Positions 1-64,000 of a stretch of 64,000 nt of DNA are shown here, piece by piece. The position numbers and the translations under genes are program-made. Origin of the DNA: a virus. The first letter of the stretch is position 1. Each line of letters starts with the position of its first letter. Location of the stretch: positions 69,534 through 133,533 of the IMG/VR virus record IMGVR_UViG_3300034200_001185; one strand, given 5' to 3'. A model generated the notes under the pieces. It did not search any database, was not told the DNA's origin, and was given only the letters and a program-made list of their open reading frames with translations.

Positions 1-1
1 T

Positions 2-223
2 ATCGTTATGTATATTTGCGCACACGTTGTAGATATTAACGGTGATTCATTACCTTTGCTTACAGATGCCAACGGAAACATTCTCGATTCAAACTTTGAA
101 CAACGCTTTAAAAAGATATCCGCATTACCTCAAGTATTAATTGAGCGTATCTGGGTTAATCTTCGTTGGTTTGAAGATAGAGTACGTAAAGCATTATCGC
201 CTGATTTTTTAGGGAATGGCTGA
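2..223 (+). CDS. C-terminal part of a probable tail assembly chaperone (frame open to the left window edge)
   Basis: Helical ORF ending ...SPDFLGNG*, with in-frame slippery heptamer T TTT TTA (205-211) four codons before the stop; upstream of a tail module. Confidence 0.45.
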   Translation: MVMYICAHVVDINGDSLPLLTDANGNILDSNFEQRFKKISALPQVLIERIWVNLRWFEDRVRKALSPDFLGNG

Positions 224-564
224 CAACGCCTGTAGGTTGGGTGCGTGCTAATTTTATCTACGATACATTAGAACATCCACCTACGCCAGGATCTCCGTTA
301 GAAGCTGTATGTATGTATGTATTTAATTGCCGTCAGCGAGAAAAGTATATACACGCCGTTCTAATGGTCCAACCAAACGTGTCAGCCGATAACCATGAAA
401 AACTTAAATCGCTTTTAAGTTCGTATGAAAGCGAATTATTTCCATACACGGAGAAAGAACAATGGAAAGAAAAAGAGAAGATATCGGCGATCATGGATCG
501 GGAGATGCAAAAGGGTCCGATGAAAGTCGAATCTCAAGCTCAACCAAAGAGATCGAAACGTTAG
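205..564 (+). CDS. -1 frame extension of the chaperone (GT-like product); ORF track lists 241..564
   Basis: Frame is open from 205 (after TGA 202-204) and has only a GTG start at 241; reached from the upstream ORF by a -1 slip. Confidence 0.5.
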   Translation, partial: FFREWLTTPVGWVRANFIYDTLEHPPTPGSPLEAVCMYVFNCRQREKYIHAVLMVQPNVSADNHEKLKSLLSSYESELFPYTEKEQWKEKEKISAIMDREMQKGPMKVESQAQPKRSKR

Positions 565-773
565 AAAACTTAGCAAAGTACCTAGCAGAGTTCGTAAAAG
601 AATCTACAAAAGACAAAGTAGAAACACGTAAATTAATGCAATCAATCGAAAGCTCTCTTTCAAAGATCGCATCTAGCGTATCGGCAATTCAAAAACAAAC
701 CGAGAAAAAGAAATCTCACGAATTGCCCGGTACAATGTTACCTCCACCACTGCCACATCCAAGGCTAAAATAA
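462..773 (+). CDS. hypothetical protein
   Basis: GGAG about 9 nt upstream of ATG; TAATG coupling to the next gene; overlaps the previous ORF by 103 nt. Confidence 0.55.
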   Translation: MERKREDIGDHGSGDAKGSDESRISSSTKEIETLENLAKYLAEFVKESTKDKVETRKLMQSIESSLSKIASSVSAIQKQTEKKKSHELPGTMLPPPLPHPRLK

Positions 774-1153
774 TGCTCAAGCTTTCATGTCAACTATTAT
801 CACTCGCGACAAAACATAACTTCGTAAAGAATGAAGTAGAGTACGTAGTCGAGTTAAACATACTTGGACAAAAGATTACCGCTCAAGTATCGGAAGAATT
901 TGTGCAATCGCTAGACAAGGCTGCGGAGTCTCAACCAAAGACAACTGAGATTGCGCCAAGACAACAAACCAGACAACCGCAACCACAACAAGTTCAGTCA
1001 GACGACCGTAAAAAGAAAGCGCTAAGTAAATTTAGACAACGCTTAGAAGGTCGTAGACAAGAGCCTGTACAAGAAGAAATCGATTATTCCGTAGGCCACG
1101 TTGATGACTACGGTTATGACGGTTATTCAGACGAGGATATAGGTCAATTATGA
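773..1153 (+). CDS. hypothetical protein
   Basis: 126 aa; TAATG/ATGA coupling to both neighbours. Confidence 0.75.
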   Translation: MLKLSCQLLSLATKHNFVKNEVEYVVELNILGQKITAQVSEEFVQSLDKAAESQPKTTEIAPRQQTRQPQPQQVQSDDRKKKALSKFRQRLEGRRQEPVQEEIDYSVGHVDDYGYDGYSDEDIGQL

Positions 1154-1461
1154 AAGGCGAGGATTTAATTCGAATTGAGCATAAACTAGATGCGTTGCTT
1201 TGGTATATGCAAGAGCTAACCGGTATTCCGCCTAAGGATATTCCAAGGCAAATACCAGGTGCAGGCGGTATGACAAATGGCGTATGCCCAATCACTCGTA
1301 CACCAATCTACTACCATGTGGATGTTAATTCCGGAAGCGTTGTTCGTAAAGACGGACTCACATCCGGAGTAGTCTCGTCATCTCCTATATCTATGCCGGA
1401 AGTCAAAGGTTATAGTGTCACCATACTTAATGGCGGATTAGGAGATCACGATGGCAATTAA
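1150..1461 (+). CDS. hypothetical protein
   Basis: 103 aa; ATGA overlap with the upstream gene. Confidence 0.7.
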   Translation: MKGEDLIRIEHKLDALLWYMQELTGIPPKDIPRQIPGAGGMTNGVCPITRTPIYYHVDVNSGSVVRKDGLTSGVVSSSPISMPEVKGYSVTILNGGLGDHDGN

Positions 1462-1810
1462 ACTAATGAACTCGTGGATACAAGTACGTAAGGAAGAACT
1501 CTCGAAACCTAAATCCTCGTTAATCCTAATGGAAACCAAAGCGGACAAAGTAGGTATCGCCGTAGGACGTGTTGTTTTACTACCAAGTAAACTTACGTTT
1601 GAAAAGATTAAAAAGACAGACGACGGATTCGAGCCGGTATCTACGCTACGTACAGTAGATCCAAGCGCTATGGGACTAGCAAATAATTGCAGGATTGTAT
1701 TTCGTAATTACTTATCAGGTATGCACGAAATGGAAGACGGCACCTTTCTAATCCATTGGCAAGACGTACTAGCGATTGTACCAGAAGGTGCAGAGATTTC
1801 GAACCTATGA
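1451..1810 (+). CDS. groES: GroES-like co-chaperonin (T4 gp31-like)
   Basis: MAIKLMNSWIQVRK...SLILM...GRVV...RIVF...FLIHWQDVLAIV matches the GroES pattern (IRPLHDRVIV...GIVL...GEVLAVG...VIF...LIMSESDILAIV), with a longer roof loop; GGAG RBS. Confidence 0.8.
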   Translation: MAIKLMNSWIQVRKEELSKPKSSLILMETKADKVGIAVGRVVLLPSKLTFEKIKKTDDGFEPVSTLRTVDPSAMGLANNCRIVFRNYLSGMHEMEDGTFLIHWQDVLAIVPEGAEISNL

Positions 1811-1962
1811 AACGACTAATCTTACAACTTAAACCAGAAGATCACGAATGGCTTAAATCACATGCGACATCTAAAAACGTATCGATGTCGCAAGTTGTAA
1901 GAGATTTAATAGCGACAGCGAGAGAAAAAGATGAGCGAAAAAAATCCCCTAGACAGTATTAA
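1807..1962 (+). CDS. ribbon-helix-helix (CopG/Arc-like) DNA-binding protein
   Basis: From ATG 1807 (ATGA overlap): MKRLILQLKPEDHEWLKSHATSKNVSMSQVVRDLI, a classic beta-strand plus two helices RHH pattern. Confidence 0.75.
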   Translation: MKRLILQLKPEDHEWLKSHATSKNVSMSQVVRDLIATAREKDERKKSPRQY

Positions 1963-2392
1963 ACCGAAGATGATCGCACTCCCATCAACGGATGCGCAAC
2001 TCGGACAATTAATAGGCGAACTTGCAAGCGAGAATCCAAGAGCAATCATCATCGATTTCTTTCAAGCTACAATCGTAGTGCATCCTTCTGGAGTAGGCGG
2101 AAAACCACAACTCACCGAAGATTCTATTCCGTATTTACTTGCTAACTTTCATATCGAAATGTTAGACAGACAGCCCGTAAATGTAAAAACAGCATCGGAC
2201 ATTTTAAAAAAAGAATACAATTCGTGTGTAATTGTGTTTCATATACAACATCAAAAACTTGAATACGAGTTACAACTAGGAGAACGAGCATTATGGACAA
2301 AGTTAATAGCACCAAGCATAGCGTTGATCATCAAGCAAAAGACCGACCAATCCGATTGGAAGATCTACGGATTACAGATCGAGCAGAACTAA
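1931..2392 (+). CDS. hypothetical protein
   Basis: 153 aa ORF in operon. Confidence 0.75.
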   Translation: MSEKNPLDSIKPKMIALPSTDAQLGQLIGELASENPRAIIIDFFQATIVVHPSGVGGKPQLTEDSIPYLLANFHIEMLDRQPVNVKTASDILKKEYNSCVIVFHIQHQKLEYELQLGERALWTKLIAPSIALIIKQKTDQSDWKIYGLQIEQN

Positions 2393-2544
2393 CAAAGGTT
2401 CCACAAACTAGAGTACGCTTATGTGTAGACGAAGAATACACTGCGTGCGGATATGAGCATTCTGACATGTCATTCGAAATTAAGGTTTCGAATAAAGTAC
2501 TAGAAAATCTAGTAGAAAAGATAGGAAAACAATGGCTGAAGTAA
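2293..2544 (+). CDS. hypothetical protein (start uncertain)
   Basis: Fills the gap between 2392 and 2532; ATG 2293 overlaps the upstream gene by 100 nt. Confidence 0.4.
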   Translation: MDKVNSTKHSVDHQAKDRPIRLEDLRITDRAELTKVPQTRVRLCVDEEYTACGYEHSDMSFEIKVSNKVLENLVEKIGKQWLK

Positions 2545-2969
2545 ATCACCTCGATCAGTTTAAATCGTTACTTGCGACATTAGGATTAGAAGTATACGCA
2601 AGTCCTGTCGTAAAGGATGATACAATTTGTTGTTTATGTAGATTAAAACCGCTTACTTCTCAAGATACTAACTTGAAAGCAGCGGAAGGGCGCTTATTGT
2701 TCTTTATTGAAAAAGCGCTAAAAAGCGAATCAGAAAACTTAGATACATGGCGTCTTCGCTTAAGTCGTCCTTGGATTCTAAAAGAAGATAAGCTTTTCTT
2801 TACTTGGGATTTTACGTTCCAAGGTAATCTACGTTTATGTTACGAAAAGCTAAAAGCGATTCCTGTTCCACCAGCACCTGGCGCAAGAGAAGGCGATGTA
2901 GCGATTCAGACAATCAAGCCAGCACGCGGATCTATTAAACAAGTTAAAGTAGGAAATCTAAGAGCATGA
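2532..2969 (+). CDS. hypothetical protein
   Basis: 145 aa; AGGA RBS; ATGA coupling downstream. Confidence 0.75.
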   Translation: MAEVNHLDQFKSLLATLGLEVYASPVVKDDTICCLCRLKPLTSQDTNLKAAEGRLLFFIEKALKSESENLDTWRLRLSRPWILKEDKLFFTWDFTFQGNLRLCYEKLKAIPVPPAPGAREGDVAIQTIKPARGSIKQVKVGNLRA

Positions 2970-3553
2970 CAAAGATTGCAACAGGAGATACTCCGGCTAG
3001 ATACAAGATCGAAGTACACTTTGGACCACGTAGAACTACAAACGGTCCAAACGTAGCAGCGATTAGTGTATTTGAATCCGGTTTACACCTAGACGGCGAA
3101 GGCGATGAGCTTATGTATATTTGTGCAGAACGAGATAAAGGTTTAGCACTTAATGCACCTAATGTCGCTGACACAGATATCGTTTGGGGTAAGGAAGGTT
3201 GCGGTAAGTTTATTCCCGGTAAGAATTTACGTGCAGGCGTTGCTGTATGCGTATGCGAAAAGCGTAAAATGATGAAGAGCGAAGAGCTCACATCTACATT
3301 ACTCGTAAACCTATCAACCGAAAAGATTTCAAACTTAGTAGCGTCTTGGTTTAGAAAGCTTGATAACGATGCGGATATTTACGTTAAGTACCATCCAACG
3401 GATATTCGTTATCAAGCAATGGCAGATGCTCAAGGACTAGACAAGGCGAGAAGCTTACGTGGTTTGACAATCTATCCGCTAAAGAATATAGTAAAGGACG
3501 TTTCAAATGGCGCAACGCTTGAAAAAAGATTCTTCGCCCTCTTCACCTGTTGA
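2966..3553 (+). CDS. hypothetical protein (several Cys)
   Basis: 195 aa; ATGA overlap. Confidence 0.75.
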   Translation: MTKIATGDTPARYKIEVHFGPRRTTNGPNVAAISVFESGLHLDGEGDELMYICAERDKGLALNAPNVADTDIVWGKEGCGKFIPGKNLRAGVAVCVCEKRKMMKSEELTSTLLVNLSTEKISNLVASWFRKLDNDADIYVKYHPTDIRYQAMADAQGLDKARSLRGLTIYPLKNIVKDVSNGATLEKRFFALFTC

Positions 3554-3812
3554 GGCAAAAGAAACCTTACGCGATCTAATCGAACGACATAACGAGCTTA
3601 CACTACGCATTGAATTTATTAATGCAGTACTAGATATGTCGAGAGAGAGCTTTGCACACCACGACGGACTCGAACCTAAAAACATCGTGATCACTCCAGA
3701 TGGTAGGCGCGTACAAGAACACATGATTGAATCTATTTTGCTTGAAATGCAAACAAAGATACTCGATCCACTACAAAACGAATTAAAACGTTTAAACTCA
3801 AAGAAGGTGTAG
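3507..3812 (+). CDS. hypothetical coiled-coil protein
   Basis: 101 aa; AAAGGA RBS; heptad-like helices. Confidence 0.7.
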   Translation: MAQRLKKDSSPSSPVEAKETLRDLIERHNELTLRIEFINAVLDMSRESFAHHDGLEPKNIVITPDGRRVQEHMIESILLEMQTKILDPLQNELKRLNSKKV

Positions 3813-3813
3813 T

Positions 3814-4239
3814 ATGACAAGTACAAAGACACAAGAGCGTACTAATAAGTACCCAATGACTAAAGGCGATTTACTAGAAATCGTAAACTCTCAAGCATTA
3901 ACCATTCGCGCAATTATGGAACTACTTAACATAACTGAAGAGCAAGTTCGCGAAAAGGGTTTGGAAATCATTAAGAAGCTAAAAATGAGTGCAGGCCCAT
4001 ACGATGATGACGATGATGGTTTTTACGACGATGATGAAGATGATGACGATTTTGATGCCGAAGATTATGACGAGGATGATTTCGATCACGACGATGAAGA
4101 CGAAGATTTTGATGATAGTGACGAAGACTTACTTGAAGATGATGAGTACTCGTTTAAGCAACAAGAAGCGCTAAAGGCTAAAATCGGAGTATCCGGTATC
4201 TCTCATCACCCAGCAGGCGCTGTCTTTTTTGGGGGTTAA
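3814..4239 (+). CDS. highly acidic protein with an Asp-rich tract
   Basis: About 50-residue D/E-rich stretch (DDDDDGFYDDDEDDDDFDAEDYDEDDF...). Confidence 0.75.
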   Translation: MTSTKTQERTNKYPMTKGDLLEIVNSQALTIRAIMELLNITEEQVREKGLEIIKKLKMSAGPYDDDDDGFYDDDEDDDDFDAEDYDEDDFDHDDEDEDFDDSDEDLLEDDEYSFKQQEALKAKIGVSGISHHPAGAVFFGG

Positions 4240-4241
4240 TC

Positions 4242-4445
4242 ATGAGTAAACTTTCGAAAAATGAGCTAGAAAAAACGGATCAAATTATCAAGGACTTTGA
4301 GCAAGCGCTGGTAACCTCAGCTAATATTCCGTTAGCCTTTAGATCGGCATTAACTAGCGCAGAAGTAGCGCTTCTTAAAACCTTTCTGATGTGGCATAAA
4401 GACTCAGAACGAGCTGTCCGGGACGGCGTCTTGGGCGATAACTAA
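4242..4445 (+). CDS. hypothetical protein
   Basis: 67 aa, directly after the previous stop. Confidence 0.65.
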   Translation: MSKLSKNELEKTDQIIKDFEQALVTSANIPLAFRSALTSAEVALLKTFLMWHKDSERAVRDGVLGDN

Positions 4446-4868
4446 AGCAGCTACATCTAGCGCATACGATTTTGCCATATGTGGGAGGCAATCCAAAGCA
4501 CACCTAAGCGTATTCGCTTGTTCTGGTGCAATACCCTCCATATGCTTCGCAAGCCCGTACATATCATCTCCGCAACACGCCCAACGTAGTAGGCACCACA
4601 ATACCAGATATTTACCATCACCGCCGGTTGAGTCGTATACCCTACATGACTCGAATGGATACCTACAATACTCGAATAATTCATTAACCGAATCGTATTC
4701 GTAATCGGTATGAATCTTTATAGGCTTGCCTAGTATATCTACCGTCCAAGTCACGGCCTTACTTTTTTCTTGTGCGCCTATTGCGTATTCGCATGCGCTA
4801 TCTACCACTGATACCACTGTTCTTGCGGTTAATGCTGGAAGTCCTACTAAAAATGCTAAGTCGAACAT
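4404..4868 (-). CDS. hypothetical protein, isolated minus-strand gene
   Basis: 154 aa; GAAAGGA RBS; preceded by the GTGATAA promoter motif. Confidence 0.75.
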   Translation of the reverse strand: MFDLAFLVGLPALTARTVVSVVDSACEYAIGAQEKSKAVTWTVDILGKPIKIHTDYEYDSVNELFEYCRYPFESCRVYDSTGGDGKYLVLWCLLRWACCGDDMYGLAKHMEGIAPEQANTLRCALDCLPHMAKSYALDVAALVIAQDAVPDSSF

Positions 4869-4899
4869 ATCTTTTCCTTTCGTTTATGTTAATATGTTG

Positions 4900-4933
4900 C
4901 ATATAGTTATCACACTTTTTAGCGAAGAATTGA
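4900..4933 (-). promoter_or_regulatory. phage promoter motif site 1 (TCAA-N16-GTGATAA-CTA-TATG)
   Basis: Near-consensus copy (TATG rather than YATA) of the recurring motif, about 32 nt upstream of ATG 4868. Confidence 0.55.
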
Positions 4934-4940
4934 GGGAAGT

Positions 4941-7900
4941 ATGATGCAAGCGCAAGGTAATTTTAATTACGGTTGGGGCAATAATCCGAATAATCCTACA
5001 ATGTCTGCGGACTTTTTAGGTGCAAATCCATACGGACCTAGCTTAGGGTATTCCGCTGGTTTAAGCGGACTTGGTGCAGCACACAATATATTTAACACGG
5101 TTAATACTGCCGGTATGTTTGCCGGTATGGCTTCAGGATTCGGCATAGGTGGATCGGGTTTAGCTAATTTCGGTAGAATAGCAGGCGGGCTTGGTTTCGG
5201 TGGCATGGTTATGCCGATGCTAGCGCCTATGGCAGTAGGTCACGCATTTGGCGCTGCTGTTCACGGCGCCCAGCAACAAAATGCCATACATAATATTATG
5301 AATCAATCGTTTGGCAACCGAAATATGGGTGGGTATGGCGGTTCTGGTTTTAGCGGACAGTCGGCTCAAATGATGACGGAAACAATTCGTAGTATGGCAG
5401 CGATACCTGACATGCTTACAAATCAAAACGAGCTTACTAACATATTTCGTAATCTTAATAGTATGAAGCTTCTACAAGCGTCTAAGAACGCTAAAGAGAT
5501 GGGCGATAAATTTAGTACGATTGTTAAAACAATGAAAGATATGGCAAGAGAACTTAATACAACGCTTGAAAACGTAATGCCTTATATCGAACAGTTTAAT
5601 AACCAAGGGTACTTTCATATGAAAGACATTCGTAGAGGATCTTCTATGACTCGTGCTACAAGCGCTGTCGGTATTGGTATGAATGAACAAAATTTAATCG
5701 GATTACAACAAAGCGGTGCAGATTTAGTTCGTGGGTATGGCGGTAGAAGTATGGTAGGATCCGAGCTTATGCGAGATATGGCTGGTCAAGTAAGCATAGG
5801 CGTTCAGAAGGGGTTAATATCAGAAGAACGTTTATTTAACGTAACAGGTAAACGCGGAGAAGAGGCAGTAGGCGAGATGTCTAAAAAGATGATGGCAGCA
5901 AACGCTCGTATTATGCAATCGGATGCAGGTAAAATATTATCCGCAGCGTTGGGAAAGAAGAATGAAAACGGAGAGTTTACAGGCGAGATTGATAAGGACC
6001 TACTCGAAAAGTTTAATAGTGGCGCACTATCATCGGAAGACATAAAATCTCTATACTCGTCTAAACTCGACAGTAGCCAAGCAGCAGTATCGTTACAAAA
6101 TAATATGTCTAGAGGTATGGGCGCAGAGTTTGGTGCGAAGATGGGCGTAGGTGGTTTAGCAAAAGCAGCGAAAGCATTACTTAAAGATTCAAACTTAAGC
6201 GATGAAGAAATTAAACTCTGGTTAAAGAATACGATACAAGAAGATCAAATCGTAGTAGATGCGATATTTGAAATGTCGGATAAATCGAAAGGGCTTGAAC
6301 GAGAATTCGAGAGGCAAGTAGGCGAGGTACAAAAGAAGAATCGAATGATGTCTGCGCTTAGAGAACGTAGTCTCGGAGCCAAGTATCAGAAGTTTAAAAC
6401 TAGCGTAGGTCATATTATATCATCTCCATTTGAAAGTATGGGCGGTGACTACATGACACAATTTTCGGAAGCTGGAGAATTAGCTAGCCACGACTTTGCA
6501 AACGGTAGATACCTTAAAGCTACGGGGCGTATGATAGGCGGTTTCTTTGGTATTCAGCCAACTCACGTACGTGGTAAGCTAGAAGGTATTAGCGATGAAG
6601 TTGTAGCAAGCGCAATGATGGGCGATACGGGAAGAACAACTACAAATAACTTTTCAGAAGCAACGGATGAAGGTGTTAATAAGTTTTTAAACACATCACG
6701 CTTTGCGCAAAACTTAGATATAATTGGTGGTATAAAAGATACATTCGATGAAACGGAAATGAGAGATTATAACGCACGTAAATTTTTCGGAACTGATAGA
6801 AAAAACATAACAGCGGATTATTTAGCAAAGAGAGAAGGTCAGAAGAGTACGACAAAATCTACTCGATTTATAAGAGATTATATTTCGAAGGCTTTGAGTA
6901 GTGGTAAGACGGTATCTGAAATCATTCGCGGACTGAAGGAGAATATGACTCACGGTGGAGGCGATATATACGGACAATTACAAGCGCTTGAATCAGAAGG
7001 TGGCGGGCTTGGTAAGTTAGCAGGAGAAGTTAGACAAGGAATTAACTCGCAAATCACCAGCGGTATGGGAAGCGCTACATCGGAGGAGAGAATAGTCGAA
7101 CTTACAAAACAAAGAAATAGTATGTTTGGTTCTAACTACGGCGTAGGTTTTGGCGGAGCGGAAGGCGAAGATATTATAGATCAAGGCGCTTTTGGTGGTG
7201 TAAACGATCTTGACAGTAATGTTCTACAAGAGATATTTAGATCCGGTAGTCAAGTGAGTATTCAAAAGCAGCAAGGATACGCACAACTTATGAATGCGCT
7301 TAGCAGCGACGATAAAATGGATATAGCGTCAGCTTTACGTAGTGGTGACGATAAAGAAATACAAAGAGTATTAGATTCGAAGGGCATAAAGCTTAGCGCT
7401 AGTGATCTTCAAGGCGCAACAAGAGATGAGTTTTTAAAGCTAGCTGGCGAGGTTTATAACTTAGACGCTGTGGGAAAGCACGGATATCAACAGTACATGA
7501 GCAAGCTTACGGGAAATCTTAGTGAACAGGCTTTACATGAAAAGGGTACGGCTAGAACGGATCTATTTAAATATACAATGGATAAAGATTTCGGTAGTAC
7601 AGAATACGGTAAGATGTTAAGTGAATACGCAAGTAAAGGCGATATATCTAAACTTGATGCGCTTACTGGATCGCTTACGGAAGATAAACTTAAAGGTATG
7701 GAAGAGTCATCCGGCAAAGACTTAATGGTTAAACTATTTGCAGAAAAGCAGCGTATAGCCGGTTTGTCGGATGATGAAGTTACGAACGAGGCTAAAGCGT
7801 ACTTGAGCGATGATCAGATTAAAGAATTAGGCATGTCTAAACTAAGAACTCGTATGACTAATAGAGTCGTACTTCAAGCCGGCAAAGCGTCTAGCGATAA

Positions 7901-8093
7901 AGATACGGATGAACTTATTATGGCTACGGCTGGTTATTCTGCTGAGGTTGCAGAAGCGATTGCGCAAGCAAACGAAACCACAGCTAGGTACATGTCTGAA
8001 ACATCAAACGCAATTACTAAGCAAGAGGCGTTTAATAAAACAACCGCAGAGGCGATAGTAAAGATAAGCAACTCGGTTAAAACCGTTCCATAG
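4941..8093 (+). CDS. tape measure-like protein
   Basis: 1050 aa, alpha-helical, with Gly-rich hydrophobic stretches; directly upstream of tube-initiator and hub genes. Confidence 0.6.
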   Translation: MMQAQGNFNYGWGNNPNNPTMSADFLGANPYGPSLGYSAGLSGLGAAHNIFNTVNTAGMFAGMASGFGIGGSGLANFGRIAGGLGFGGMVMPMLAPMAVGHAFGAAVHGAQQQNAIHNIMNQSFGNRNMGGYGGSGFSGQSAQMMTETIRSMAAIPDMLTNQNELTNIFRNLNSMKLLQASKNAKEMGDKFSTIVKTMKDMARELNTTLENVMPYIEQFNNQGYFHMKDIRRGSSMTRATSAVGIGMNEQNLIGLQQSGADLVRGYGGRSMVGSELMRDMAGQVSIGVQKGLISEERLFNVTGKRGEEAVGEMSKKMMAANARIMQSDAGKILSAALGKKNENGEFTGEIDKDLLEKFNSGALSSEDIKSLYSSKLDSSQAAVSLQNNMSRGMGAEFGAKMGVGGLAKAAKALLKDSNLSDEEIKLWLKNTIQEDQIVVDAIFEMSDKSKGLEREFERQVGEVQKKNRMMSALRERSLGAKYQKFKTSVGHIISSPFESMGGDYMTQFSEAGELASHDFANGRYLKATGRMIGGFFGIQPTHVRGKLEGISDEVVASAMMGDTGRTTTNNFSEATDEGVNKFLNTSRFAQNLDIIGGIKDTFDETEMRDYNARKFFGTDRKNITADYLAKREGQKSTTKSTRFIRDYISKALSSGKTVSEIIRGLKENMTHGGGDIYGQLQALESEGGGLGKLAGEVRQGINSQITSGMGSATSEERIVELTKQRNSMFGSNYGVGFGGAEGEDIIDQGAFGGVNDLDSNVLQEIFRSGSQVSIQKQQGYAQLMNALSSDDKMDIASALRSGDDKEIQRVLDSKGIKLSASDLQGATRDEFLKLAGEVYNLDAVGKHGYQQYMSKLTGNLSEQALHEKGTARTDLFKYTMDKDFGSTEYGKMLSEYASKGDISKLDALTGSLTEDKLKGMEESSGKDLMVKLFAEKQRIAGLSDDEVTNEAKAYLSDDQIKELGMSKLRTRMTNRVVLQAGKASSDKDTDELIMATAGYSAEVAEAIAQANETTARYMSETSNAITKQEAFNKTTAEAIVKISNSVKTVP

Positions 8094-8101
8094 GATTAGA
8101 T

Positions 8102-8281
8102 ATGAGCGATAAAAAAGAATCTGAAAAGACGAAGCAAGAAGTACAGTATAAACTAGACAGAATGGTTGCGTCTAAAGATGCGTTATTACTTAAAACGGAT
8201 ATACTAACTACAAAGACTCAAGAGTTTAATAACGGAAGCCTTTTAGTACTTACAAAATTACAAACATCGTTAGGAAGATGA
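8102..8281 (+). CDS. small hypothetical protein (59 aa, below ORF-track cutoff)
   Basis: MSDKKESEKTKQEVQYKLDRM...TSLGR*, translated by hand; AGGA upstream; fills the gap. Confidence 0.6.
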   Translation: MSDKKESEKTKQEVQYKLDRMVASKDALLLKTDILTTKTQEFNNGSLLVLTKLQTSLGR

Positions 8282-8282
8282 T

Positions 8283-8492
8283 ATGATCTCGTTACCAATA
8301 AATTACGGAGCTCAGCGTGTTCCACTGAGCAACAAATCGCAAGTAGATTTAATTATCGTAGATAAGATATCAAGCGATGTCATAATAGACGTATTAGCTA
8401 AATCTATTGCGTATAAAAAAGTATACGGCGAAGATATGCCGAATCAAATAACCGACAAAATGCGAATGCAGTGTACAAAGGTTACGATATGA
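8283..8492 (+). CDS. hypothetical protein
   Basis: 69 aa in operon. Confidence 0.6.
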   Translation: MISLPINYGAQRVPLSNKSQVDLIIVDKISSDVIIDVLAKSIAYKKVYGEDMPNQITDKMRMQCTKVTI

Positions 8493-9802
8493 TAAACTTT
8501 ATAACACCTTCGGTACTTTCACCAAAAAACATAAGAACGCTAGCGATAGATTCTTCTAAATTATCATCGGATGTAAGTAATGGATTTGTACGTAGACCTA
8601 TAAACGGTATATCTATTAAACCAGATACATACGCATGTATTTTGTATAACGGCGCTATAAACACCAGCTCGCCTATTAAAAAGGATAAGTACGATCACAA
8701 CTTACTTGTACAACAATTTAGTTTAAGCCGTACTGAGAAGAGTCAAGTAATCGAAACATTTGATGGGCATTACGTTTATTTCTTTGGCGAGAGAGCACCA
8801 AATGCATCCGTAAGTGCGTTACTACTCGATACCGAAACATTCGAATGGTTTCAGCAATTCGATATGAACTACGAAAAGGTTTACCGAGGTACTCAAAACG
8901 CAACACGTAAAGCGCCAATCTCGATTGTTATTGATGGCTTACAACTCGTTGGATATATTACTAACGTAAGTTACTCTCAAAGTGCTACGCAAGATCCATA
9001 CATGGTAAACATGAACTTTAATATGATCGTAGAAAAAATAGTACACTTGTCGGATATAACTGCGGTCAAGGTAAATAAAGTAGATTCGGATAAAGAATCC
9101 GTGCTGAGAAAACTATCTAGCCAAAATCAGCTATCAAACGTTTTATCAAATAAATTTAAAAGCGTAGCAGATGAGATAGCATTCCTAGCAAACGCAGGAC
9201 AGTTAAAGAGTAGCGACCCTGTTCAGACCAAGTTACAAGAAATCGTCAATGATTATAGAAATAAAAATCCCGCACCTACATCTTACTTCGAAGCGTATCC
9301 AAACGAGTACTTGTCAGGCAAGTTTGGAAATTTAACAAACGCATCTGACTTTGATGTAATTATAGAATACGCAGATAATATTACCGCAGCGAAGGATTTA
9401 GATTTCCTATCAAAAATTGTAAGCACGAATAGAGTAGCGGAGCTTACCGAAGAGTATAAGATGCAAGCCAACTTGGTAAACCAACAATCAGAAAACGTTG
9501 GTTTGTATATTGACTCCGTAATACAAGATCAAACCGCAGTAGACATTATAGGAGATTTATTTGGTAGCGGTGTAACTGCTGACTCATTACTACGATCAAA
9601 ACAATCTGCAAGCATGGCAGCGTCTCTTTCGTTATACGGCCTACAAACACTTACATCAAACTTAAGCGAAGCAGTCGACTTCCTTGACAATACGCTTACT
9701 AGTGTTAGAGTATACGCGCTTGGAACCGTTGAAGGGATATTTGGACCGGATCGCGAAGTACAAGAGGATCAGATAAATACAAATCTCGGAGAGTTTATAT
9801 GA
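8471..9802 (+). CDS. putative baseplate tube-initiator/distal-tail-fold protein (start may be 8489)
   Basis: Tube-like beta pattern (LVQQFSLSRTEKSQVIETFDGHYVYFFGER...LVGYITNVSYSQSA...NMNFNMIV); lies between tape measure and hub. Confidence 0.45.
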   Translation: MYKGYDMINFITPSVLSPKNIRTLAIDSSKLSSDVSNGFVRRPINGISIKPDTYACILYNGAINTSSPIKKDKYDHNLLVQQFSLSRTEKSQVIETFDGHYVYFFGERAPNASVSALLLDTETFEWFQQFDMNYEKVYRGTQNATRKAPISIVIDGLQLVGYITNVSYSQSATQDPYMVNMNFNMIVEKIVHLSDITAVKVNKVDSDKESVLRKLSSQNQLSNVLSNKFKSVADEIAFLANAGQLKSSDPVQTKLQEIVNDYRNKNPAPTSYFEAYPNEYLSGKFGNLTNASDFDVIIEYADNITAAKDLDFLSKIVSTNRVAELTEEYKMQANLVNQQSENVGLYIDSVIQDQTAVDIIGDLFGSGVTADSLLRSKQSASMAASLSLYGLQTLTSNLSEAVDFLDNTLTSVRVYALGTVEGIFGPDREVQEDQINTNLGEFI

Positions 9803-12189
9803 GTACGTCCTTTTTAAGAATACGATGTTTTTTAGAAGGATACGAGATACCGATCATAAGCGCATCAGTGACTGCGTCTATGAACGACATTGCAAGAGCA
9901 TCCGTAGAATTAATTGCTACGCCACAAGCATTACTCATTCGTCCTAAGACATCTATTCTTATATTCTTTCTAGAAGAAGCGGTAAGACCGCCAAATAGCT
10001 CTACGTCTGAAGTCAATAATAAGTATTATAAGTTATTCTTTTCTGGCGAGGTGCACGGTATATCGATTAATAAATCAGCCGAAGGAAGAGTGCTTACGCT
10101 AACGTGCACAGACCATTTCGAGAATTTATCGAGAGCATATACTTACTACACCGAACAGCAAGCTAGCGTATCCAATCTGATTAATACCAAAGCGTACTTT
10201 GCAGCTGCCATGATTATCCAAAATAGTATTAATCAAGCAAACTTTACGCTACTAGAAGAAGTATTCAAAGATCCGAAACCTAAGTCGATTGGGTTTACAG
10301 ACGCAAAAGGAATACTTGCTGCTATGATACGCATGATTGAATTGTACACCGGTATTATAGAACAGGGTACGACAGGTGCTAATGCGTTTTTCACACACCA
10401 ACAAAACCGACTTAAAATACTCGAACAGATTACAATAGCGTCAGAAGATTTAGCGCCTCTCAAGATATTTAAAGCAGACGTATTAGCCAACTTTGTAGGA
10501 AATACATACGGAAGACTTGGCGGACTTGTTAAAGTAATCGACGTCATTCAGATGATACTTTCGATCATAGGATACGTTAGATGTCCGAATCCATTAGCAA
10601 CTACTTTAACAGGAGGTGTTGAGAAAGAGATAAGCTTAACTCAAAAAGCAATAGATGCTAGAACATCATTTGCAGATGGTTACAGGAATAATCAAACGGT
10701 TAACGAATCTTTAAGCTCGTATTTTGGAACACCTGAAATTGCTCGAAAGATATCAAACGCAATTGATTCAGCAGACGCATTACGTATTCTGAAGGAAAAT
10801 AACGTAATAAATTCTAAAGCGTACAACTATCTATCTACTACCGTAAAAGAAAGCGATCAGTTAGAATTTCAAGTATCAATAGACGACGTTAGATCGGTTG
10901 CGACTGAGCTTTTAAATGCAAACGAATCTGATCCAAATAGGCTACCGACAGACGACTCTGGTATAAACGCAGTGTTTTCAACAATGAGTAATGTTTCTTC
11001 TACTGCAACACGTATTACATCAAGTAAATTAAATAGTACGTTAATGATGCCAGACTTCTTATACGCAGATCCGCCTAAGTGTAATATACTATTTCCTTGT
11101 ATGTACAACATGCTTAGCTTTAATCGACAAGCAGCTGACGAAACATCAAGACTACAAATGGTTACGAATCTACAAGAGTTAGCACCGAATGCTGCAGGCG
11201 TGGACGAGCTTACTTACTTTTCTCCGTCCTTTCCATTTTTAAACGGATTACAAGGTAAAAAGCTATCGGAGAATTTATCGGTAGATGAACTTGTGAATCA
11301 ACAATCGGATAACGGTAAATCGAGAGTAGGTTTAATCATGGACCACGAAATGTTTACAGGTGTTGTGCCTGAGTTTGCAAGCATGTCAAGACTCGCTATG
11401 CTAATCGATAATGGTAAAAATTACTCAGGGGAAACAACCGAAGAGGGACTTAATGGTAAGGATGATTACTTTACTCGTTACGCGGACGCTATGTTTATAC
11501 AACGTAGATTATCGCAACGTAGTATAAGTGCGTCCGGCCCATTTAATCCGTATCCAGTAGTTGGGTTTCCAATGTTAGTAATCGATCAAACAAGTCAAGG
11601 AGCAGAAACTGAGCAGTTTATAGGCGTATTACAATCGATTACTCATAGCATATCCCAATCCGGTGGATCTACATCTTACTCAGTGATATACGCAAGACCT
11701 GTTAGCCTTGCAGACGATGAGTTTTTTAAGTACATGGATAAAGATCTTCGTGAAGCTTTAAAACCGAAATGGTTAGAATCTATATACGATGTAGACAAGG
11801 TAGGAGATGTTTATTGGGAATTAATTGGTAGCGAATCTATGTTTGTTAGAGGTAAGGATCAAAACGCAGTTATTGCAGATTTACAAAAAGAGTATGATGC
11901 GTTAAGATCAGAACAACAACGTAACTCGTTTTATCTAAGAATGTGCCGAAGAGAGATATGCTCTATGCAGTTTGCAAAAGACGTATTTTTCCAAAAGCCT
12001 TTAAAAGAAGTCGATAGATTATCTACGATAACACAGGTATGCGTTGGCGGTGCGTCACAAAACTTAGCAAATCATACTGAAACTGTTTCGTACCCTAAAA
12101 ACGAATTTGAAGAAAAAGTAGACAACCAGAGAGTAAAAGCCGTAATAGATTACGCAAACTCGCTACAGACAAGGAGCTTAGTAAAATGA
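9799..12189 (+). CDS. baseplate hub protein (gp27/gpD/VgrG-like fold)
   Basis: N-term FLEGYEIPIISASVT...LFFSGEVHGISINKS...LTLTCTD; C-term GPFNPYPVVGFPMLV...FIGVLQSITHSIS...TSYSVIYAR. Confidence 0.65.
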   Translation: MSTSFLRIRCFLEGYEIPIISASVTASMNDIARASVELIATPQALLIRPKTSILIFFLEEAVRPPNSSTSEVNNKYYKLFFSGEVHGISINKSAEGRVLTLTCTDHFENLSRAYTYYTEQQASVSNLINTKAYFAAAMIIQNSINQANFTLLEEVFKDPKPKSIGFTDAKGILAAMIRMIELYTGIIEQGTTGANAFFTHQQNRLKILEQITIASEDLAPLKIFKADVLANFVGNTYGRLGGLVKVIDVIQMILSIIGYVRCPNPLATTLTGGVEKEISLTQKAIDARTSFADGYRNNQTVNESLSSYFGTPEIARKISNAIDSADALRILKENNVINSKAYNYLSTTVKESDQLEFQVSIDDVRSVATELLNANESDPNRLPTDDSGINAVFSTMSNVSSTATRITSSKLNSTLMMPDFLYADPPKCNILFPCMYNMLSFNRQAADETSRLQMVTNLQELAPNAAGVDELTYFSPSFPFLNGLQGKKLSENLSVDELVNQQSDNGKSRVGLIMDHEMFTGVVPEFASMSRLAMLIDNGKNYSGETTEEGLNGKDDYFTRYADAMFIQRRLSQRSISASGPFNPYPVVGFPMLVIDQTSQGAETEQFIGVLQSITHSISQSGGSTSYSVIYARPVSLADDEFFKYMDKDLREALKPKWLESIYDVDKVGDVYWELIGSESMFVRGKDQNAVIADLQKEYDALRSEQQRNSFYLRMCRREICSMQFAKDVFFQKPLKEVDRLSTITQVCVGGASQNLANHTETVSYPKNEFEEKVDNQRVKAVIDYANSLQTRSLVK

Positions 12190-12581
12190 ATCAACTCGAA
12201 AGACAAACTATGTGGTCAGCGTTTTCTGACGAATTTGAAAAACTTGCTACACCTACAGGAGCGCAAAGATTCGCAGTCGGATCTGGCTTAGGCGCACTAG
12301 TAGGTGGTACAGTTGGATATAAACGAGGTGAAGGCGAAACTGCAACAGACGCTATGAGACGTGGTATGCTACGTGGTATGGCTGTTGGTGGTTTGGGTGC
12401 GTATGTTGGACCTAAGATTAAAAACTATCCTAAAGCTTACGCACATGGTATTAAGCACGTAGGTGAAAACGCTGGCGCATACAAAGCACTAGGCGGTGTT
12501 GCTGCAGGTGGTGTTGCCGCGTTAGCTGCTAAGAAAGCGATCGAGAATAAGGTTCGCCAAGACATTCAAGAAGGACATTAA
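12186..12581 (+). CDS. Gly/Ala-rich hydrophobic protein, probable virion internal protein
   Basis: N-term AFSDEFEKLA followed by GxxxG-rich hydrophobic segments. Confidence 0.6.
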   Translation: MNQLERQTMWSAFSDEFEKLATPTGAQRFAVGSGLGALVGGTVGYKRGEGETATDAMRRGMLRGMAVGGLGAYVGPKIKNYPKAYAHGIKHVGENAGAYKALGGVAAGGVAALAAKKAIENKVRQDIQEGH

Positions 12582-12583
12582 CA

Positions 12584-13411
12584 ATGAATGAGTTAGAGAA
12601 GTTTCTACTTTCGGGAGTAGAGAAAAAAGCAAGCATGGATACGTTTGTATTAAATTCTCTAACTCCTATGGTAGAAGGCGTTGAGCCTGTAGTATCAGAC
12701 GCTGAGAAAAAGAACGAGCATGAACTCTGGAAGAAATGGAAAGAATCGAATTACAATCCGATGTACCTCCGTCCCTTACAAGACTCATTTAAAAATCTAA
12801 TATTCTTTCACGTAAATAAGTGGAAATCCGTAAATATACCTACTCGCTTAATACAAGCGGAGGCTGAAAAGCAATTTATAGACGGACTTAAAACTTATAA
12901 TCCAAATAAAGGTGCCGCGCTTGCTACACACTTGAACACCGTTTTAAGTAGAATGGCGAGATTTATTATTGCGCACCAGAATATGGGTCGCGTGGTAGAA
13001 GGTCGTGCGGGCAAAGCGTTTAGTAATCTTAAGACGGCTAAGAATTTATTCATAGAAGAATTCGGTAGAGAGCCAAATGCGCAAGAGCTTGCTCAAAAGG
13101 TTTCGTTTGAATACAAGCTTGCATGTACGCCAAACGATGCTAAGGCTTTCCTAAAAGAAGATCGAAGAGACTTGTCAATTGGAGACGAAGAAGCTGATTT
13201 TACATTCGAGGCTCCAGCTAATCGTATGCTACTTATGATGTTGCCTGCGGAACTTACGCTAGAAGAAAATCAAGTATTCGAAAGATTATTTGGTATTAAC
13301 GGATGTAAGAAACTTGAGAAGGGACAGATTGCGAAGCAATTACGTATACACCCGTCTAAAGTTAGTAGAATTATCGCAAGTATTCGTGAAAAGTTGGAGA
13401 AGTATCAATGA
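12584..13411 (+). CDS. RNA polymerase sigma factor, sigma70 family (FliA/WhiG/SigF-like size, regions 2-3-4)
   Basis: Region 2 (GLKTYNPNKGAALATHLNTVLSRMARFI), region 3 (FIEEFGREPNAQELAQKV), region 4 HTH (LTLEENQVFERLFG...GQIAKQLRIHPSKVSRIIASIREKL). Confidence 0.85.
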   Translation: MNELEKFLLSGVEKKASMDTFVLNSLTPMVEGVEPVVSDAEKKNEHELWKKWKESNYNPMYLRPLQDSFKNLIFFHVNKWKSVNIPTRLIQAEAEKQFIDGLKTYNPNKGAALATHLNTVLSRMARFIIAHQNMGRVVEGRAGKAFSNLKTAKNLFIEEFGREPNAQELAQKVSFEYKLACTPNDAKAFLKEDRRDLSIGDEEADFTFEAPANRMLLMMLPAELTLEENQVFERLFGINGCKKLEKGQIAKQLRIHPSKVSRIIASIREKLEKYQ

Positions 13412-14841
13412 GCTGTAAGCCGATAATAAAACCAACATACGATCTTCCTAAAAAAGAAGCGTTAGATCAGATTAAAGTAAACTTAGATTTAATCGTAAGT
13501 CAGTACAAAAGTAAGGCAAACGACTTTATTTCAAAATTTAAAAACTTGACTGGAATCGATTTAGCTCCGCAAATTGATATGACTTCGGTAAATAAGAATG
13601 ATACTTCAGAAGCTAATGAAACAGCGTCTAAGGTGCAACCGAGCGTAGCTACAAATCCTAACACGACTAAAACTACGCCATCTAAAACCGTTAAGGCTAT
13701 TACGCCTAAGCGCGATGTTTCGCCTGGCGTTGCATCGGTAACAATAAAAGGTAAAACGGCGACAGGCGAGGCTAAGGAAGTAGAATTAAAATCCGCATCC
13801 GGCGTTAATAGCGCTTGGCGAGTTAACTTTATAGTAAACAAGCTGGGCGTAGAAAACGTGGATAAAATCGGAACAACAAGTATTCCGGAATCTGAGTACG
13901 GATACAAAGTAAAATCCGATCAACCTTGGGGATATCATTGGAAAGATTGTAGACCGCCTGGATTACATTTGTCTGCAAGAAGAGCAGCAGAATGGCAAGC
14001 GATAAAAGACCCTATTCGTAAATTTGGCGATAAAAATAAAAAGGATCAAGCGTGGACAATCGAAGAAGTATTACCAATCGATAGAGACCTATACTTTGAC
14101 GCGGTTACAGCAACTACTTGGCAAAAGAGCGACGGAGATAGAGAAGAGTTTTTCGAGTGCTTGTATTTGATATATAAAGCGGAAACTTCAGAACGTTTTT
14201 CTATTCCGCAACAGAACTTCGATTTTAGACCTAAGGAAGGCGAGGTTGAAATACCGCTTTATAATCACTTTGACGAAGGACCCTTTCCACGAAGAAAGGG
14301 TGATCTTGTAATTGATACGCCTTATCGACCCAAAGATAAGACTATAATATCTGTGTGGGGAGCGTATCAATACACAGTAGATACTTGGCAAGATGACATG
14401 GAATACATGTATCCAGGACTAATCAGACAAAACCCATCTTGGGCTTACCCTTGGTTTGCTCCGATAAAGTATGAAAACGCTGCTAGACTATGGAAGGCTA
14501 AAGATATATGGGGCGAGATTAGATCGCTAGAATTACCGAATAGCCCATTTCATATGTCGCAGAAAGCCGCTGTTCTGTATATGTTTAATCATCGTCCGGT
14601 AATAAAAAACGCATTCATTACTAGGTATGTACAAATTCGTACTGAAAACGCTAACATAACTGATAGCATGGAGTTGTTCTACATTACTTGGGAAGACAAG
14701 CAAGACGGAAAGACGTCATGGCTTACAAGTTCCACACTAGAAACAGGCAAGCTAGGATACAAAATATCAAGTCCGCTATTCAACGCGGGTATAGCAATCA
14801 AAGGTTTACCACCACAATTTATACACAAGCAGGTTACATAA
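13408..14841 (+). CDS. probable tail-associated lysozyme/transglycosylase-like protein
   Basis: IYKAETS (candidate catalytic Glu) and WGAYQYTVDTW (GxYQF..TW motif of lysozyme-like folds), after a T/K/S-rich linker. Confidence 0.45.
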   Translation: MSCKPIIKPTYDLPKKEALDQIKVNLDLIVSQYKSKANDFISKFKNLTGIDLAPQIDMTSVNKNDTSEANETASKVQPSVATNPNTTKTTPSKTVKAITPKRDVSPGVASVTIKGKTATGEAKEVELKSASGVNSAWRVNFIVNKLGVENVDKIGTTSIPESEYGYKVKSDQPWGYHWKDCRPPGLHLSARRAAEWQAIKDPIRKFGDKNKKDQAWTIEEVLPIDRDLYFDAVTATTWQKSDGDREEFFECLYLIYKAETSERFSIPQQNFDFRPKEGEVEIPLYNHFDEGPFPRRKGDLVIDTPYRPKDKTIISVWGAYQYTVDTWQDDMEYMYPGLIRQNPSWAYPWFAPIKYENAARLWKAKDIWGEIRSLELPNSPFHMSQKAAVLYMFNHRPVIKNAFITRYVQIRTENANITDSMELFYITWEDKQDGKTSWLTSSTLETGKLGYKISSPLFNAGIAIKGLPPQFIHKQVT

Positions 14842-15143
14842 TGAGCGAGATTACACGAGAAGAATTTAAGACTACTAACTTATTGTTAGCGTCATTACTA
14901 GAAGCGTCCGGTGCCACAATCATTGCGATTGATATCGGAAAAAAGTTTAGTACAATTACACTAGAAGTACCTAGTTATTGTCGCGATTCACTATCATCCA
15001 AAATCGAAAGACTTGGAAGAGTTGTCGGCAGACAAGAAAGTACAGACGAGTGGAAAGACTTGTTTTCAAACACCGTGCTAGGTGATATGGAAGATAAGTA
15101 CGTAAGGCTAAAGCGTAAAATTACTCGGAGCAAAGAAAAATGA
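14841..15143 (+). CDS. small protein resembling DUF5659-type domains
   Basis: From ATG 14841 (TAATG overlap): FKTTNLLLASLLEASGATIIAI; ORF-track start 14688 is probably too long. Confidence 0.5.
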   Translation: MSEITREEFKTTNLLLASLLEASGATIIAIDIGKKFSTITLEVPSYCRDSLSSKIERLGRVVGRQESTDEWKDLFSNTVLGDMEDKYVRLKRKITRSKEK

Positions 15144-15619
15144 CGAATGAAGAGATATTGAATCTAATAGACGCAGAAGGCGAAGACAAGTTTGTCGCAG
15201 CAATGCAAGCGCTTGGGTACTATGTACAGAAGAAGCAATCTGATCCTATCGTAGATTCGTCTCTTTTAGTTACAGGAACTATTCGAATACTAGACGCTAG
15301 AGGTCATGCGCAAGTAGGTATATCCGTAATCGTTGAAACCTTACAACAAAGGCTAAAAATTACAAACACGAATGACGTTGATTACTATATCGGCGTATCT
15401 CGATCTACAAAAGCAATATCTATTACTCCAAACGGAGTTTGTAATGTTAAGCTTATTAAAGGATCACGAGTTAGAGTGTTTGTAGAAAACAGCGATATCA
15501 CACGAGAATTTATCGTACCTACATCAGACTTTGACATATTATCCGTACAAAGCGTTGCACCAGATATATACACAAACGTAATTCCCGCTTACCAATATCC
15601 AATTAGGAGCGATGTATGA
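15140..15619 (+). CDS. hypothetical structural protein
   Basis: 159 aa, beta-rich; ATGA coupling on both sides. Confidence 0.7.
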   Translation: MTNEEILNLIDAEGEDKFVAAMQALGYYVQKKQSDPIVDSSLLVTGTIRILDARGHAQVGISVIVETLQQRLKITNTNDVDYYIGVSRSTKAISITPNGVCNVKLIKGSRVRVFVENSDITREFIVPTSDFDILSVQSVAPDIYTNVIPAYQYPIRSDV

Positions 15620-16497
15620 CACCGATTACCTTGCAGCTTAGAGACGAGAATGACGCAATTGTAAATGGTACAGTAAGTATATACGATCAAGTTATGAATA
15701 GAGTCGTTCAAGAGCTAACATCTTCTGGGCAAATTACAAACGTAGAACTACCGGAAGGTAATTACTTTATTCGTGTCTACTCTACCGAAGCAACGTTTAA
15801 TCCTACTACAGTTATTGTAAACGGATTATCGGACGTCATTACTTATAAAATGATTGGGGCGTCAAACGAAGTAGATATTCCTTCAGACGCTACTATGTGC
15901 AAGGTATATGGAAGAATAATCGGATTAAACAATAAACCGGTTGTAGGTGCAGTTATTTCTATATCGAATGAAAGCGGATATGTAAATTCAGACGATGATA
16001 TACAATACCTATACGGATCTGCAATTACAGACGCAAATGGTAGAGTCGAGATGACTTTGAAGAGAAATGCGTCTTATATACTTACAGGTATTCCGCAGTA
16101 TAATATCATAGAAGATGATCTACCTAGTAGCATATACGTAACAATACCGGATCAACCGATATGTAAGTTAATTGACATTATTGCACCAATACCTTCGTTA
16201 ATTACACCTACGTATTTAGAGGTAGCATCCGGATCACTTTCGATAAATCCGGAAATTACACTAACAAACGGTACTAAGATCTTGAAAAATTTTGCAAATT
16301 ATATACAAATAAATTCCGACACAATTACCGCTAAGGTTGGTATCTCAGCGATCACCATAGACGATTTACCCGTCGGAACACACGAGTTATACTTTTATGC
16401 AAAAACCTTTCAACCGAAGAAAATCGACGCGTCGGGTATCGTCAAGAGATCTGGACTACCTAAGCTTGTCGGGCAATGCACCATCATCGCATACTAA
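15616..16497 (+). CDS. Ig/transthyretin-like (carboxypeptidase-regulatory-like) domain structural protein
   Basis: VYGRIIGLNNKPVVGAVISI...AITDANGRVEMTL...YIL and LPEGNYFIRV motifs. Confidence 0.6.
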   Translation: MTPITLQLRDENDAIVNGTVSIYDQVMNRVVQELTSSGQITNVELPEGNYFIRVYSTEATFNPTTVIVNGLSDVITYKMIGASNEVDIPSDATMCKVYGRIIGLNNKPVVGAVISISNESGYVNSDDDIQYLYGSAITDANGRVEMTLKRNASYILTGIPQYNIIEDDLPSSIYVTIPDQPICKLIDIIAPIPSLITPTYLEVASGSLSINPEITLTNGTKILKNFANYIQINSDTITAKVGISAITIDDLPVGTHELYFYAKTFQPKKIDASGIVKRSGLPKLVGQCTIIAY

Positions 16498-16894
16498 ATT
16501 TAAATTGCCGGAAGAGTACACGAAATTAGTATTGTCCGTACTCCAACGTATGATCGATGATTTAGAGTGTTATTTAACGAACACAGAAGTGCCAGAGTAT
16601 CGTAGAAATGGTACCGCAGCATTTAATTGGATATTTCAACAAAAGCAAAACGATAAACAAGTCCTATCCGTGTTTTCTATTTGTTATATGATAGGATGTG
16701 ACGTATCTGATGTGCGTCAGTTAGTACTAAAGAGGCAAGATAAAAATGATAAACTACGAGCAAGAGTTGTATGTTCCGAAGGTGAACAGTTTTCAATCGT
16801 TAAAATCAAATGTGATTCGGACTTTGTGCATGCACCCGAATCTAATTTACGGAATGACGGTGTTGAACTCGAAGAAGATTCTATCGTTGATTAA
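16397..16894 (+). CDS. hypothetical helical protein overlapping both neighbours
   Basis: Core PEEYTKLVLSVLQRMIDD...AAFNWIF...SVFSICYMIGCDVSDVR looks like a real conserved small domain; fills the 16498-16745 gap. Confidence 0.55.
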   Translation: MQKPFNRRKSTRRVSSRDLDYLSLSGNAPSSHTKFKLPEEYTKLVLSVLQRMIDDLECYLTNTEVPEYRRNGTAAFNWIFQQKQNDKQVLSVFSICYMIGCDVSDVRQLVLKRQDKNDKLRARVVCSEGEQFSIVKIKCDSDFVHAPESNLRNDGVELEEDSIVD

Positions 16895-18335
16895 TCAGTT
16901 TGAATCCTCATACGTTGTACCTACTTTAGAAAATCAATCTGAATGGGTAGCGCTAGTAGAAGTATTTTGGAACGACATTACTACTTTAATATCAGCGTTA
17001 ATTGACGTACAAAACTCGTCTCAAACATTACTCAGCTCAAACGATGCTAAATACCTAAGATCCCTCGATACATCTCTAAATATTCCGTCAAGACTTGCGT
17101 TATTGGACGGAACAGAGCAAGTATCTATACAAGCAAGTCACAACGGAAAGTTTATTATAGAACTCGTTTCTGCACCATATAGACTACATAATATGCACAT
17201 AACCGTAAACAATACGTATATAGACTTACAAAGTATTGCAAAATTAGTATCTACACGCCTTCCAGATGAGAGCGAAATCACACAACCGCTTTATATCGAA
17301 TTACTTGCAGACGAGTTAGTAACTACAATCGAAATACAAAATCCGCTTCAGCCATACGTATATACTACACTGAGCAATGATCGAATATTTTATTTAGTTG
17401 TGAAGGAATCGAGTATTGAACTTAGGCTTACAAGAAACGATCAATACCACGCATTTAAAGTAAAGCCGAATGCCACATCGATTAAATTTGGATTTACAGG
17501 ACAGTACACTCCACAAGGATCGCCAATCTATACATCTGCAAGTGAGCTTGCGTCAATATTAGGCGGAAGCGTTAGTAGAACTACAAATCTAACAAGCGTT
17601 AGTATTGTTGACGGCGTATGCGATACATCAATAAGTAGGTGCACAGCGTTCTTACTTGATAGAAATAATGAGCAAATTATAATAGACGGAAACAGAGCGT
17701 ATCACTACGCTAGTACAAGCCTAAATTATAGCGGTAATGTTCGATTGGTACACGAAAAGGTTATTCTAAATTCAGAAAGCGGAATGATATACTCAATACC
17801 AAACGACTTACTTAGCAGCGATAAGTCGGATAACATCAAAACAGACTTATCATCCGTAATCAGCACAGGCGATTTAATTATTGATATAGATCAAACAGTT
17901 GCAGAAGTATTATCAAACAACACATCGATTATTCTAGATAAAAAGATTCGCCCTAGTACATGCGTTATTCGTTTAGGCTCGTTTGATTGTTGGAAAAGAA
18001 TAGTGGACGGTATTGTAATTCCACAAATCGAGTTTCCACGTCATACTGATTCAACGACTCTTAACAATCTTCGCTATACAGCAAGCGTTATCAAATCTTT
18101 CTTAGCGAATATTAAAACGAGAATTACGAATAATCAGCTTTCGAGAAGATCCTTAATGTCAATTCTAAATCCGTTAAATGATTTACAAAGACAACACTTA
18201 GCATTTAGAGCGAATAGAGCTGCGGATATATTATTTAGCGGAGACATACAATCGTATGTTGAACTTAATGATACAAATTATAATTATGAGATCATGCTTA
18301 AATCCGTAATCGACGAAACAAAAGCGAGGTTATAA
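16746..18335 (+). CDS. hypothetical structural protein
   Basis: 529 aa; TAATG coupling downstream. Confidence 0.75.
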   Translation: MINYEQELYVPKVNSFQSLKSNVIRTLCMHPNLIYGMTVLNSKKILSLINQFESSYVVPTLENQSEWVALVEVFWNDITTLISALIDVQNSSQTLLSSNDAKYLRSLDTSLNIPSRLALLDGTEQVSIQASHNGKFIIELVSAPYRLHNMHITVNNTYIDLQSIAKLVSTRLPDESEITQPLYIELLADELVTTIEIQNPLQPYVYTTLSNDRIFYLVVKESSIELRLTRNDQYHAFKVKPNATSIKFGFTGQYTPQGSPIYTSASELASILGGSVSRTTNLTSVSIVDGVCDTSISRCTAFLLDRNNEQIIIDGNRAYHYASTSLNYSGNVRLVHEKVILNSESGMIYSIPNDLLSSDKSDNIKTDLSSVISTGDLIIDIDQTVAEVLSNNTSIILDKKIRPSTCVIRLGSFDCWKRIVDGIVIPQIEFPRHTDSTTLNNLRYTASVIKSFLANIKTRITNNQLSRRSLMSILNPLNDLQRQHLAFRANRAADILFSGDIQSYVELNDTNYNYEIMLKSVIDETKARL

Positions 18336-18532
18336 TGAAAGACTATGAGCTAGCGAGTTTAGTTGCGTCACTTGATGACATTGTAGAGCAACTAGTAGCA
18401 GACACAGTTACGCCAAACATGAGCGAAACTTTAGATCGTTGGTCAAGCGAAGTGACAAATCGCTCGCAAAGAGTTATAACGGAACTTGAACAGATACAAG
18501 AAATAGTAAGACGAATTACGGAGACGAGGTAG
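18335..18532 (+). CDS. hypothetical coiled-coil protein
   Basis: 65 aa in operon. Confidence 0.65.
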   Translation: MKDYELASLVASLDDIVEQLVADTVTPNMSETLDRWSSEVTNRSQRVITELEQIQEIVRRITETR

Positions 18533-18534
18533 TT

Positions 18535-19176
18535 ATGGATTTACGTGTAGTAAAACTTACAGATCTATTAACAGTGCACAAGTACGAATATACTGCACTA
18601 AGCACTCCGTCTATATCCGTAGTTGGACCAGATCTTTCGAAAGCAGATAAGGTAGTAATAAACGGAATGGAATCACCATCATTCGTTGTTCTTACCAAGA
18701 CAAAACTGATTGCGGAAATACCAGAGTCGGAAAGAACTAAGCAATTACAAGTAACCGTTTATTCTTATGACGCAGGTACTACTCGTAGAAATGCGCAGAT
18801 CTTTTTAGGACTTGATAAGAAGGTAGGTAAATCTACCGGACAATCATACGTTGTCCAAAAGTTTTTAAAGCTATTGCTTACAAAAGAAGGATCAAACGCT
18901 TTCAACGAAAACGAGGGTTGCGCATTTTATGAGTTAGAAGGATCTACGTCTCCAAAGGACGAGCTTATTATTGCTGCTTTAGTAAACAACGCCGTAAGCT
19001 CTGTTGAAACGTTTATACTTGAAAATCAAGGTAGTATAAAGGATCCCGCGTCCAGACTATTATCGGCAACTGTTTCTAATGTACAATGGGTAAAAGACGC
19101 ACAAACAATTAACGTATCAATTAATCTAGTCAACGAGGCTGGAGAATCGATAAACATAAATACCGGAGATAGATAA
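18535..19176 (+). CDS. baseplate wedge gp25-like protein with N-terminal IPT/Ig-like domain
   Basis: C-term GQSYVVQKFLKLLLTKEGSNAFNENEG...RLLSATVSNVQW...INVSINLVNEAG is gp25/GPW-like; precedes baseplate J. Confidence 0.65.
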   Translation: MDLRVVKLTDLLTVHKYEYTALSTPSISVVGPDLSKADKVVINGMESPSFVVLTKTKLIAEIPESERTKQLQVTVYSYDAGTTRRNAQIFLGLDKKVGKSTGQSYVVQKFLKLLLTKEGSNAFNENEGCAFYELEGSTSPKDELIIAALVNNAVSSVETFILENQGSIKDPASRLLSATVSNVQWVKDAQTINVSINLVNEAGESININTGDR

Positions 19177-22100
19177 TGGCAGACATTCAAGGAATACTAC
19201 GCGCAAGATTTCAATCATACGATCCCGATCTTGATATAAGCCCCGGAGGATTAATCGATACAGTCATTATTCAACCGGTTGTAAGAGCTTTATCGGTCGA
19301 TCCATTACTTACAGACACCAAGCAATTCTTACTACAGAAATTTATCGAGGCCTTTCCAAATGATCCCGTATCAGAAGGCGATGCGCTAAACGATGTTTTA
19401 ATAAATGCATTGTCGTTATTCTTAGACGCATACAGACTAGAATTAAATAGAATAAAAACCGCACAAAGCATTACTAACTACGATCAGATGTCAAATACCG
19501 AACTTGATCGCTTAGCTGCGAATTGGCTTGTTTACCGCAAACAAGGTAGCCGTAGTTTTGGTACTGTACGAGTTATTGTAAATAGACTTGCTCCAATATC
19601 CGTTACACAATCGATTGTATTTACGGCAAAGAATGGAAAAACATTTACACCAACGATTAGCTACACGGTACCTACTAATCAGCTTATGACCAACTCGATT
19701 GGATCAAATCAATATTTCATAGACATAGAAGTACGTGCGCAAACAACAGGCATAAACGGTAATATCGACGCATTACAAATTGATACGGCTTCAGGTATAC
19801 CATCGGTTGTGTCTGTTTATAACCAAAGTCAGTTTACCGGCGGTGCAGATAGCGATTCGAATGAGAATTTATCAAGTACGAGATTATTACAATCCGTAAC
19901 AGAGCGTAGTTTAGTTACAGCACGTGGTATTATTGCTAAACTAGACTCGTTGCCATCGGTTAAAAGATCACAAGTAGTAGGCTTTGGCGATTCGGAAATG
20001 AGACGAGATCAGGTATCTGTATCTGGGCTTGGGTCATTCATCGGAATGGGCGTAGCTTATTTCGAAGATAATTTAATTCTAATAAACTTAGGCGTAAAGA
20101 ATATATCGCTATCTATCGGAAATATCGTAGTAAATAATATCGGAGAACAATTTACAATCGATGAAATACTTGGTAGCGATAATAACGGAATGTTCTTAAA
20201 CGGTGGATCTACATTCGTAGTACGTATACTAGATAAGATCACAAACGCATACTGCTCAGATATATCCGTCTTTACAAAGGCGTCAGTAGATTTAAACGGA
20301 GAAAGATTTTATGGAAACACAAGTATAGGCGGTAGATCGGACGTGTATATTGATACATCGGATGATCAAGTATATACAACAAGTGTTCCATTAAATATAT
20401 CTCACTCAGATATTAGCGGAGTAGGCGTAGAGATAAACGATACTTACGTAGACGTAACAAACTCGCTAAGTATTAAAGCGAAAGATCTAAGAAATAAGTA
20501 CTTGATCATATCTGGCCCTAACTTAACATTCTCGGCTAAGATCTACGCATTTAAAATACATGATACATTCATTCGTATTTATTTAGACTTTGTAACAAAT
20601 CAGACGTTATCTGTGTCTAGCGCTGTGTGGTCAATTTGCGAAACAATATCAATACCGCTTACAGAATCATTTACAACCGTATACCCACTCGTAGAATCAG
20701 ACGATGATTTATTTGTTTACTTTAATCTAGGTGAAAGTAAGATTCGTACTACCGTTGACCTAAGACTTACTACGATTAAGGTAGGCGATTTTATTCATAT
20801 AGAAGAAGCTGATTTTTATGGCGATTATCAAATCACATCCATACAACAAAACGTGCTTACAATATCAATAAGCGTACCTGCTACATCGGGTAGACTTGCT
20901 GCTACAATTCGAAGATCTGTATCTAGCTTACCAATTCCAACTTCTTATGTAGAATCCGTTAAACAAAATAACGCATCGATTCCATATAACAAGCTACTCG
21001 GATTGCATACTGAATCAATTGGCGGAAGTAAAGTAAATGAGAGCGGAACAGGTTTCGTATCTGGCAGTTTATTCTACGCACTAAAAGAAGTATTAACAGG
21101 ACTTACAGACATTCGTACATCTTTAAAAGTAATGTCACCTTCGATTATATCCGAGTTTATACAAGAACAAATACCGCATGATATTACGATTGACGATAGC
21201 GTAAGTATATTGTCGTTCGGATCTGCAAAGAGTTTATACGCAGACGTAGTTCTTCCAAACGACATGCTCTTACCAAATACCAATAATATATTCATCGCAC
21301 TTGGAGACGTTACATCAAGTAATCTAAACGATGATTATCCTGTAATAGCAAATGACGGAGATATACTTACTATATTAAACGGAGAGAACGCTGGTAAGTA
21401 TGTGATTAATCAAGTATTTCAGGTAAAGATTCCGATTCTATCTAACAACATTACGAAAGAAGGTAACTTAGTTACAATCAAGCGTAGTAGAACACAAAGT
21501 TCCAGCGATAATAGAGCGTCTTGGAGACTTGTGTCGATTGTAAGAATTTATGGCACGTTTAAATCTAATATATTCTCGTCATTCGAAGAATCATTTAGGC
21601 TTACAGAACAGTCGTCTACCGAAGTATCTGGATATATATGGAAGCGTTATGTAATCCAAAATCTATCGCATATACTAACCGACCAAACAGGACTTATTCA
21701 ATACCCTTCGATTAGCCAACGTATTACGTCTAAGTTACAAGATTATCAAACAAGTATTGGACTAAATGTAAACAGCGATACCGTATCGCCTGTGGATACA
21801 TCTATACTTGTAAGCTCTCTTCGTAATTACGCAAACGTTAACTATGAAGTAGGATCCGCATCGGTTGGTAAGGCAAGTATTATTATGCAAGACGATGTAG
21901 CGGTAGAACTTGACGCTCCTACTTACACACCATATACAATGAATAACTTAGTAAGCGCTCTTGAAGGTAATGACTTTCAGCCGGATAACGATTTACCGAT
22001 ATTCACAGCGTCATTAAAAGATTCGGATCTATGTTTAAAACCAAACGTATTTACAAGCGTTCAGATTGACGTACCTGACGCAGATCCGTATGACACATCT

Positions 22101-24230
22101 ACTTGGGGATTCGGATTAGTAGGTACTCAAGTAGGCGTAACAGTAGATAAGAGCCAAACTATCATCAATCGGTTTGCAGAATCTAACGATGATCTTATTT
22201 TAGATTCGATTAGTATGTCTAAAGGCGTTGCAAATCCGTTTATGAATGATCGCCTGTGGGTATTACCAGAAGTGCATAAAGTAAATAAGTCGCAACCAAT
22301 TCTTACAAAGTCATTCGCAAAGTATGTACCTTGTGCGAAAGTTAGTGGAAATACGCCCGAAGGTTATGTAAGTTTAGCTGTCGTGCTATCTAACATAGCA
22401 AATAACTCGTATAAAAATTTTAAGGGAAAAACACAACGAGAGTTTTATGAATCGTTTAGCCAATCAAATATTACCTACGTGTTTTATGAAATTAGCGAAG
22501 GTCAATATGAATCTGTAGATTACGTATCAATCGCTAAGGGGAATAACGCAAACATAATCGCATATGCTTATGACGCTTATTTCTATAAGGTAGATTTCGA
22601 AACATCTGTTGGCGGACTTGGTATTGCGTCTTGTATATCTGGTAATAACGCATTAACTTACGAAAACCAATTCGATAGCATACAAGATGGAACATCGCTC
22701 TCTGGAATAGTTGGAAAGGTATTAAGAGTATCAAACGGATTAAATTCTGGATCTTACATTATTAACTCCGTTGATACTGAAACTCGTACCATGTTTTTAG
22801 ACCGTTCGCTTGATTTCTCAAGTATGCCGATTAGCAATAAAGGGTTGTGCGTGTACTCTAGCGAAAGCCAAGCAGAGCTTAGAATATATGGATCGGCAGG
22901 AACAAATATCACAAACACATCAGAAATATCCTATACAGGTAATTCGGATTTAGTAAGCGGTGTTGAATACGGAATTACTACTCGCTATATGCAGCAAGCA
23001 GACGTTGGCAGATATATTACTTTGTATAACCACGTATTGGATACAGTTTCTGGAATTATTCGAGAGAATATAGGCTCTTATGCAATCGAAAGCATCGAAA
23101 ACGTATATAGAAATAGCCCATACACCGGAAATCAAACAATCGCTTATCAAAAGATAACCGTAAATGTACCAAGTATAAACGTAATGTTTGGATCAAACGT
23201 GCCTGAGGTAATATCCTTACCGTTTATTCTTACCGATCAGCCTGCGGTAAATACAATTTCACAAGAGGACGGAAGCACAAGCATTTCGCCGATTGTGGCA
23301 TTTCAAATATTCGAGCCAAATAAGCGAGAGTATAGAATTGTAGGCGCGTCTGTTAGCGGATCTACAATGTATGTTAGTCAAAGTACATCCCCTCACGCTC
23401 CGTCTGAATCCACAGACTCGCTCTTTATTAAGCGAGAAGGTAGCAACATTAACTTTACGCTTGATAGAAACAATCCATTAATCAGCGTAAGGCCCGGAAA
23501 GATGATACTTAAAAACCATTCGCAAGACAGCTCTCTTTATACAAATTCGATTGATGTTCAAACGATTGGGAGTGGTATACTTTATAACTCTCTAAGCGAC
23601 AAGGTACTTACTTGCCATAATGAACGCATGCAAGGTCACTCATTTCGCGTGAATGATTCTGCAAAGTCATTTAGTACATACGAAGTTGCATACTTAGAAT
23701 GTACGCCGATTGTAAATGACGTGTCTGTACTAAATAGCACCGCTGAAATTACATCCTTCTCGTCTAAAACTATTACCACATCTCAAGGCATATTTAGTAA
23801 CTCACTTGATCGCGTAGTATGTTCGGACACAATTGCTAAGAGAATGCTTCCATGCTTTATAGGCGTAAATATTGAATATGTCGGCGGGCCTTCGGAAGAT
23901 ATTGTAGGTGAAAGACTCGTTAGAATTATAAACAATTGGTCAGAGTCGTCGATTTCTACATCCGCTCTAATTCGAGAAATACATAAATTAGGCGCAACTC
24001 GTGTTATTCTACCGATACATGTTTATTATGTGGTAGAAGATTTAGATCGCAAGAGACATTACCGAGTTATTAAGGACGTTCTTAGACTAGACGATAACTT
24101 GGAAATAAACGGAACACCTAGAATAGTATCTCGTAGCGTAGCAGCATACGGATCTACTAAACTTGGTGCTAGCGTAAAGGTAACTCGCGTATCACCTTAC
24201 TCAACACTCGGACAAGGAGGATCGATATGA
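19176..24230 (+). CDS. giant baseplate J/gp6-like wedge protein
   Basis: N-terminal ~270 aa carries Baseplate_J motifs (ELDRLAANWLVYRKQGSRSFGTVRV...IEVRAQTTGINGNI...VYNQSQFTGGADSDSNENL); 1684 aa in total. Confidence 0.75.
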   Translation: MADIQGILRARFQSYDPDLDISPGGLIDTVIIQPVVRALSVDPLLTDTKQFLLQKFIEAFPNDPVSEGDALNDVLINALSLFLDAYRLELNRIKTAQSITNYDQMSNTELDRLAANWLVYRKQGSRSFGTVRVIVNRLAPISVTQSIVFTAKNGKTFTPTISYTVPTNQLMTNSIGSNQYFIDIEVRAQTTGINGNIDALQIDTASGIPSVVSVYNQSQFTGGADSDSNENLSSTRLLQSVTERSLVTARGIIAKLDSLPSVKRSQVVGFGDSEMRRDQVSVSGLGSFIGMGVAYFEDNLILINLGVKNISLSIGNIVVNNIGEQFTIDEILGSDNNGMFLNGGSTFVVRILDKITNAYCSDISVFTKASVDLNGERFYGNTSIGGRSDVYIDTSDDQVYTTSVPLNISHSDISGVGVEINDTYVDVTNSLSIKAKDLRNKYLIISGPNLTFSAKIYAFKIHDTFIRIYLDFVTNQTLSVSSAVWSICETISIPLTESFTTVYPLVESDDDLFVYFNLGESKIRTTVDLRLTTIKVGDFIHIEEADFYGDYQITSIQQNVLTISISVPATSGRLAATIRRSVSSLPIPTSYVESVKQNNASIPYNKLLGLHTESIGGSKVNESGTGFVSGSLFYALKEVLTGLTDIRTSLKVMSPSIISEFIQEQIPHDITIDDSVSILSFGSAKSLYADVVLPNDMLLPNTNNIFIALGDVTSSNLNDDYPVIANDGDILTILNGENAGKYVINQVFQVKIPILSNNITKEGNLVTIKRSRTQSSSDNRASWRLVSIVRIYGTFKSNIFSSFEESFRLTEQSSTEVSGYIWKRYVIQNLSHILTDQTGLIQYPSISQRITSKLQDYQTSIGLNVNSDTVSPVDTSILVSSLRNYANVNYEVGSASVGKASIIMQDDVAVELDAPTYTPYTMNNLVSALEGNDFQPDNDLPIFTASLKDSDLCLKPNVFTSVQIDVPDADPYDTSTWGFGLVGTQVGVTVDKSQTIINRFAESNDDLILDSISMSKGVANPFMNDRLWVLPEVHKVNKSQPILTKSFAKYVPCAKVSGNTPEGYVSLAVVLSNIANNSYKNFKGKTQREFYESFSQSNITYVFYEISEGQYESVDYVSIAKGNNANIIAYAYDAYFYKVDFETSVGGLGIASCISGNNALTYENQFDSIQDGTSLSGIVGKVLRVSNGLNSGSYIINSVDTETRTMFLDRSLDFSSMPISNKGLCVYSSESQAELRIYGSAGTNITNTSEISYTGNSDLVSGVEYGITTRYMQQADVGRYITLYNHVLDTVSGIIRENIGSYAIESIENVYRNSPYTGNQTIAYQKITVNVPSINVMFGSNVPEVISLPFILTDQPAVNTISQEDGSTSISPIVAFQIFEPNKREYRIVGASVSGSTMYVSQSTSPHAPSESTDSLFIKREGSNINFTLDRNNPLISVRPGKMILKNHSQDSSLYTNSIDVQTIGSGILYNSLSDKVLTCHNERMQGHSFRVNDSAKSFSTYEVAYLECTPIVNDVSVLNSTAEITSFSSKTITTSQGIFSNSLDRVVCSDTIAKRMLPCFIGVNIEYVGGPSEDIVGERLVRIINNWSESSISTSALIREIHKLGATRVILPIHVYYVVEDLDRKRHYRVIKDVLRLDDNLEINGTPRIVSRSVAAYGSTKLGASVKVTRVSPYSTLGQGGSI

Positions 24231-25180
24231 GAAATCATAGCGGTGGATTTATTAACGAAGAGCATATATGGGATATCGGATCTCCTACTCGTGGTAGGGA
24301 CGGAGACAATGCAAGGGACGCAGCAAAGAAATATAATGACCATCGTCATAGCGCTATTCTATTTACGGATGCGGTAGATTTTGCTTATTGGATAAGCGAG
24401 TCACAACAACCTGTACTCGTTGGGCCAGATGGAACAGTAGAAGGCGGTATTATTACAAACAACCCAAACGCTGTAATTCGTAAGCACGGCGATTTAGCCT
24501 ACTTTCAAGGCATACTTTGGATGTATGACGGTCAAGGCGTAGTCCCTGTTGGACGTGGCGGTGTATCATTCGATACAGAAACACTCGAAGTGGTTTATTC
24601 TAGAAGTAGCGTAGAGTTTGCGTTTAATTCTTATAAAGTTTTATCGATGGGTGAATCTGTAGAAAACGCATCATCACAAAAGTTAGTAGGCACAGTAGTG
24701 ATCGATTATTCGGACTTTTCAGACGTAGGGTTAGGCGAGTATGCAGTAACTTTAGATATAGTAGGATCTATCGATCCATCGCAGTTATATGCGTCTACCT
24801 TGTACTCTGATATACAAAATGTATTCGATGAACAAGGCGATCTTCCGTTGTATGTAAAATTCATAACAACATTGCACACCATGAACGAAAATGGTAGATT
24901 TGTTGGTAGAGATGCACCGCTACAAGCAGACGCAATTCTAAACGCTTACTCTGATATTGGCGATGAGTCGATCGTTAAAATGCTAGACTTTATTCCAAAT
25001 ACGAAAGCTAAATACTCCTTGTACATCGAAAGACCAAGTACAGATGAGTTTTTAGCACGTTTTCCTCAGCTTGAGTTAAGTGGCGAGCAGATAATCGAGC
25101 TAGAACAAATCATTAGCACTAGCGAAGTACAGCTTTCAAAGGCTGCTATTCGAGTAACAACGATATTTACCGGAGCTTGA
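24227..25180 (+). CDS. T4 gp9/gp10-like N-terminal domain protein (baseplate-fibre connector)
   Basis: DIGSPTRGRDGDNARDAAKKYND resembles the gp9/10 motif NIG...DDGTGDxLRxGGxKINENF. Confidence 0.45.
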   Translation: MRNHSGGFINEEHIWDIGSPTRGRDGDNARDAAKKYNDHRHSAILFTDAVDFAYWISESQQPVLVGPDGTVEGGIITNNPNAVIRKHGDLAYFQGILWMYDGQGVVPVGRGGVSFDTETLEVVYSRSSVEFAFNSYKVLSMGESVENASSQKLVGTVVIDYSDFSDVGLGEYAVTLDIVGSIDPSQLYASTLYSDIQNVFDEQGDLPLYVKFITTLHTMNENGRFVGRDAPLQADAILNAYSDIGDESIVKMLDFIPNTKAKYSLYIERPSTDEFLARFPQLELSGEQIIELEQIISTSEVQLSKAAIRVTTIFTGA

Positions 25181-25181
25181 T

Positions 25182-25778
25182 ATGCCTTTTTTAGTTCGTG
25201 ATTACTCTGCGTCTGCTACAAAGTGGGTGTATTGGAAAGTAAGCGCAATACCAACTGCTTACCAAGAGTACCCAAGCGCATCTAATGTACCCGTTCAATC
25301 ACTTAGCGGTAAGTTAGACGTTATACAAGAGATTGTAGCTACAAGTGCGTCTGCGTCCTTGCCAGAGTCATCCGTATGGACAGTCGATGGATTGGACTTG
25401 TATCCAAGTTATGTAGTAGACGGTCATACAGGCGTATGGGCTGTCGAGATACGTAAACAAGAAATTAAGAATTATATCGGTGTCTTAGATGACGGATTAG
25501 ATACCGAGGTTGCGTATAATTCCTTGTTGTCTTATAAATTAGATGAAAACGGAAATATATCTAGCGAAACAACTTTTGACGGCCAAGTACAAGGTTTCTT
25601 AGACGACGAAGGTAATGTAGTATTTAAGAAACCAAGCGAGTATGATATACAAGAGGTAATAACATTATTACCATCCGATGCAGCCTTACCAAACACCTTC
25701 GTGGATATTCTACCTTCATCCGTGAATATGCCGGACTTATGTTGGCAAAAAACATCGGTAGACATTATTCTAAAGTAG
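25182..25778 (+). CDS. hypothetical structural protein
   Basis: 198 aa; GGAG RBS. Confidence 0.7.
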   Translation: MPFLVRDYSASATKWVYWKVSAIPTAYQEYPSASNVPVQSLSGKLDVIQEIVATSASASLPESSVWTVDGLDLYPSYVVDGHTGVWAVEIRKQEIKNYIGVLDDGLDTEVAYNSLLSYKLDENGNISSETTFDGQVQGFLDDEGNVVFKKPSEYDIQEVITLLPSDAALPNTFVDILPSSVNMPDLCWQKTSVDIILK

Positions 25779-25787
25779 GAGCAGTAA

Positions 25788-26309
25788 ATGGCGAATATCA
25801 TACCCGCACTATCAAATGATACGCTAGGCATTGGATCAGCCCCATGGAAAAGCGTTATCGCAAAACAAGTAAAGCTTACAAACGAAACATCAACACCATC
25901 TATTACAGAAAACGCATTGTACGTTATAAATAACGTACTTTATTTTAATGGATCTGTTGTAGGATCAAGCGTGTCATCAGCGTCTTGGAAAGCATACGAA
26001 CTAGCAGTAGAGTTTGAAACCGAAAGTATGTACGAAGTTTGGGTTTCAGGTGCGAGCATAGTTGCGCCTGCAAACGAAAACTATCCAGTACAAGCAAGAG
26101 TATTGTATAACGGCGTAGAAATTCTTCCTAGCAACCTTACATTCGAAGTTGGTACATACGGCGATTTGTTTAACATCGAGCCTGGTAGTATAACTGAAAT
26201 CGACCCATCCGAGCAAGGTACGAAGATAACAATTAACATCCCAGAAGAGGACGGACAAGCGTTTATATTTGAAGTAGGCGCATCTATCCTTGTATGGAAC
26301 AACGAATAG
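25788..26309 (+). CDS. fibre/decoration-associated protein
   Basis: 173 aa; N-terminal module shared with 29809..31593; AGGAG RBS. Confidence 0.6.
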   Translation: MANIIPALSNDTLGIGSAPWKSVIAKQVKLTNETSTPSITENALYVINNVLYFNGSVVGSSVSSASWKAYELAVEFETESMYEVWVSGASIVAPANENYPVQARVLYNGVEILPSNLTFEVGTYGDLFNIEPGSITEIDPSEQGTKITINIPEEDGQAFIFEVGASILVWNNE

Positions 26310-26318
26310 GAGTTAGCT

Positions 26319-27722
26319 ATGCTAATATCAGGTAAACAACTAAAGAACAGTTCGATCGGTCTCGATAAAATCGTTAATCTCGACGAAGGTAAGATTATTA
26401 TCGGTCAAGGTGGAGCAGCCGCATCCGCACAAGCTATCAGTGGCGATATTACACTTGCCGCGAATGGTGCAGTAGCACTCGGCGCTGTAGTAGACGGTAC
26501 TAAACTCGCTGCAAACTTCTTGCAAACCCAAGCTACTTATTCCGGCGTACTTCAAGCAGACGACGATAGGATTTCAAGCTCTTCGTTAGTAAAGAACTAC
26601 GTAGACAGCGCTATTGCCGCTATACCCGGTACCACTGTAGATTACGGTGCATTAGTAGCTACTAATTCAGTAGTTACTACTTTATTCACTGGCGACCTTA
26701 CTGATACGCTTCCATCTTCAGACGCAGTCAAAGCTTATGTAGATCAAAACATTCAAGGCTTGGATGTAAAAGAAGCGGTAAAGGTAACACTTACAGGCAA
26801 TTCGTTGGCCGGAGCGATTACATCGATTACTCTCGGCGTAATTGAGCTGTCAGCATCGTACCCAAACCTAATTAACGGTGTTTCAGTTTCTCTTACTGAC
26901 CGCGTTCTCGTAAATACACCAGAATCTTCCGACCAAAAGTATAATGGTATTTATACTGTGTCTACTTTATGGGAAGACGGCGTTTCCAACTTACGCTTAA
27001 CACGTGCTGCTGATGCGGATAACACACCAGGAACTGGCGAAGTATCAAATGGCATGTTCTGTGCCGTTCTTTATGGTACATATGCAGGTACTAGTTGGAT
27101 TTTACGCGTAGCAACTGCTGTAACACTAGATGAAACTGCGTTAACATTCGTTCAATTTGCTGGTGCTACACAACTAACAATAAAAACAGACGGCGGTTTA
27201 ACAAATAGCGGTAGCAACCAACTTGCAATCGATATTACTAACTTACAAGCATTTGCAGGCTCCGTGGCATTAACTACCGATCTATTGGTGATTAATGATG
27301 GCGCGGCGTCAGGCGGTGAACGTAAAATTACTGTAGCCGACCTTATTGCTGATGTCGGTGGAAATGGGTTAACTGTATCAACAAATGGTGTCATCGCTGT
27401 TGACGGTGCTATCGTGCAAACAGTTAGCTATAGCGATTCAACAACTTCTGGCAATGCTGCTAAGATTTCTTCCGTCGCATTCAGTAGCGCACCAAACGGT
27501 AATGTACAAGTATTTGTAAACGGTATCGCACAAAACGTGTCTTACTCTACATCTTCTGGAGATGGCGATTGCTTCTTTGCTGCATCTAGTGATACCGCAC
27601 AATCAAGCGCAAGAGCTTCCGGCTCAATTCTCGCAAGCGATGTCTTGTTCTGGAATGGTACAACCGCAGGCTTTAATATCGAATCAGGAGACGAGATCAA
27701 ACTCGTATATATGCCTAAATAA
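26319..27722 (+). CDS. fibre/head-decoration-type protein
   Basis: KAYVDQNIQGLDVKEAVKV...DRVLV...NGIYTV...LTRAADAD...VSNGMF...GT...W is a common phage fibre/decoration domain; AGGAG RBS. Confidence 0.65.
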   Translation: MLISGKQLKNSSIGLDKIVNLDEGKIIIGQGGAAASAQAISGDITLAANGAVALGAVVDGTKLAANFLQTQATYSGVLQADDDRISSSSLVKNYVDSAIAAIPGTTVDYGALVATNSVVTTLFTGDLTDTLPSSDAVKAYVDQNIQGLDVKEAVKVTLTGNSLAGAITSITLGVIELSASYPNLINGVSVSLTDRVLVNTPESSDQKYNGIYTVSTLWEDGVSNLRLTRAADADNTPGTGEVSNGMFCAVLYGTYAGTSWILRVATAVTLDETALTFVQFAGATQLTIKTDGGLTNSGSNQLAIDITNLQAFAGSVALTTDLLVINDGAASGGERKITVADLIADVGGNGLTVSTNGVIAVDGAIVQTVSYSDSTTSGNAAKISSVAFSSAPNGNVQVFVNGIAQNVSYSTSSGDGDCFFAASSDTAQSSARASGSILASDVLFWNGTTAGFNIESGDEIKLVYMPK

Positions 27723-28238
27723 TTAGTTGTGATAAATTATAATTGTTGAATTTCCTATATTAGTATCACCATTATCTCTGTACGTAGTAAGTTTACTAGC
27801 AGACGTAGTTTGTAATGTTTTGATTCGAAACTGAACGTTTATATCAGTTGCTGGTGCAGGTATAACACAGTACGCTTGATATTCTCTAATGCCTGAGTTC
27901 TTTAGACCACCTGATGCTAAGACATTGTTAGGATTTGTACATTTTTGCGTGAACCAAGAAGAATTTGTAGTATTGTAAAAACCAAATCTAAAGGTAGACG
28001 CTATACTAGCGTCTACATAAGTTGTCGGTGCAATAGTTCTATACGCAATACAAGTTACCAAGAAATAGTCTAATCCGGCTTTTAGTGTTATAGTATTAGA
28101 TGCGAGAGATACCTTATCCGTACTTCCAGATATACTACTAAGCGCAATAGGCGTTCCTACTGTAGTTATAGCTGAGTTATTATTAACTAATATCTGAGAG
28201 CATTTTAAATTTAAAGTCGATAGTGGAAAGTATGACAT
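27723..28238 (-). CDS. C1q/BclA-CTD-like beta-sandwich protein (inverted cassette)
   Basis: 171 aa, starts MSY; ITLKAGLDYFLV...FRFGFY pattern. Confidence 0.55.
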   Translation of the reverse strand: MSYFPLSTLNLKCSQILVNNNSAITTVGTPIALSSISGSTDKVSLASNTITLKAGLDYFLVTCIAYRTIAPTTYVDASIASTFRFGFYNTTNSSWFTQKCTNPNNVLASGGLKNSGIREYQAYCVIPAPATDINVQFRIKTLQTTSASKLTTYRDNGDTNIGNSTIIIYHN

Positions 28239-28241
28239 TTT

Positions 28242-28691
28242 TTAATCTTTCAATACGAAGTTTAGTGTAAATACTGATCTCGTTACAAGGGTTGGGTAGG
28301 CAGTTGACGTGCTAACCTTACCGGTAATTACACTAGGTACACCGGTCATTATGTTGTGATTATAGGATGATGTGGACTTAGAAAGGCTAGCGGTAGCTGT
28401 CCAATTTCCTGATAACTGGCTACAAGCTCTGCTTGGATTAGACGTATTGCTGCAATATAGTGCGGTATTTTCGGCAGCGGTACCAGAACCGGTACCGCGT
28501 ATAGATGCACCTAATACCCTTATTTCGTTATTATAAGTTGGCAAGGTCGCGCCATTACCGAATACGTGTGCGCCATTTTTGTGTACTTTCAGCGAAGATA
28601 TGCTGTAAGCCCCGCTAAGAGTTTGGGTTGTATCTGTATTTGATTGTGCAATATACGCACATAGATTTTTGGTACTTCCGGTATAACTCAT
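28242..28691 (-). CDS. beta-rich S/T-rich protein (inverted cassette)
   Basis: 149 aa, starts MSY; ATGA coupled. Confidence 0.6.
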   Translation of the reverse strand: MSYTGSTKNLCAYIAQSNTDTTQTLSGAYSISSLKVHKNGAHVFGNGATLPTYNNEIRVLGASIRGTGSGTAAENTALYCSNTSNPSRACSQLSGNWTATASLSKSTSSYNHNIMTGVPSVITGKVSTSTAYPTLVTRSVFTLNFVLKD

Positions 28692-29224
28692 CTATCAATC
28701 TCCCATATAAACAAAGAATGCGGATCTGCGTTTGAATCTCCTATGACTCTAAGCCCGAGTGACAAGGATGAGCTTAAATTATCCGCGTCCATTAAAAGGG
28801 TTAACACATCGCCACTTTGAGCTGAAAATGAAGCAACGCCTAATGTATTAGATGACCCGTTTGTATTTGACGCTGTTGCGCTTATAACATTACCTTCGGA
28901 AGAGAACTGACTGTCTATTGGTACACCATTAAGATACAACGTAAGTAGGATGTTATATGATCCCGGTGTTAAGCCTGTACTAACATTAACTACGTTAATA
29001 GTCGGGGCTACGTACACTATATAGTCCTTTGCCGATAAAGTAATGTCTCCATTCGAAACAGTTATGCCGATTCCGGCGGATGCGTTGATAGAGTCAAATA
29101 GGCACTTTTGATTAAGCGCTACGCCTGTAACTGCCGGCATAGTAATATCGGTCATATTAGAAGACAGATATACGTGAGCAAACTTTACTTTTTTAGCGTC
29201 AGGCGATTTTATCATATAACTCAT
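28688..29224 (-). CDS. C1q/BclA-CTD-like beta-sandwich protein (inverted cassette)
   Basis: From ATG 29224 (ATGA overlap), starts MSY; FAHVYL...CLFDSI...GDITLSAKDYIVY...LYLNG...SFSAQSGDVLTL. Confidence 0.6.
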   Translation of the reverse strand: MSYMIKSPDAKKVKFAHVYLSSNMTDITMPAVTGVALNQKCLFDSINASAGIGITVSNGDITLSAKDYIVYVAPTINVVNVSTGLTPGSYNILLTLYLNGVPIDSQFSSEGNVISATASNTNGSSNTLGVASFSAQSGDVLTLLMDADNLSSSLSLGLRVIGDSNADPHSLFIWEIDR

Positions 29225-29667
29225 TTTATGTTCCAACCTGTTCCGTCGCTATCAATTACTAAGGTAGCGTACTGAGACGAGATGTCTATTTGCGTGACGC
29301 CGTCTATATATTGCTGACTTGGCGAAGTCGCAGCAACTACGGATACTAAAGCAGTCCCTCTACGCTTAATTTCAATTCTTAGATTAGCGTTGTCGCCAGC
29401 AGCCGATGGTAAATTTATGCTTACTGCGGATGACCCATTATCGATTAGATACTTAAGAGTAGTGACGGTAGTAGCGGGCGTACTGATTGTGTACGGAAAG
29501 CCTGTGTTAATTACGGTGTTTGTAATTCTGCCTTCCGCCGATCCTCCGCCACCGCTTATAGTTTGGTTTTCCCACTTACTTGTCGACGTATTGTATGCAA
29601 GCGCTTGTCCATTTGACGGGCTTGTTAAACTGATTTCTTTAATTTGCGATAGCTTTAATCTGCTCAT
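29221..29667 (-). CDS. fibre-associated protein with a gp10-C-terminal-like beta domain
   Basis: NGQALAYNTSTSKWEN N-term; INLPSA...IEIKR...YIDG...QYATLVIDSDGTGWNI C-term. Confidence 0.6.
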   Translation of the reverse strand: MSRLKLSQIKEISLTSPSNGQALAYNTSTSKWENQTISGGGGSAEGRITNTVINTGFPYTISTPATTVTTLKYLIDNGSSAVSINLPSAAGDNANLRIEIKRRGTALVSVVAATSPSQQYIDGVTQIDISSQYATLVIDSDGTGWNIK

Positions 29668-29774
29668 GATCGATCCTTTGATTTCATATTTCGTATAAAT
29701 TATACTACCATGTTTAACAAATAATAGACGGCTAAACTAGAAATAAGTAGATCGTAGCTATTCAATCGTATATT

Positions 29775-29796
29775 TGTTATATTGTACAATATAACA
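29775..29796. promoter_or_regulatory. perfect 22-bp palindrome in a divergent intergenic region
   Basis: TGTTATATTGTACAATATAACA, checked base by base. Confidence 0.7.
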
Positions 29797-29808
29797 TAGG
29801 AGCTTATA

Positions 29809-31593
29809 ATGACAAATCCAATTAACGTAGTACCCAAAACAGACAACGACGGATCAAGATTAGGGCGTGAAACACGCAGATGGGCGGAAGGGCATATCAT
29901 CGATATTAAATCGAGCGTGCTTAGGTTACTAAATAAGGCGCTTGCACCAAGTGACACAACAAACGCAATTTACGTTCTGAACAATCAGTTGTATTTTGGA
30001 AACTCTGTTATCAGCGGTGTATCCGAAGAATACATACAGAGTCTTATCGATGATGCGCTTGCTACTATCGATTTCGTAGATCAAGCCGAAGCTGAGCAGA
30101 TTGCGACTACAATCGCAACAAACATCGTAAACACTGCGATTAATAACTTATCTATTCCATCCAATCTATCCGACCTAAACGATGTAAATGCTTCGGGCAT
30201 ACAAACTGGTGATGTGGTTACTTGGAACGGAACTCAATTTGTAATGCAAGCGCCTAATGATGTTGTGAATAATACGCTTTTGCTATCTGACGGCAGTAAT
30301 AACGATACTTTAGACTTAGCAAACTCAGACGTACTTACTATACAAGGTACAAGTAACGAGGTAACCGTACAATTATCTACAAGCGTTGGTGGACAAGCAT
30401 ATACCATTTCGTTACCAGAAAGCATAAATGCGAAGTCATCGTCATCTCTGCAAGCTGATAAGCTTACAACGGCTAGAACATTATCATTATCTACTGACGC
30501 ATCTGGATCAGTGTCGTTTGACGGATCAGCTGATGTGTCTTTGTCCGTAGGTAGTGTAAAAGCAACACAATTAAAGACAGCAAGAACAATCACGCTTAGC
30601 GGTAATTGCAGTGGAAGTATTTCGTTTGACGGCACCACAGATGTTACAATACCAACAACCGTTAGTTTATCTACCCAAGCCAATACGCTATCTACAGCTC
30701 GTACAATTACAATATCCGGTGATGCAGTAAATCAAGGTGCAGCGCCTAGCTTTAATGGCAGTGCAAATGTTAATATTCCGATCACCGTAAGTAAGGCGGA
30801 TCAATTAAGAACAGCGCGAAAGATAACATTATCAGGAGACGCAGTCGGTGCTGTTAATTTTAACGGATCCGCTGACGTAATTTTATCGGCAACGGTTACA
30901 AACTCGTCTACTGCAAATCAATTAGCGACAACAAAAACTATCTCGCTAACAGGGCCCGTAACAGGTAGTGTAAATACAACCTTTTCGACAAATCCTTCGA
31001 TTGCTACAACAGTACCAGCAAACGCTTTCAAGACAATTCTAACAACCAAGGTAACTACCTTGTTATATCGAGTTAAAGATCCTAGTAGCCCATATTTGCC
31101 TGCGTCTACTAATGTATTTGATACATCCTTATCTGCGTTACTAGCCGAACCTGTAGCGGTATTCTATACACAAACAGGTAGTTTTAGCTCAGGGCATAGA
31201 ATTGTAGGCGCTTACTTGTATTTCCAAGATGGTGGTGTGCCGGGCGTAAGTTCAAATGGCGTATCACGAGCTATTTACGAAGATTATCGATTCACTTTAA
31301 AGTCAGGTACGATTGCGTCATCTGGCAAGATTACTTGGGTCAGCACGGTAGCTACTGGTTATATGTTACGCAGTATTCCTACAGCAGATGTATATGATGG
31401 CGATAGAACAGACGTATCAGCCGCACTGACACCGCCAACAGGTTCTACAACTATAAATAGCGGGTCAGCACTTGGGTTATTCTTTGATAAGATCACAATT
31501 AACCGCGCCGGATTTGACGCAATAAACAACTTAAATCCATGCGCATACGGATGTACAATCAACGTAGTACTCGAAAACCTACCACTAGTTTAA
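29809..31593 (+). CDS. tail fibre protein with ~5 tandem 'LxTARTITLSGD..GS.SFDGSADV' repeats
   Basis: Repeats visible in the translation, about residues 220-400; AGGAG RBS. Confidence 0.8.
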   Translation: MTNPINVVPKTDNDGSRLGRETRRWAEGHIIDIKSSVLRLLNKALAPSDTTNAIYVLNNQLYFGNSVISGVSEEYIQSLIDDALATIDFVDQAEAEQIATTIATNIVNTAINNLSIPSNLSDLNDVNASGIQTGDVVTWNGTQFVMQAPNDVVNNTLLLSDGSNNDTLDLANSDVLTIQGTSNEVTVQLSTSVGGQAYTISLPESINAKSSSSLQADKLTTARTLSLSTDASGSVSFDGSADVSLSVGSVKATQLKTARTITLSGNCSGSISFDGTTDVTIPTTVSLSTQANTLSTARTITISGDAVNQGAAPSFNGSANVNIPITVSKADQLRTARKITLSGDAVGAVNFNGSADVILSATVTNSSTANQLATTKTISLTGPVTGSVNTTFSTNPSIATTVPANAFKTILTTKVTTLLYRVKDPSSPYLPASTNVFDTSLSALLAEPVAVFYTQTGSFSSGHRIVGAYLYFQDGGVPGVSSNGVSRAIYEDYRFTLKSGTIASSGKITWVSTVATGYMLRSIPTADVYDGDRTDVSAALTPPTGSTTINSGSALGLFFDKITINRAGFDAINNLNPCAYGCTINVVLENLPLV

Positions 31594-31603
31594 GGAATAA
31601 ATT

Positions 31604-34600
31604 ATGGCATACATAGGCGACTCATGTCTTAGAATTGGCGACATAAATTGGTATATCGGCGATGAAGAGTCGTTTATTCCAAACGCAAGCATATACCCAG
31701 AAGTAGCACAGGTAGCCGTTAATTCGTACCTAAGGCTAGATGCTAGTTCGTCTTACACAGACGATGAATTAGATACGATTGATTATGTATGGGAGCTTAC
31801 AGCGTCTCCACATGATTCAGCCGTAGGTATAACCACGAGTATAGTAGTTTCTAACGAAGGAACTACCGCACAAGTCCTATTTGATAAAGTAGGTGCGTAT
31901 AGAATAAAATTAACCGTAAAGGGTGCAAGCGGTGGATGTAGTCAGCCGGCTTATTGCGATGTAGTCGCAGTACCCTTTATTGCGTCACACTCCGACCAAG
32001 TATCGTTTGATACTTCGTGGATATGGCAACTACTTCCTTCGTTTTGGGGAAGACTTGAAAACGTAGACAGAAAACGTATTGAAACCTTTTGGCGAGGCAC
32101 ACACCAAGTAATTGCGTCTGATATTTTAGAAGCATATAACGTAGAGCAGAATCAATCGATTGCTACGATTCAAAAAAACATTATTAAAAAATGGAAAGCT
32201 CTCGAATTAAAGTATGAACCTAACGACGCTTTATTGTTCATAGCGCCAAATAAAGAGTTTCCAATCGTAGATGAAAGCGTTGTAGTAGAATCAGGATTTG
32301 TAAAATCGTTTCGCTTAACAAATTACGAAAATACACGCACTTACGAAGAGTCACGAGGAAATAGCTACAACGTATCAAGTACTTTAATATCCGATACAGA
32401 GTTTATTACGAATGAATTTATACCCAACTTTTCGGTAGGATCTGATGTTGTAATTACGGCGTATAGACAAAATCTAGCCGTAATTACGTTTAATAACAAG
32501 ATTGTATCCGTAGATACATTAGGATCATCGAATTTAATTACCTTATCTAATCGTTTACCTTTAGAGCAGAATGATTTACCGCTACCAACATCAATCAGCG
32601 TAGAGGTTATGCCTCCTAGATACGCAGATGCGTTTATTGTGTATACCGAAAAATCTAATTACGCTTGTAAGTTTCTCCAAAGATCGAATAAGTTCGAATT
32701 AGTAAATAAACTACCAAATCAAGGTAATGCGCAGAAAGTTAAGACACTTTCACTTATTAAATCACAAGACTTAGAAAAGCAAGGCGTAAGTGCTGGCGAT
32801 ATTGGGTACATTACCATATCGGACATAAATCGTAGTTATACTGCAGACGTAAAGATAAACATACTTGGCGTAGATGACGATTTTGTACTATTCGATCTGA
32901 GCAGATCATTATACGAAGAATTAGATTCCATTACTCAAATCTTTGAGAGCGAAATTTACTCTACAGAATTGGTAAATGAGATATATCAAGCGATTACATC
33001 CGAGTCATTTATTCGAAAGTATTGCTATCAACCGATCACAAAAGGAAATACGGTTGTAGTAACAGTCGGCGGTGGCAGTAGAGAATATAGTATATCGCTT
33101 AAAAAAATCATTCGTACAAAGAGAGTACCAATAGATTCGGACATTGTTTCAATACCAAAGATTACAGAATTTATCGAAAAGACACACTTTGACGGTACAA
33201 ATCTATTAACCGATTTTAGCTCTAAGCAGCAACGCAAGCCATTCGATTTAATTCAAAACTTACACTACTACATAGAGCCAGAACAAATAAAGGGCGGTGG
33301 TATACGTAGATCCGCCTTATCGAATAATGTGCTGATTTGTTCTACATTTAACTTTGCGCAAGCAAACATACAAGCTGGCGATACCTTGTACATTAAATCC
33401 GGAGAGGCGGAAGGGTACTATACAATCATCGGCGTCAGTGCGATATCGATTCAAATAGATAAGGACGTACCACACTTTCGAAAGGCTGACTTTGTAATTA
33501 CTCGTTTATCAAAGAGGCAGAATAAATTCGTCATATTCCATAATTCTCTTCAGCTTAAAGACACAATTATTGATCGATTATGGGCAGAATCATCAATCGT
33601 AGATAATCGAGATACTATAGAGCTTAATTTCGGATCCTTACTAAAGTTTAAATATGATGATTGGTTCTCGCGTGGTTTAAGTACATCTTATTACAGTGCC
33701 GTTTTAGGCTTACTCCTCGCTAGAATGTCTTCACCTAGCATACGTAATATAGAACTAGCGACATCAATCATCGCTGGCGTACCTTTTACAGATAAAAGAT
33801 CACGCGTTATTGATATCGTAGAAGATTACGAAGTAGATACAGTTACAGGAACTCCGATTGAATCTATGATGTTACTTGAAGAACTAGACGAGAATGACGA
33901 GCCTACAGGATTATTCAGATCGTTTAAATTACCTTCAATAAACAACATTCGAGACTTTAGTACGACGGGTATAGGCATAAACAACCTTACAGGCGATAGA
34001 TACAAGGTAGATGATATCGTAGAACAGTACGCAGTTTTAGGACTAGGCGTCTATGTAGCCGATTTATATAAGGATGTTTCGATCAATCAACTTAAAGACG
34101 TAGCCGATAGACATAAGTTTAAGGTTAAAATAAACGTAGATTCCGTAGATTCGACAAGCAACGCCTACAAGTTTATCAGCGATTTTATATTTGAAATAAA
34201 ACCATCTTATACACAGTTTATTGTTACGCTATTAAAGTTTTTAACAGACGAGATTAAGATTGACGATGACGTATTCTTCAATCTGAAAAAGATGATATTC
34301 GATAATCCATACTTACAAAGAAACACAGCGCAAGTATTTAACTTTATCAAATCGAGATATCAGTTTAACGATGAGCCTTCGTTTATCGAGCTGAATCACA
34401 AGTATGACAGTAATGCGTCAGTTACGCCAATAAACAATTCGTTTAGTACCTTACACTCACTTGATACTAACTTTAATAACGTACATTCCATGTATAAAAT
34501 ACGAACATCTAGCTCTGAAAATCCGGACTTGCTTGTATTTAGAACTAACATAGGCGCATACAATCGCTTTTACCCAATTCACTCGATACTTGACAATCAC

Positions 34601-35476
34601 ACAATCAAGATAAACGCTAAGATCGATATTCCATCTGCGTCATTTAGCATACTTAGACCCATTCGTAATAAGATGTTTAGCGGTATCGTTGAATTGGACG
34701 CTACAAAGGAAGGATTTCCGCTCTCAGACATAGATTGCGAAATTGTACAAGGCGATTACGTAATGTTAATTGATGAAGGCTACGCGCCTAGACAGATTAC
34801 AGGCATAAATGCTGGATATGTACAAACAAATCCGCCTATGAATTTTGGCGGAACTAAGAATACTCGTATACAAAGAGTATCGCTTGATACAAAAGTACAA
34901 TACGAAGGAGAGGTTGTAGCCGTTGGAAGTTACTGCGAGTTAGACTTACTAAACGCATATACAGCCGGCATACAACCCGGAGATATTCTAGTAGGTGGAG
35001 ATCATTCGTCAAGGATTGTATGTGTATCTACAAACAATAAGGTATGGGCATGGCCACGAGTGCCTTCAGGCTCTTATCGTATTGTTAGAGAACTAGAATC
35101 AAATTCGGATGAAGAGTTTCAAGACGCAGTAGACGAATTCCAAAAGGCATATATGGATACGTCATTTCTATGCTTACGAAAGAAGGATGGAGAGTCATTT
35201 GTGGAAACCTTTGAAAACGGGCAATTTACACACGAATTTGAGTTATATCCAGGCGACATCATTCAAGTATACGGAAGTAATGAAGATGTAGGAGAAGGCA
35301 TAGGCGTATATAGAGTTATCGATAAAAACCACAACGACAAATATAGGGTATGTTTTGATGACTTAAATGGTTTATTATCGTATATAGTAATTCGTCAAGC
35401 ACCGTTAAGAAGATTGTATATCGACCAAAACGGCCTTACGAACACAGTCCCCAACTTTTTTGGAATCGGTGATTAG
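31604..35476 (+). CDS. large baseplate wedge subunit (N-terminal PKD-like domain, then gpI/gp7-like region)
   Basis: LRLDASSSY...YVWEL...LFDKVGAYRIKLTV (PKD) and WQLLPSFW motif; 1290 aa. Confidence 0.6.
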   Translation: MAYIGDSCLRIGDINWYIGDEESFIPNASIYPEVAQVAVNSYLRLDASSSYTDDELDTIDYVWELTASPHDSAVGITTSIVVSNEGTTAQVLFDKVGAYRIKLTVKGASGGCSQPAYCDVVAVPFIASHSDQVSFDTSWIWQLLPSFWGRLENVDRKRIETFWRGTHQVIASDILEAYNVEQNQSIATIQKNIIKKWKALELKYEPNDALLFIAPNKEFPIVDESVVVESGFVKSFRLTNYENTRTYEESRGNSYNVSSTLISDTEFITNEFIPNFSVGSDVVITAYRQNLAVITFNNKIVSVDTLGSSNLITLSNRLPLEQNDLPLPTSISVEVMPPRYADAFIVYTEKSNYACKFLQRSNKFELVNKLPNQGNAQKVKTLSLIKSQDLEKQGVSAGDIGYITISDINRSYTADVKINILGVDDDFVLFDLSRSLYEELDSITQIFESEIYSTELVNEIYQAITSESFIRKYCYQPITKGNTVVVTVGGGSREYSISLKKIIRTKRVPIDSDIVSIPKITEFIEKTHFDGTNLLTDFSSKQQRKPFDLIQNLHYYIEPEQIKGGGIRRSALSNNVLICSTFNFAQANIQAGDTLYIKSGEAEGYYTIIGVSAISIQIDKDVPHFRKADFVITRLSKRQNKFVIFHNSLQLKDTIIDRLWAESSIVDNRDTIELNFGSLLKFKYDDWFSRGLSTSYYSAVLGLLLARMSSPSIRNIELATSIIAGVPFTDKRSRVIDIVEDYEVDTVTGTPIESMMLLEELDENDEPTGLFRSFKLPSINNIRDFSTTGIGINNLTGDRYKVDDIVEQYAVLGLGVYVADLYKDVSINQLKDVADRHKFKVKINVDSVDSTSNAYKFISDFIFEIKPSYTQFIVTLLKFLTDEIKIDDDVFFNLKKMIFDNPYLQRNTAQVFNFIKSRYQFNDEPSFIELNHKYDSNASVTPINNSFSTLHSLDTNFNNVHSMYKIRTSSSENPDLLVFRTNIGAYNRFYPIHSILDNHTIKINAKIDIPSASFSILRPIRNKMFSGIVELDATKEGFPLSDIDCEIVQGDYVMLIDEGYAPRQITGINAGYVQTNPPMNFGGTKNTRIQRVSLDTKVQYEGEVVAVGSYCELDLLNAYTAGIQPGDILVGGDHSSRIVCVSTNNKVWAWPRVPSGSYRIVRELESNSDEEFQDAVDEFQKAYMDTSFLCLRKKDGESFVETFENGQFTHEFELYPGDIIQVYGSNEDVGEGIGVYRVIDKNHNDKYRVCFDDLNGLLSYIVIRQAPLRRLYIDQNGLTNTVPNFFGIGD

Positions 35477-36037
35477 ATGAGATCAGACGTTAAAGAAATT
35501 TGTAATGTATATGTAATAGCACGAGATGGCGGAAAGGTTGTACAAGAATCAGTCGGCCATAATGTTTGGACAAACACGGGTAGAGAATATTCGTGTATGA
35601 TGAAGACAATCGGCACAGACGGTCAACCAATGCGTAATGATCGTATTGCTTACATCGGTTTAGGTACCGGTAGTCAAGTTGAGGCAGTTAGCGTAACTAA
35701 ACTCGTTACTCCGGTTGCCTTTTCATCCAACGGAGATTGGTTAAAAGAAATCGACCACAGAAAAACACAATTTGTACAAGGCGACCTTAAAACATCCGTA
35801 AGATACAGCGCGTTGTTTAAGTCCGAAGATATTAATACAGGCAATGACCAGCTTGTAAATATACGTGAGTGTGGCTTGTTTACCAACGGGTCTGCAAACG
35901 CACCTTTCACAGTCGGTGCTAGAAATGTTAAGATAATAGGCGCATCTGTGCAATCTCCGGTTGCATACCACGCATTCGATCCTATTCCAAAGACACCTTC
36001 GTTAGAAATCGAAGTAATATGGGAGCTTAGACATTAA
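35477..36037 (+). CDS. tail-fibre attachment/collar domain protein (P2 gpH N-terminal-like)
   Basis: NVWTNTGREY...YIGLGTG...IRECGLF...FDPIPKT...IEVIWEL. Confidence 0.6.
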   Translation: MRSDVKEICNVYVIARDGGKVVQESVGHNVWTNTGREYSCMMKTIGTDGQPMRNDRIAYIGLGTGSQVEAVSVTKLVTPVAFSSNGDWLKEIDHRKTQFVQGDLKTSVRYSALFKSEDINTGNDQLVNIRECGLFTNGSANAPFTVGARNVKIIGASVQSPVAYHAFDPIPKTPSLEIEVIWELRH

Positions 36038-36038
36038 T

Positions 36039-39000
36039 ATGAAAGATCAGTACGTTAGAAGAGGTTTGCTACAAGGAAATACAACAATACAAACAGACGG
36101 AGTACCTACTCTAACAGGGCAAGTACTATTTTCGTATGTAAATGGCGAACTCATATGCGAGAATCTGCTTAACGGTAAAAACAGCGCACAGATGATTATT
36201 TACGTAGACATACTTGGCGAAGAGCGATGGGATATTATATCCTTTACATCGAATACAGCCGAGCATGTACTATCTATGATTAACGCTATTACATACGTAG
36301 ATAATGAAGTTGATCCGGCTACTACTAAACCCGTATATCACGCTACGATTATAAATAGTTGCCTTGTGATTAGCGCACCAAACAGCACTTACATGAGAAT
36401 TGAAGGCGTTATCAACTCTAGCGTAGCAAATGCGTCTTATGGATTTGGCTTTTCATCCGTTCCTGATCCTAGAGGTATTTCCGTATCAGGCGAGTTGTCG
36501 TCTTCTCCGTCAAGAAATGACGCACCTTCTCATAATAAGGTTAGTTATATTTCTAAGTACGAAGATCGCACAAGTGAGTCAATTAATAGAGCAGTTGATA
36601 GCGTAGCGCTAAACGTAGAAGATATTTACTTAAACGATTCTGAAACTAGACCTAAAATCGCGTCTATGAGTATGTCCTACAAAACCTACTCGCAAATAAA
36701 CGAATATAAGAACGACAGTACCCCAAAAGCATTCTACGTACGTGCACCAGATTCAGCGCAGTATACAGCAGCAGTAGCTACAGGTAGCCACTCGATTTAT
36801 ACACCGCTAGAATTAACTGCGTCATATCCAACATTCCGAGATGCTTACCAAGCAACATACGCTACATCCGTATTACCCATAAAGTACTCAATCACAGACG
36901 ATAGCAATAACGAATCAATAAAAGTGGATAGAATACCAGGCGTAAGTAACGGAGGACTTACAGGTATTCAGTCAACATTCGGAGATTCGGTATATATCAA
37001 TCCATCGAACAGAAGAATATGCATCGGCGACCAAGTTCAGATCGGAAATACTTTAACCGCAAACAGTTACCTACAAGACGTAACTCAACAATACGGTAAA
37101 GTAGAAAGAGCAGGCGTATTTAAAGGATCTAATTTGTTTAAGTACTCAGGCGAATTTAATGTTATCGATCAAATAACAATTCGATTAACCAAGGATTTAC
37201 CGCCTATACTTAGACAACCCGGATTTATTATTGCTTTAACAAGCGAAAAGTTTTGCTTTGGATATAGAATCACAGCCGTAGTAGACTACGATAAGCTTAT
37301 CGTAGAGCCATTACAAGACATCGAGTATAGACTTGGCGCAACAATTTTGCGTAAGGATAACTCACATACACTCTTGATTGGCGCAAGCGGGTCATTCGAT
37401 TTATTTTTAGGCGATAGCTTACCAATCGGAACATCACTCGTACTGCCATTAAACGGCTCAATACTAACCATCGATCCACAAATATCGTATTTAAGATCGC
37501 TAGTTACTAGTAATAATCGTAGTCTTATTCGTAAATCTCAGCGTTCAGATCAAGACTTATTCGGCGTGATCACTGAATTACTCGATAAAGTAAAGAGTAT
37601 GAACTCTCCGCAGTTAAATAACGTAGTAGACTCTTTGCACGCCTTGATGAACTCATCTAGCTGTAGTAGAAGCGCTGCGTTTAGAATGCCTAACACGCCA
37701 TATGCGCTAAGGCTTTCCGATACATACTCGGACTCCGTATTCGGTCCAAGGCTTAACTCAGGCGGAATAAGTACTATATCCGGATCATCCGAAGACATAG
37801 AAAAGCTAATCATCGTAATTGCGCGACAAGGCTTAACATCTTCGGATATATCTAGCATTTCTAACGAGATATACTCTCCGGCTATAAAAAGTAAGTACCT
37901 ACAAATCGCATATTACTTAACATTATCCGATATGCTAGATGCGAATACTGAAGTTACAACTGTGTATGGAATTAAAACTATAGAACAGCTTGCACAAGAA
38001 TTTAGCGGAACAGTAAACGAAGATAATCCGTTAGCTAGATTTATAAATCTACTCGTACTCTCTTGTGCCCCATTCAGTGTTCCATATAACTCGTCAACTG
38101 TAGTAACATCTGACGGTATTATAAACGTATATCCAAGTACGAATTTTAGAGTACAAGACTTGGGAAGAGACTTCGAGCTTAAATCGTCAACAGATACTTT
38201 TATCGTAAGAATGGTAGAGTTTTATACTACAAGCTCGTGTAGATTTATCGACTTAGAAACAGGGCTAAATATAAAGGACGGTACTTATACAAGTATCAGC
38301 GGACTTTTCGGAATACCTCAGCAGCAAGCGATTAACCATGTTTATTTAAACAATGGGGATAAGTGCGTTAAAGAGATAGTAATCTCGAATAACGAAAACG
38401 GCACATCATCCGCAGAACTAACTAAGTTATACGATTTAAACGTGCTTAGTAAATTTGGAATCGGTTTATTTACAAACTCAAGTAAGACATCGTTATACAT
38501 GTCATTTCCTTACGAAGAGTTCTTTACAAACTCGCAGATTAGAGCCGGACTTATATACAGCCTTCCAGTATTCGATGTATTTAGATTAACAGGCGTACAC
38601 AACTTAACGCCTCAATTCACAAAGGTTGGTATCGATTACATACCAGCATACAATCACTCGTCTAGATCCGTGGTTTATATTACGCTCATACTAAACAAGG
38701 TAAATTACAGCGGTTTTTATGAAGTAAAGCGTTGTATTCCCAATATACTTGCGTCAACTATCATCTTTGAGATCGAGGCTATAACCGGTCAAGCTGGGTA
38801 TGCTCGAACAATGTCGAACTTAATTAACGATGTAGCGCAGATTACTTTCTTAGATACAGCGCCTTTATTTGTTGTCACAGACGAAGCCTTGGAAGATATA
38901 ACACCTTGCCCATCTTGTACGTTATATGAAATGACTGAATTTAATTCGTATAAAAAGGTATCTGACTTTAATGCATCGATTGTACAACAAAATTACGTAG

Positions 39001-41357
39001 ATCTTAGTACGCAAAATACGGATCCAGCAGTAACAATCAACGCAAATAATTCTCGGACTGCAATATACTTAGACAATCAAGATAGCGATTACAAGGGATT
39101 AATCTCTCGCACATCCGGCGTTGTGCCTCTAGTTAAGGTTACGGACACAACTCCGTCACTTACATCTACCTATAACTCGATTAAGAACGTAAACTCACAA
39201 GGCGTGAGTATGGCGACCAAGTACTCAACTCGTCCTACAGTACTCATAGAAAAAACAACCGATATAGATGAATCCGCCATAGCAATCAATCGCACCTTAG
39301 ATGTAGACGCAAAATCACCGTCAAATGGTTTAGTGAGTATTCGAGATGACTCCGAAGAAGTAAGATCGGAGGTAGGCTATTGCCTTGACCAATCCGCTTT
39401 ATACGTAGAAGGGAATACAATACTTAACGGTAAGGTAGCAATCGTTTCAGATAATCGAAACTCAAATGATTATCTAACGAATAAAAACGGAACAGGTATT
39501 AATAGCGTTGGTGGCATCGATAGCCATTTAAATCCGACTACATGTGCAGCCGTATCTACAAACACATCTGTCAATAACCAACTTACTCACGGAGAATACG
39601 AAGACGAGTTATTACCTGCTCACTTAGAGTACGGAAAGTTTCTTGGCGAGTACCATATACTAAAGACAATCACCGCGGATAGATTTGATCTGCAAGTAGG
39701 GTCGGAACAGCAGACTTATACTGACATTCAGTTGTACTTCAACGTAGCTAGCGATATTAAAGGATCAGACCAAGGAAGATCGTGTAGACTTGAAACGCTA
39801 ACAAATAAATACGAAGGTTATATTTACTCAGTAGGAAACTCAGTATGCTCAATTCGATTAAAGAGCGGATCCGTAGTATTTTCCAACTTAGTCAAGCTAG
39901 TGGTATTCGGAAGAGAATGGAACGCAAATTTACATAGAGCTTCCGTAAGTAAGACGCTTAACTTTATCGACACAAACCGAAATTCTATTGCTGGAAGTAT
40001 TTACGTAGATGAAGATGGAAACGTTATACTTCCATACCTGCGCGAAACTAGTTTTGACGCTAAAGTATATACAGTTGAGCCTACATTACAAGGCGGAACA
40101 TCGTTTGCTACAATTGTAGGAGATCTACCGGACATGAGTAGAGTAATTCCTATGTACACACCCTCGGAATCTATCTACGGATACACAGGAGACGAACCGG
40201 ATTTGGATCTCAATATATACGATTATTTATTCGACCCTAACGCTAATATCGTATTTAATAAGGACTCAGAAGCATACGAAAGATTTGCATCTTCTAACTT
40301 TCCACAGCTGTCTGGTAAAATGATGTTAATACAAGTAGATTCAGACATATCCGCAATAGACATAGGGCTTAGTAATTGGACGTCTGATCCTGTAGGAGCT
40401 AGCGTAGCGAATAAGAGCTATTACTCGGAATCTTTTGTACAACCGTTATATAGAGGTAACGTTTATTTTGTATCCGAGCTTAGCGGCGTAGATATTAACG
40501 ATGGTTATATGAGAGCGGATTTTAGAGTTAACGTAACAAATACTTTGTATAGACAATTCAACAATGTAGGAATTGGTTATGTATCTGAAGAAATCGGTAA
40601 ATCATATAAATACTACGTAATAGGTTGCTTTCAATTATCGTGGCAGACAAACGAGACAGACGAAACTTTGGTACTCGTATATCCAGGTAATTGGTGGATA
40701 AACACTTGCCTAAACAGTTTAATGGGTAAAATTGAAAATGTTCATCTTAGATCCGTAAATTCTATTCGTGCTAAGTATGAATCTGACGACTCGTATAGCT
40801 CTATCGTAAGCACAACAGACAACTCGTTTATGACTAACTTAAGTAGTATGTACGGCAAACTTAGTACGTCCTCATCCGTACAGTTTTATGGGAGTAGCAT
40901 GCAGTACTTAATGGCGTCTACCGTGTCTAATTTATCGCATATACCAACAAATCAGTACACGGTATGCTCAGTTAATAACGTTGATACTAACGAAGGGTTG
41001 CTTAGTACATCTACGTTGTTTCCTACTTTGAACAAGACTGCGTCCGGACAAGTAGCTTCGGCTAGTATATTATCCGCGCTCAAAGATACTAACTCTATAC
41101 AAAGCTCGCAATCACCAATTGAGTGGAATTTCTATGTAACTTTTGCTGTCAATTCATGCGTACAAGTTTTAAATTCAGTACCGATTAATGCAGGCAGGTG
41201 TGTATTACCAACCAATGATTTGTTAGGTAAAAATTCCGTAATGCAGTACATAATGAGAAACGGACAAATAGAGCAAGAGTTTAGCAGCCTAAGGCCTGAA
41301 GGACTATTTGCGACAATAAGCATAAAAGCGTACCTGAATAACGACCCACCAAATTAA
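36039..41357 (+). CDS. very large structural protein (tail fibre/baseplate-associated)
   Basis: 1772 aa, S/T/N/Y-rich beta composition; last gene of the tail module. Confidence 0.6.
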   Translation: MKDQYVRRGLLQGNTTIQTDGVPTLTGQVLFSYVNGELICENLLNGKNSAQMIIYVDILGEERWDIISFTSNTAEHVLSMINAITYVDNEVDPATTKPVYHATIINSCLVISAPNSTYMRIEGVINSSVANASYGFGFSSVPDPRGISVSGELSSSPSRNDAPSHNKVSYISKYEDRTSESINRAVDSVALNVEDIYLNDSETRPKIASMSMSYKTYSQINEYKNDSTPKAFYVRAPDSAQYTAAVATGSHSIYTPLELTASYPTFRDAYQATYATSVLPIKYSITDDSNNESIKVDRIPGVSNGGLTGIQSTFGDSVYINPSNRRICIGDQVQIGNTLTANSYLQDVTQQYGKVERAGVFKGSNLFKYSGEFNVIDQITIRLTKDLPPILRQPGFIIALTSEKFCFGYRITAVVDYDKLIVEPLQDIEYRLGATILRKDNSHTLLIGASGSFDLFLGDSLPIGTSLVLPLNGSILTIDPQISYLRSLVTSNNRSLIRKSQRSDQDLFGVITELLDKVKSMNSPQLNNVVDSLHALMNSSSCSRSAAFRMPNTPYALRLSDTYSDSVFGPRLNSGGISTISGSSEDIEKLIIVIARQGLTSSDISSISNEIYSPAIKSKYLQIAYYLTLSDMLDANTEVTTVYGIKTIEQLAQEFSGTVNEDNPLARFINLLVLSCAPFSVPYNSSTVVTSDGIINVYPSTNFRVQDLGRDFELKSSTDTFIVRMVEFYTTSSCRFIDLETGLNIKDGTYTSISGLFGIPQQQAINHVYLNNGDKCVKEIVISNNENGTSSAELTKLYDLNVLSKFGIGLFTNSSKTSLYMSFPYEEFFTNSQIRAGLIYSLPVFDVFRLTGVHNLTPQFTKVGIDYIPAYNHSSRSVVYITLILNKVNYSGFYEVKRCIPNILASTIIFEIEAITGQAGYARTMSNLINDVAQITFLDTAPLFVVTDEALEDITPCPSCTLYEMTEFNSYKKVSDFNASIVQQNYVDLSTQNTDPAVTINANNSRTAIYLDNQDSDYKGLISRTSGVVPLVKVTDTTPSLTSTYNSIKNVNSQGVSMATKYSTRPTVLIEKTTDIDESAIAINRTLDVDAKSPSNGLVSIRDDSEEVRSEVGYCLDQSALYVEGNTILNGKVAIVSDNRNSNDYLTNKNGTGINSVGGIDSHLNPTTCAAVSTNTSVNNQLTHGEYEDELLPAHLEYGKFLGEYHILKTITADRFDLQVGSEQQTYTDIQLYFNVASDIKGSDQGRSCRLETLTNKYEGYIYSVGNSVCSIRLKSGSVVFSNLVKLVVFGREWNANLHRASVSKTLNFIDTNRNSIAGSIYVDEDGNVILPYLRETSFDAKVYTVEPTLQGGTSFATIVGDLPDMSRVIPMYTPSESIYGYTGDEPDLDLNIYDYLFDPNANIVFNKDSEAYERFASSNFPQLSGKMMLIQVDSDISAIDIGLSNWTSDPVGASVANKSYYSESFVQPLYRGNVYFVSELSGVDINDGYMRADFRVNVTNTLYRQFNNVGIGYVSEEIGKSYKYYVIGCFQLSWQTNETDETLVLVYPGNWWINTCLNSLMGKIENVHLRSVNSIRAKYESDDSYSSIVSTTDNSFMTNLSSMYGKLSTSSSVQFYGSSMQYLMASTVSNLSHIPTNQYTVCSVNNVDTNEGLLSTSTLFPTLNKTASGQVASASILSALKDTNSIQSSQSPIEWNFYVTFAVNSCVQVLNSVPINAGRCVLPTNDLLGKNSVMQYIMRNGQIEQEFSSLRPEGLFATISIKAYLNNDPPN

Positions 41358-41385
41358 AATATAGGCTAAAGCGTATCCGCTAGAA

Positions 41386-41399
41386 AGCCCCTCAGGGCT
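41386..41399. terminator. short GC hairpin between convergent blocks
   Basis: AGCCC-CTCA-GGGCT; followed by TTCT on the minus strand. Confidence 0.35.
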
Positions 41400-41877
41400 A
41401 TTCGGTATCGACTAATTTATCGATAAAGTTTGTGCACAGCGAGAATAAGTTATCGTGAGATTCGGATTCAAGTTCGTATTCTAGTTCATTAATTAGAATG
41501 TCGAATTGATAACATAATTCCTTAAGATCATCGATAGCCTTCGGTGTTCGATCGGTGGTACGATCTGTTACCAATTCGTCCAGCTCCTTGAAATCCTTCT
41601 TATCGATTTCGTACAAACCAATTCCGTGACCAACGTATGAGCAATAAATTAAGAAGGACAAGTACTGATCATTATCGATTGCGTGTGATGCTTTTTCATC
41701 AGAATCGTATGTTAAATCGAGATGCTTTAAGCCATCTTCCTTTAGTAGCTGTTCTACTCTCCCAGAGAACGCTTTTTGAGCGTCTATGAGAGTTGATGTA
41801 GCAGTATCGCTTAATTCTAAGGACATTGGTGCGAGTAAGAATAGGATCCACCTATCTTTTGGTACTGAGAATGCCAT
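41398..41877 (-). CDS. hypothetical acidic protein
   Basis: 159 aa; GAAAGGA RBS. Confidence 0.75.
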   Translation of the reverse strand: MAFSVPKDRWILFLLAPMSLELSDTATSTLIDAQKAFSGRVEQLLKEDGLKHLDLTYDSDEKASHAIDNDQYLSFLIYCSYVGHGIGLYEIDKKDFKELDELVTDRTTDRTPKAIDDLKELCYQFDILINELEYELESESHDNLFSLCTNFIDKLVDTE

Positions 41878-41895
41878 AAACGTTTCCTTTCGGTA

Positions 41896-42330
41896 TTAAT
41901 ACCAAGCACGTAGTTCTAATGTTTCGTCGTCAACATCTTCTGCGTAATACTTGAAGAATGTCAAGAACGTTAGTAGATCTTCCTTAGTGTATTCGTAGTG
42001 AAGCGGTTCCAGAAATTTACGAATATCTTCGTCATGTTCTCCGCTCTTTGCCAAATCGTAACGACTCTTCATGCTTTCCCAAGCACTACGAATTTCGTCT
42101 TTAGTCCTATCCGCGTAAAGCCAACCAGATTTATCCAGTAAAGCGTCTACCATAGGTCCGTAAAACTTACCACGAAATGCTGAGCTTGTTCCGTCGTCAT
42201 TCTCGTTTACGCAAGAAAACATACCGATACACAAACTACCAGGTAATTCTTCACCTTTGTAGTTACAAGCAATTAGTTCATCAGTACCGTTCTTATCGGC
42301 GTGTACCATAAAAAAGTTATCTAATCCCAT
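41896..42330 (-). CDS. hypothetical protein
   Basis: 144 aa, MGLDNFF...FRGKFY...LRAWY; GAAGGA RBS. Confidence 0.75.
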   Translation of the reverse strand: MGLDNFFMVHADKNGTDELIACNYKGEELPGSLCIGMFSCVNENDDGTSSAFRGKFYGPMVDALLDKSGWLYADRTKDEIRSAWESMKSRYDLAKSGEHDEDIRKFLEPLHYEYTKEDLLTFLTFFKYYAEDVDDETLELRAWY

Positions 42331-42379
42331 GATATAATCCTTCGTTTAAAGTATGGCGTATCCGCTCACAATTTACTGA

Positions 42380-43213
42380 TTAAGAGTTTGCCCAGCTGTC
42401 AGCGAATGGTGCTGATTCCAAAATACCCTTCGCAATCAATTCGATCTCAAGCGCCTCTGTGCCGAGTCTGAACTTCTCAACCGATTGAATGAGTGTGTCT
42501 AGCTTATCTGCTAGATCGTTCAAACGTTGTTCTGTGCTTGCGTTTGACTTTGCAACCTTTGCTTGAAAGTCTGCGTCAATACGCTGTGCTTGATCAAGCG
42601 ATGCATTGATGTACTTTAGATCCGATGAAACACCTTGATCGATAGCGCTTACTCGATTTAGAATTTCCGAATTACTTGCAAGTAACTTAGAGAAATTATG
42701 CGAGATAGATACTAGCGCTCCGTTCAAAGCCTCGACTTGAACATTGATGTCGGTAGTATGTACTTGCTGCGAAACAGTTTCTACGACATGTTCTACAACA
42801 GGTACTTGTTCTACTTCTTGTACAACGACTGCTGGCTCTTGTGCGAGAGGTAGGCTTGATCGTCTGCGTCTCGCAGGCTTTTCTACTTGAGGCACTTCTA
42901 CCGCTGCTGGCTCAAATGGTAGATCGGCTGGCGCTTGCTCTTCGGCTACTGCTACGCTTTGTTGCTCTTGCTGGACAATCGGAGAGTTGTTTCGAATTGC
43001 TACTGACGCAAGTGCGTCAATAAAAACATTCTTGCGGTTTGCGGGTGTTACGCGTGAGCATTGACGAGCAAGCTCGGTTGTATCGCATAAGTCTTTGCAT
43101 GCAAGCATGAGGTGGGTGATTGCGACATCGCTACGTGATGCGAGTTCACGAGTGAGTGATTCGTTGCCAGATGCAACTGCGTCTAGGATTGCGATTACTT
43201 GTGGTGTAGACAT
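42380..43213 (-). CDS. hypothetical protein (low-complexity linker plus coiled coil)
   Basis: 277 aa; AAGGAG RBS; motif promoter upstream. Confidence 0.8.
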   Translation of the reverse strand: MSTPQVIAILDAVASGNESLTRELASRSDVAITHLMLACKDLCDTTELARQCSRVTPANRKNVFIDALASVAIRNNSPIVQQEQQSVAVAEEQAPADLPFEPAAVEVPQVEKPARRRRSSLPLAQEPAVVVQEVEQVPVVEHVVETVSQQVHTTDINVQVEALNGALVSISHNFSKLLASNSEILNRVSAIDQGVSSDLKYINASLDQAQRIDADFQAKVAKSNASTEQRLNDLADKLDTLIQSVEKFRLGTEALEIELIAKGILESAPFADSWANS

Positions 43214-43269
43214 GATGGTCTCCTTGTTTTTGTGTTTGTACGTATCCGTAAGCTATTGGGTATTACCCG

Positions 43270-43303
43270 TATACTGTTATCACTTTATGCGATACTCTTT
43301 TGC
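43270..43303 (-). promoter_or_regulatory. phage promoter motif site 2 (GCAA-N16-GTGATAA-CAG-TATA)
   Basis: Full consensus match 57 nt upstream of ATG 43213. Confidence 0.65.
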
Positions 43304-43605
43304 TACCCTTCAATCGCTTTACGATTGGTTTTGTAGCATATGGTTGCTTGAGCGTCTGTGCATACATTATCCCTGCTTGCACAATCACCTTTACACGAAA
43401 GTATCTCTTGAAGGACTTGCCAATTCGCTTGAACGTATTTCTGAGTAGATGTTCGTATCTTCTCTTGGTTTGTAGAAACACTTGAGGGCGATATAAGCAT
43501 TTCATCAATTTGCGAAATAGTTGCATGACGTGGAGCGAATTGCCCTGTCTCTTGTTTCAGAAACTGACGAGCTTCTGTAATATTTACTAGGTATGCGCTA
43601 AGCAT
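43303..43605 (-). CDS. hypothetical Cys-containing protein
   Basis: 100 aa; abuts the RusA stop. Confidence 0.65.
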   Translation of the reverse strand: MLSAYLVNITEARQFLKQETGQFAPRHATISQIDEMLISPSSVSTNQEKIRTSTQKYVQANWQVLQEILSCKGDCASRDNVCTDAQATICYKTNRKAIEG

Positions 43606-44070
43606 TTATACCTCGCAGTTATATATACGAATATTGACGTATTCATCTTTATCCGTTTCATTCTTGGTAAGTAATATGTTCATAAACTGAGAATCGTCTA
43701 TGCCTAAGCTCTCACTTACGCCATCTTCTAGCACCTTAACGCGATTGCTAATATCAATCTTACGAAACCGAGTAGCCGACTTTTTCTTTAGCCACGATTT
43801 AGTTTCTACGTTGTTAAAGTAGAAATCGTAGCTGATTGCGAGTCTTACATTTTCTAGCGAAACGGTAGCAAGCTCTCTACACTTTGTTGCGACTAGGCCA
43901 TGTATCATATCCTTGTACTGACGACCTTCAGATGAAAGTGTTCTTCGTCCTTTATTCGTAAAGTACAACGAGTTTACGCTCGGTGGCATGGGTATATTTT
44001 CAATCGTTGTTATCAGTGAGCCAAGGGCGTGGTTTACGCTTGTTTGTTCTGGATTCATCTGTTGTTCCAC
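43606..44070 (-). CDS. rusA: RusA-like Holliday junction resolvase (start uncertain)
   Basis: PMPPSVNSLY...SEGRQYK...DISNRVKVLEDG...DDSQF conserves the RusA D/K/D catalytic pattern. Confidence 0.85.
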   Translation of the reverse strand: MEQQMNPEQTSVNHALGSLITTIENIPMPPSVNSLYFTNKGRRTLSSEGRQYKDMIHGLVATKCRELATVSLENVRLAISYDFYFNNVETKSWLKKKSATRFRKIDISNRVKVLEDGVSESLGIDDSQFMNILLTKNETDKDEYVNIRIYNCEV

Positions 44071-44569
44071 TCTTTACGCTATTTAGCCGAATGTTCTGTT
44101 CTTGATCTTGACCACGTAATGTAACAATACGAGAGATGACTTTGTAGTTTTGCGCACACATTGTCTCTGCCGATTCTAAGTACGATTTCATGGCTGACCA
44201 CCATAACACATTATAATTAGCAATCAAATAGTCATCATCAAACTCTACGCAATCTTTTCCCTTCGATTTGATAATCGATTGCTTGATTGCGCTAAGTGCG
44301 TCCTCTCTACATCTTAATTGGACAACAGCATCGCTTAATGCACCGTTTATATACCGAGTCCAACTGATATGAGCAGACATTAGTTCGGCTAATTCTGACG
44401 TATCAAGTTCGTCTAGGTTTTTAGGCGGAACACCGCAATACTTATCACCGCGAAAATGCGGTTTATCTTCTTCTGACATATCGAGTTGTATGCCCATCTT
44501 TGCTAATTCGAGTTTAACCTCTTCAGGTACGGATAAGTAGGTATCGTTAATCTTCTTAACGTTAGTCAC
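44000..44569 (-). CDS. hypothetical helical protein
   Basis: 189 aa, GTG start, in operon. Confidence 0.7.
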   Translation of the reverse strand: MTNVKKINDTYLSVPEEVKLELAKMGIQLDMSEEDKPHFRGDKYCGVPPKNLDELDTSELAELMSAHISWTRYINGALSDAVVQLRCREDALSAIKQSIIKSKGKDCVEFDDDYLIANYNVLWWSAMKSYLESAETMCAQNYKVISRIVTLRGQDQEQNIRLNSVKSGTTDESRTNKRKPRPWLTDNND

Positions 44570-45299
44570 CTTCTACCTCTGGCTTACATATATAATAATA
44601 CTGACATGACTCGCATGACCATGAATTAGGCTCACGTGCAATCTCTTCGCCCTTAGAACAAGTAAACATAGCATCGAATAGCATGTTGGAAATTTCATCT
44701 TGTCTCTTTGCGTCTGCTTCTACGAGAAAGCGTTTATGCACGTCCTTGTCCTTATTGAAATAATCAAACAATATCCACTTAGCGTTAAAGCAAGCTGCAT
44801 AACAATTCGCTTGAATTTCATGCTTAGCAATTGGACTGCGCAGTGAATTCCAAGTTGCAGATGACGCAGTCTTTAACTCGTAGACAATACAATCACCTTG
44901 CTTGATATCGTCATTGATATCACGCGTAGCGGTAATGAGCGCATCCGCACTACCTGCTAGGTTATGATCGTGTGCAAAAACAGTATCATTGATACTCTTT
45001 TCGATTTCTAGCGTAAATGGCATATCAGGTGTATCAAACACATTACGTAATTTAGATTGTACCCAATCGTGTACCACGTGTCCGTGGTCAAATGTTCTAC
45101 GTAGCCTTGGCGAAATATTGTGCTTAGGTGGCGTCTTATTAAACGCGTAATACAATTTTCTTCCACAATCGCCAAGTGAGGATGGGTGGAATTTACCGTC
45201 GATATCCCTCGCGGATACCTTCTCGTTTTTCTTCTTGTCTAGCTCGTCAAATAGAATGTCGAGATCGAGGACGTTAAGTACTGATCTAATCGAAGACAT
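44562..45299 (-). CDS. Cas4-like PD-(D/E)xK exonuclease with Fe-S cysteines
   Basis: HPSSLGDCGRKLYY...GHVVH...GSADALI...YELKT...QANCY...CESCQYYYIC. Confidence 0.85.
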   Translation of the reverse strand: MSSIRSVLNVLDLDILFDELDKKKNEKVSARDIDGKFHPSSLGDCGRKLYYAFNKTPPKHNISPRLRRTFDHGHVVHDWVQSKLRNVFDTPDMPFTLEIEKSINDTVFAHDHNLAGSADALITATRDINDDIKQGDCIVYELKTASSATWNSLRSPIAKHEIQANCYAACFNAKWILFDYFNKDKDVHKRFLVEADAKRQDEISNMLFDAMFTCSKGEEIAREPNSWSCESCQYYYICKPEVEGD

Positions 45300-45300
45300 G

Positions 45301-45498
45301 TTATCTCTTTACTCGAAACGGATCTTGTTTTCCGTTTGCAATCTTAGTTAGTGATTCGAATGGTGCTGTGCCATGAATAGGACATCGTGGTAAGCTACCA
45401 GCTATATCGAGTGCGGATCCGCACAATGGACATCCGTTAGATGCTCTCTTTTCCATCTTGTCGTGAGGAAAGCCTAATACTGCGTTCTTTTCCATCAT
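45301..45498 (-). CDS. small zinc-ribbon protein
   Basis: CPLCG...CPIHG; contains EKRAS. Confidence 0.65.
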   Translation of the reverse strand: MMEKNAVLGFPHDKMEKRASNGCPLCGSALDIAGSLPRCPIHGTAPFESLTKIANGKQDPFRVKR

Positions 45499-45670
45499 AA
45501 TTGCTACCGCCATCTGCTTTTAAAGCGTTGCATAGTTCGTCAGAGGGGACGAAATTTACTGTCGTCTTACCTCTACTATACCCCAAACCGCTCCTTAAAA
45601 CAAATAAAGTACCAACGCCAGGAATGACAAGTTTGCCGTCGCGTAATAAGCTCTTGAGTGCAAAATGCAT
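45437..45670 (-). CDS. HU/IHF-like DNA-binding protein, N-terminally shortened
   Basis: TAATG-coupled to polA; LRDGKLVIPGVGTLFV...TVNFVPSDELCNAL resembles the HU motif VQLVGFGTFEV...VPAFKPGKALK. Confidence 0.45.
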   Translation of the reverse strand: MHFALKSLLRDGKLVIPGVGTLFVLRSGLGYSRGKTTVNFVPSDELCNALKADGGSNYDGKERSIRLSSRQDGKESI

Positions 45671-47703
45671 TATTTCGCCTCCGCCCAATTCGGTGCGAAC
45701 CCGCCTTCCGCTGTTAGCGGAACTAATAGGTCCAATCCCGGATTTTCCATTTTCTTCATTACAAGCTGATTGATCTTGCATAGTATCTCCTCGTTGTTAG
45801 GCGCTTCTACGATTAATTCGTCGTGTACTTGGAGAAGCATTCTAACCCCAAGTTCCCCGCCTTCTAAACAATCTCCGCCTAGAAGTGGATCACGATCTAT
45901 CGCAAGCATGGCCATCTTTGTTATATCTGCCGCGCTACCTTGAATAGGCGCATTAATTGAGTCACGTTCTGCCTTAGCACGAATACCTTGATTACTAGAC
46001 GTGATTTGAGTCAAGCGTCTGTACCTACCGGTAAGCGTTCTTACGCAGTGCTGCGGATCCGCAACTAAATCGTATTGTACCTTGTCAATATACTTACGTA
46101 CGTTTGGAAATGTATTAAACCACTCGCTAATCTTTTTCTTCGCTTCCGAGATTGTGATACCGAGAGTTTCCGATAAGGCTTTAGGGCCTTGACCGTACAT
46201 AATACCAAAACCAATCGCTTTTGACGCATCACGTGCATCGAGTAAGCTTTGCATACGTTTTCTATCTACATTAAGATCTTCGACAATAGCTAGCGCATGT
46301 TCTTTGTCAATGTTGACTTTCTTTGCGAGTTTCGTAGCTGCGCCTTCTATTTCTCCGACATCGGATAATATCTTTGCGCCCATAGCCTCTTCGTAGCTAA
46401 CACCTTGCATCTTTGATGCCGTAAAACAGTGCAAATCAAGTCCGTCAGATATTGCACCGCACATATGCTTATCACGACTCATGTGAGCCATAACACGCAT
46501 TTCAATTTGACCGTAGTCCCATACGCCAAGCGCATAACCTTCGCTACACATAAACGCCTTACGAATTTCCTTACCCGCATCCCCCTTACGAGGTATGTTT
46601 TGTAGGTTAGGATTTTGCGATGATAGTCGTCCTGTAACAGTACCTGTCTGTTGGAGCGTACAATGTATTCTGCTATCTTCGCCAATATGCTCTTGTAAAC
46701 CTTCGAGATAAGTACCAACGAGTTTATCTAGCTTACGATACTCTGCGAGAAGTACGGCAGCTTCAATACCACGCTTTGCAAGTATTTCTAGTGTTTCAAT
46801 GTCGGTAGAAGGCTTAGAGCTATCAGTGTATGCCACGGGCTCAAGTCCCATACCGCCTTCACTTTGAGGGCCGAAGAAGAAGTGTTGTAACTGCTTTACG
46901 GATCGAATATTGATTGGATACCCTGCGATTTGCTTAATCTTTCGATCTAGCTCTCGCATACGTACTTCCATAGGACCTTTCATATCAAGTAGATGCTGTG
47001 TATTGATACAAAATCCCCTACGTTCCATTCGCCACAAACATTTAGTAAACGGCATTTCAATCTTCGTAAAGTACCCAAACAGATTCTCAGTTACTCCGTA
47101 TTCGGACGTATCTAGCTTTTTCATCTCTTCCGCATGCACCTCGCTTAAGTGCCAAGTGGCATAAGCGTCAAGTGTAGCGTAGCGAGCAACTAGATCGAGA
47201 GGGGCATTGATTAGACGATGAATAACTTCGCTTTCACTACGTACATTAAATACTTCGCTAAATGGTTTCATCGGTATTCCTAGAAAGTCACGTGCTTGAG
47301 ATTTTAAGTCAAGCTCACCACGAATTTTTCTATTCTCGTCAATCATAAACCCCATAACTAGCGTATCCGCTACTCTACCGCGCATTTCAGGTACTGCGAC
47401 GTTAGCTAACATATGCATATCGTATTTAGCGTTATGCATTACCCACACTCGATCCGAATCCGTATACAAGTTGTGGAAGGATGGCGACATAATCAACTCT
47501 AAAGAAAACAACCAGCGTTCTTGTCCATCAGACATTGACCAGAATAACGGAATGTCATTACTGATCGATAAGCCGGTTGTTTCCGTATCAAGTGCGAGTC
47601 GTGTCCGCCAACCACATTCCCTAGACGCAAGTTCGTTCATTAGCTGATCGAACTCACACGGATCCGTGACTATAATGGGAGGGGGAAGGGAAACGAATTG
47701 CAT
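45670..47703 (-). CDS. polA: family A DNA polymerase (3'-5' exonuclease plus polymerase, no 5'-3' exonuclease)
   Basis: ExoI LDTETTGL, ExoII HNAKYD, ExoIII YATLD; motif A DYGQIEMR, motif B RDASKAIGFGIMYG, motif C QVHDEL. Confidence 0.97.
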   Translation of the reverse strand: MQFVSLPPPIIVTDPCEFDQLMNELASRECGWRTRLALDTETTGLSISNDIPLFWSMSDGQERWLFSLELIMSPSFHNLYTDSDRVWVMHNAKYDMHMLANVAVPEMRGRVADTLVMGFMIDENRKIRGELDLKSQARDFLGIPMKPFSEVFNVRSESEVIHRLINAPLDLVARYATLDAYATWHLSEVHAEEMKKLDTSEYGVTENLFGYFTKIEMPFTKCLWRMERRGFCINTQHLLDMKGPMEVRMRELDRKIKQIAGYPINIRSVKQLQHFFFGPQSEGGMGLEPVAYTDSSKPSTDIETLEILAKRGIEAAVLLAEYRKLDKLVGTYLEGLQEHIGEDSRIHCTLQQTGTVTGRLSSQNPNLQNIPRKGDAGKEIRKAFMCSEGYALGVWDYGQIEMRVMAHMSRDKHMCGAISDGLDLHCFTASKMQGVSYEEAMGAKILSDVGEIEGAATKLAKKVNIDKEHALAIVEDLNVDRKRMQSLLDARDASKAIGFGIMYGQGPKALSETLGITISEAKKKISEWFNTFPNVRKYIDKVQYDLVADPQHCVRTLTGRYRRLTQITSSNQGIRAKAERDSINAPIQGSAADITKMAMLAIDRDPLLGGDCLEGGELGVRMLLQVHDELIVEAPNNEEILCKINQLVMKKMENPGLDLLVPLTAEGGFAPNWAEAK

Positions 47704-47707
47704 TTAG

Positions 47708-48769
47708 TTATCTCCTAGGTGGAGGTGCGATTGTTGTTCTTGTGTTTGCTAAACCAATCATCTTTTGGTGGAACGCTGGGTTTCGTTCTACCTTGAACAA
47801 TTCGTGGAAATTTAGCGGAGTATACAAGGATGAGATGGATTCGTGGAACTGTGTTCCGTCAAACAGTGGTACTTGACCACCTTCGAATGGAATTTGTACA
47901 TGGTCGATAAATGTAATATCGGCTCCGTGAGGCACAACGATTGAGGTATCTGTATCCTTACCGCGCTTTGCAAGTGGAATAACCACATCGAAAATCTCGG
48001 CTGGACGTGGATCTTGACATCTTTCACATTCGTATTCGATGTGTAGTAAACCTCTATGACCGCATTTACATGCGTAAACTTCGCCTGCAAGCTGTTCAAG
48101 CTCTTTCTTAGTCTTGTCGGTTGTTTCCATATCTTCGATTGTGCGATTACATGCTTCGCATACATACTTGCTTGGCGTAAGCTTAGCTGCGCGTTTATCC
48201 TTTTCGATACACATCGCACAGGTTTGACCGATTTGTTTTGCTAGATCGATCAATTGACCTGCGTGACCTGGACCAAGTTCGAGATACCCAACTCTACCAA
48301 ACACACGCTTGACGCCTTGTTCATCCCATTGTCTTCGCTGAGATGGTGTTTCAGGCTGACGATAGATTTCGTCATTATAGTCGTTGGTGTGTAGATAGAA
48401 CCAATCGAGAGCAATCACGGTGAAATAGCGCATGCGTCTTGTTGAAAAGCGCTTGTCTTCCTTATCGTATTGCAACTCACAGCTTGGGCAATGAATGGAT
48501 CGATCCTTACCTTTTGCGCATAAGAACGAACGAATAAATGGCTTACCGTTCACTGTGTCCTTGAATGTATGGCGTGGCCATTCGAAGTAAGGTAACTTGA
48601 TGCTTGGATCCGCATAGGAAGGATATGCACCTTCTACGAATAAAAGTGGCGTAGCCGCCTCTTCGAGTTTAATCTGCTTGAGATAACTACCGTTGTAACC
48701 AATGCCATCGCTTTCTGGCTTCTTGGCAGTTTCGTTTAACGCTTGAGATGTTCTAAACCATTGACTCAT
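47708..48769 (-). CDS. gp32-like single-stranded DNA-binding protein with extra Zn ribbons
   Basis: HTFK...FLC...CPSCE resembles the gp32 Zn site; lies between primase and polymerase. Confidence 0.6.
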   Translation of the reverse strand: MSQWFRTSQALNETAKKPESDGIGYNGSYLKQIKLEEAATPLLFVEGAYPSYADPSIKLPYFEWPRHTFKDTVNGKPFIRSFLCAKGKDRSIHCPSCELQYDKEDKRFSTRRMRYFTVIALDWFYLHTNDYNDEIYRQPETPSQRRQWDEQGVKRVFGRVGYLELGPGHAGQLIDLAKQIGQTCAMCIEKDKRAAKLTPSKYVCEACNRTIEDMETTDKTKKELEQLAGEVYACKCGHRGLLHIEYECERCQDPRPAEIFDVVIPLAKRGKDTDTSIVVPHGADITFIDHVQIPFEGGQVPLFDGTQFHESISSLYTPLNFHELFKVERNPAFHQKMIGLANTRTTIAPPPRR

Positions 48770-49682
48770 GGTGATCTCGCTTTCTTCTCCACTGTAGTAG
48801 TGGTAATGCTGACTTTAGTGAGCTTTCTAGCTCGTCTTTCGTAAGTTCGTCAGGTTGACGTGTTGAATAATCAACTAGCCACGTATCCGTGCCATGTTTA
48901 CTTAGTATTATCGCAATATTCTCTTGACCTTTTCGACCCGCCTCATCGTTGTCTAACATGAGATATACAGGACGTCCGTCCGATACAATCATGTCTCTCT
49001 GAGCGTCCGAGATCATTTTTCCGAGGAGTGCTACCGTACCAAGTTCACCTAGCTCGACTAGTTTTAAACACGCCTTAAACCCCTCAACGACAATTAATCT
49101 TTCAACCGACTTAGGGACGCGGTGGTAACGCCATAAGTAGTCGTGAGAACGAGGATTGTATCCCGCTGGGCAATAGTCCATAAGCTCTCGCTTATAAACA
49201 CGGTATCTTGGACCAGTTGAGTTACCAATCGATCTACCATATACCGCAACGAGTTCTCCGTTCTCATTTCGAATAGGTATTGTGACACACTGATTAAAGG
49301 TGTCAAATCCTATTTCGTGGTCTTGTAACACGTCTGGATCAAGTCCACCTTCGATCCATGGTGTAGGCTCATAATCCCACGCATACAAAACACTCTCATC
49401 AAGTATTTGTTCTTGTTGCTTAGGTGTTTTTGTATACATGTCACGCTTTGACTCTGCAATCAAGGCAACGATCTCTTGGGGAGCGCGTTTCCATTTAAGA
49501 GCAGTTTCAAGCGTACCTTTAGCGCCACATGAAAAACAAATAAATACCTTCTTATCAAGGTTAAGATGACATGAAGGCGATTTATCTTGATGATCAGGCG
49601 ATGGGCATTTAATGAATACGTTATTATTTGTACTCGGCTTTACTTCACCGAAATACTCCGCTATCAGTTCTCTGATGTCCAC
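48753..49682 (-). CDS. dnaG: DNA primase (CHC2 zinc finger plus TOPRIM)
   Basis: CPSPDHQDKSPSCHLN...FICFSCG; LIVVEG...LMLDNDEAGRKG. Confidence 0.93.
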   Translation of the reverse strand: MDIRELIAEYFGEVKPSTNNNVFIKCPSPDHQDKSPSCHLNLDKKVFICFSCGAKGTLETALKWKRAPQEIVALIAESKRDMYTKTPKQQEQILDESVLYAWDYEPTPWIEGGLDPDVLQDHEIGFDTFNQCVTIPIRNENGELVAVYGRSIGNSTGPRYRVYKRELMDYCPAGYNPRSHDYLWRYHRVPKSVERLIVVEGFKACLKLVELGELGTVALLGKMISDAQRDMIVSDGRPVYLMLDNDEAGRKGQENIAIILSKHGTDTWLVDYSTRQPDELTKDELESSLKSALPLLQWRRKRDHHESMV

Positions 49683-51088
49683 AACTCACCTTCCGGCTCA
49701 CGAGTTCTAAATTTACGTGGTTGATCTTCTCGTTTATCGCTCTTTTGGGGAGCATCAAGCGATTGAAGATGTTCTACTTGATCTTGCGTAAGGTTTACTT
49801 GATGTAGCGAAAAGTCTACAACGGGTACAAAGTTCACAGTAAAGCTTTCGATCTTTGACTCACGCATAGCAGGTAGCGTAATTAAAATCTTTTCGCCTTC
49901 ACGTGTTGGTATCTTTTGCACACGAATAACAGCATCAGCGTCTTGAATAGCAGACAAGCCGAAACCCACATCGTTATAAGATCCCATATCTTCGCCAGCC
50001 TTACGCTTTGCACCTTCGCGGTTTGATTGAGTTGTACCGATTACAGGTATATTATACTCAGACGCAAGTCCTTTTACGTCTTGCGTAATATTTGTAATTG
50101 TTTTCCAACTTACATCGCGAGATTTAGTACGATCGTCTGACATAAGGTACACACCGTCAATAAACAATATATCGGGTTGAAATGCATCTATCTCGGCACG
50201 AATGGCGTTTACGCCTCCACCAAATCTAGCGGAAGGCTTTACACACCGAATGTTGCGATAGTTTGATGACTCAATTGTACTCTTTGCAGCTTCCATCTGT
50301 TCGTATTGTAAGCTGTTAAGCTCTTCGAACATTCTACCACGTTGCTCTTCGTCAAGCGTGGCTCTAACTACGGATCCGTAGTCCATTCGGCACAGTCTAG
50401 CTAATATACGTCTATATATTTGATCTACAGGCATTTCGTTGGATACTACTAAACAACGAGCATTACCACGTTCAAAAGGACATATCGCACCAACTTCTAA
50501 TCCCATCCACGTTTTACCGCCCTTTGATGGGCCGTAGATCATTGAAAAGGTACCGCCCGACATACCACCGGTACCCTCGTTTAGCGGATCCCAAGGATAA
50601 GGCATACCTAGCAAACCGCCACCACGATTAATTGTTTCGTAGTGTTCTCTAAATCGAGGAATAGCGTCTGCTAAATCAAGTCTCGATGAGTCAGGCATTG
50701 TTCCCTTGTTAAGAGTACGAGTAATTGCATTGAGATGTTCAAGCGCAGCTTCTGGTCCATAAGAACGTAAAAGCTCATCCAAGTCGATGATAGTTGTGCG
50801 AAGTGTTCTGCTAAGATATTCGTCCTTTAATTCGGACACAATCTCGTCAACCGACTCTTCGACTACCTCAGGTATCTCAAGTCCGGGTACCTTCTTGATC
50901 AATTTTCTAGCCGAAGGCACATTACCAATACTTCCGGGTTTAGCCGAATGGTCGATAATTGTTCTCCAAGCTAAAGCGCTCTTTACGTCTGTAAAGTAGT
51001 CGGATCCGACTCCTAGTGTTTGTGCGTGTCTTGCTGATCCATCTTGTAAGATACGACCGATCAATCTACGCTCAAGTTCCCTACTCAT
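49664..51088 (-). CDS. dnaB: replicative DNA helicase, DnaB family
   Basis: Walker A GPSKGGKT, SNEM, Walker B IDGVYLM, TQSNR, QDAD. Confidence 0.93.
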   Translation of the reverse strand: MSRELERRLIGRILQDGSARHAQTLGVGSDYFTDVKSALAWRTIIDHSAKPGSIGNVPSARKLIKKVPGLEIPEVVEESVDEIVSELKDEYLSRTLRTTIIDLDELLRSYGPEAALEHLNAITRTLNKGTMPDSSRLDLADAIPRFREHYETINRGGGLLGMPYPWDPLNEGTGGMSGGTFSMIYGPSKGGKTWMGLEVGAICPFERGNARCLVVSNEMPVDQIYRRILARLCRMDYGSVVRATLDEEQRGRMFEELNSLQYEQMEAAKSTIESSNYRNIRCVKPSARFGGGVNAIRAEIDAFQPDILFIDGVYLMSDDRTKSRDVSWKTITNITQDVKGLASEYNIPVIGTTQSNREGAKRKAGEDMGSYNDVGFGLSAIQDADAVIRVQKIPTREGEKILITLPAMRESKIESFTVNFVPVVDFSLHQVNLTQDQVEHLQSLDAPQKSDKREDQPRKFRTREPEGELWTSEN

Positions 51089-51309
51089 GACTGAGGCCTT
51101 TCGCTCAAGTATTCTAGGATCGTCTTTTCGAGTAAATCTCGATAAGATTTAATGTGTTTTGTTTTCTCACCAACGAGTGGTAAATCAAAACTAAGGTTTG
51201 TGCGAATGTCCTTAATAGTAAGAACGCAATCAATTACCAACATATCGTTGAAAAATTTTATACCAACGACTGCAAGCTTTGCACCATGCAATTCGTAGAA
51301 GTTCTTCAT
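51085..51309 (-). CDS. hypothetical protein
   Basis: MKNFYEL..., 74 aa, ATGA-coupled on both sides; ORF-track start 51531 is probably too long. Confidence 0.65.
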   Translation of the reverse strand: MKNFYELHGAKLAVVGIKFFNDMLVIDCVLTIKDIRTNLSFDLPLVGEKTKHIKSYRDLLEKTILEYLSERPQS

Positions 51310-51629
51310 CGCAAACTCTTTGCAGCTTCCATTGATATACGTAATTCTTCGGGCACTACGATTTGTAGTGTTTCGAAGGCTTTCTTCACAGACGCCTCGT
51401 CTTGATTTACGGTAAGAGTTACAGTGATTGCGACGGATACGCCGTTTCCATAATTCTTCTCGCTGTTTTCCATAGTCATAGAAATCTTCGCAAGTGCATT
51501 TCCAATAATTTCGTCCATGATAATCTCCCAAGGTATATCGATGTTCTTTTGATATACGGTCTTTTGTTTAGGTGTTTCGACTGTTATGTTTGCAATCGCA
51601 CGAATAGTATTTACCTTTTTGTCGGACAT
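51306..51629 (-). CDS. hypothetical protein
   Basis: MSDKKVNT..., 107 aa; GGAG RBS. Confidence 0.75.
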   Translation of the reverse strand: MSDKKVNTIRAIANITVETPKQKTVYQKNIDIPWEIIMDEIIGNALAKISMTMENSEKNYGNGVSVAITVTLTVNQDEASVKKAFETLQIVVPEELRISMEAAKSLR

Positions 51630-51661
51630 AAAAATCTCCACTATCGGGCGTATTCGCCTTT

Positions 51662-51695
51662 CATGATGTTATCCCAAGTTACTCTGCGTAATTTC
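51662..51695 (-). promoter_or_regulatory. degenerate phage promoter motif site (GAAA-N16-GGGATAA-CAT-CATG)
   Basis: In the only sizeable gap of the replication operon, 33 nt upstream of ATG 51629; two mismatches in the core. Confidence 0.4.
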
Positions 51696-52188
51696 AATCT
51701 TCGCTTTCGGTTGTATTTGACTCCTTGACAATACAACTCACGCCCACAACTCGTTCCAAAGTTTTCCAAACCTTTTTCTGCTCTTTGTCTAGCTTAGCCG
51801 TATCGATCGTAATCTTTACTGGAGGCGGATTAAGTCCGGACTCTTGAAAGATAGAATGGATTTCGGTAACAGAGTAAGGCACCTCGCGAGATAGACGTGG
51901 AATTGCGTAAAACTGAGGCACAGTGCTGTACGATCTTGGCATGTCTTCTCGATTTGCAAGCTTCTCTTGAAACAAGGATTGCGCTTCCTGCCTAAAGCGA
52001 GTTTTCTCTCGCTCAATTTCTGCTTGCAACTGATCTCGCTTATCTACTAGCGATGCCTTAATGTCTGCAAAACGTTGCAAGCTAGCGTCCCAATATTCCT
52101 CAGGAAGAAACTCACGAAGTATTCCGCCATGCTCAACGAGTTCTTCAAGCTTTTCAACTTCCTTATATAAATCTTCGATAATGCTCAT
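51694..52188 (-). CDS. hypothetical coiled-coil protein
   Basis: 164 aa in operon. Confidence 0.7.
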   Translation of the reverse strand: MSIIEDLYKEVEKLEELVEHGGILREFLPEEYWDASLQRFADIKASLVDKRDQLQAEIEREKTRFRQEAQSLFQEKLANREDMPRSYSTVPQFYAIPRLSREVPYSVTEIHSIFQESGLNPPPVKITIDTAKLDKEQKKVWKTLERVVGVSCIVKESNTTESED

Positions 52189-52857
52189 TTAAACCTTCTC
52201 GCTTAATAGTGAATCTGCTATACCCCACGCTGTTTCAAACGCTTGACAAATCTGCGAAATGACACCGTTTGAGTCATCATAATCGCCAATTCTCTCTGCG
52301 TAATCGCTAGCATGTGTATAGATTGTTGGGTAACGTACAGCCGTAAGTACTCCAGGTACTTCGACTGAGAATAGCGTATCCGCTGTTCCTACTTTTTGTG
52401 GTAATTTACTTGTACGCTTACAAAGCGATACTGCTCCCGCATGACCAAGTATTAAGATCACAAGTGGATCAACTTGATAAATGACTTGATACAAACGATC
52501 TCTACACGCTTTAATTTCTAGTGTTTTAGGATCACGGTTATTTCCAGCATTCGCACCAGCGGTAATAATACCGCGACAACTGACTGCCGATGTAACAAAC
52601 GCTTCTTCCATAAAAACTTGCCTTGCCTCTTGACGAGTAAACCTACCGCGCTTAGATAACACAACATCTTCAAATATTCTAACGACAAAATTCATGTCGT
52701 CTGTCATAAATGTTCCGTGTTTATCTTCAAGCTGTGTTGGCATTTCGCGAATAATTAGGACTTTAGGTCTAACGGGTCCGTTACCAATTAAAACGTTTTT
52801 CCTTGTCTTACAAAGATCGCATTGTACGCAATGATTGTACTCAGGAAGAGAAATCAT
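52189..52857 (-). CDS. uracil-DNA glycosylase family 4-like protein with altered active-site motifs
   Basis: CVQC..C, GNGPVRPKVLIIREMP, LED, VSCR, EIKACRDRL, ILILG; Fe-S Cys retained. Confidence 0.8.
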   Translation of the reverse strand: MISLPEYNHCVQCDLCKTRKNVLIGNGPVRPKVLIIREMPTQLEDKHGTFMTDDMNFVVRIFEDVVLSKRGRFTRQEARQVFMEEAFVTSAVSCRGIITAGANAGNNRDPKTLEIKACRDRLYQVIYQVDPLVILILGHAGAVSLCKRTSKLPQKVGTADTLFSVEVPGVLTAVRYPTIYTHASDYAERIGDYDDSNGVISQICQAFETAWGIADSLLSEKV

Positions 52858-53123
52858 TCTTCGCCCTCAGATTCGTCTTTAAACATATCCAAGTTTTCTA
52901 CGTTATTGTCTTCGCAGTACATTCGTAGCTTTGCGCTTAGTGTGTATATATCGTACTTGATTGTGCTTGCAGTCATATACAAGGTAGTTACCGCTTCAGA
53001 GGACTCGTCAAATTCTTGACAGGCGGAACACAAGTAATCAGCTTGACGCCAAGTTTCGTCAAGTAATTCCTCGATATCGGCTACGATGTCCTTTAGTGTT
53101 CTTTTGTTTTGTTCTTCTGACAT
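52854..53123 (-). CDS. hypothetical acidic protein
   Basis: 89 aa; ATGA coupling. Confidence 0.7.
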   Translation of the reverse strand: MSEEQNKRTLKDIVADIEELLDETWRQADYLCSACQEFDESSEAVTTLYMTASTIKYDIYTLSAKLRMYCEDNNVENLDMFKDESEGEE

Positions 53124-53128
53124 ATTTC

Positions 53129-54433
53129 CTACTTTCTGTCATTATACTCGTATCCCCATTCCGCTAATCTTTTCTTACACTGACGCATAAGAGCGCCACA
53201 CATATGAATACTCGTATCCGAGATAAAGATTGCGATAGGGTTTAACTTGTGTTGGTGTTTACGTTGGATTCTTCCAAGTGCTTGTTGAAGTATATTACCG
53301 TGTGTCTTTGCACCAAACGGTGTCATGATGATTAAACACGATAGCTCTGGTACGTTAAGCGCTTCTGCAGCAACATCTAACGTAGCAAAGCTAACCGGAT
53401 TATTCGCAATATTATCACGCCGAAGTTCCGCATCTACATCACCGCAGGCAATACCGCTTTCTGGGTATAAAGTGCTCATATGCTTTACATGTTCCACACT
53501 ATGCGTAAGGCATAATACCTTATGACCATTGCTTACATAACGATCTATTTCTTTTTGAATAAGATTGTTTCTATTCGTTAGCGTACCAAGCCATGCGCAT
53601 AACTTTCTGTGATGTATTTCGCCTGATCTATCCTTAGCATCATCCGTTACGTCATCTTCCGTCAGTCCTGTGTCAATAAAATAAATACTTGGTATTAACT
53701 CTTGAGACGTATTGCTAAAGTGTACAGGCCCTATATGATACTCGAAAGCTCTCTCGTATCCATCTTCTCTCTTAGGTGTAGCAGATAATCCGTGTCTTTT
53801 ACCGTAGAACATTGGACATACTTTGTGAAACATTGGTGCGGATAGGTGATGACACTCATCGAATACAATTACGCCAAATGATTTAGCAAAGTCTTGTGGT
53901 AGCGTATCCGCTTTACTACTAAGTGTGTTTATTGATGCGAGCACAATAAACTTATCTTCGTATTCCCACTTTTTACCTTGTACGATACCGATCTTACTTT
54001 CTGGTATATCTAAGTGCGTTTTAATCTCATCAATCCACTGCGAGATTAGATTAACTCGATTAACAATTACGATTGCTTTCTCCTGTTCGAGTGCAATGTA
54101 GTTAAGCGCAACAACTGTCTTACCATGACCACAACCTAAGTTTAAAATACCGTGACCATGACTAACCATAGACAAAAGAGCGTCTTGCTGTTGTGGACGT
54201 AATTTAGTCTTAGATACAATCGGTAGCTTTTCCCAAGTAGGACGAATATCCTCAAATGGTTCTATGGGATCCATGAAATGAAGCGGAACTTTAACGTGAT
54301 TGCCTACCAATTCTGCGTCTGACGGTAAGTCTCCGACCATAAGCGAGTACTTAAGTACTTTAAAGTTTACCTTTTCCTTTGGTAAGTATAGGTAGTTTGA
54401 TAAGTACGATACTCCGTCTTTAAACTCAGTCAT
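53129..54433 (-). CDS. superfamily II helicase (UvsW/XPB-like)
   Basis: LRPQQ, GCGHGKT, DECHH, GLSAT, QALGRIQR. Confidence 0.93.
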   Translation of the reverse strand: MTEFKDGVSYLSNYLYLPKEKVNFKVLKYSLMVGDLPSDAELVGNHVKVPLHFMDPIEPFEDIRPTWEKLPIVSKTKLRPQQQDALLSMVSHGHGILNLGCGHGKTVVALNYIALEQEKAIVIVNRVNLISQWIDEIKTHLDIPESKIGIVQGKKWEYEDKFIVLASINTLSSKADTLPQDFAKSFGVIVFDECHHLSAPMFHKVCPMFYGKRHGLSATPKREDGYERAFEYHIGPVHFSNTSQELIPSIYFIDTGLTEDDVTDDAKDRSGEIHHRKLCAWLGTLTNRNNLIQKEIDRYVSNGHKVLCLTHSVEHVKHMSTLYPESGIACGDVDAELRRDNIANNPVSFATLDVAAEALNVPELSCLIIMTPFGAKTHGNILQQALGRIQRKHQHKLNPIAIFISDTSIHMCGALMRQCKKRLAEWGYEYNDRK

Positions 54434-54819
54434 TTAATTACGTCTCGAAGTTTCTTCTTTAGATCGGCTAAACTCTTAAACGATTCATCTTCAAGCGAAT
54501 TGATTAAGCTAGTAAGTTTAGATGAGTCAATTACGATTAGCTTTTCGTCATAACCTTCGTTATCAACGAGTGCTCTGGCACATAAACGCTCTAACTCGAA
54601 CTGTTCTGCGTCGGATAAGCTGTATATTGTAGCTAAGTAAGCTCTGCTTTGCTTATTTGGAATACGTTCTCCTACTTCAAATAATCGAAAGCTCTCGGAC
54701 GTGATATTGATACCACGTGTTTTAGCAAAGGCTGCTACGTCAACTAGTGTTTGGAACTTTAAGCGTATTCGCTTAGTCTTAATGAACTCTGCGAGTTCTT
54801 GCATCTTTTTACTCTTCAT
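54430..54819 (-). CDS. XRE-family helix-turn-helix protein
   Basis: IKTKRIRLKFQTLVDVA...ITSESFRLFEVGERIPN. Confidence 0.7.
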   Translation of the reverse strand: MKSKKMQELAEFIKTKRIRLKFQTLVDVAAFAKTRGINITSESFRLFEVGERIPNKQSRAYLATIYSLSDAEQFELERLCARALVDNEGYDEKLIVIDSSKLTSLINSLEDESFKSLADLKKKLRDVIK

Positions 54820-55243
54820 CGGACATTACCTTATGTCGATAGTTTTCTCTTGACGCTACGATGAGCGAATGTATACGCTCTGTAGTCACTTGTGCTATAT
54901 CATGAACAAGATACGTTGTAAACTGTCCAAATATAGGTTTGTTGAAATTAAAGTCAACGTCTGCTGCGCGTATGACACCTCCACGCTGTGCTGCCACTGG
55001 TACTGCAGCGGTTGTTGCAGGTCTTACGGGTACTCCTGTTGATACGTAGTTACTAGCCGGCGTTGTTGGCGATGCTGCTCTTGGTCTTGTATAATAGCTC
55101 ACGTTATTTCTCGCTTTCTCGTCTATGGCTTTACTGCATTCGTGTCTAAATCCGCATCCGGAACACGCAGAACTACTTTCATTAAACTCAGAGTCATTCG
55201 CAAAGCAATCTGGCTTGTCGGATGATTTAGTGTAATAGCTCAT
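54809..55243 (-). CDS. hypothetical protein with N-terminal Cys4 motif
   Basis: PDCF...CSGCGFRHEC; AAGGAGG RBS; first gene of the replication block. Confidence 0.8.
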   Translation of the reverse strand: MSYYTKSSDKPDCFANDSEFNESSSACSGCGFRHECSKAIDEKARNNVSYYTRPRAASPTTPASNYVSTGVPVRPATTAAVPVAAQRGGVIRAADVDFNFNKPIFGQFTTYLVHDIAQVTTERIHSLIVASRENYRHKVMSDEE

Positions 55244-55270
55244 TTATTGGCTACCTCCTTTGTTTGTCTG

Positions 55271-55306
55271 TATGCTATTATCACAGATAATTGACTATTA
55301 AATTGA
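55271..55306 (-). promoter_or_regulatory. phage promoter motif site 3 (TCAA-N18-GTGATAA-TAG-CATA)
   Basis: 28 nt upstream of ATG 55243, at the head of the replication operon. Confidence 0.6.
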
Positions 55307-55323
55307 TCCTACTTATTGTATAA
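55291..55323 (+). promoter_or_regulatory. candidate plus-strand promoter: TTGACT-N17-TATTGT, with TATTGTATAA box
   Basis: Sigma70-like spacing upstream of ATG 55348; TATTGTAYAA also occurs at 29780-29789. Confidence 0.4.
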
Positions 55324-55347
55324 GTTACGTATTACAAGGAGCTTATT

Positions 55348-56208
55348 ATGAAGATTTTAAACCGATACCCCGTAGATACTCCGCAACAAGTTAAGCATGC
55401 TTCGGACTACTTTGACGAATACTACAACGACTTTACCGTGTCCGATCGAGTTAATTTTGCACAAGGCTTAGTTAAGGCAGCGGAGTTTCACGGTGTTGAA
55501 GTTACAGATCGTGTTGAGGAATACACAGGCGTACCAAGAGAAGATATTACCGTTGGTATTCACATGCGAAATTATTTAACTGGCGGATATGCGTCAGATG
55601 CATTAAACGGTATTCAAAAGATTGCGTCAGTTGTGGATCCGCATGAGATTGTTTTATTACTCGAAGAATTTGATAAACAAAACCAACTCGAACGTCATTA
55701 CCACCGTATGCCTGATCCGTATCAAACTGTATTTGTAAAAACCGCAGAAACACTTAGAGACGAAGTATGGCGTGGCCCAACCGACTCATTACGCCAAGAT
55801 AAATTCGAAGTATGGGTTAGATCTCCTAAGAGTAAATCTATATTACAAGAAACATTTACACCCGACTTAGCGATTGAAATTATTCGCAATCCTTGGGAAA
55901 TATTTATGTCTTTACCCGATCCACATAAACAAATGATCGCAAGACTTGTGAATGATAACGTAATTGACAATCTCAATAACTCCGGTAGAAGTTTATATGA
56001 TTACGATGGCGCGCTTACAAGCGAACAACTTGACGAATCTCCAGAACAACAACTTAGAAGATTACATACACGTCATTACTCCGGCGGTCCTTCATCTATG
56101 ACAGGCGTTATGGAAGGTGGTGGCGTACAAGGCGATCCTATGAATCGTATTGCAGCAAGCGTATTACACGGCATCAAGGATAAACAAGATAGAATGCGTA
56201 GGACATAA
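55348..56208 (+). CDS. probable head/internal virion protein
   Basis: 286 aa; repeated K-x-A motifs (VKHAS, VKAAE, QKIAS, VKTAE); head of the portal operon; AAGGAG RBS. Confidence 0.55.
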   Translation: MKILNRYPVDTPQQVKHASDYFDEYYNDFTVSDRVNFAQGLVKAAEFHGVEVTDRVEEYTGVPREDITVGIHMRNYLTGGYASDALNGIQKIASVVDPHEIVLLLEEFDKQNQLERHYHRMPDPYQTVFVKTAETLRDEVWRGPTDSLRQDKFEVWVRSPKSKSILQETFTPDLAIEIIRNPWEIFMSLPDPHKQMIARLVNDNVIDNLNNSGRSLYDYDGALTSEQLDESPEQQLRRLHTRHYSGGPSSMTGVMEGGGVQGDPMNRIAASVLHGIKDKQDRMRRT

Positions 56209-57008
56209 TGCTTAGAAAAGACTTTTTTAGCAACGAAACTACTCATGCGTATTGCTTAGGTATTGCATGCGACAATCTATTCGGTATAAATTGGCTCGAA
56301 TGGGAGCCTAAAACCGTTTACCAAGGAATTGCCGAACTCGGCTATCAACCGGTATCCGAAACGAATGCACAAAAATTACATGCGTATAGAACTGGTGTTG
56401 CTACGGTATTACCTTGGACTGATTGGCTATCCTTCGAAAGCACAATCAACGGTTTAAATGGCGTAATTGTAAACTTTACTAAGAGTACACCTTGTAAGAT
56501 TTCGCACCTAATGGCTGGCATGGATATTCTTCGATTACTTCAGCAACAAAAGTTTGGAGACGAGGTAAAGAAGTATATTGCGTCTTGTGGTAAGAATGCG
56601 GAGTTAAACTTCTTACCAGATCCGCTTACCTTTTGTATGCAGTACCTTTGTAGGCCTATGTATAAGTGTAATGACTGCGGAAACACTGACGTAGACGATC
56701 TATCGGACGGTAGATGTGATTTCTGTGTTGGTAGGTACGAACAAGGTGTACTAATCGATGCGCCACAAAAAGGTTTAGAAAATCGAGGTACAAACATTAC
56801 TAAGTTTATGGAATACGATTATTTTGAGCTTGCAAATAAATTCGATGCTTACAAACAATTATCGGAAGATAAGATTTTACTTGGCATATCTCCGTTAGAA
56901 ATACAAATAGCAAAGTTGCTTCAGTATAACTATTATAGAAAAGAGATGCGCTTTCAAATGAACGAACAGCTACAGGAGATCAAACATGCGGGTTTCAAGA
57001 ATGTATAA
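56208..57008 (+). CDS. hypothetical protein with a Zn ribbon
   Basis: 266 aa; CNDC...CDFC; TAATG coupling. Confidence 0.75.
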   Translation: MLRKDFFSNETTHAYCLGIACDNLFGINWLEWEPKTVYQGIAELGYQPVSETNAQKLHAYRTGVATVLPWTDWLSFESTINGLNGVIVNFTKSTPCKISHLMAGMDILRLLQQQKFGDEVKKYIASCGKNAELNFLPDPLTFCMQYLCRPMYKCNDCGNTDVDDLSDGRCDFCVGRYEQGVLIDAPQKGLENRGTNITKFMEYDYFELANKFDAYKQLSEDKILLGISPLEIQIAKLLQYNYYRKEMRFQMNEQLQEIKHAGFKNV

Positions 57009-57690
57009 AACCGCTGAGAGTTTAGACGCTATCGGCAAAGCAATTCAAACGGGTACTCAAGAAGAAGTTCAAAACGCAATCAAGGCTTACCAAAAGAATA
57101 CCGGAAAACCTATAAGCGGTGCAGATCTCGCTAAGCTGACACCAAATAATACAAACGTAGATAAGCTAACTTTCGGACAGAATGTAAAAGCGCTTGGCAG
57201 TCAAGCTAAATGGTCGCATGCTAATCCTATGACGTGGATGAAAGAAGGTTGGAAGGAAATGGGTGCGCAAGGTGGCGAAGGCCTTGCCGGCGGTGCTGGT
57301 ACTAAGATGAGACATATTCCGCTTGGTGCCAGACTTGGTACCGCTGCTATGTTAATTCCATCACTCGCACAAGCACCTCAAGCCGAAGATCCAACCGGTC
57401 AAGGTAGAAGTCGTACTGAACGCGTTGGCGTTGTTGCGGGCGGTTTAGCTGGTAGCTTAGCTGGTACTATTCCTATGGCAGTAACAAAGCGTTTGACAGG
57501 TGTGGGCGGTATGGCTATACCAATGCTCGCAGGTTATGGCGGTATGGTTGCCGGTGAATACTTAGGCGGTAAAGCGGGTAAACTAGTCGATGCCGGAGTA
57601 TCTAAGTCAAGAGGGGTAGCGTCAGGAGATGCGACAAATCAACGCTACATGGATTCAAAACGACAAAAACCAACAGCAGGAGCGTTCTAA
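57001..57690 (+). CDS. Gly/Ala-rich hydrophobic protein, probable virion internal/ejection protein
   Basis: MYKTAES... (ORF-track start 56986); C-terminal GxxxG-rich hydrophobic segments. Confidence 0.6.
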   Translation: MYKTAESLDAIGKAIQTGTQEEVQNAIKAYQKNTGKPISGADLAKLTPNNTNVDKLTFGQNVKALGSQAKWSHANPMTWMKEGWKEMGAQGGEGLAGGAGTKMRHIPLGARLGTAAMLIPSLAQAPQAEDPTGQGRSRTERVGVVAGGLAGSLAGTIPMAVTKRLTGVGGMAIPMLAGYGGMVAGEYLGGKAGKLVDAGVSKSRGVASGDATNQRYMDSKRQKPTAGAF

Positions 57691-57693
57691 TAA

Positions 57694-59757
57694 ATGAGTA
57701 GACCACCAGGCTATGGAGGTAGGGGTACGATTATGCACGCCGCTGCGGGAGCAGAAGGTCGTGCAACAACCGCACCTAAATACCCACACCCATTCTTTGA
57801 TCAGGGGCAAGCGTACCTACCTACATCGTACAAGAACATGTTTCATTGGTGTAGGTACTACTTCTTAACAAACCCAGCTGTAAACTCGTCTGTTTCTAAA
57901 ATGGCCGAGTACCCAATTACTCCGATTGTATTTAAAACGGAGAATCAAGCATTACGTACTAAATACGAAGAGATTACAAAGATATTAAACCTTAAATCAT
58001 TTCGTATTGAAGTCGGACTAGATTATTATACTTATGGAAATTGCTACGTAAGTATTATATTCCCATTTCGTAAATTCTTAATATGCCGTAATTGTAAACA
58101 TCATCACGATATTAAAGACGTGAAGACTACTAAGTACCGTTGGGTATCTATGCAGTACCAACTCGAATGCGCTAAATGCGGACATCACGGATTCTGTGAC
58201 GTAAAGGATCAAAGCATTAAATCGCTAAAAGGTATACGTTTAGTTAGATGGGATCCCGAAAGAGTTGACGTAAAGTACGATGATTTTACAGGCATAAGTG
58301 AATATTTCTACGATATTCCGCAAGAGACATCCAATGAAATACGTATGGGCAAACGAAGATACTTAGAAGATATGCCCGATGTATTTGTAAAGTCGGTACA
58401 AAGGGCAAGACGCTTAGTACTAAGTCAAGACAACTTGTACCACTTTCGTAGACCAACACTCGCTCAAAAGAGTATGGGCTACGGAACACCGCTTGTTCTT
58501 CCCGTTCTTAAAGATTTACATTACCTCGGTATTCTACGTAGATCACAAGAATCAATTGCGCAAGAACATATTGTGCCAATGCGTATTATCTTTCCTAGTT
58601 CTAACAGTCCTAACGCTGATCCTTATTCTATGCTTAATTTGATGGAATGGAAGAACGAGGTGGAGAAACAAATATCGCAATGGAAGATCGATCCTAATCG
58701 TATTCCAATCATGCCATTACCTCTCGGCGTACAACAAATCGGCGGTGAGGGTAGAGCGCTTATTCTTCACCAAGAGTATCGCGTTTGGATGGAACATATT
58801 ATTGCGGGTATGGGCGTACCACCAGAGTTTGTATTTGGGGGCGTTCAGTACAGCGGTACAAATCTTACTATGTTCCAACTTCATAATAAGTTCTTATCGT
58901 ATATCGACGATCAGAGAGAGCTTGTATTCGATTTCATTCTAAATAGAGTTGCGTCTTATATGAATTACCCAACCATTGACGGTGACTTTAGACCGTTTAA
59001 GATGGCGGATGATTTACAACGTACCATGCTCTACTTCCAACTCGTACAAGGTCAAAAGCTTGCAGATCGTACTTTACTTGAAGATCTCGGATTTGATCCG
59101 GCTCTTGAACGTAGAAAGATGGACGAAGAGCGTGGCGAGATGCTTGAATTACAACGAAGAATGCAGATACAACAAGCGCATATTCAAGGCGATGTTATGG
59201 CTGTTAACGCTAAGTACCAAGCAGAATCACAACGTTCTCAAGTACAAGGTCAATTCGAAGTTCAAAAGCTACAAGCGCAATTACAAGAACAAATGCAGCA
59301 AGAGCAGACAGCGAAAGAGCAAGCTAAACAAGCGCCACAGATTACCGGGTCACTTGCGTCCAACGGTGCATTACCAGACGGCGCAATGACAGGTGATCAA
59401 GTAGCGCCTGGTTTCCCACAAGGAGCGACAGCGTACTCTAGAAACGGAAGTTCTACACCTCAAACCGGTATTCCACCTTGGTTTGGCGTAGAGAGAACTG
59501 GGGCTAATAAAAACGGTGCACAGATGGATATCTCGTATGTCGCAAAGAGAGCAGCCGCATATATACGCGGTTTACCTTCAGATAGACAAAACGAAGTATT
59601 AAATACTATGTCCGTTTCAAATCCACAGTTGCATCAAATGGTTTTAAACATGCTTGATTCGAGATCTGGTGCTCAGACCAATCCTGTAAATCCGGCACAA
59701 ATGCCTATGCCTCAGATGCGTCCGCCAAGACGAGATGCTCGCTTGATCAGCCAATAG
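57694..59757 (+). CDS. portal protein with a Zn-ribbon insertion and a long Q/P-rich C-terminus
   Basis: CRYYFLTNPAVNSSVSKMAEYPIT; LYHFRRP...GYGTPLVLPVLKDLHYLGILRRSQESIAQEHIVP; portal-like architecture. Confidence 0.75.
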   Translation: MSRPPGYGGRGTIMHAAAGAEGRATTAPKYPHPFFDQGQAYLPTSYKNMFHWCRYYFLTNPAVNSSVSKMAEYPITPIVFKTENQALRTKYEEITKILNLKSFRIEVGLDYYTYGNCYVSIIFPFRKFLICRNCKHHHDIKDVKTTKYRWVSMQYQLECAKCGHHGFCDVKDQSIKSLKGIRLVRWDPERVDVKYDDFTGISEYFYDIPQETSNEIRMGKRRYLEDMPDVFVKSVQRARRLVLSQDNLYHFRRPTLAQKSMGYGTPLVLPVLKDLHYLGILRRSQESIAQEHIVPMRIIFPSSNSPNADPYSMLNLMEWKNEVEKQISQWKIDPNRIPIMPLPLGVQQIGGEGRALILHQEYRVWMEHIIAGMGVPPEFVFGGVQYSGTNLTMFQLHNKFLSYIDDQRELVFDFILNRVASYMNYPTIDGDFRPFKMADDLQRTMLYFQLVQGQKLADRTLLEDLGFDPALERRKMDEERGEMLELQRRMQIQQAHIQGDVMAVNAKYQAESQRSQVQGQFEVQKLQAQLQEQMQQEQTAKEQAKQAPQITGSLASNGALPDGAMTGDQVAPGFPQGATAYSRNGSSTPQTGIPPWFGVERTGANKNGAQMDISYVAKRAAAYIRGLPSDRQNEVLNTMSVSNPQLHQMVLNMLDSRSGAQTNPVNPAQMPMPQMRPPRRDARLISQ

Positions 59758-60193
59758 CGCTTGATTGTTTAATTATAAAGTCCAAGCATAATTCGTATTC
59801 ATTCCTAAATTCCGTATCAGCACCGAAATCCTCATACGCACAGTCAGGGCAGAAATACAAATCAGGTATTAGCGATGTGTTTTCAACCTCTTCGAAGTGA
59901 AGTGCCTTTTTGTCATACACAAATTCTCCCCTTGTCGTACGAACAATCAAGTCCTTTCCATCGTCTAGGAAATCAAGTCCACACCTACCGCATTTATTAG
60001 GCTCCTTTTGGAAGCGATACTTTAGGTTGTGTATCACCGGAGTGATACAAGCGCTATGCATATAGAAGGACGAGCTGAGTATATCAAATACTAAGTGGCC
60101 ACCGCGTGCATGCCTAATTGTACGTCCAATTTGAATGCGATATACTGGCTTACCTTCGTCGAATCCGTCGTTACAGCAAATACATGTTGTCAT
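59747..60193 (-). CDS. double zinc-finger (LIM/treble-clef-like) protein, paralog A
   Basis: CICC...HSAC...CGRC...CPDC; GGAG RBS. Confidence 0.75.
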   Translation of the reverse strand: MTTCICCNDGFDEGKPVYRIQIGRTIRHARGGHLVFDILSSSFYMHSACITPVIHNLKYRFQKEPNKCGRCGLDFLDDGKDLIVRTTRGEFVYDKKALHFEEVENTSLIPDLYFCPDCAYEDFGADTEFRNEYELCLDFIIKQSSAIG

Positions 60194-60205
60194 GATTAAA
60201 TCTCC

Positions 60206-60234
60206 AAGCGTAAGTATCCTTACGCTTATTTTTT
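60206..60234 (+). terminator. intrinsic terminator-like hairpin
   Basis: AAGCGTAAG-TATC-CTTACGCTT, a 9-bp perfect stem followed by ATTTTTT on the + strand; could stop read-through from the portal operon. Confidence 0.55.
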
Positions 60235-60711
60235 GTTAGATATTTCTTCGTCTATTTTCATTACCCAAGTGTCGATTATATCTGACTCAACGAAACCGTC
60301 ATTAGCACAGATTGGACACAAGTAGTAATCATACTTTGTAGTGTCTTCGGTAAATCTTATGTCAAGTTCTTCAGCGTTTCCTTCAACATCACCGCTTATT
60401 AACCGAAGGCAATAAGGTATCGAGCTGTTTGGCGCAATAGATTCGAGGCAAATCGAGCACCGAAGAGGCTCTTTTTGTATTTCGATCTTTCTGTTCTTAA
60501 GCAATAGCTCGAAACAGAAATCGTGTATGTACATATTACCTTCCGTGCAGTCGAATATGGCGTGTCCGCCGGGCTTGTGGATGATAGTTTTTCCGAGTTC
60601 AACGGAGTAAACATCTTCTCCGGCTTCTATTCCATCCATACAGGATTCGCAGTATGTTGCAAATACTACTAATTCTTCGTCTTCTGAATCGTTTGGCTTT
60701 TTAGGACTCAT
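60226..60711 (-). CDS. double zinc-finger (LIM/treble-clef-like) protein, paralog B
   Basis: CESC...HDFC...CSIC...CPIC; start MSPKK with GAAAGGA RBS. Confidence 0.75.
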   Translation of the reverse strand: MSPKKPNDSEDEELVVFATYCESCMDGIEAGEDVYSVELGKTIIHKPGGHAIFDCTEGNMYIHDFCFELLLKNRKIEIQKEPLRCSICLESIAPNSSIPYCLRLISGDVEGNAEELDIRFTEDTTKYDYYLCPICANDGFVESDIIDTWVMKIDEEISNKK

Positions 60712-60997
60712 GTTGTTTCCTTTCAACGAGTGCTCTTGCTACTGATTGTCTTTTACACGCATCACAATTACCGCTTGAATGAAACGGCAGTATCTCATAC
60801 TCATCTCGATTATGATCAACACATGCAATACATAACCATTTCGCGTCATCTACGTATTCGTATAAGTGCTTGCAATCGCTACATTTAATTACGCTACAAA
60901 ACTTTTGTGGGTGTACACTACAATACTCGTTTGGCTTTTGCTCACCTGTGTTAACTTCTGTGTTTACGTTGAAGTGCTTTGCGTCTGTCCGCTTCAT
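60701..60997 (-). CDS. Cys-rich hypothetical protein
   Basis: 98 aa; CSDC, CIAC, CDAC. Confidence 0.65.
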   Translation of the reverse strand: MKRTDAKHFNVNTEVNTGEQKPNEYCSVHPQKFCSVIKCSDCKHLYEYVDDAKWLCIACVDHNRDEYEILPFHSSGNCDACKRQSVARALVERKQHES

Positions 60998-61106
60998 TGC
61001 TTTGAATCTCCGCTTTCTTAGCTTCGCTATTTAATTCCCAAGTCAGCCAACCTACGAATCCGAGTATTGCTGACCATAAGAATAGTTTTTTTTGACGACT
61101 GTCCAT
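60951..61106 (-). CDS. small single-pass membrane protein (51 aa, not in ORF track)
   Basis: MDSRQKKLFLWSAILGFVGWLTWELNSEAKK...RKHRS*, translated by hand; GAAAGGA RBS; motif promoter upstream. Confidence 0.65.
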   Translation of the reverse strand: MDSRQKKLFLWSAILGFVGWLTWELNSEAKKAEIQSNEADRRKALQRKHRS

Positions 61107-61128
61107 GTTAAATCCTTTCGTCTGTCGC

Positions 61129-61161
61129 TATGTATTTATCACACTTTATTTTTAAAATTGC
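61129..61161 (-). promoter_or_regulatory. phage promoter motif site 4 (GCAA-N15-GTGATAA-ATA-CATA)
   Basis: 23 nt upstream of ATG 61106. Confidence 0.65.
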
Positions 61162-61182
61162 GCACCCCATAGAATTTAAGCT

Positions 61183-61271
61183 AAAAAAACCTTACGGAGA
61201 AGGATGGAAGAAATTCGGCTATTGGGGTTTTAGAACCACCGGTCGCCGAATTTCTTCCATCCTTCCCCATA
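61183..61271 (-). terminator. long inverted repeat followed by a U7 tract (terminator-like) on the minus strand
   Basis: Perfect 21-bp arms 61199-61219 / 61245-61265, extending with two mismatches to 61193/61271; A7 at 61183-61189. Confidence 0.6.
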
Positions 61272-61307
61272 GTCGTAGTCGGGGTCGTTTGTGTATATAT
61301 ACCGCAT
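61230..61307 (-). CDS. 25-aa aromatic-rich peptide (MRYIYTNDPDYDYGEGWKKFGDRWF)
   Basis: Perfect AGGAGG (61315-61320) 7 nt upstream of ATG; lies in the unit between promoter site 5 and the hairpin. Confidence 0.5.
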   Translation of the reverse strand: MRYIYTNDPDYDYGEGWKKFGDRWF

Positions 61308-61382
61308 GGCATATCCTCCTACACATCAAGTAACCTTACCGAAGAGAAAAGTAAGGTTGGTTTGAGTTAGTTGTTTCTCTTC

Positions 61383-61416
61383 TATATTCTTATCACGCAA
61401 TTTGTGGTAGACTTGC
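61383..61416 (-). promoter_or_regulatory. phage promoter motif site 5 (GCAA-N16-GTGATAA-GAA-TATA)
   Basis: Full consensus; back-to-back with the RNAP beta start. Confidence 0.65.
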
Positions 61417-61437
61417 TATCAGCCGAAAGGGGACTGT

Positions 61438-64000
61438 ATGTTAGAGAAGTTCGATTTTAATAAAACGCAAAATGAGTTGCGAATGAAGGTAGTACAGATT
61501 ATTACCGATTTACTTAATAACCTAGAAAGCTCGCATAGAATACTAAAGATTGAATCGATTAGTTTTTCGCAGAGTAGCGTAGGCCCAACAGACTTTGCCA
61601 AGCAAAGAGACTTACGAGACAAGGGCGGTAGCTTAGAAGAAAAGATTACGGCTAAGTTGACGCTTATTGATAAAGCGACAGGTAAGGTAATTGCGACTCA
61701 ATCGAATACACAAATAGGACACATACCCGTTCTTACATCTCGTTTGTCTTACTTAGTACAAGGACGAGAATATTCTATTCCATCCCAATTCAGACGTTTA
61801 TCAGGTGTGTATACAAAAATAGCGGATAATGGTGAAATACAAGCAATCGCAGCAAACGATAGACGTGGGCAAATACCATTACGATTTGATCCTGATAAGC
61901 GTATTATTTACATACAACCAAAACTTGGATCATCATCAGAAATAGATTTATATACTTTATTACACGGTGCTGGAAAAACAGACGATCAAATTGCGCAAGT
62001 TTGGGGTAAGGGATTAGTCGAGTCGGCTAAATCGCAAACTAACGCAGCAAGAATGCAACGTAATTTAATTTCTAAGGCGCAAATGATTGTCGGTAAGGAC
62101 GTTAAGATTCCAGACGATAAAACAGCCGCTCAGTTGATATTCCAAGAACTTGCAAACCACACACTTGATCCACGTATTACAATGGACGTTTTAGGTAAGG
62201 CGCATACTACACTTACTCCAGATGCATTACTAGATACCGGTAAAGTGCTCGTACAAGTCGCTAAAAGAGAGATACCAGAATCGTCTTATAACAATTTGGG
62301 TTATAAGCGATTTTTAGATTTACCAGACATTCTCGAAGACTACTTACAAAGAAAGAAACGAGATATACAACAGAAGGTTAAAAATCGTATGACTAAGGAC
62401 AGAACAAATCCAGCAGATGTTCTTAGCGGTGTACTTGATCAATACATTCGAGGTTTCTTTCGTAAGGGTGGCGAAACACAGTTAAGCTCCGAAGGTAATC
62501 AAACAAATCCAATTGCGTTCTTATCAGACTTTACATCTACAACCGTACTTGGTATGGGCGGTATTAGCACAGGACCGGGTATGCAGCTTGGAAGCGCCGT
62601 ACAAGTACACTCGTCTCACCTATCATTCCTTGATCCGATTGACACAGGCGAAGGCGAGAATATAGGTTTAGCCTTGCAACAAACAATCGGTACACAAAAG
62701 AAGGGCGATCAAATTGCGAGTACTCTTTACAATATGAAAACCGGTAAAGTAGAACTCGTAGATCCTTTAACCGCAGATAAATCGATTGTAGCATTCGCAG
62801 ATGACATTAAGTTTCAAAACGGAAAACCTTATGCGCTTAAACCAAAAGTAAGCGTTAGACGTGGAGACGGTAAAGTAGATTTAGTAGCACTTAAAGACGT
62901 TCAGTATATCATGCTTAATTCTAAGCAAATGTTCGGCGTAGCTACAAATACAATTCCGTTCTTAAATAACAACAACGGTAATCGTAATATGATGGGTGCG
63001 AAGATGGCTACTCAAGCCATTCCGCTATCAAATCGAGAAGAACCGCTTGTTCAAATTAAACTTGAGAAATCAGGCGATACAGTCGAAAAGGCTCTCGGAG
63101 ATATATCAAGCCTTTTAGCAAAGGTAGACGGTAAGGTAATTAAAGTAAGCGAAACAGAAATCGTTGTACAAAGTGGTACATCAAAAGTATCACACGAGAT
63201 GTATAACAACTTTCAAACAAATGCAGTAGGCGGTATTATGCACCACGAGCCTGTGGTAGCAGTAGGCGATATGGTTAAGAAGGGTCAGCTACTCGCAGAC
63301 TCTAACTTTACAAAGAACGGTACTCATGCGATGGGATCCAATCTTCGTGTAGGTTATATGCCATATCGAGGACTAAATTACGAAGACGGCGTTGTTATCT
63401 CTCGTTCCGCAGCAAATAAGCTAACAAGTCATCACTTGTATATTATGGAGAGAGATACAACCGTTCCGCTTGGTACTAAATTAGACGCACGTGGTATGAA
63501 AGACCTAGACGAAAATTCTATTGTAGTTAGTAAGACTCTATTCGAATCTTGGGCACCACAATCAGCACGTATTAATCAAAGCGGACTTACTCTACTTGAT
63601 GATGATGGCGTTGCAAAGGTCGGATCTAAAATACAATCCGGCGACATATTAATCGCAGCAGTTAAGAAAGCAGCATACGATCCAACACTTAAAGTGCTTA
63701 CCAAGAATACTACCTTCGGTGCAGAGTGGAAACCCGCAGAAGTTCGTTGGGAAAAGGATCCACCAGGTACCGTTGTTCGCGTTGTAAAGCACGGTAAGAA
63801 AATAAGCGTAATGGTACGAACAGAAGAGCCTATGACAATCGGCGACAAGCTAGTTGGTAGGTATGGTAATAAAGGTATTATTACTCGTATCTTGGAAGAT
63901 AACGAAATGCCATTTTATACCGATAAGAAGGGCGAACGTCAACATCTTGAAGTTGCGTTACATCCTATTGGGTTTATTGGTCGTACTAATCCCGGACAAC
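61438..64000 (+). CDS. rpoB: phage-encoded multisubunit DNA-directed RNA polymerase beta subunit (partial, runs off the window)
   Basis: Segments translated by hand, all in frame +1: GHIPVLT...LVQGREYSIPSQFRRLSGVY; VHSSHLSFLDPIDTGEGENIGL; IPFLNNNNGNRNMMGAKMATQAIPL; GSNLRVGYMPYRGLNYEDGVVIS; GDKLVGRYGNKGIITRI...HPIGFIGRTNPGQ. Confidence 0.95.
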   Translation, partial: MLEKFDFNKTQNELRMKVVQIITDLLNNLESSHRILKIESISFSQSSVGPTDFAKQRDLRDKGGSLEEKITAKLTLIDKATGKVIATQSNTQIGHIPVLTSRLSYLVQGREYSIPSQFRRLSGVYTKIADNGEIQAIAANDRRGQIPLRFDPDKRIIYIQPKLGSSSEIDLYTLLHGAGKTDDQIAQVWGKGLVESAKSQTNAARMQRNLISKAQMIVGKDVKIPDDKTAAQLIFQELANHTLDPRITMDVLGKAHTTLTPDALLDTGKVLVQVAKREIPESSYNNLGYKRFLDLPDILEDYLQRKKRDIQQKVKNRMTKDRTNPADVLSGVLDQYIRGFFRKGGETQLSSEGNQTNPIAFLSDFTSTTVLGMGGISTGPGMQLGSAVQVHSSHLSFLDPIDTGEGENIGLALQQTIGTQKKGDQIASTLYNMKTGKVELVDPLTADKSIVAFADDIKFQNGKPYALKPKVSVRRGDGKVDLVALKDVQYIMLNSKQMFGVATNTIPFLNNNNGNRNMMGAKMATQAIPLSNREEPLVQIKLEKSGDTVEKALGDISSLLAKVDGKVIKVSETEIVVQSGTSKVSHEMYNNFQTNAVGGIMHHEPVVAVGDMVKKGQLLADSNFTKNGTHAMGSNLRVGYMPYRGLNYEDGVVISRSAANKLTSHHLYIMERDTTVPLGTKLDARGMKDLDENSIVVSKTLFESWAPQSARINQSGLTLLDDDGVAKVGSKIQSGDILIAAVKKAAYDPTLKVLTKNTTFGAEWKPAEVRWEKDPPGTVVRVVKHGKKISVMVRTEEPMTIGDKLVGRYGNKGIITRILEDNEMPFYTDKKGERQHLEVALHPIGFIGRTNPGQ

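Follow-up and report, generated by a model that had tools for sequence, protein, structure and literature searches.

A two-part, extended -10-like promoter motif in a phage genome encoding a sigma70-family factor and a fused RNA polymerase

Introduction

Extended -10 promoters of the sigma70/sigmaS type have the form TTGACA-N17-TGnTATAAT, and sigma70 requires a T at position -7 as well as at the first position of the hexamer. The sigma28 (FliA) consensus is TAAA-N15-GCCGATAA. Phage-encoded sigma factors can define a phage-specific promoter class, as is the case for gp28 and gp33/34 of SPO1 and gp55 of T4; their consensus sequences differ from the motif described here and, to our knowledge, neither SPO1 nor T4 encodes an RNA polymerase core. 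In the AR9/phiKZ-like phages, early promoters of the virion RNA polymerase carry a conserved AT-rich block with the start about 6 nt downstream, before small early genes, and have no -35 block; the AR9 early promoter reads AAATATATATTAT-N6-G+1 (PMC5312081). In these enzymes, beta and beta' are each split, and a sigma homolog is lacking (PMC13282480). According to a 2026 review, no sigma homologs accompany the multisubunit RNA polymerases of phages, and jumbo phages with a sigma gene have no polymerase of their own (PMC13282480).

We analysed the phage genome IMGVR_UViG_3300034200_001185 (133.5 kb), and in particular a 64,000-nt stretch of it (the window), for which a first-pass annotation had proposed a sigma28-like bipartite promoter read by a FliA-like phage sigma. 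The motif resembles the AR9/phiKZ-like early promoters in its conserved AT-rich block, its likely start about 6 nt downstream and its position before small genes, and the polymerase is again encoded among virion genes and is found in the virions of a relative, Salmonella phage Arash. However, this phage encodes a fused beta::beta' chain together with a true sigma70-family protein, and its promoter would be bipartite. As in SPO1 and T4, a phage sigma is the candidate for defining the promoter class, but here it is accompanied by a phage core enzyme.

Results

A two-part motif in intergenic gaps is oriented with the genes

The pattern GTGATAANNNYATR matched the window six times, compared to 0.18 +/- 0.46 matches in shuffled sequence, and six or more were reached in none of 100 shuffles. 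The bare GTGATAA heptamer is not enriched across the window (10 observed, 12 expected). Its copies are nevertheless distributed non-randomly. Over the whole genome, there are 28 minus-strand and four plus-strand copies of GTGATAA, and intergenic DNA, which makes up only 6% of the genome, holds 15 of the 28 minus-strand copies. GTGATAA is thereby the top-enriched intergenic 7-mer (16-fold). GTGATAA-N3-YATR occurs 16 times in the genome, always on the minus strand. An upstream block is associated with the core: CAA lies exactly 16 nt 5' of GTGATAA at 11/20 intergenic sites (background 2%) and at 0/8 coding sites, and CAA-N16-GTGATAA has 12 copies in the genome, compared to none for a control pattern.

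A weight-matrix scan with a score threshold of at least 14, at which about 0.2 sites are expected per strand, found 23 genome sites (21 minus, two plus), compared to about 0.4 expected. The two plus-strand copies (genome positions 15678 and 37790) lie 35 and 56 nt 5' of plus-strand genes. The motif is thus not confined to the minus strand, and its orientation tracks that of the genes. The fixed N3 said to precede YATA gives way in this genome to a TATR spacing of N1 to N3. Among the 20 intergenic sites there are 16 independent groups, because five of the sites form one repeat family, whose members share a further conserved upstream block, GATGATAGTAAAACGT; part of the similarity between sites stems from this family.

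All six sites listed in the first-pass annotation are present on the minus strand of the window, with the tetramer-to-core spacers that it gave (N16, N16, N18, N15, N16 and, for the degenerate site, N16), and they lie 22-56 nt before a Shine-Dalgarno sequence (SD) and start codon. The site at 4900-4933 (TCAATT-N14-GTGATAACTATATG, score 29.8) is 31 nt before the ATG at 4868 of a 154-aa gene, and that at 43270-43303 (GCAAAA-N14-GTGATAACAGTATA, score 25.8) is 56 nt before the ATG at 43213 of a 277-aa gene. At 55271-55306, in a divergent gap, TCAA at N18 precedes GTGATAATAGCATA (score 19.9), 27 nt before the ATG at 55243 of a 144-aa gene. The site at 61129-61161 (GCAA at N15, then GTGATAAATACATA; score 19.2) is 22 nt before the ATG at 61106 of a 51-aa ORF; a hairpin and a T-run precede it. 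The site at 61383-61416 (GCAAGT-N14-GTGATAAGAATATA, score 30.8) would drive a structured leader of about 200 nt with a small ORF, and is arranged divergently to the RNA polymerase gene. The degenerate site at 51662-51695 (GAAATT-N14-GGGATAACATCATG), 32 nt before the ATG at 51629 of a 107-aa ORF, scored 15.7 and was outside the weight-matrix training set; the expectation at a score of at least 14 is 0.2 per strand.

The first-pass annotation had stated that the two coding-region copies it noticed (44442 and 53412) lack the YATA part. It missed a seventh full core match, GTGATAAGCATATG, at 46462-46475 on the minus strand, inside the PolA coding sequence (codons MAHMSRDKHM). With no -35 block and a score below 9, this match is probably a coincidence of the coding sequence and not a promoter.

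Searches for known counterparts gave no match for the window in Rfam and none for 20 kb against GenBank phages by megablast, and the literature searched held no relevant account of GTGATAA acting as a promoter in phages. Matches to the sigma70-type consensus in the replication block are not enriched (35 compared to 45.8 expected).

The motif reads best as an extended -10 element with G/C at -7

We then compared the gap that holds the 4900-4933 site with the orthologous gap of four relatives (sigma 44-73% identical). Ahead of the ribosome-binding site, CAA and GTGATAA are the only invariant blocks, separated by a 16-nt spacer that is not conserved. For the relatives L001 and L002, the sequence covered was about 20 kb of each contig. 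Only 7 nt separate GTGATAA from the SD in L002 and L016, which implies that transcription would start within about 7 nt and hence that GTGATAA is a -10-type element; because of the same 7-nt distance, we rejected GTGATAA as a -35 element. On the plus strand, the reverse complement reads TATATT or TATAGT and could be taken for a -10 element. We rejected this as the main function because 12 of the 20 sites are flanked by minus-strand genes on both sides, and because the upstream block at its fixed distance is found only in the minus orientation.

The predicted anatomy is a -35-like G(C/A)AAWW, 14 nt, (T/C)GTGATAA(G/C), about 5 nt that are usually WATAT, and then a purine, which would be the likely +1; the (T/C)GTGATAA(G/C) block would be the extended -10-type element. 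Such a promoter would drive small-gene and replication operons, mostly on the minus strand. The two blocks, the fixed but unconserved spacer of about 16-18 bp and the orientation towards genes are those of a bipartite promoter of the sigma70 family, and sequence comparison confirms a conserved, two-part, promoter-like element oriented with the genes.

Sister motifs occur in three phages that are more distantly related but have homologous sigma and RNA polymerase proteins. In G002, the motif is GAAAT-N14-TG(T/G)TATAAG; in Arash, it is TGGTATAAG, with about 31 minus-strand copies and one plus-strand copy; and in Vibrio phage D69, it is TCAA-N16-17-GTTATAAG, with 18 minus-strand copies and one plus-strand copy. 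Some of the Arash and G002 sites are directly 5' of apparent tRNA sequences. Since these sister motifs read TGnTATAAG, the motif is, from its sequence, best described as an extended -10 sigma70-type promoter in which G/C replaces T at -7. Like extended -10 promoters, it is bipartite with a spacer equivalent to 18 bp, has a (T)G dinucleotide 2-3 bases before an ATAA-containing hexamer and has a likely purine start 5-7 nt after the hexamer, and its candidate reader is a domain 2-3-4 sigma whose nearest solved relatives are SigA and RpoS. Unlike them, it has G(C/A)AAW instead of TTGACA as its -35 block, G as the first hexamer base in this clade, and G/C, never T, as the last. A G at -7 (G/C in this genome) is fixed across the Salmonella phage, the Vibrio phage and this phage.

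The genome encodes a sigma70-family factor and a fused RNA polymerase

The sigma gene (12584-13411, plus strand; 275 aa) is single-copy and is the sole sigma homolog in the genome. Its product matches PHROG_351 (2e-10), and the family profile (A1) matches PDB SigA at 7e-22 over positions 46-246. Domains 2, 3 and 4 are recognised both by profile and by fold, following an N-terminal extension of about 38 aa. In an AlphaFold2 model (pLDDT 86.9), the top Foldseek matches were all sigma chains, over 240-300 columns, with SigA and RpoS the best. The first-pass annotation had called this protein FliA-like, which does not agree with these data: the FliA/WhiG model (TIGR02479) gave no match to the window sigma at E<=0.01, and FliA was matched by the family profile at just 3.5e-8, compared to 1e-22 to 1e-16 for the SigA and RpoS chains. 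The sigmas of the relatives match the FliA, SigBFG and RpoD models about equally, none near the curated cut-off. The 12584-13411 product is therefore a genuine three-domain sigma70-family protein, and not of the FliA type. Where the TYATWW part of region 2.4 aligns, the sigma has THL/THV and lacks a tryptophan pair. When this segment was compared across the clades, no residue could be linked to whether the first hexamer base is G or T.

The N-terminal part of a beta::beta' fusion RNA polymerase ORF lies at 61438-64000 on the plus strand (Pfam RNA_pol_Rpb2_6, 1e-33). The full ORF of 2097 aa, read across an assembly junction, runs off the window, and its homologs are 57% identical in G001 and 39% in G002. 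The Arash counterparts of the sigma and RNA polymerase are 26-30% identical (sigma, 26%). Packaging into virions is known for Arash only, where beta, beta' and sigma have been detected by mass spectrometry, with its authors pointing to possible carry-over of abundant proteins in the virion data (PMC10585845). The neighbouring 1050-aa and 477-aa ORFs had no detectable match in Arash, and the likeness in gene order to Arash at these neighbours is one of sizes only. No relative was recovered when viral contigs were scanned with the sigma protein.

Sigma and a phage core enzyme co-occur in all four genomes searched for both, and the PolA-related phages G003-G005 have no sigma, no RNA polymerase and no GTGATAA enrichment. 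Together with the footprint in the four close relatives and the sister motifs, these comparative sequence data support a link between the motif and the phage's own sigma and RNA polymerase.

Discussion

Our direct observations cover the motif itself, namely its two-part layout, its agreement with gene orientation and its conservation, as well as the joint presence of sigma and RNA polymerase in the genomes checked for both. We infer the reading sigma, the core enzyme, the start site and the timing as follows. Judging from sequence and from the analogy with Arash, the promoter is most likely read by the phage sigma together with the fused beta::beta' RNA polymerase, both probably virion-carried. 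The sigma70-family protein (12584-13411) would read the motif with the fused enzyme; as in Arash, both would be carried in the virion and injected, and the injected holoenzyme would make the motif the early promoter class. We consider this the likeliest reading because beta, beta' and sigma were all found in Arash virions.

Other readers of the motif have to be weighed. The most serious, although we regard it as unlikely, is the host RNA polymerase with its housekeeping sigma, which would read the motif as an extended -10 promoter, possibly with a phage co-factor, leaving the phage sigma for a different set of promoters, such as late promoters. Eight of nine positions agree between the sister motifs TGnTATAAG and TGnTATAAT, and the -35 to -10 geometry is within the sigma70 range; being so near the universal extended -10 consensus, TGnTATAAG may allow some use by host sigma70. 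The phage sigma gene also belongs to a run of genes in one direction that includes baseplate-wedge and tail-fibre-like genes, a frequent place for late sigma genes, and for this reason it is also conceivable that it acts late, like SPO1 gp34 or T4 gp55. However, a search 5' of the plus-strand genes for an alternative conserved motif readable by the phage sigma found none. The fixed G (G/C here) at -7 and the G at the first hexamer position stand where sigma70 requires T, the G(C/A)AAW block is unlike TTGACA, and the same deviations recur in phages of different hosts. Moreover, the genomes in which the motif family was seen carry the phage sigma and RNA polymerase, whereas the PolA relatives without both show no enrichment of GTGATAA.

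It is improbable that the core is an operator for an RHH or XRE type phage regulator and not a polymerase recognition element. A strongly conserved 7-8-mer in regulatory gaps would suit an operator, as would the upstream block shared by the repeat-family sites, but the site lacks symmetry, having neither a dyad nor a direct-repeat partner, its orientation is strict and its distance to the ribosome-binding site narrow. A second block is always spaced about two helical turns away, and in relatives the motif also precedes apparent tRNA sequences.

A host sigma28 promoter borrowed by the phage is more doubtful still. The first-pass annotation was right that the geometry equals that of the sigma28 consensus, with 18 nt from the tetramer to GATAA in both, and the GATAA core is shared as well. 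However, the column before GATAA is T in 16/17 sites and C in none of the 17, giving TGA for the CGA core, and GCAA or GAAA replaces TAAA, with only the AA pair of the G(C/A)AA consensus in common. The sister clades carry TATAAG, which is not sigma28-like, the phage sigma falls below the FliA/WhiG model, and replication genes under a flagellar sigma would be odd. Finally, the unenriched bare heptamer and the repeat family might suggest a chance pattern or a functionless dispersed repeat, but we give this almost no credence, given 16 independent groups, counts never reached in shuffles, the extreme strand and intergenic bias, and an orthologous site that keeps the motif while the surrounding sequence diverges.

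In contrast to the phages covered by the 2026 review, the lineage described here has both a sigma and a polymerase. For this lineage, a concrete, testable promoter consensus is now given in four clades; studies of a phage holoenzyme need one, whether by transcription in vitro, by mapping of start sites or by structure determination. The motif also allows the annotation of transcription units and candidate non-coding RNAs in almost unannotated genomes, and the fixed G/C at -7 suggests a simple means of separating phage from host promoters. More tentatively, and with somewhat less than even confidence, we suggest that a complete holoenzyme delivered with the virion, made of fused or two-chain beta/beta' and a true sigma70-family factor, uses the motif family as its early promoter and is common to a large lineage. 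If the holoenzyme reading is true, this would be a large, uncharacterised lineage of 130-190-kb phages infecting unrelated hosts, and the -10 pocket of its sigma would be retuned to G/C instead of T at -7. In this way, host promoters would be ignored by the injected enzyme, and early promoters of the phage by the host enzyme.

A Two-Part Motif Tracks Gene Orientation

The window covers the final 64 kb of a phage contig of 133,533 bp, the ends of which share an overlap of about 126-146 nt (the first 20 nt discordant), which indicates a circular assembly. No near relative of this phage was found among GenBank phages. The first-pass annotation had listed six minus-strand promoter-like sites in the window, and their coordinates, strand and spacers were all correct. 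The extended core, GTGATAANNNYATR, has six occurrences in the window where 0.18 would be expected, a count that none of 100 shuffles reached, and all 16 strict core copies in the genome are on the minus strand (16/16), in addition to a degenerate GGGATAA copy. As a list of full cores, however, the six were incomplete, since a match at 46462-46475 within the PolA gene had been overlooked; this seventh copy lacks the upstream block and is not picked up by the weight-matrix scan described below.

In the window, the total count of the bare heptamer GTGATAA is at expectation, but its placement is not random: the genome holds 28 minus-strand and four plus-strand copies, and 15 of the 28 are intergenic, in a genome with 6% intergenic DNA. 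GTGATAA was the top enriched intergenic 7-mer, above Shine-Dalgarno (SD) words. The sites in the window lie 22-56 nt ahead of an SD sequence and start codon.

When the sites were aligned, a further block, reading G(C/A)AAWW, emerged 14 nt ahead of GTGATAA. CAA stands exactly 16 nt upstream in 11/20 intergenic and 0/8 coding sites (background 2% per position), and CAA-N16-GTGATAA is found 12 times in the genome, compared to 0 for a control pattern. The 20 intergenic sites reduce to 16 independent groups; five of the sites make up one repeat family, whose members have a block upstream and a leader downstream in common besides the promoter. A weight matrix trained on one site per independent group (threshold score >=14) detected 21 minus-strand and two plus-strand sites, where 0.2 per strand would be expected; among them are sites outside the training set, for example the degenerate 51662-51695. 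The two plus-strand sites lie 35 and 56 nt ahead of plus-strand genes (n=2), implying that the motif follows gene orientation rather than genome strand.

A sub-threshold site, GAAAAG-N14-GCGATAAT (48901-48934, minus strand, score 13.6), falls within the 3′ end of an ORF; the next minus-strand gene starts 145 nt further downstream, at 48769. Matches to the sigma70 consensus showed no enrichment across the replication block (35 vs. 45.8 expected). Intergenic DNA shows an enrichment of about 3.6-fold for near-consensus TTGACA-N16-17-TATAAT, with most of the matches ahead of plus-strand genes (e.g., genome 14267, 56746 and 67074; window 14951 and 29805); they are possibly a second, host-type promoter class.

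Leaders and Hairpins Near the Promoter Copies

Five promoter copies in the 47.7-57.8 kb region, which lies outside the window (genome 47740, 48567, 53043, 53519 and 57741) share the upstream block GATGATAGTAAAACGT, and several of them a downstream leader beginning GAAGAAAAGGAAC...GCACGCC, also present at window 61332-61382. The pattern suggests a recurring 5′ leader or a family of small RNAs; the window copy had no match in Rfam. The copy at genome 53043 faces an ORF-free stretch of about 550 nt (genome 52604-53155), a candidate non-coding transcript. In addition, intergenic DNA genome-wide is 13-fold enriched for CGGATACG, which forms part of a CG-(G/A)ATA-CG hairpin and may be a terminator or processing hairpin.

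The Phage Sigma Belongs to the Sigma70 Family

The candidate reader of the motif (window 12584-13411, plus strand, 275 aa) had been called FliA-like. Pfam alone gave no sigma match at E<0.001, PHROG_351 (sigma factor) matched at 2e-10, and an exhaustive search returned 836 representative relatives. A 60-member family profile matched regions 2-4 of the SigA, RpoS and SigB chains at 1e-22 to 1e-16, compared to only 3.5e-8 for FliA, and NCBIfam gave no FliA/WhiG match. The AlphaFold2 model (pLDDT 86.9) places three helical domains after an N-terminal extension of about 38 aa, and its top Foldseek matches are all sigma factors. Hence, the profile, NCBIfam and fold evidence supports a sigma70-family label in place of the FliA-like one. 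The extension (window 12584-12700), a short helix and then a disordered stretch, is absent from the sigmas of two related metagenomic contigs (L002 and L016) and of the phages Arash and D69, and is longer in those of contig L017 and genome G002. The genome encodes no other sigma homolog, and the sigma gene lies in a plus-strand block with a baseplate-wedge homolog and a tail-fibre-like gene.

The Motif Is Conserved in Relatives

Relatives of the sigma-like protein are present in metagenomes. Four contigs with sigmas 73, 45, 47 and 44% identical conserve the gene order around it, including a small divergent gene beside a protein of about 1050 aa. In the gap ahead of the small gene, CAA and GTGATAA are the sole invariant upstream columns, and the 16-nt spacer between them is not conserved. 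In L002 and L016, the SD GGAGG starts 7 nt past GTGATAA, which would put the transcription start no more than a few bases from the heptamer and make the latter a -10-type element; the same distance excludes a -35 element. On a 20-kb fragment (PolA 64%, RNA polymerase 57% identical), GTGATAA has six forward and two reverse copies, and 5/6 forward copies precede genes.

The RNA polymerase ORF starting at window 61438 crosses the assembly junction (genome 1-3875) and encodes a single 2097-aa beta::beta' fusion; the homolog in the PolA-related genome G001 has an open frame of at least 1729 aa. The nearest named relatives, in Salmonella phage Arash and Vibrio phage D69, are about 29-30% identical, and both phages encode a sigma homolog. 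De novo k-mer enrichment in Arash gave TGGTATAAG, then TAA-NN-TGTAA, with about 31 minus-strand copies vs. one on the plus strand, ahead of minus-strand genes and one apparent tRNA sequence. Within the first 100 kb of Arash, GGTATAAG occurs once on the plus strand (11588-11596), just ahead of gp9-gp10, the sigma gene, and sigma may therefore be under its own promoter class. D69 carries GTTATAAG-(T/A)AATAT-R (18 minus-strand copies, one plus-strand), with TCAA 16-17 nt upstream. G002, a 175-kb IMG/VR genome that matches the sigma strongly and encodes a fused polymerase of 2115 aa, has G(A/C)AAT-N14-TG(T/G)TATAAG. A weak second sigma-profile match in G002 (C1:75382-75633, 2.7e-5, region 4 only) falls in a 229-aa ORF that may encode a second sigma-like or HTH protein. 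Three other PolA-related phages have neither sigma nor polymerase and show no GTGATAA enrichment. Together, the sister motifs and the window motif give the family consensus G(M)AAW, ~14 nt, (T)G-K-K-ATAAG and, after a further ~5-6 nt, a purine. The layout is that of an extended -10 promoter whose hexamer ends in G (G/C in the window phage), never in T.

Discussion

The SPO1 and T4 sigmas act with the host core enzyme, whereas the sigma described here co-occurs with a phage core enzyme. The AR9/phiKZ-type virion polymerases recognize a single AT-rich promoter block, with the start 6 nt downstream, and have no sigma homologs (PMC5312081, PMC13282480), in contrast to the true sigma and bipartite promoter of the window phage. 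We found no published promoter consensus for this phage lineage.

The main rival explanation is that host sigma70 uses the motif as an extended -10 promoter, while the phage sigma acts late. Host sigma70 requires a T at -7, and the conserved base at this position of the motif is G/C. A host sigma28 promoter, an operator and chance are weak explanations. Beta, beta' and sigma were reported from purified Arash virions, with beta ranking first in abundance by spectra and sigma reaching 100% coverage; the authors raised both a role in early transcription and carry-over as explanations (PMC10585845). This report, the position of the motif ahead of small genes and replication genes, the G/C at -7, the persistence of the motif family across phages of different hosts and its presence in genomes with both sigma and polymerase favour a reading by the phage enzyme. 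In summary, the best reading is that the motif is a promoter that the phage sigma would recognize together with the phage core enzyme, both probably delivered along with the DNA; we infer each step from the motif to the sigma, the core enzyme and the timing.

Follow-up and report, generated by a model that had tools for sequence, protein, structure and literature searches.

Very small proteins are known among the early products of bacteriophages, for example the 26-residue Stp peptide of T4 and the early host-takeover proteins of T7. The locus described here resembles their genes in having a tiny early ORF with a strong Shine-Dalgarno (SD) sequence of its own, which is overlooked by gene callers, and by analogy its product would presumably be a trans-acting host-takeover factor. 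In contrast to these proteins, to which it has, as far as we are aware, no sequence similarity, it is encoded by a single ORF with its own promoter and terminator, and coding sequence lies within the terminator stem.

Further likenesses concern the RNA. Stem-loops of the ompA type at the mRNA 5' end protect the message from the 5'-end-dependent decay initiated by RNase E. Similarly, the transcript studied here has a helix that starts about 1-2 nt from its predicted 5' end, and such helices are recurrent in the early leaders of this phage. However, the helix of the mini-gene competes with an equally stable local hairpin, and this competition is kept in the relative L096. Since a constitutive stabiliser needs no competing hairpin, the mini-gene leader differs from the ompA type. 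At the 3' end, the stem, the 3-nt spacer and the U7 tract are those of intrinsic terminators, whereas the 27-bp stem with a 25-nt loop is about twice the size of the 14-bp stems of the other early terminators in this genome, and it holds nine codons.

In ribosome-mediated attenuators, such as pyrBI and the trp and phe leaders, the leader ORF runs into the terminator. Here, too, a short ORF for a peptide rich in aromatic codons overlaps the 5' arm of a Rho-independent terminator, and the first-pass annotation had accordingly pointed to attenuators. This overlap stands. The rest of the comparison fails, because a restart promoter at 61142-61129 intervenes 3' of the terminator, with an equivalent in all relatives that have the terminator, and because no antiterminator was found; moreover, the peptide is under purifying selection in relatives and is conserved past any regulatory codons. 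Type I toxin-antitoxin systems of the hok/sok kind combine a small hydrophobic membrane-active toxin, a fold-back mRNA and an antisense RNA. What our locus has in common with them is the extensively structured mRNA for a small peptide, with a possible long-range pairing; in contrast, its fold-back is not conserved and no antisense promoter of either phage type was found, and the comparison fails on hydropathy, since the peptide is hydrophilic.

Thus characterized, the unit is built of ordinary parts, namely a small early gene, a 5' stem and an intrinsic terminator. Together they form an early micropeptide gene that is conserved but had not been annotated before, with a bistable leader and a terminator embedded in coding sequence. 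With it, a little-known clade of uncultured phages with a fused RNA polymerase of the cellular type gains a conserved family of micropeptides that had escaped annotation.

Genomic setting and the early promoter class

The window, that is, the whole stretch of DNA analyzed here, is the final 64 kb of a linear 133.5-kb contig of an uncultured virus from IMG/VR, for which a completeness of 72% is estimated. Divergently from the mini-gene, a gene for a fused beta-beta' RNA polymerase (RNAP) starts at 61438 on the plus strand and continues to the last position, 64000; this portion contains Pfam Rpb2 domains, and the 3' part of the gene lies beyond the contig end. Full-length homologues, of about 2,100 aa, combine beta and beta' domains in one polypeptide, hence the RNAP of this phage is a fused one of the cellular type. 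Metagenomes contain more than 50 homologues of similar length, some of them inside bacterial MAGs. The nearest matches from cultured phages (Salmonella phage Arash and Vibrio phage D69) have only about 30% identity, and blastn of the mini-gene region against cultured phages gave no match. The locus is therefore without an annotated or transcript-mapped relative.

Relatives are here the fetched loci that encode homologues of this RNAP, and their identity is given over its N-terminal 450 residues. At 41-78% identity, they have a mini-unit opposite the RNAP gene and before a small membrane-protein gene, with a common order of elements: the promoter word, a short leader, an SD sequence, a tiny ORF, one or more hairpins, a T-run with a tail word, and the next promoter. 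A small SD-led ORF directly after the promoter that diverges from the RNAP gene is found in L096, which is the closest relative (78%), in L009/L112/L100/L098/L099, L010, L011/L113/L114, L091/L102/L103, L105, L093, L106, L107 and L109. Four loci (L094, L095, L023 and L111) are without the mini-gene, and the membrane-protein gene directly follows the promoter there. In 64 more distant fused-RNAP loci no small ORF matching the two-part peptide motif occurs at this place, the pattern being an imperfect one that the peptides of this phage and of the L009 clade fail as well; most of these loci are also without the promoter word.

The mini-gene is preceded by the early promoter word (GTGATAA, 2 nt, ATATA) at 61383-61396 on the minus strand, the strand to which all coordinates below refer unless noted otherwise. 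Its transcription is predicted to start at about 61384-61382. The word is supported by strand bias, enrichment in the window, repeated occurrence and conservation. GTGATAA has 28 minus-strand and four plus-strand copies in the genome, mostly just 5' of SD-led genes, and the longer form is found seven times in the window, always on the minus strand, against 1.55 expected; examples of GTGATAA-NN-ATATA are at 61396, 61142, 55284, 43283 and 4913. An identical promoter with the same first transcribed bases occurs at five other early genes, and the word is kept at the corresponding site in all near relatives. The mini-gene promoter is a member of this repeated class of early promoters, which is the phage's own. 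As GTGATAA-NN-ATATA is kept in relatives spanning low to high GC content, its conservation points to a recognition factor encoded by the phage and not by the host.

The repeated early cassette of this phage runs from a hairpin through a T-run and a short tail word to the next promoter word, which comes at a fixed spacing, and the mini-unit sits between two such promoter/terminator signals. On its 3' side, the promoter word at 61129-61142 serves as the restart promoter of a 51-codon membrane-protein gene (61106-60951); in all near relatives with a terminator at this place, the word follows the mini-unit within about 45 nt. The definition of the clade's early promoter word and of the terminator-promoter cassette aids annotation of these genomes. 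The cassette also occurs upstream of the window, at 47-58 kb of the contig (L003-L007), with a 14-bp hairpin and with the T-run and tail word in its 3' arm; the next promoter word comes exactly 53 nt further on in at least five copies. In one of these loci (L005:1568-1646, minus strand), promoter and tail word are only about 50 nt apart; this second very short interval, which has a possible ORF of 11 codons and closely precedes another early promoter, folds no better than its shuffles (z -0.5). A scan with the exact promoter word had a sole match, L008, which lies inside an unrelated coding region and was discarded.

A sigma-70/terminator scanner flagged neither the mini-gene promoter nor its terminator. 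The promoter was missed because its spacing is not sigma-70-like, and the terminator because its loop is beyond the 8-nt limit of the scanner. The first-pass annotation had described a discrete, self-contained unit with its own promoter, ribosome-binding site, peptide ORF and terminator, followed by a restart promoter, and this description is upheld: all the features that it listed were located on the minus strand at the positions it gave, and as a set they are beyond chance. Its judgment that the element is an undescribed one also agrees with our searches. Pfam and PHROGs gave nothing, and Rfam, at a permissive E-value, returned only sub-threshold matches to generic long hairpins of the miRNA type. 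A single-protein scan of viral contigs and a scan of genome contigs found nothing.

The early operon downstream (60951-61106, 60701-60997 and 60226-60726) is syntenic in all relatives and belongs to no Pfam or PHROG family. It encodes a single-pass membrane protein of 51-66 aa with a charged tail, followed by cysteine-rich zinc-ribbon-like proteins.

The two-state leader

The leader contains four segments. At the 5' end of the transcript is the purine-rich segment a (61374-61382), all 9 nt of which are complementary to segment a' (61341-61349), a pyrimidine-rich, anti-SD-like stretch that forms the loop of a local hairpin. The arms of this hairpin are segments b (61351-61358, 5' arm) and b' (61332-61339, 3' arm), exact 8-mer complements of each other. 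The a-a' duplex, in which the loop pairs with the 5' end, has an energy of -11.6 kcal/mol, and its shuffle p-value is 0.007 here and 0.009 in L096. The 8-mer complementarities of leader and tail taken together were matched by seven of 2000 dinucleotide shuffles, and by two of 2000 when the direct repeat was added.

The connectors between b and a' and between a' and b' are 1 nt each and identical in this phage and in L096, so that the a-a' helix of 8-9 bp and the b-b' helix of 8 bp would be mutually exclusive on steric grounds. The ensemble energies of the two states are -24.7 and -24.7 kcal/mol in this phage and -26.2 and -27.2 kcal/mol in L096. L096 repeats the layout of the leader base for base: segment a at the second transcribed base, a 13-15-nt spacer, b, U, a', G and b'. 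In a register-anchored table of pairs, four pairs of b-b' are changed on both sides to other Watson-Crick pairs in L096 and a fifth is changed to G.U, while in a-a' one A-U pair is replaced by G-C. Because a near-length protein search for closer RNAP fragments found none closer than L096, the leader covariation rests on this one relative. The first-pass annotation had proposed that these pairings exclude each other and had named covariation as the check. The proposal was supported: the connectors should leave room for one helix at a time, the two states are isoenergetic, and both pairings are conserved with compensatory changes in L096. Thus two exclusive folds of similar energy, both conserved in the one informative relative, make the leader a bistable RNA switch, and a clean natural case of a two-state 5' leader with compensatory evolution.

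The sole consistent difference between the two states is at the very 5' end, where the first six bases are unpaired to 0.17 in one state and to 0.94-0.98 in the other. Accessibility of the SD sequence changes in opposite directions in this phage and in L096. The 5'-end helix begins at the second base past the predicted start, and 5'-terminal pairing is significant in four of the seven other early leaders of this phage, one of them unrelated in sequence (p 0.001); the b-b' competitor in these leaders is only about 3 bp. Given this recurrence, a-a' is probably the standard 5'-terminal protective stem, or stabiliser, of the phage, and the strong b-b' hairpin may be a competitor particular to this gene, by which the 5' end is exposed.

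The micropeptide ORF and its terminator

An SD sequence, AGGAGG (61315-61320), lies 7 nt before the ATG at 61307, which opens an ORF of 25 codons and a stop (61230-61307) for a hydrophilic, acidic and aromatic micropeptide with four Y, two W and two F residues. SD and start are at a functional distance, and the syntenic ORF stays open: an SD-led ORF of 9-41 codons is present in 19 of 19 near relatives with the unit. Among five L009-clade sequences pN/pS is 0.09-0.34, which indicates purifying selection, and the peptides of this clade have two protein-invariant blocks with many third-position changes. Between this phage and L096, the codons of N-D-P and F-G-D-x-W are kept, with synonymous differences only, and BLASTP of the peptide against the 41-aa peptide of L096 gave an E-value of 2e-4. 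In L011 and L113, 11 of 13 peptide residues are common, whereas the leaders and terminators cannot be aligned.

The family alignment has the motif D-P-x-aromatic, two acidic residues, an aromatic residue and G-x-P. When profiles built with one clade left out were run against 613 control small ORFs, the L009 clade, L105, L093, L113 and L107 ranked first and L096 third; the peptide of this phage ranked 12th of 615, at 1.5 bits, and appears to be a weak family member, tied to the others via L096 and synteny. Its GRAVY is -1.45 and its longest apolar run is two residues; the GRAVY of all 15 family peptides is between -0.6 and -1.8, and their aromatic content is 8-38%. Between clades, the ORF varies from 9 to 41 codons and the net charge flips; such variable length and charge are unusual for a peptide with a fixed target. 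Putative resemblances to the FtsZ C-terminal peptide, the SSB tail, the Trp-cage and TnaC are leads only. Its motifs were not found elsewhere in this genome. Gene callers skipped the ORF on a near-identical contig.

The hairpin at the 3' end of the unit (61193-61271) has a 27-bp stem formed by 61271-61245 with 61219-61193 and including two G.U pairs. Its 5' arm covers codons 13-21, and its 25-nt loop consists of the last four codons and the stop. The hairpin part folds with -54.8 kcal/mol (z -9.7) and the whole 214-nt RNA with -81.7 kcal/mol (z -7.4). The stem is followed, within 61177-61192, by a 3-nt spacer, U7 (61189-61183) and a tail word, a T-run and then AGCT, which is kept in relatives and in the cassettes of the genome. 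Stem, spacer and U7 make it a canonical intrinsic terminator; accordingly, the U-tract is on the transcribed strand only, and there is no plus-strand T-run after the hairpin. The 21-bp perfect hairpin with its 5' arm in the ORF, noticed at first pass, is indeed present (arms 61265-61245 and 61219-61199), and it is the inner part of this longer terminator stem.

The second copy of the b' 8-mer, also noticed earlier, is present at 61188-61195, positions that it shares with the stem base of the terminator, the spacer and the first U residues. As the stem extends to 27 bp, this copy is partly terminator stem, spacer and U-tract. Taken alone it is not significant (170 of 2000 shuffles reach it), and it has no counterpart in L096 or in the other relatives; it is probably incidental. 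The fold-back of the 5' end on the 3' end that had been built on it could not be sustained, being absent in L096 and in every other relative; a pseudoknot with this distal 8-mer is not conserved either.

Both L010 and the L009 clade have a terminator stem that takes in the 3' half of the ORF and stops at the same aligned F-G codons; across five close sequences, five pairs of this hairpin are changed on both sides. Two hairpins are present in L096, L011, L113 and L105, one over the ORF end or its stop codon and another that serves as the terminator. A helix-enclosed ORF end is thus a recurrent feature of the family. Its conceivable roles are stability of the 3' end, termination that responds to translation and, as in L107, coupling to the gene behind it. 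In two relatives at 41% identity the ORF runs into the start codon of the membrane-protein gene: in L107 (1301-1369, minus strand) there is neither terminator nor promoter between them, and the hairpin at the ORF end overlaps the SD sequence of the membrane-protein gene; in L109 (186-281, minus strand) the overlap was judged by eye. This is an ordinary first-cistron layout, and it suggests that translational coupling is the ancestral state.

Proposed function and competing explanations

From the sequence and its conservation, we consider it probable that the region is a complete one-gene early transcription unit whose short, stable mRNA encodes a hydrophilic acidic/aromatic peptide of 25 residues. 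In this unit the a-a' helix would shield the mRNA 5' end as the standard protective stem does elsewhere in the phage, and the strengthened b-b' competitor would expose it, so that the leader would toggle between a protected and a decay-prone state. By analogy with 5'-end-dependent decay by RNase E, this toggle would set the lifetime of the mRNA. The location of codons 13-21 inside the terminator stem would tie translation to folding of the 3' end, and during takeover the peptide would act in trans, on a protein of the host or of the phage.

The most viable of the other explanations, though we hold it to be unlikely, is that the ORF acts in cis as a leader peptide. A ribosome on codons 13-25, perhaps slowed at the aromatic codons or by the nascent peptide, would open the 5' arm, the terminator would fail, and transcription would read through into the membrane-protein and zinc-ribbon genes; with no ribosome there, the 27-bp stem would form and transcription would stop. 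This agrees with the 5' arm inside the ORF and the stop codon in the loop, with the presence in most clades of a hairpin over the ORF end or stop even where it is not the terminator (L096, L011, L113 and L105), with the enrichment of aromatic residues (8-38%), and with the L107 ORF being translationally coupled to the next gene. However, a full promoter follows within about 45 nt of the terminator in every relative that has one, hence the downstream genes need no read-through. Folds of 14 units showed no antiterminator pairing with the terminator arms, the switchable helices being located in the 5' leader, and purifying selection acts also on residues other than the aromatic codons.

Another group of explanations starts from the position of the unit. 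The RNAP gene starts back-to-back with the mini-gene, 41 nt from its promoter, so that the RNAP promoter either overlaps the mini-gene promoter or sits inside the unit. The reverse complement of the promoter word is found 34-48 nt upstream of the RNAP start in the window and in 14 of the 16 relatives checked, two of the four relatives without the mini-gene among them. In view of this overlap and of its conservation in almost every relative, the mini-gene might be a dedicated regulator of the fused beta-beta' RNAP, its peptide, as a small acidic/aromatic ligand, or its bistable, very stable RNA setting the timing or activity of the polymerase, a role that we regard as quite improbable. The peptide could, for example, be a minimal anti-sigma-like or polymerase-binding factor, and in a related scenario the terminator would sense translation or the nascent peptide. 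Should the polymerase gene prove to be a target of the peptide or the RNA, the unit would offer a compact handle on the timing of phage transcription.

Regulation of the RNAP gene at the level of RNA or promoter, with the peptide secondary, seems to us just as doubtful. Such regulation could come about by occlusion of the RNAP promoter through the strong early one, or by pairing of the abundant structured mini-RNA with an RNAP 5' UTR that would overlap it. The conserved back-to-back spacing, seen also in relatives without the peptide gene, and the high stability of the mini-RNA are consistent with such regulation, as is the like arrangement of the plus-strand gene at window position 4941, which starts 34 nt from a minus-strand promoter word. 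On the other hand, no plus-strand promoter word of either phage class was found upstream of the RNAP gene in 17 loci. The relatives without the mini-gene retain the divergent promoter, and thus the arrangement is independent of the mini-RNA. Finally, selection at the level of the peptide would be left unexplained.

As a separate observation, at both 4907-4941 and 61390-61438 of the window a plus-strand gene starts 34-48 nt past the reverse complement of the early promoter word, that is, past a minus-strand promoter. This spacing leaves no room for an independent promoter, and the promoters at the two sites may be overlapping or bidirectional.

The type I toxin-antitoxin design of hok/sok, to which the first-pass annotation had likened the unit, is very improbable. 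In that design, the mRNA of a toxic peptide would be silenced by its fold-back and by an antisense RNA, and the peptide mRNA is indeed short and highly structured; in principle, its 8-mer b could also find a partner in the second 8-mer copy near the 3' end. However, this distal copy is neither conserved nor significant on its own; all the peptides are strongly hydrophilic and without a membrane segment, that of this phage (GRAVY -1.45) having no apolar run above two. A plus-strand antisense RNA, which the first-pass annotation had proposed to look for, likewise found no support, as no plus-strand promoter word of either phage type is present in the region in 17 loci, and a 67-codon plus-strand ORF across the hairpin is conserved in no relative.

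A DNA-level element (a cruciform or an origin), or a chance remnant between two repeated cassettes, has next to no probability: the long perfect palindrome in a divergent intergenic region, the capacity of repeated cassettes to recombine, and the other promoter-to-tail interval of about 50 nt without a significant fold might speak for it, but the T-run is on one side only, as in an RNA terminator, the arms differ among relatives with the pairing retained, and the SD-led ORF and the peptide motif are conserved.

Two minor observations concern transcription of the plus strand. A TATTGTAYAA box, absent upstream of the RNAP gene, is located 19-24 nt before a common SD-plus-ATG context at two structural operons (29775-29809 and 55314-55348, plus strand) and is a candidate late promoter. 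At 60206-60227, between two minus-strand ORFs, there is a terminator-like hairpin with a plus-strand T-run, which may stop plus-strand transcription from the gene at 57694-59757.
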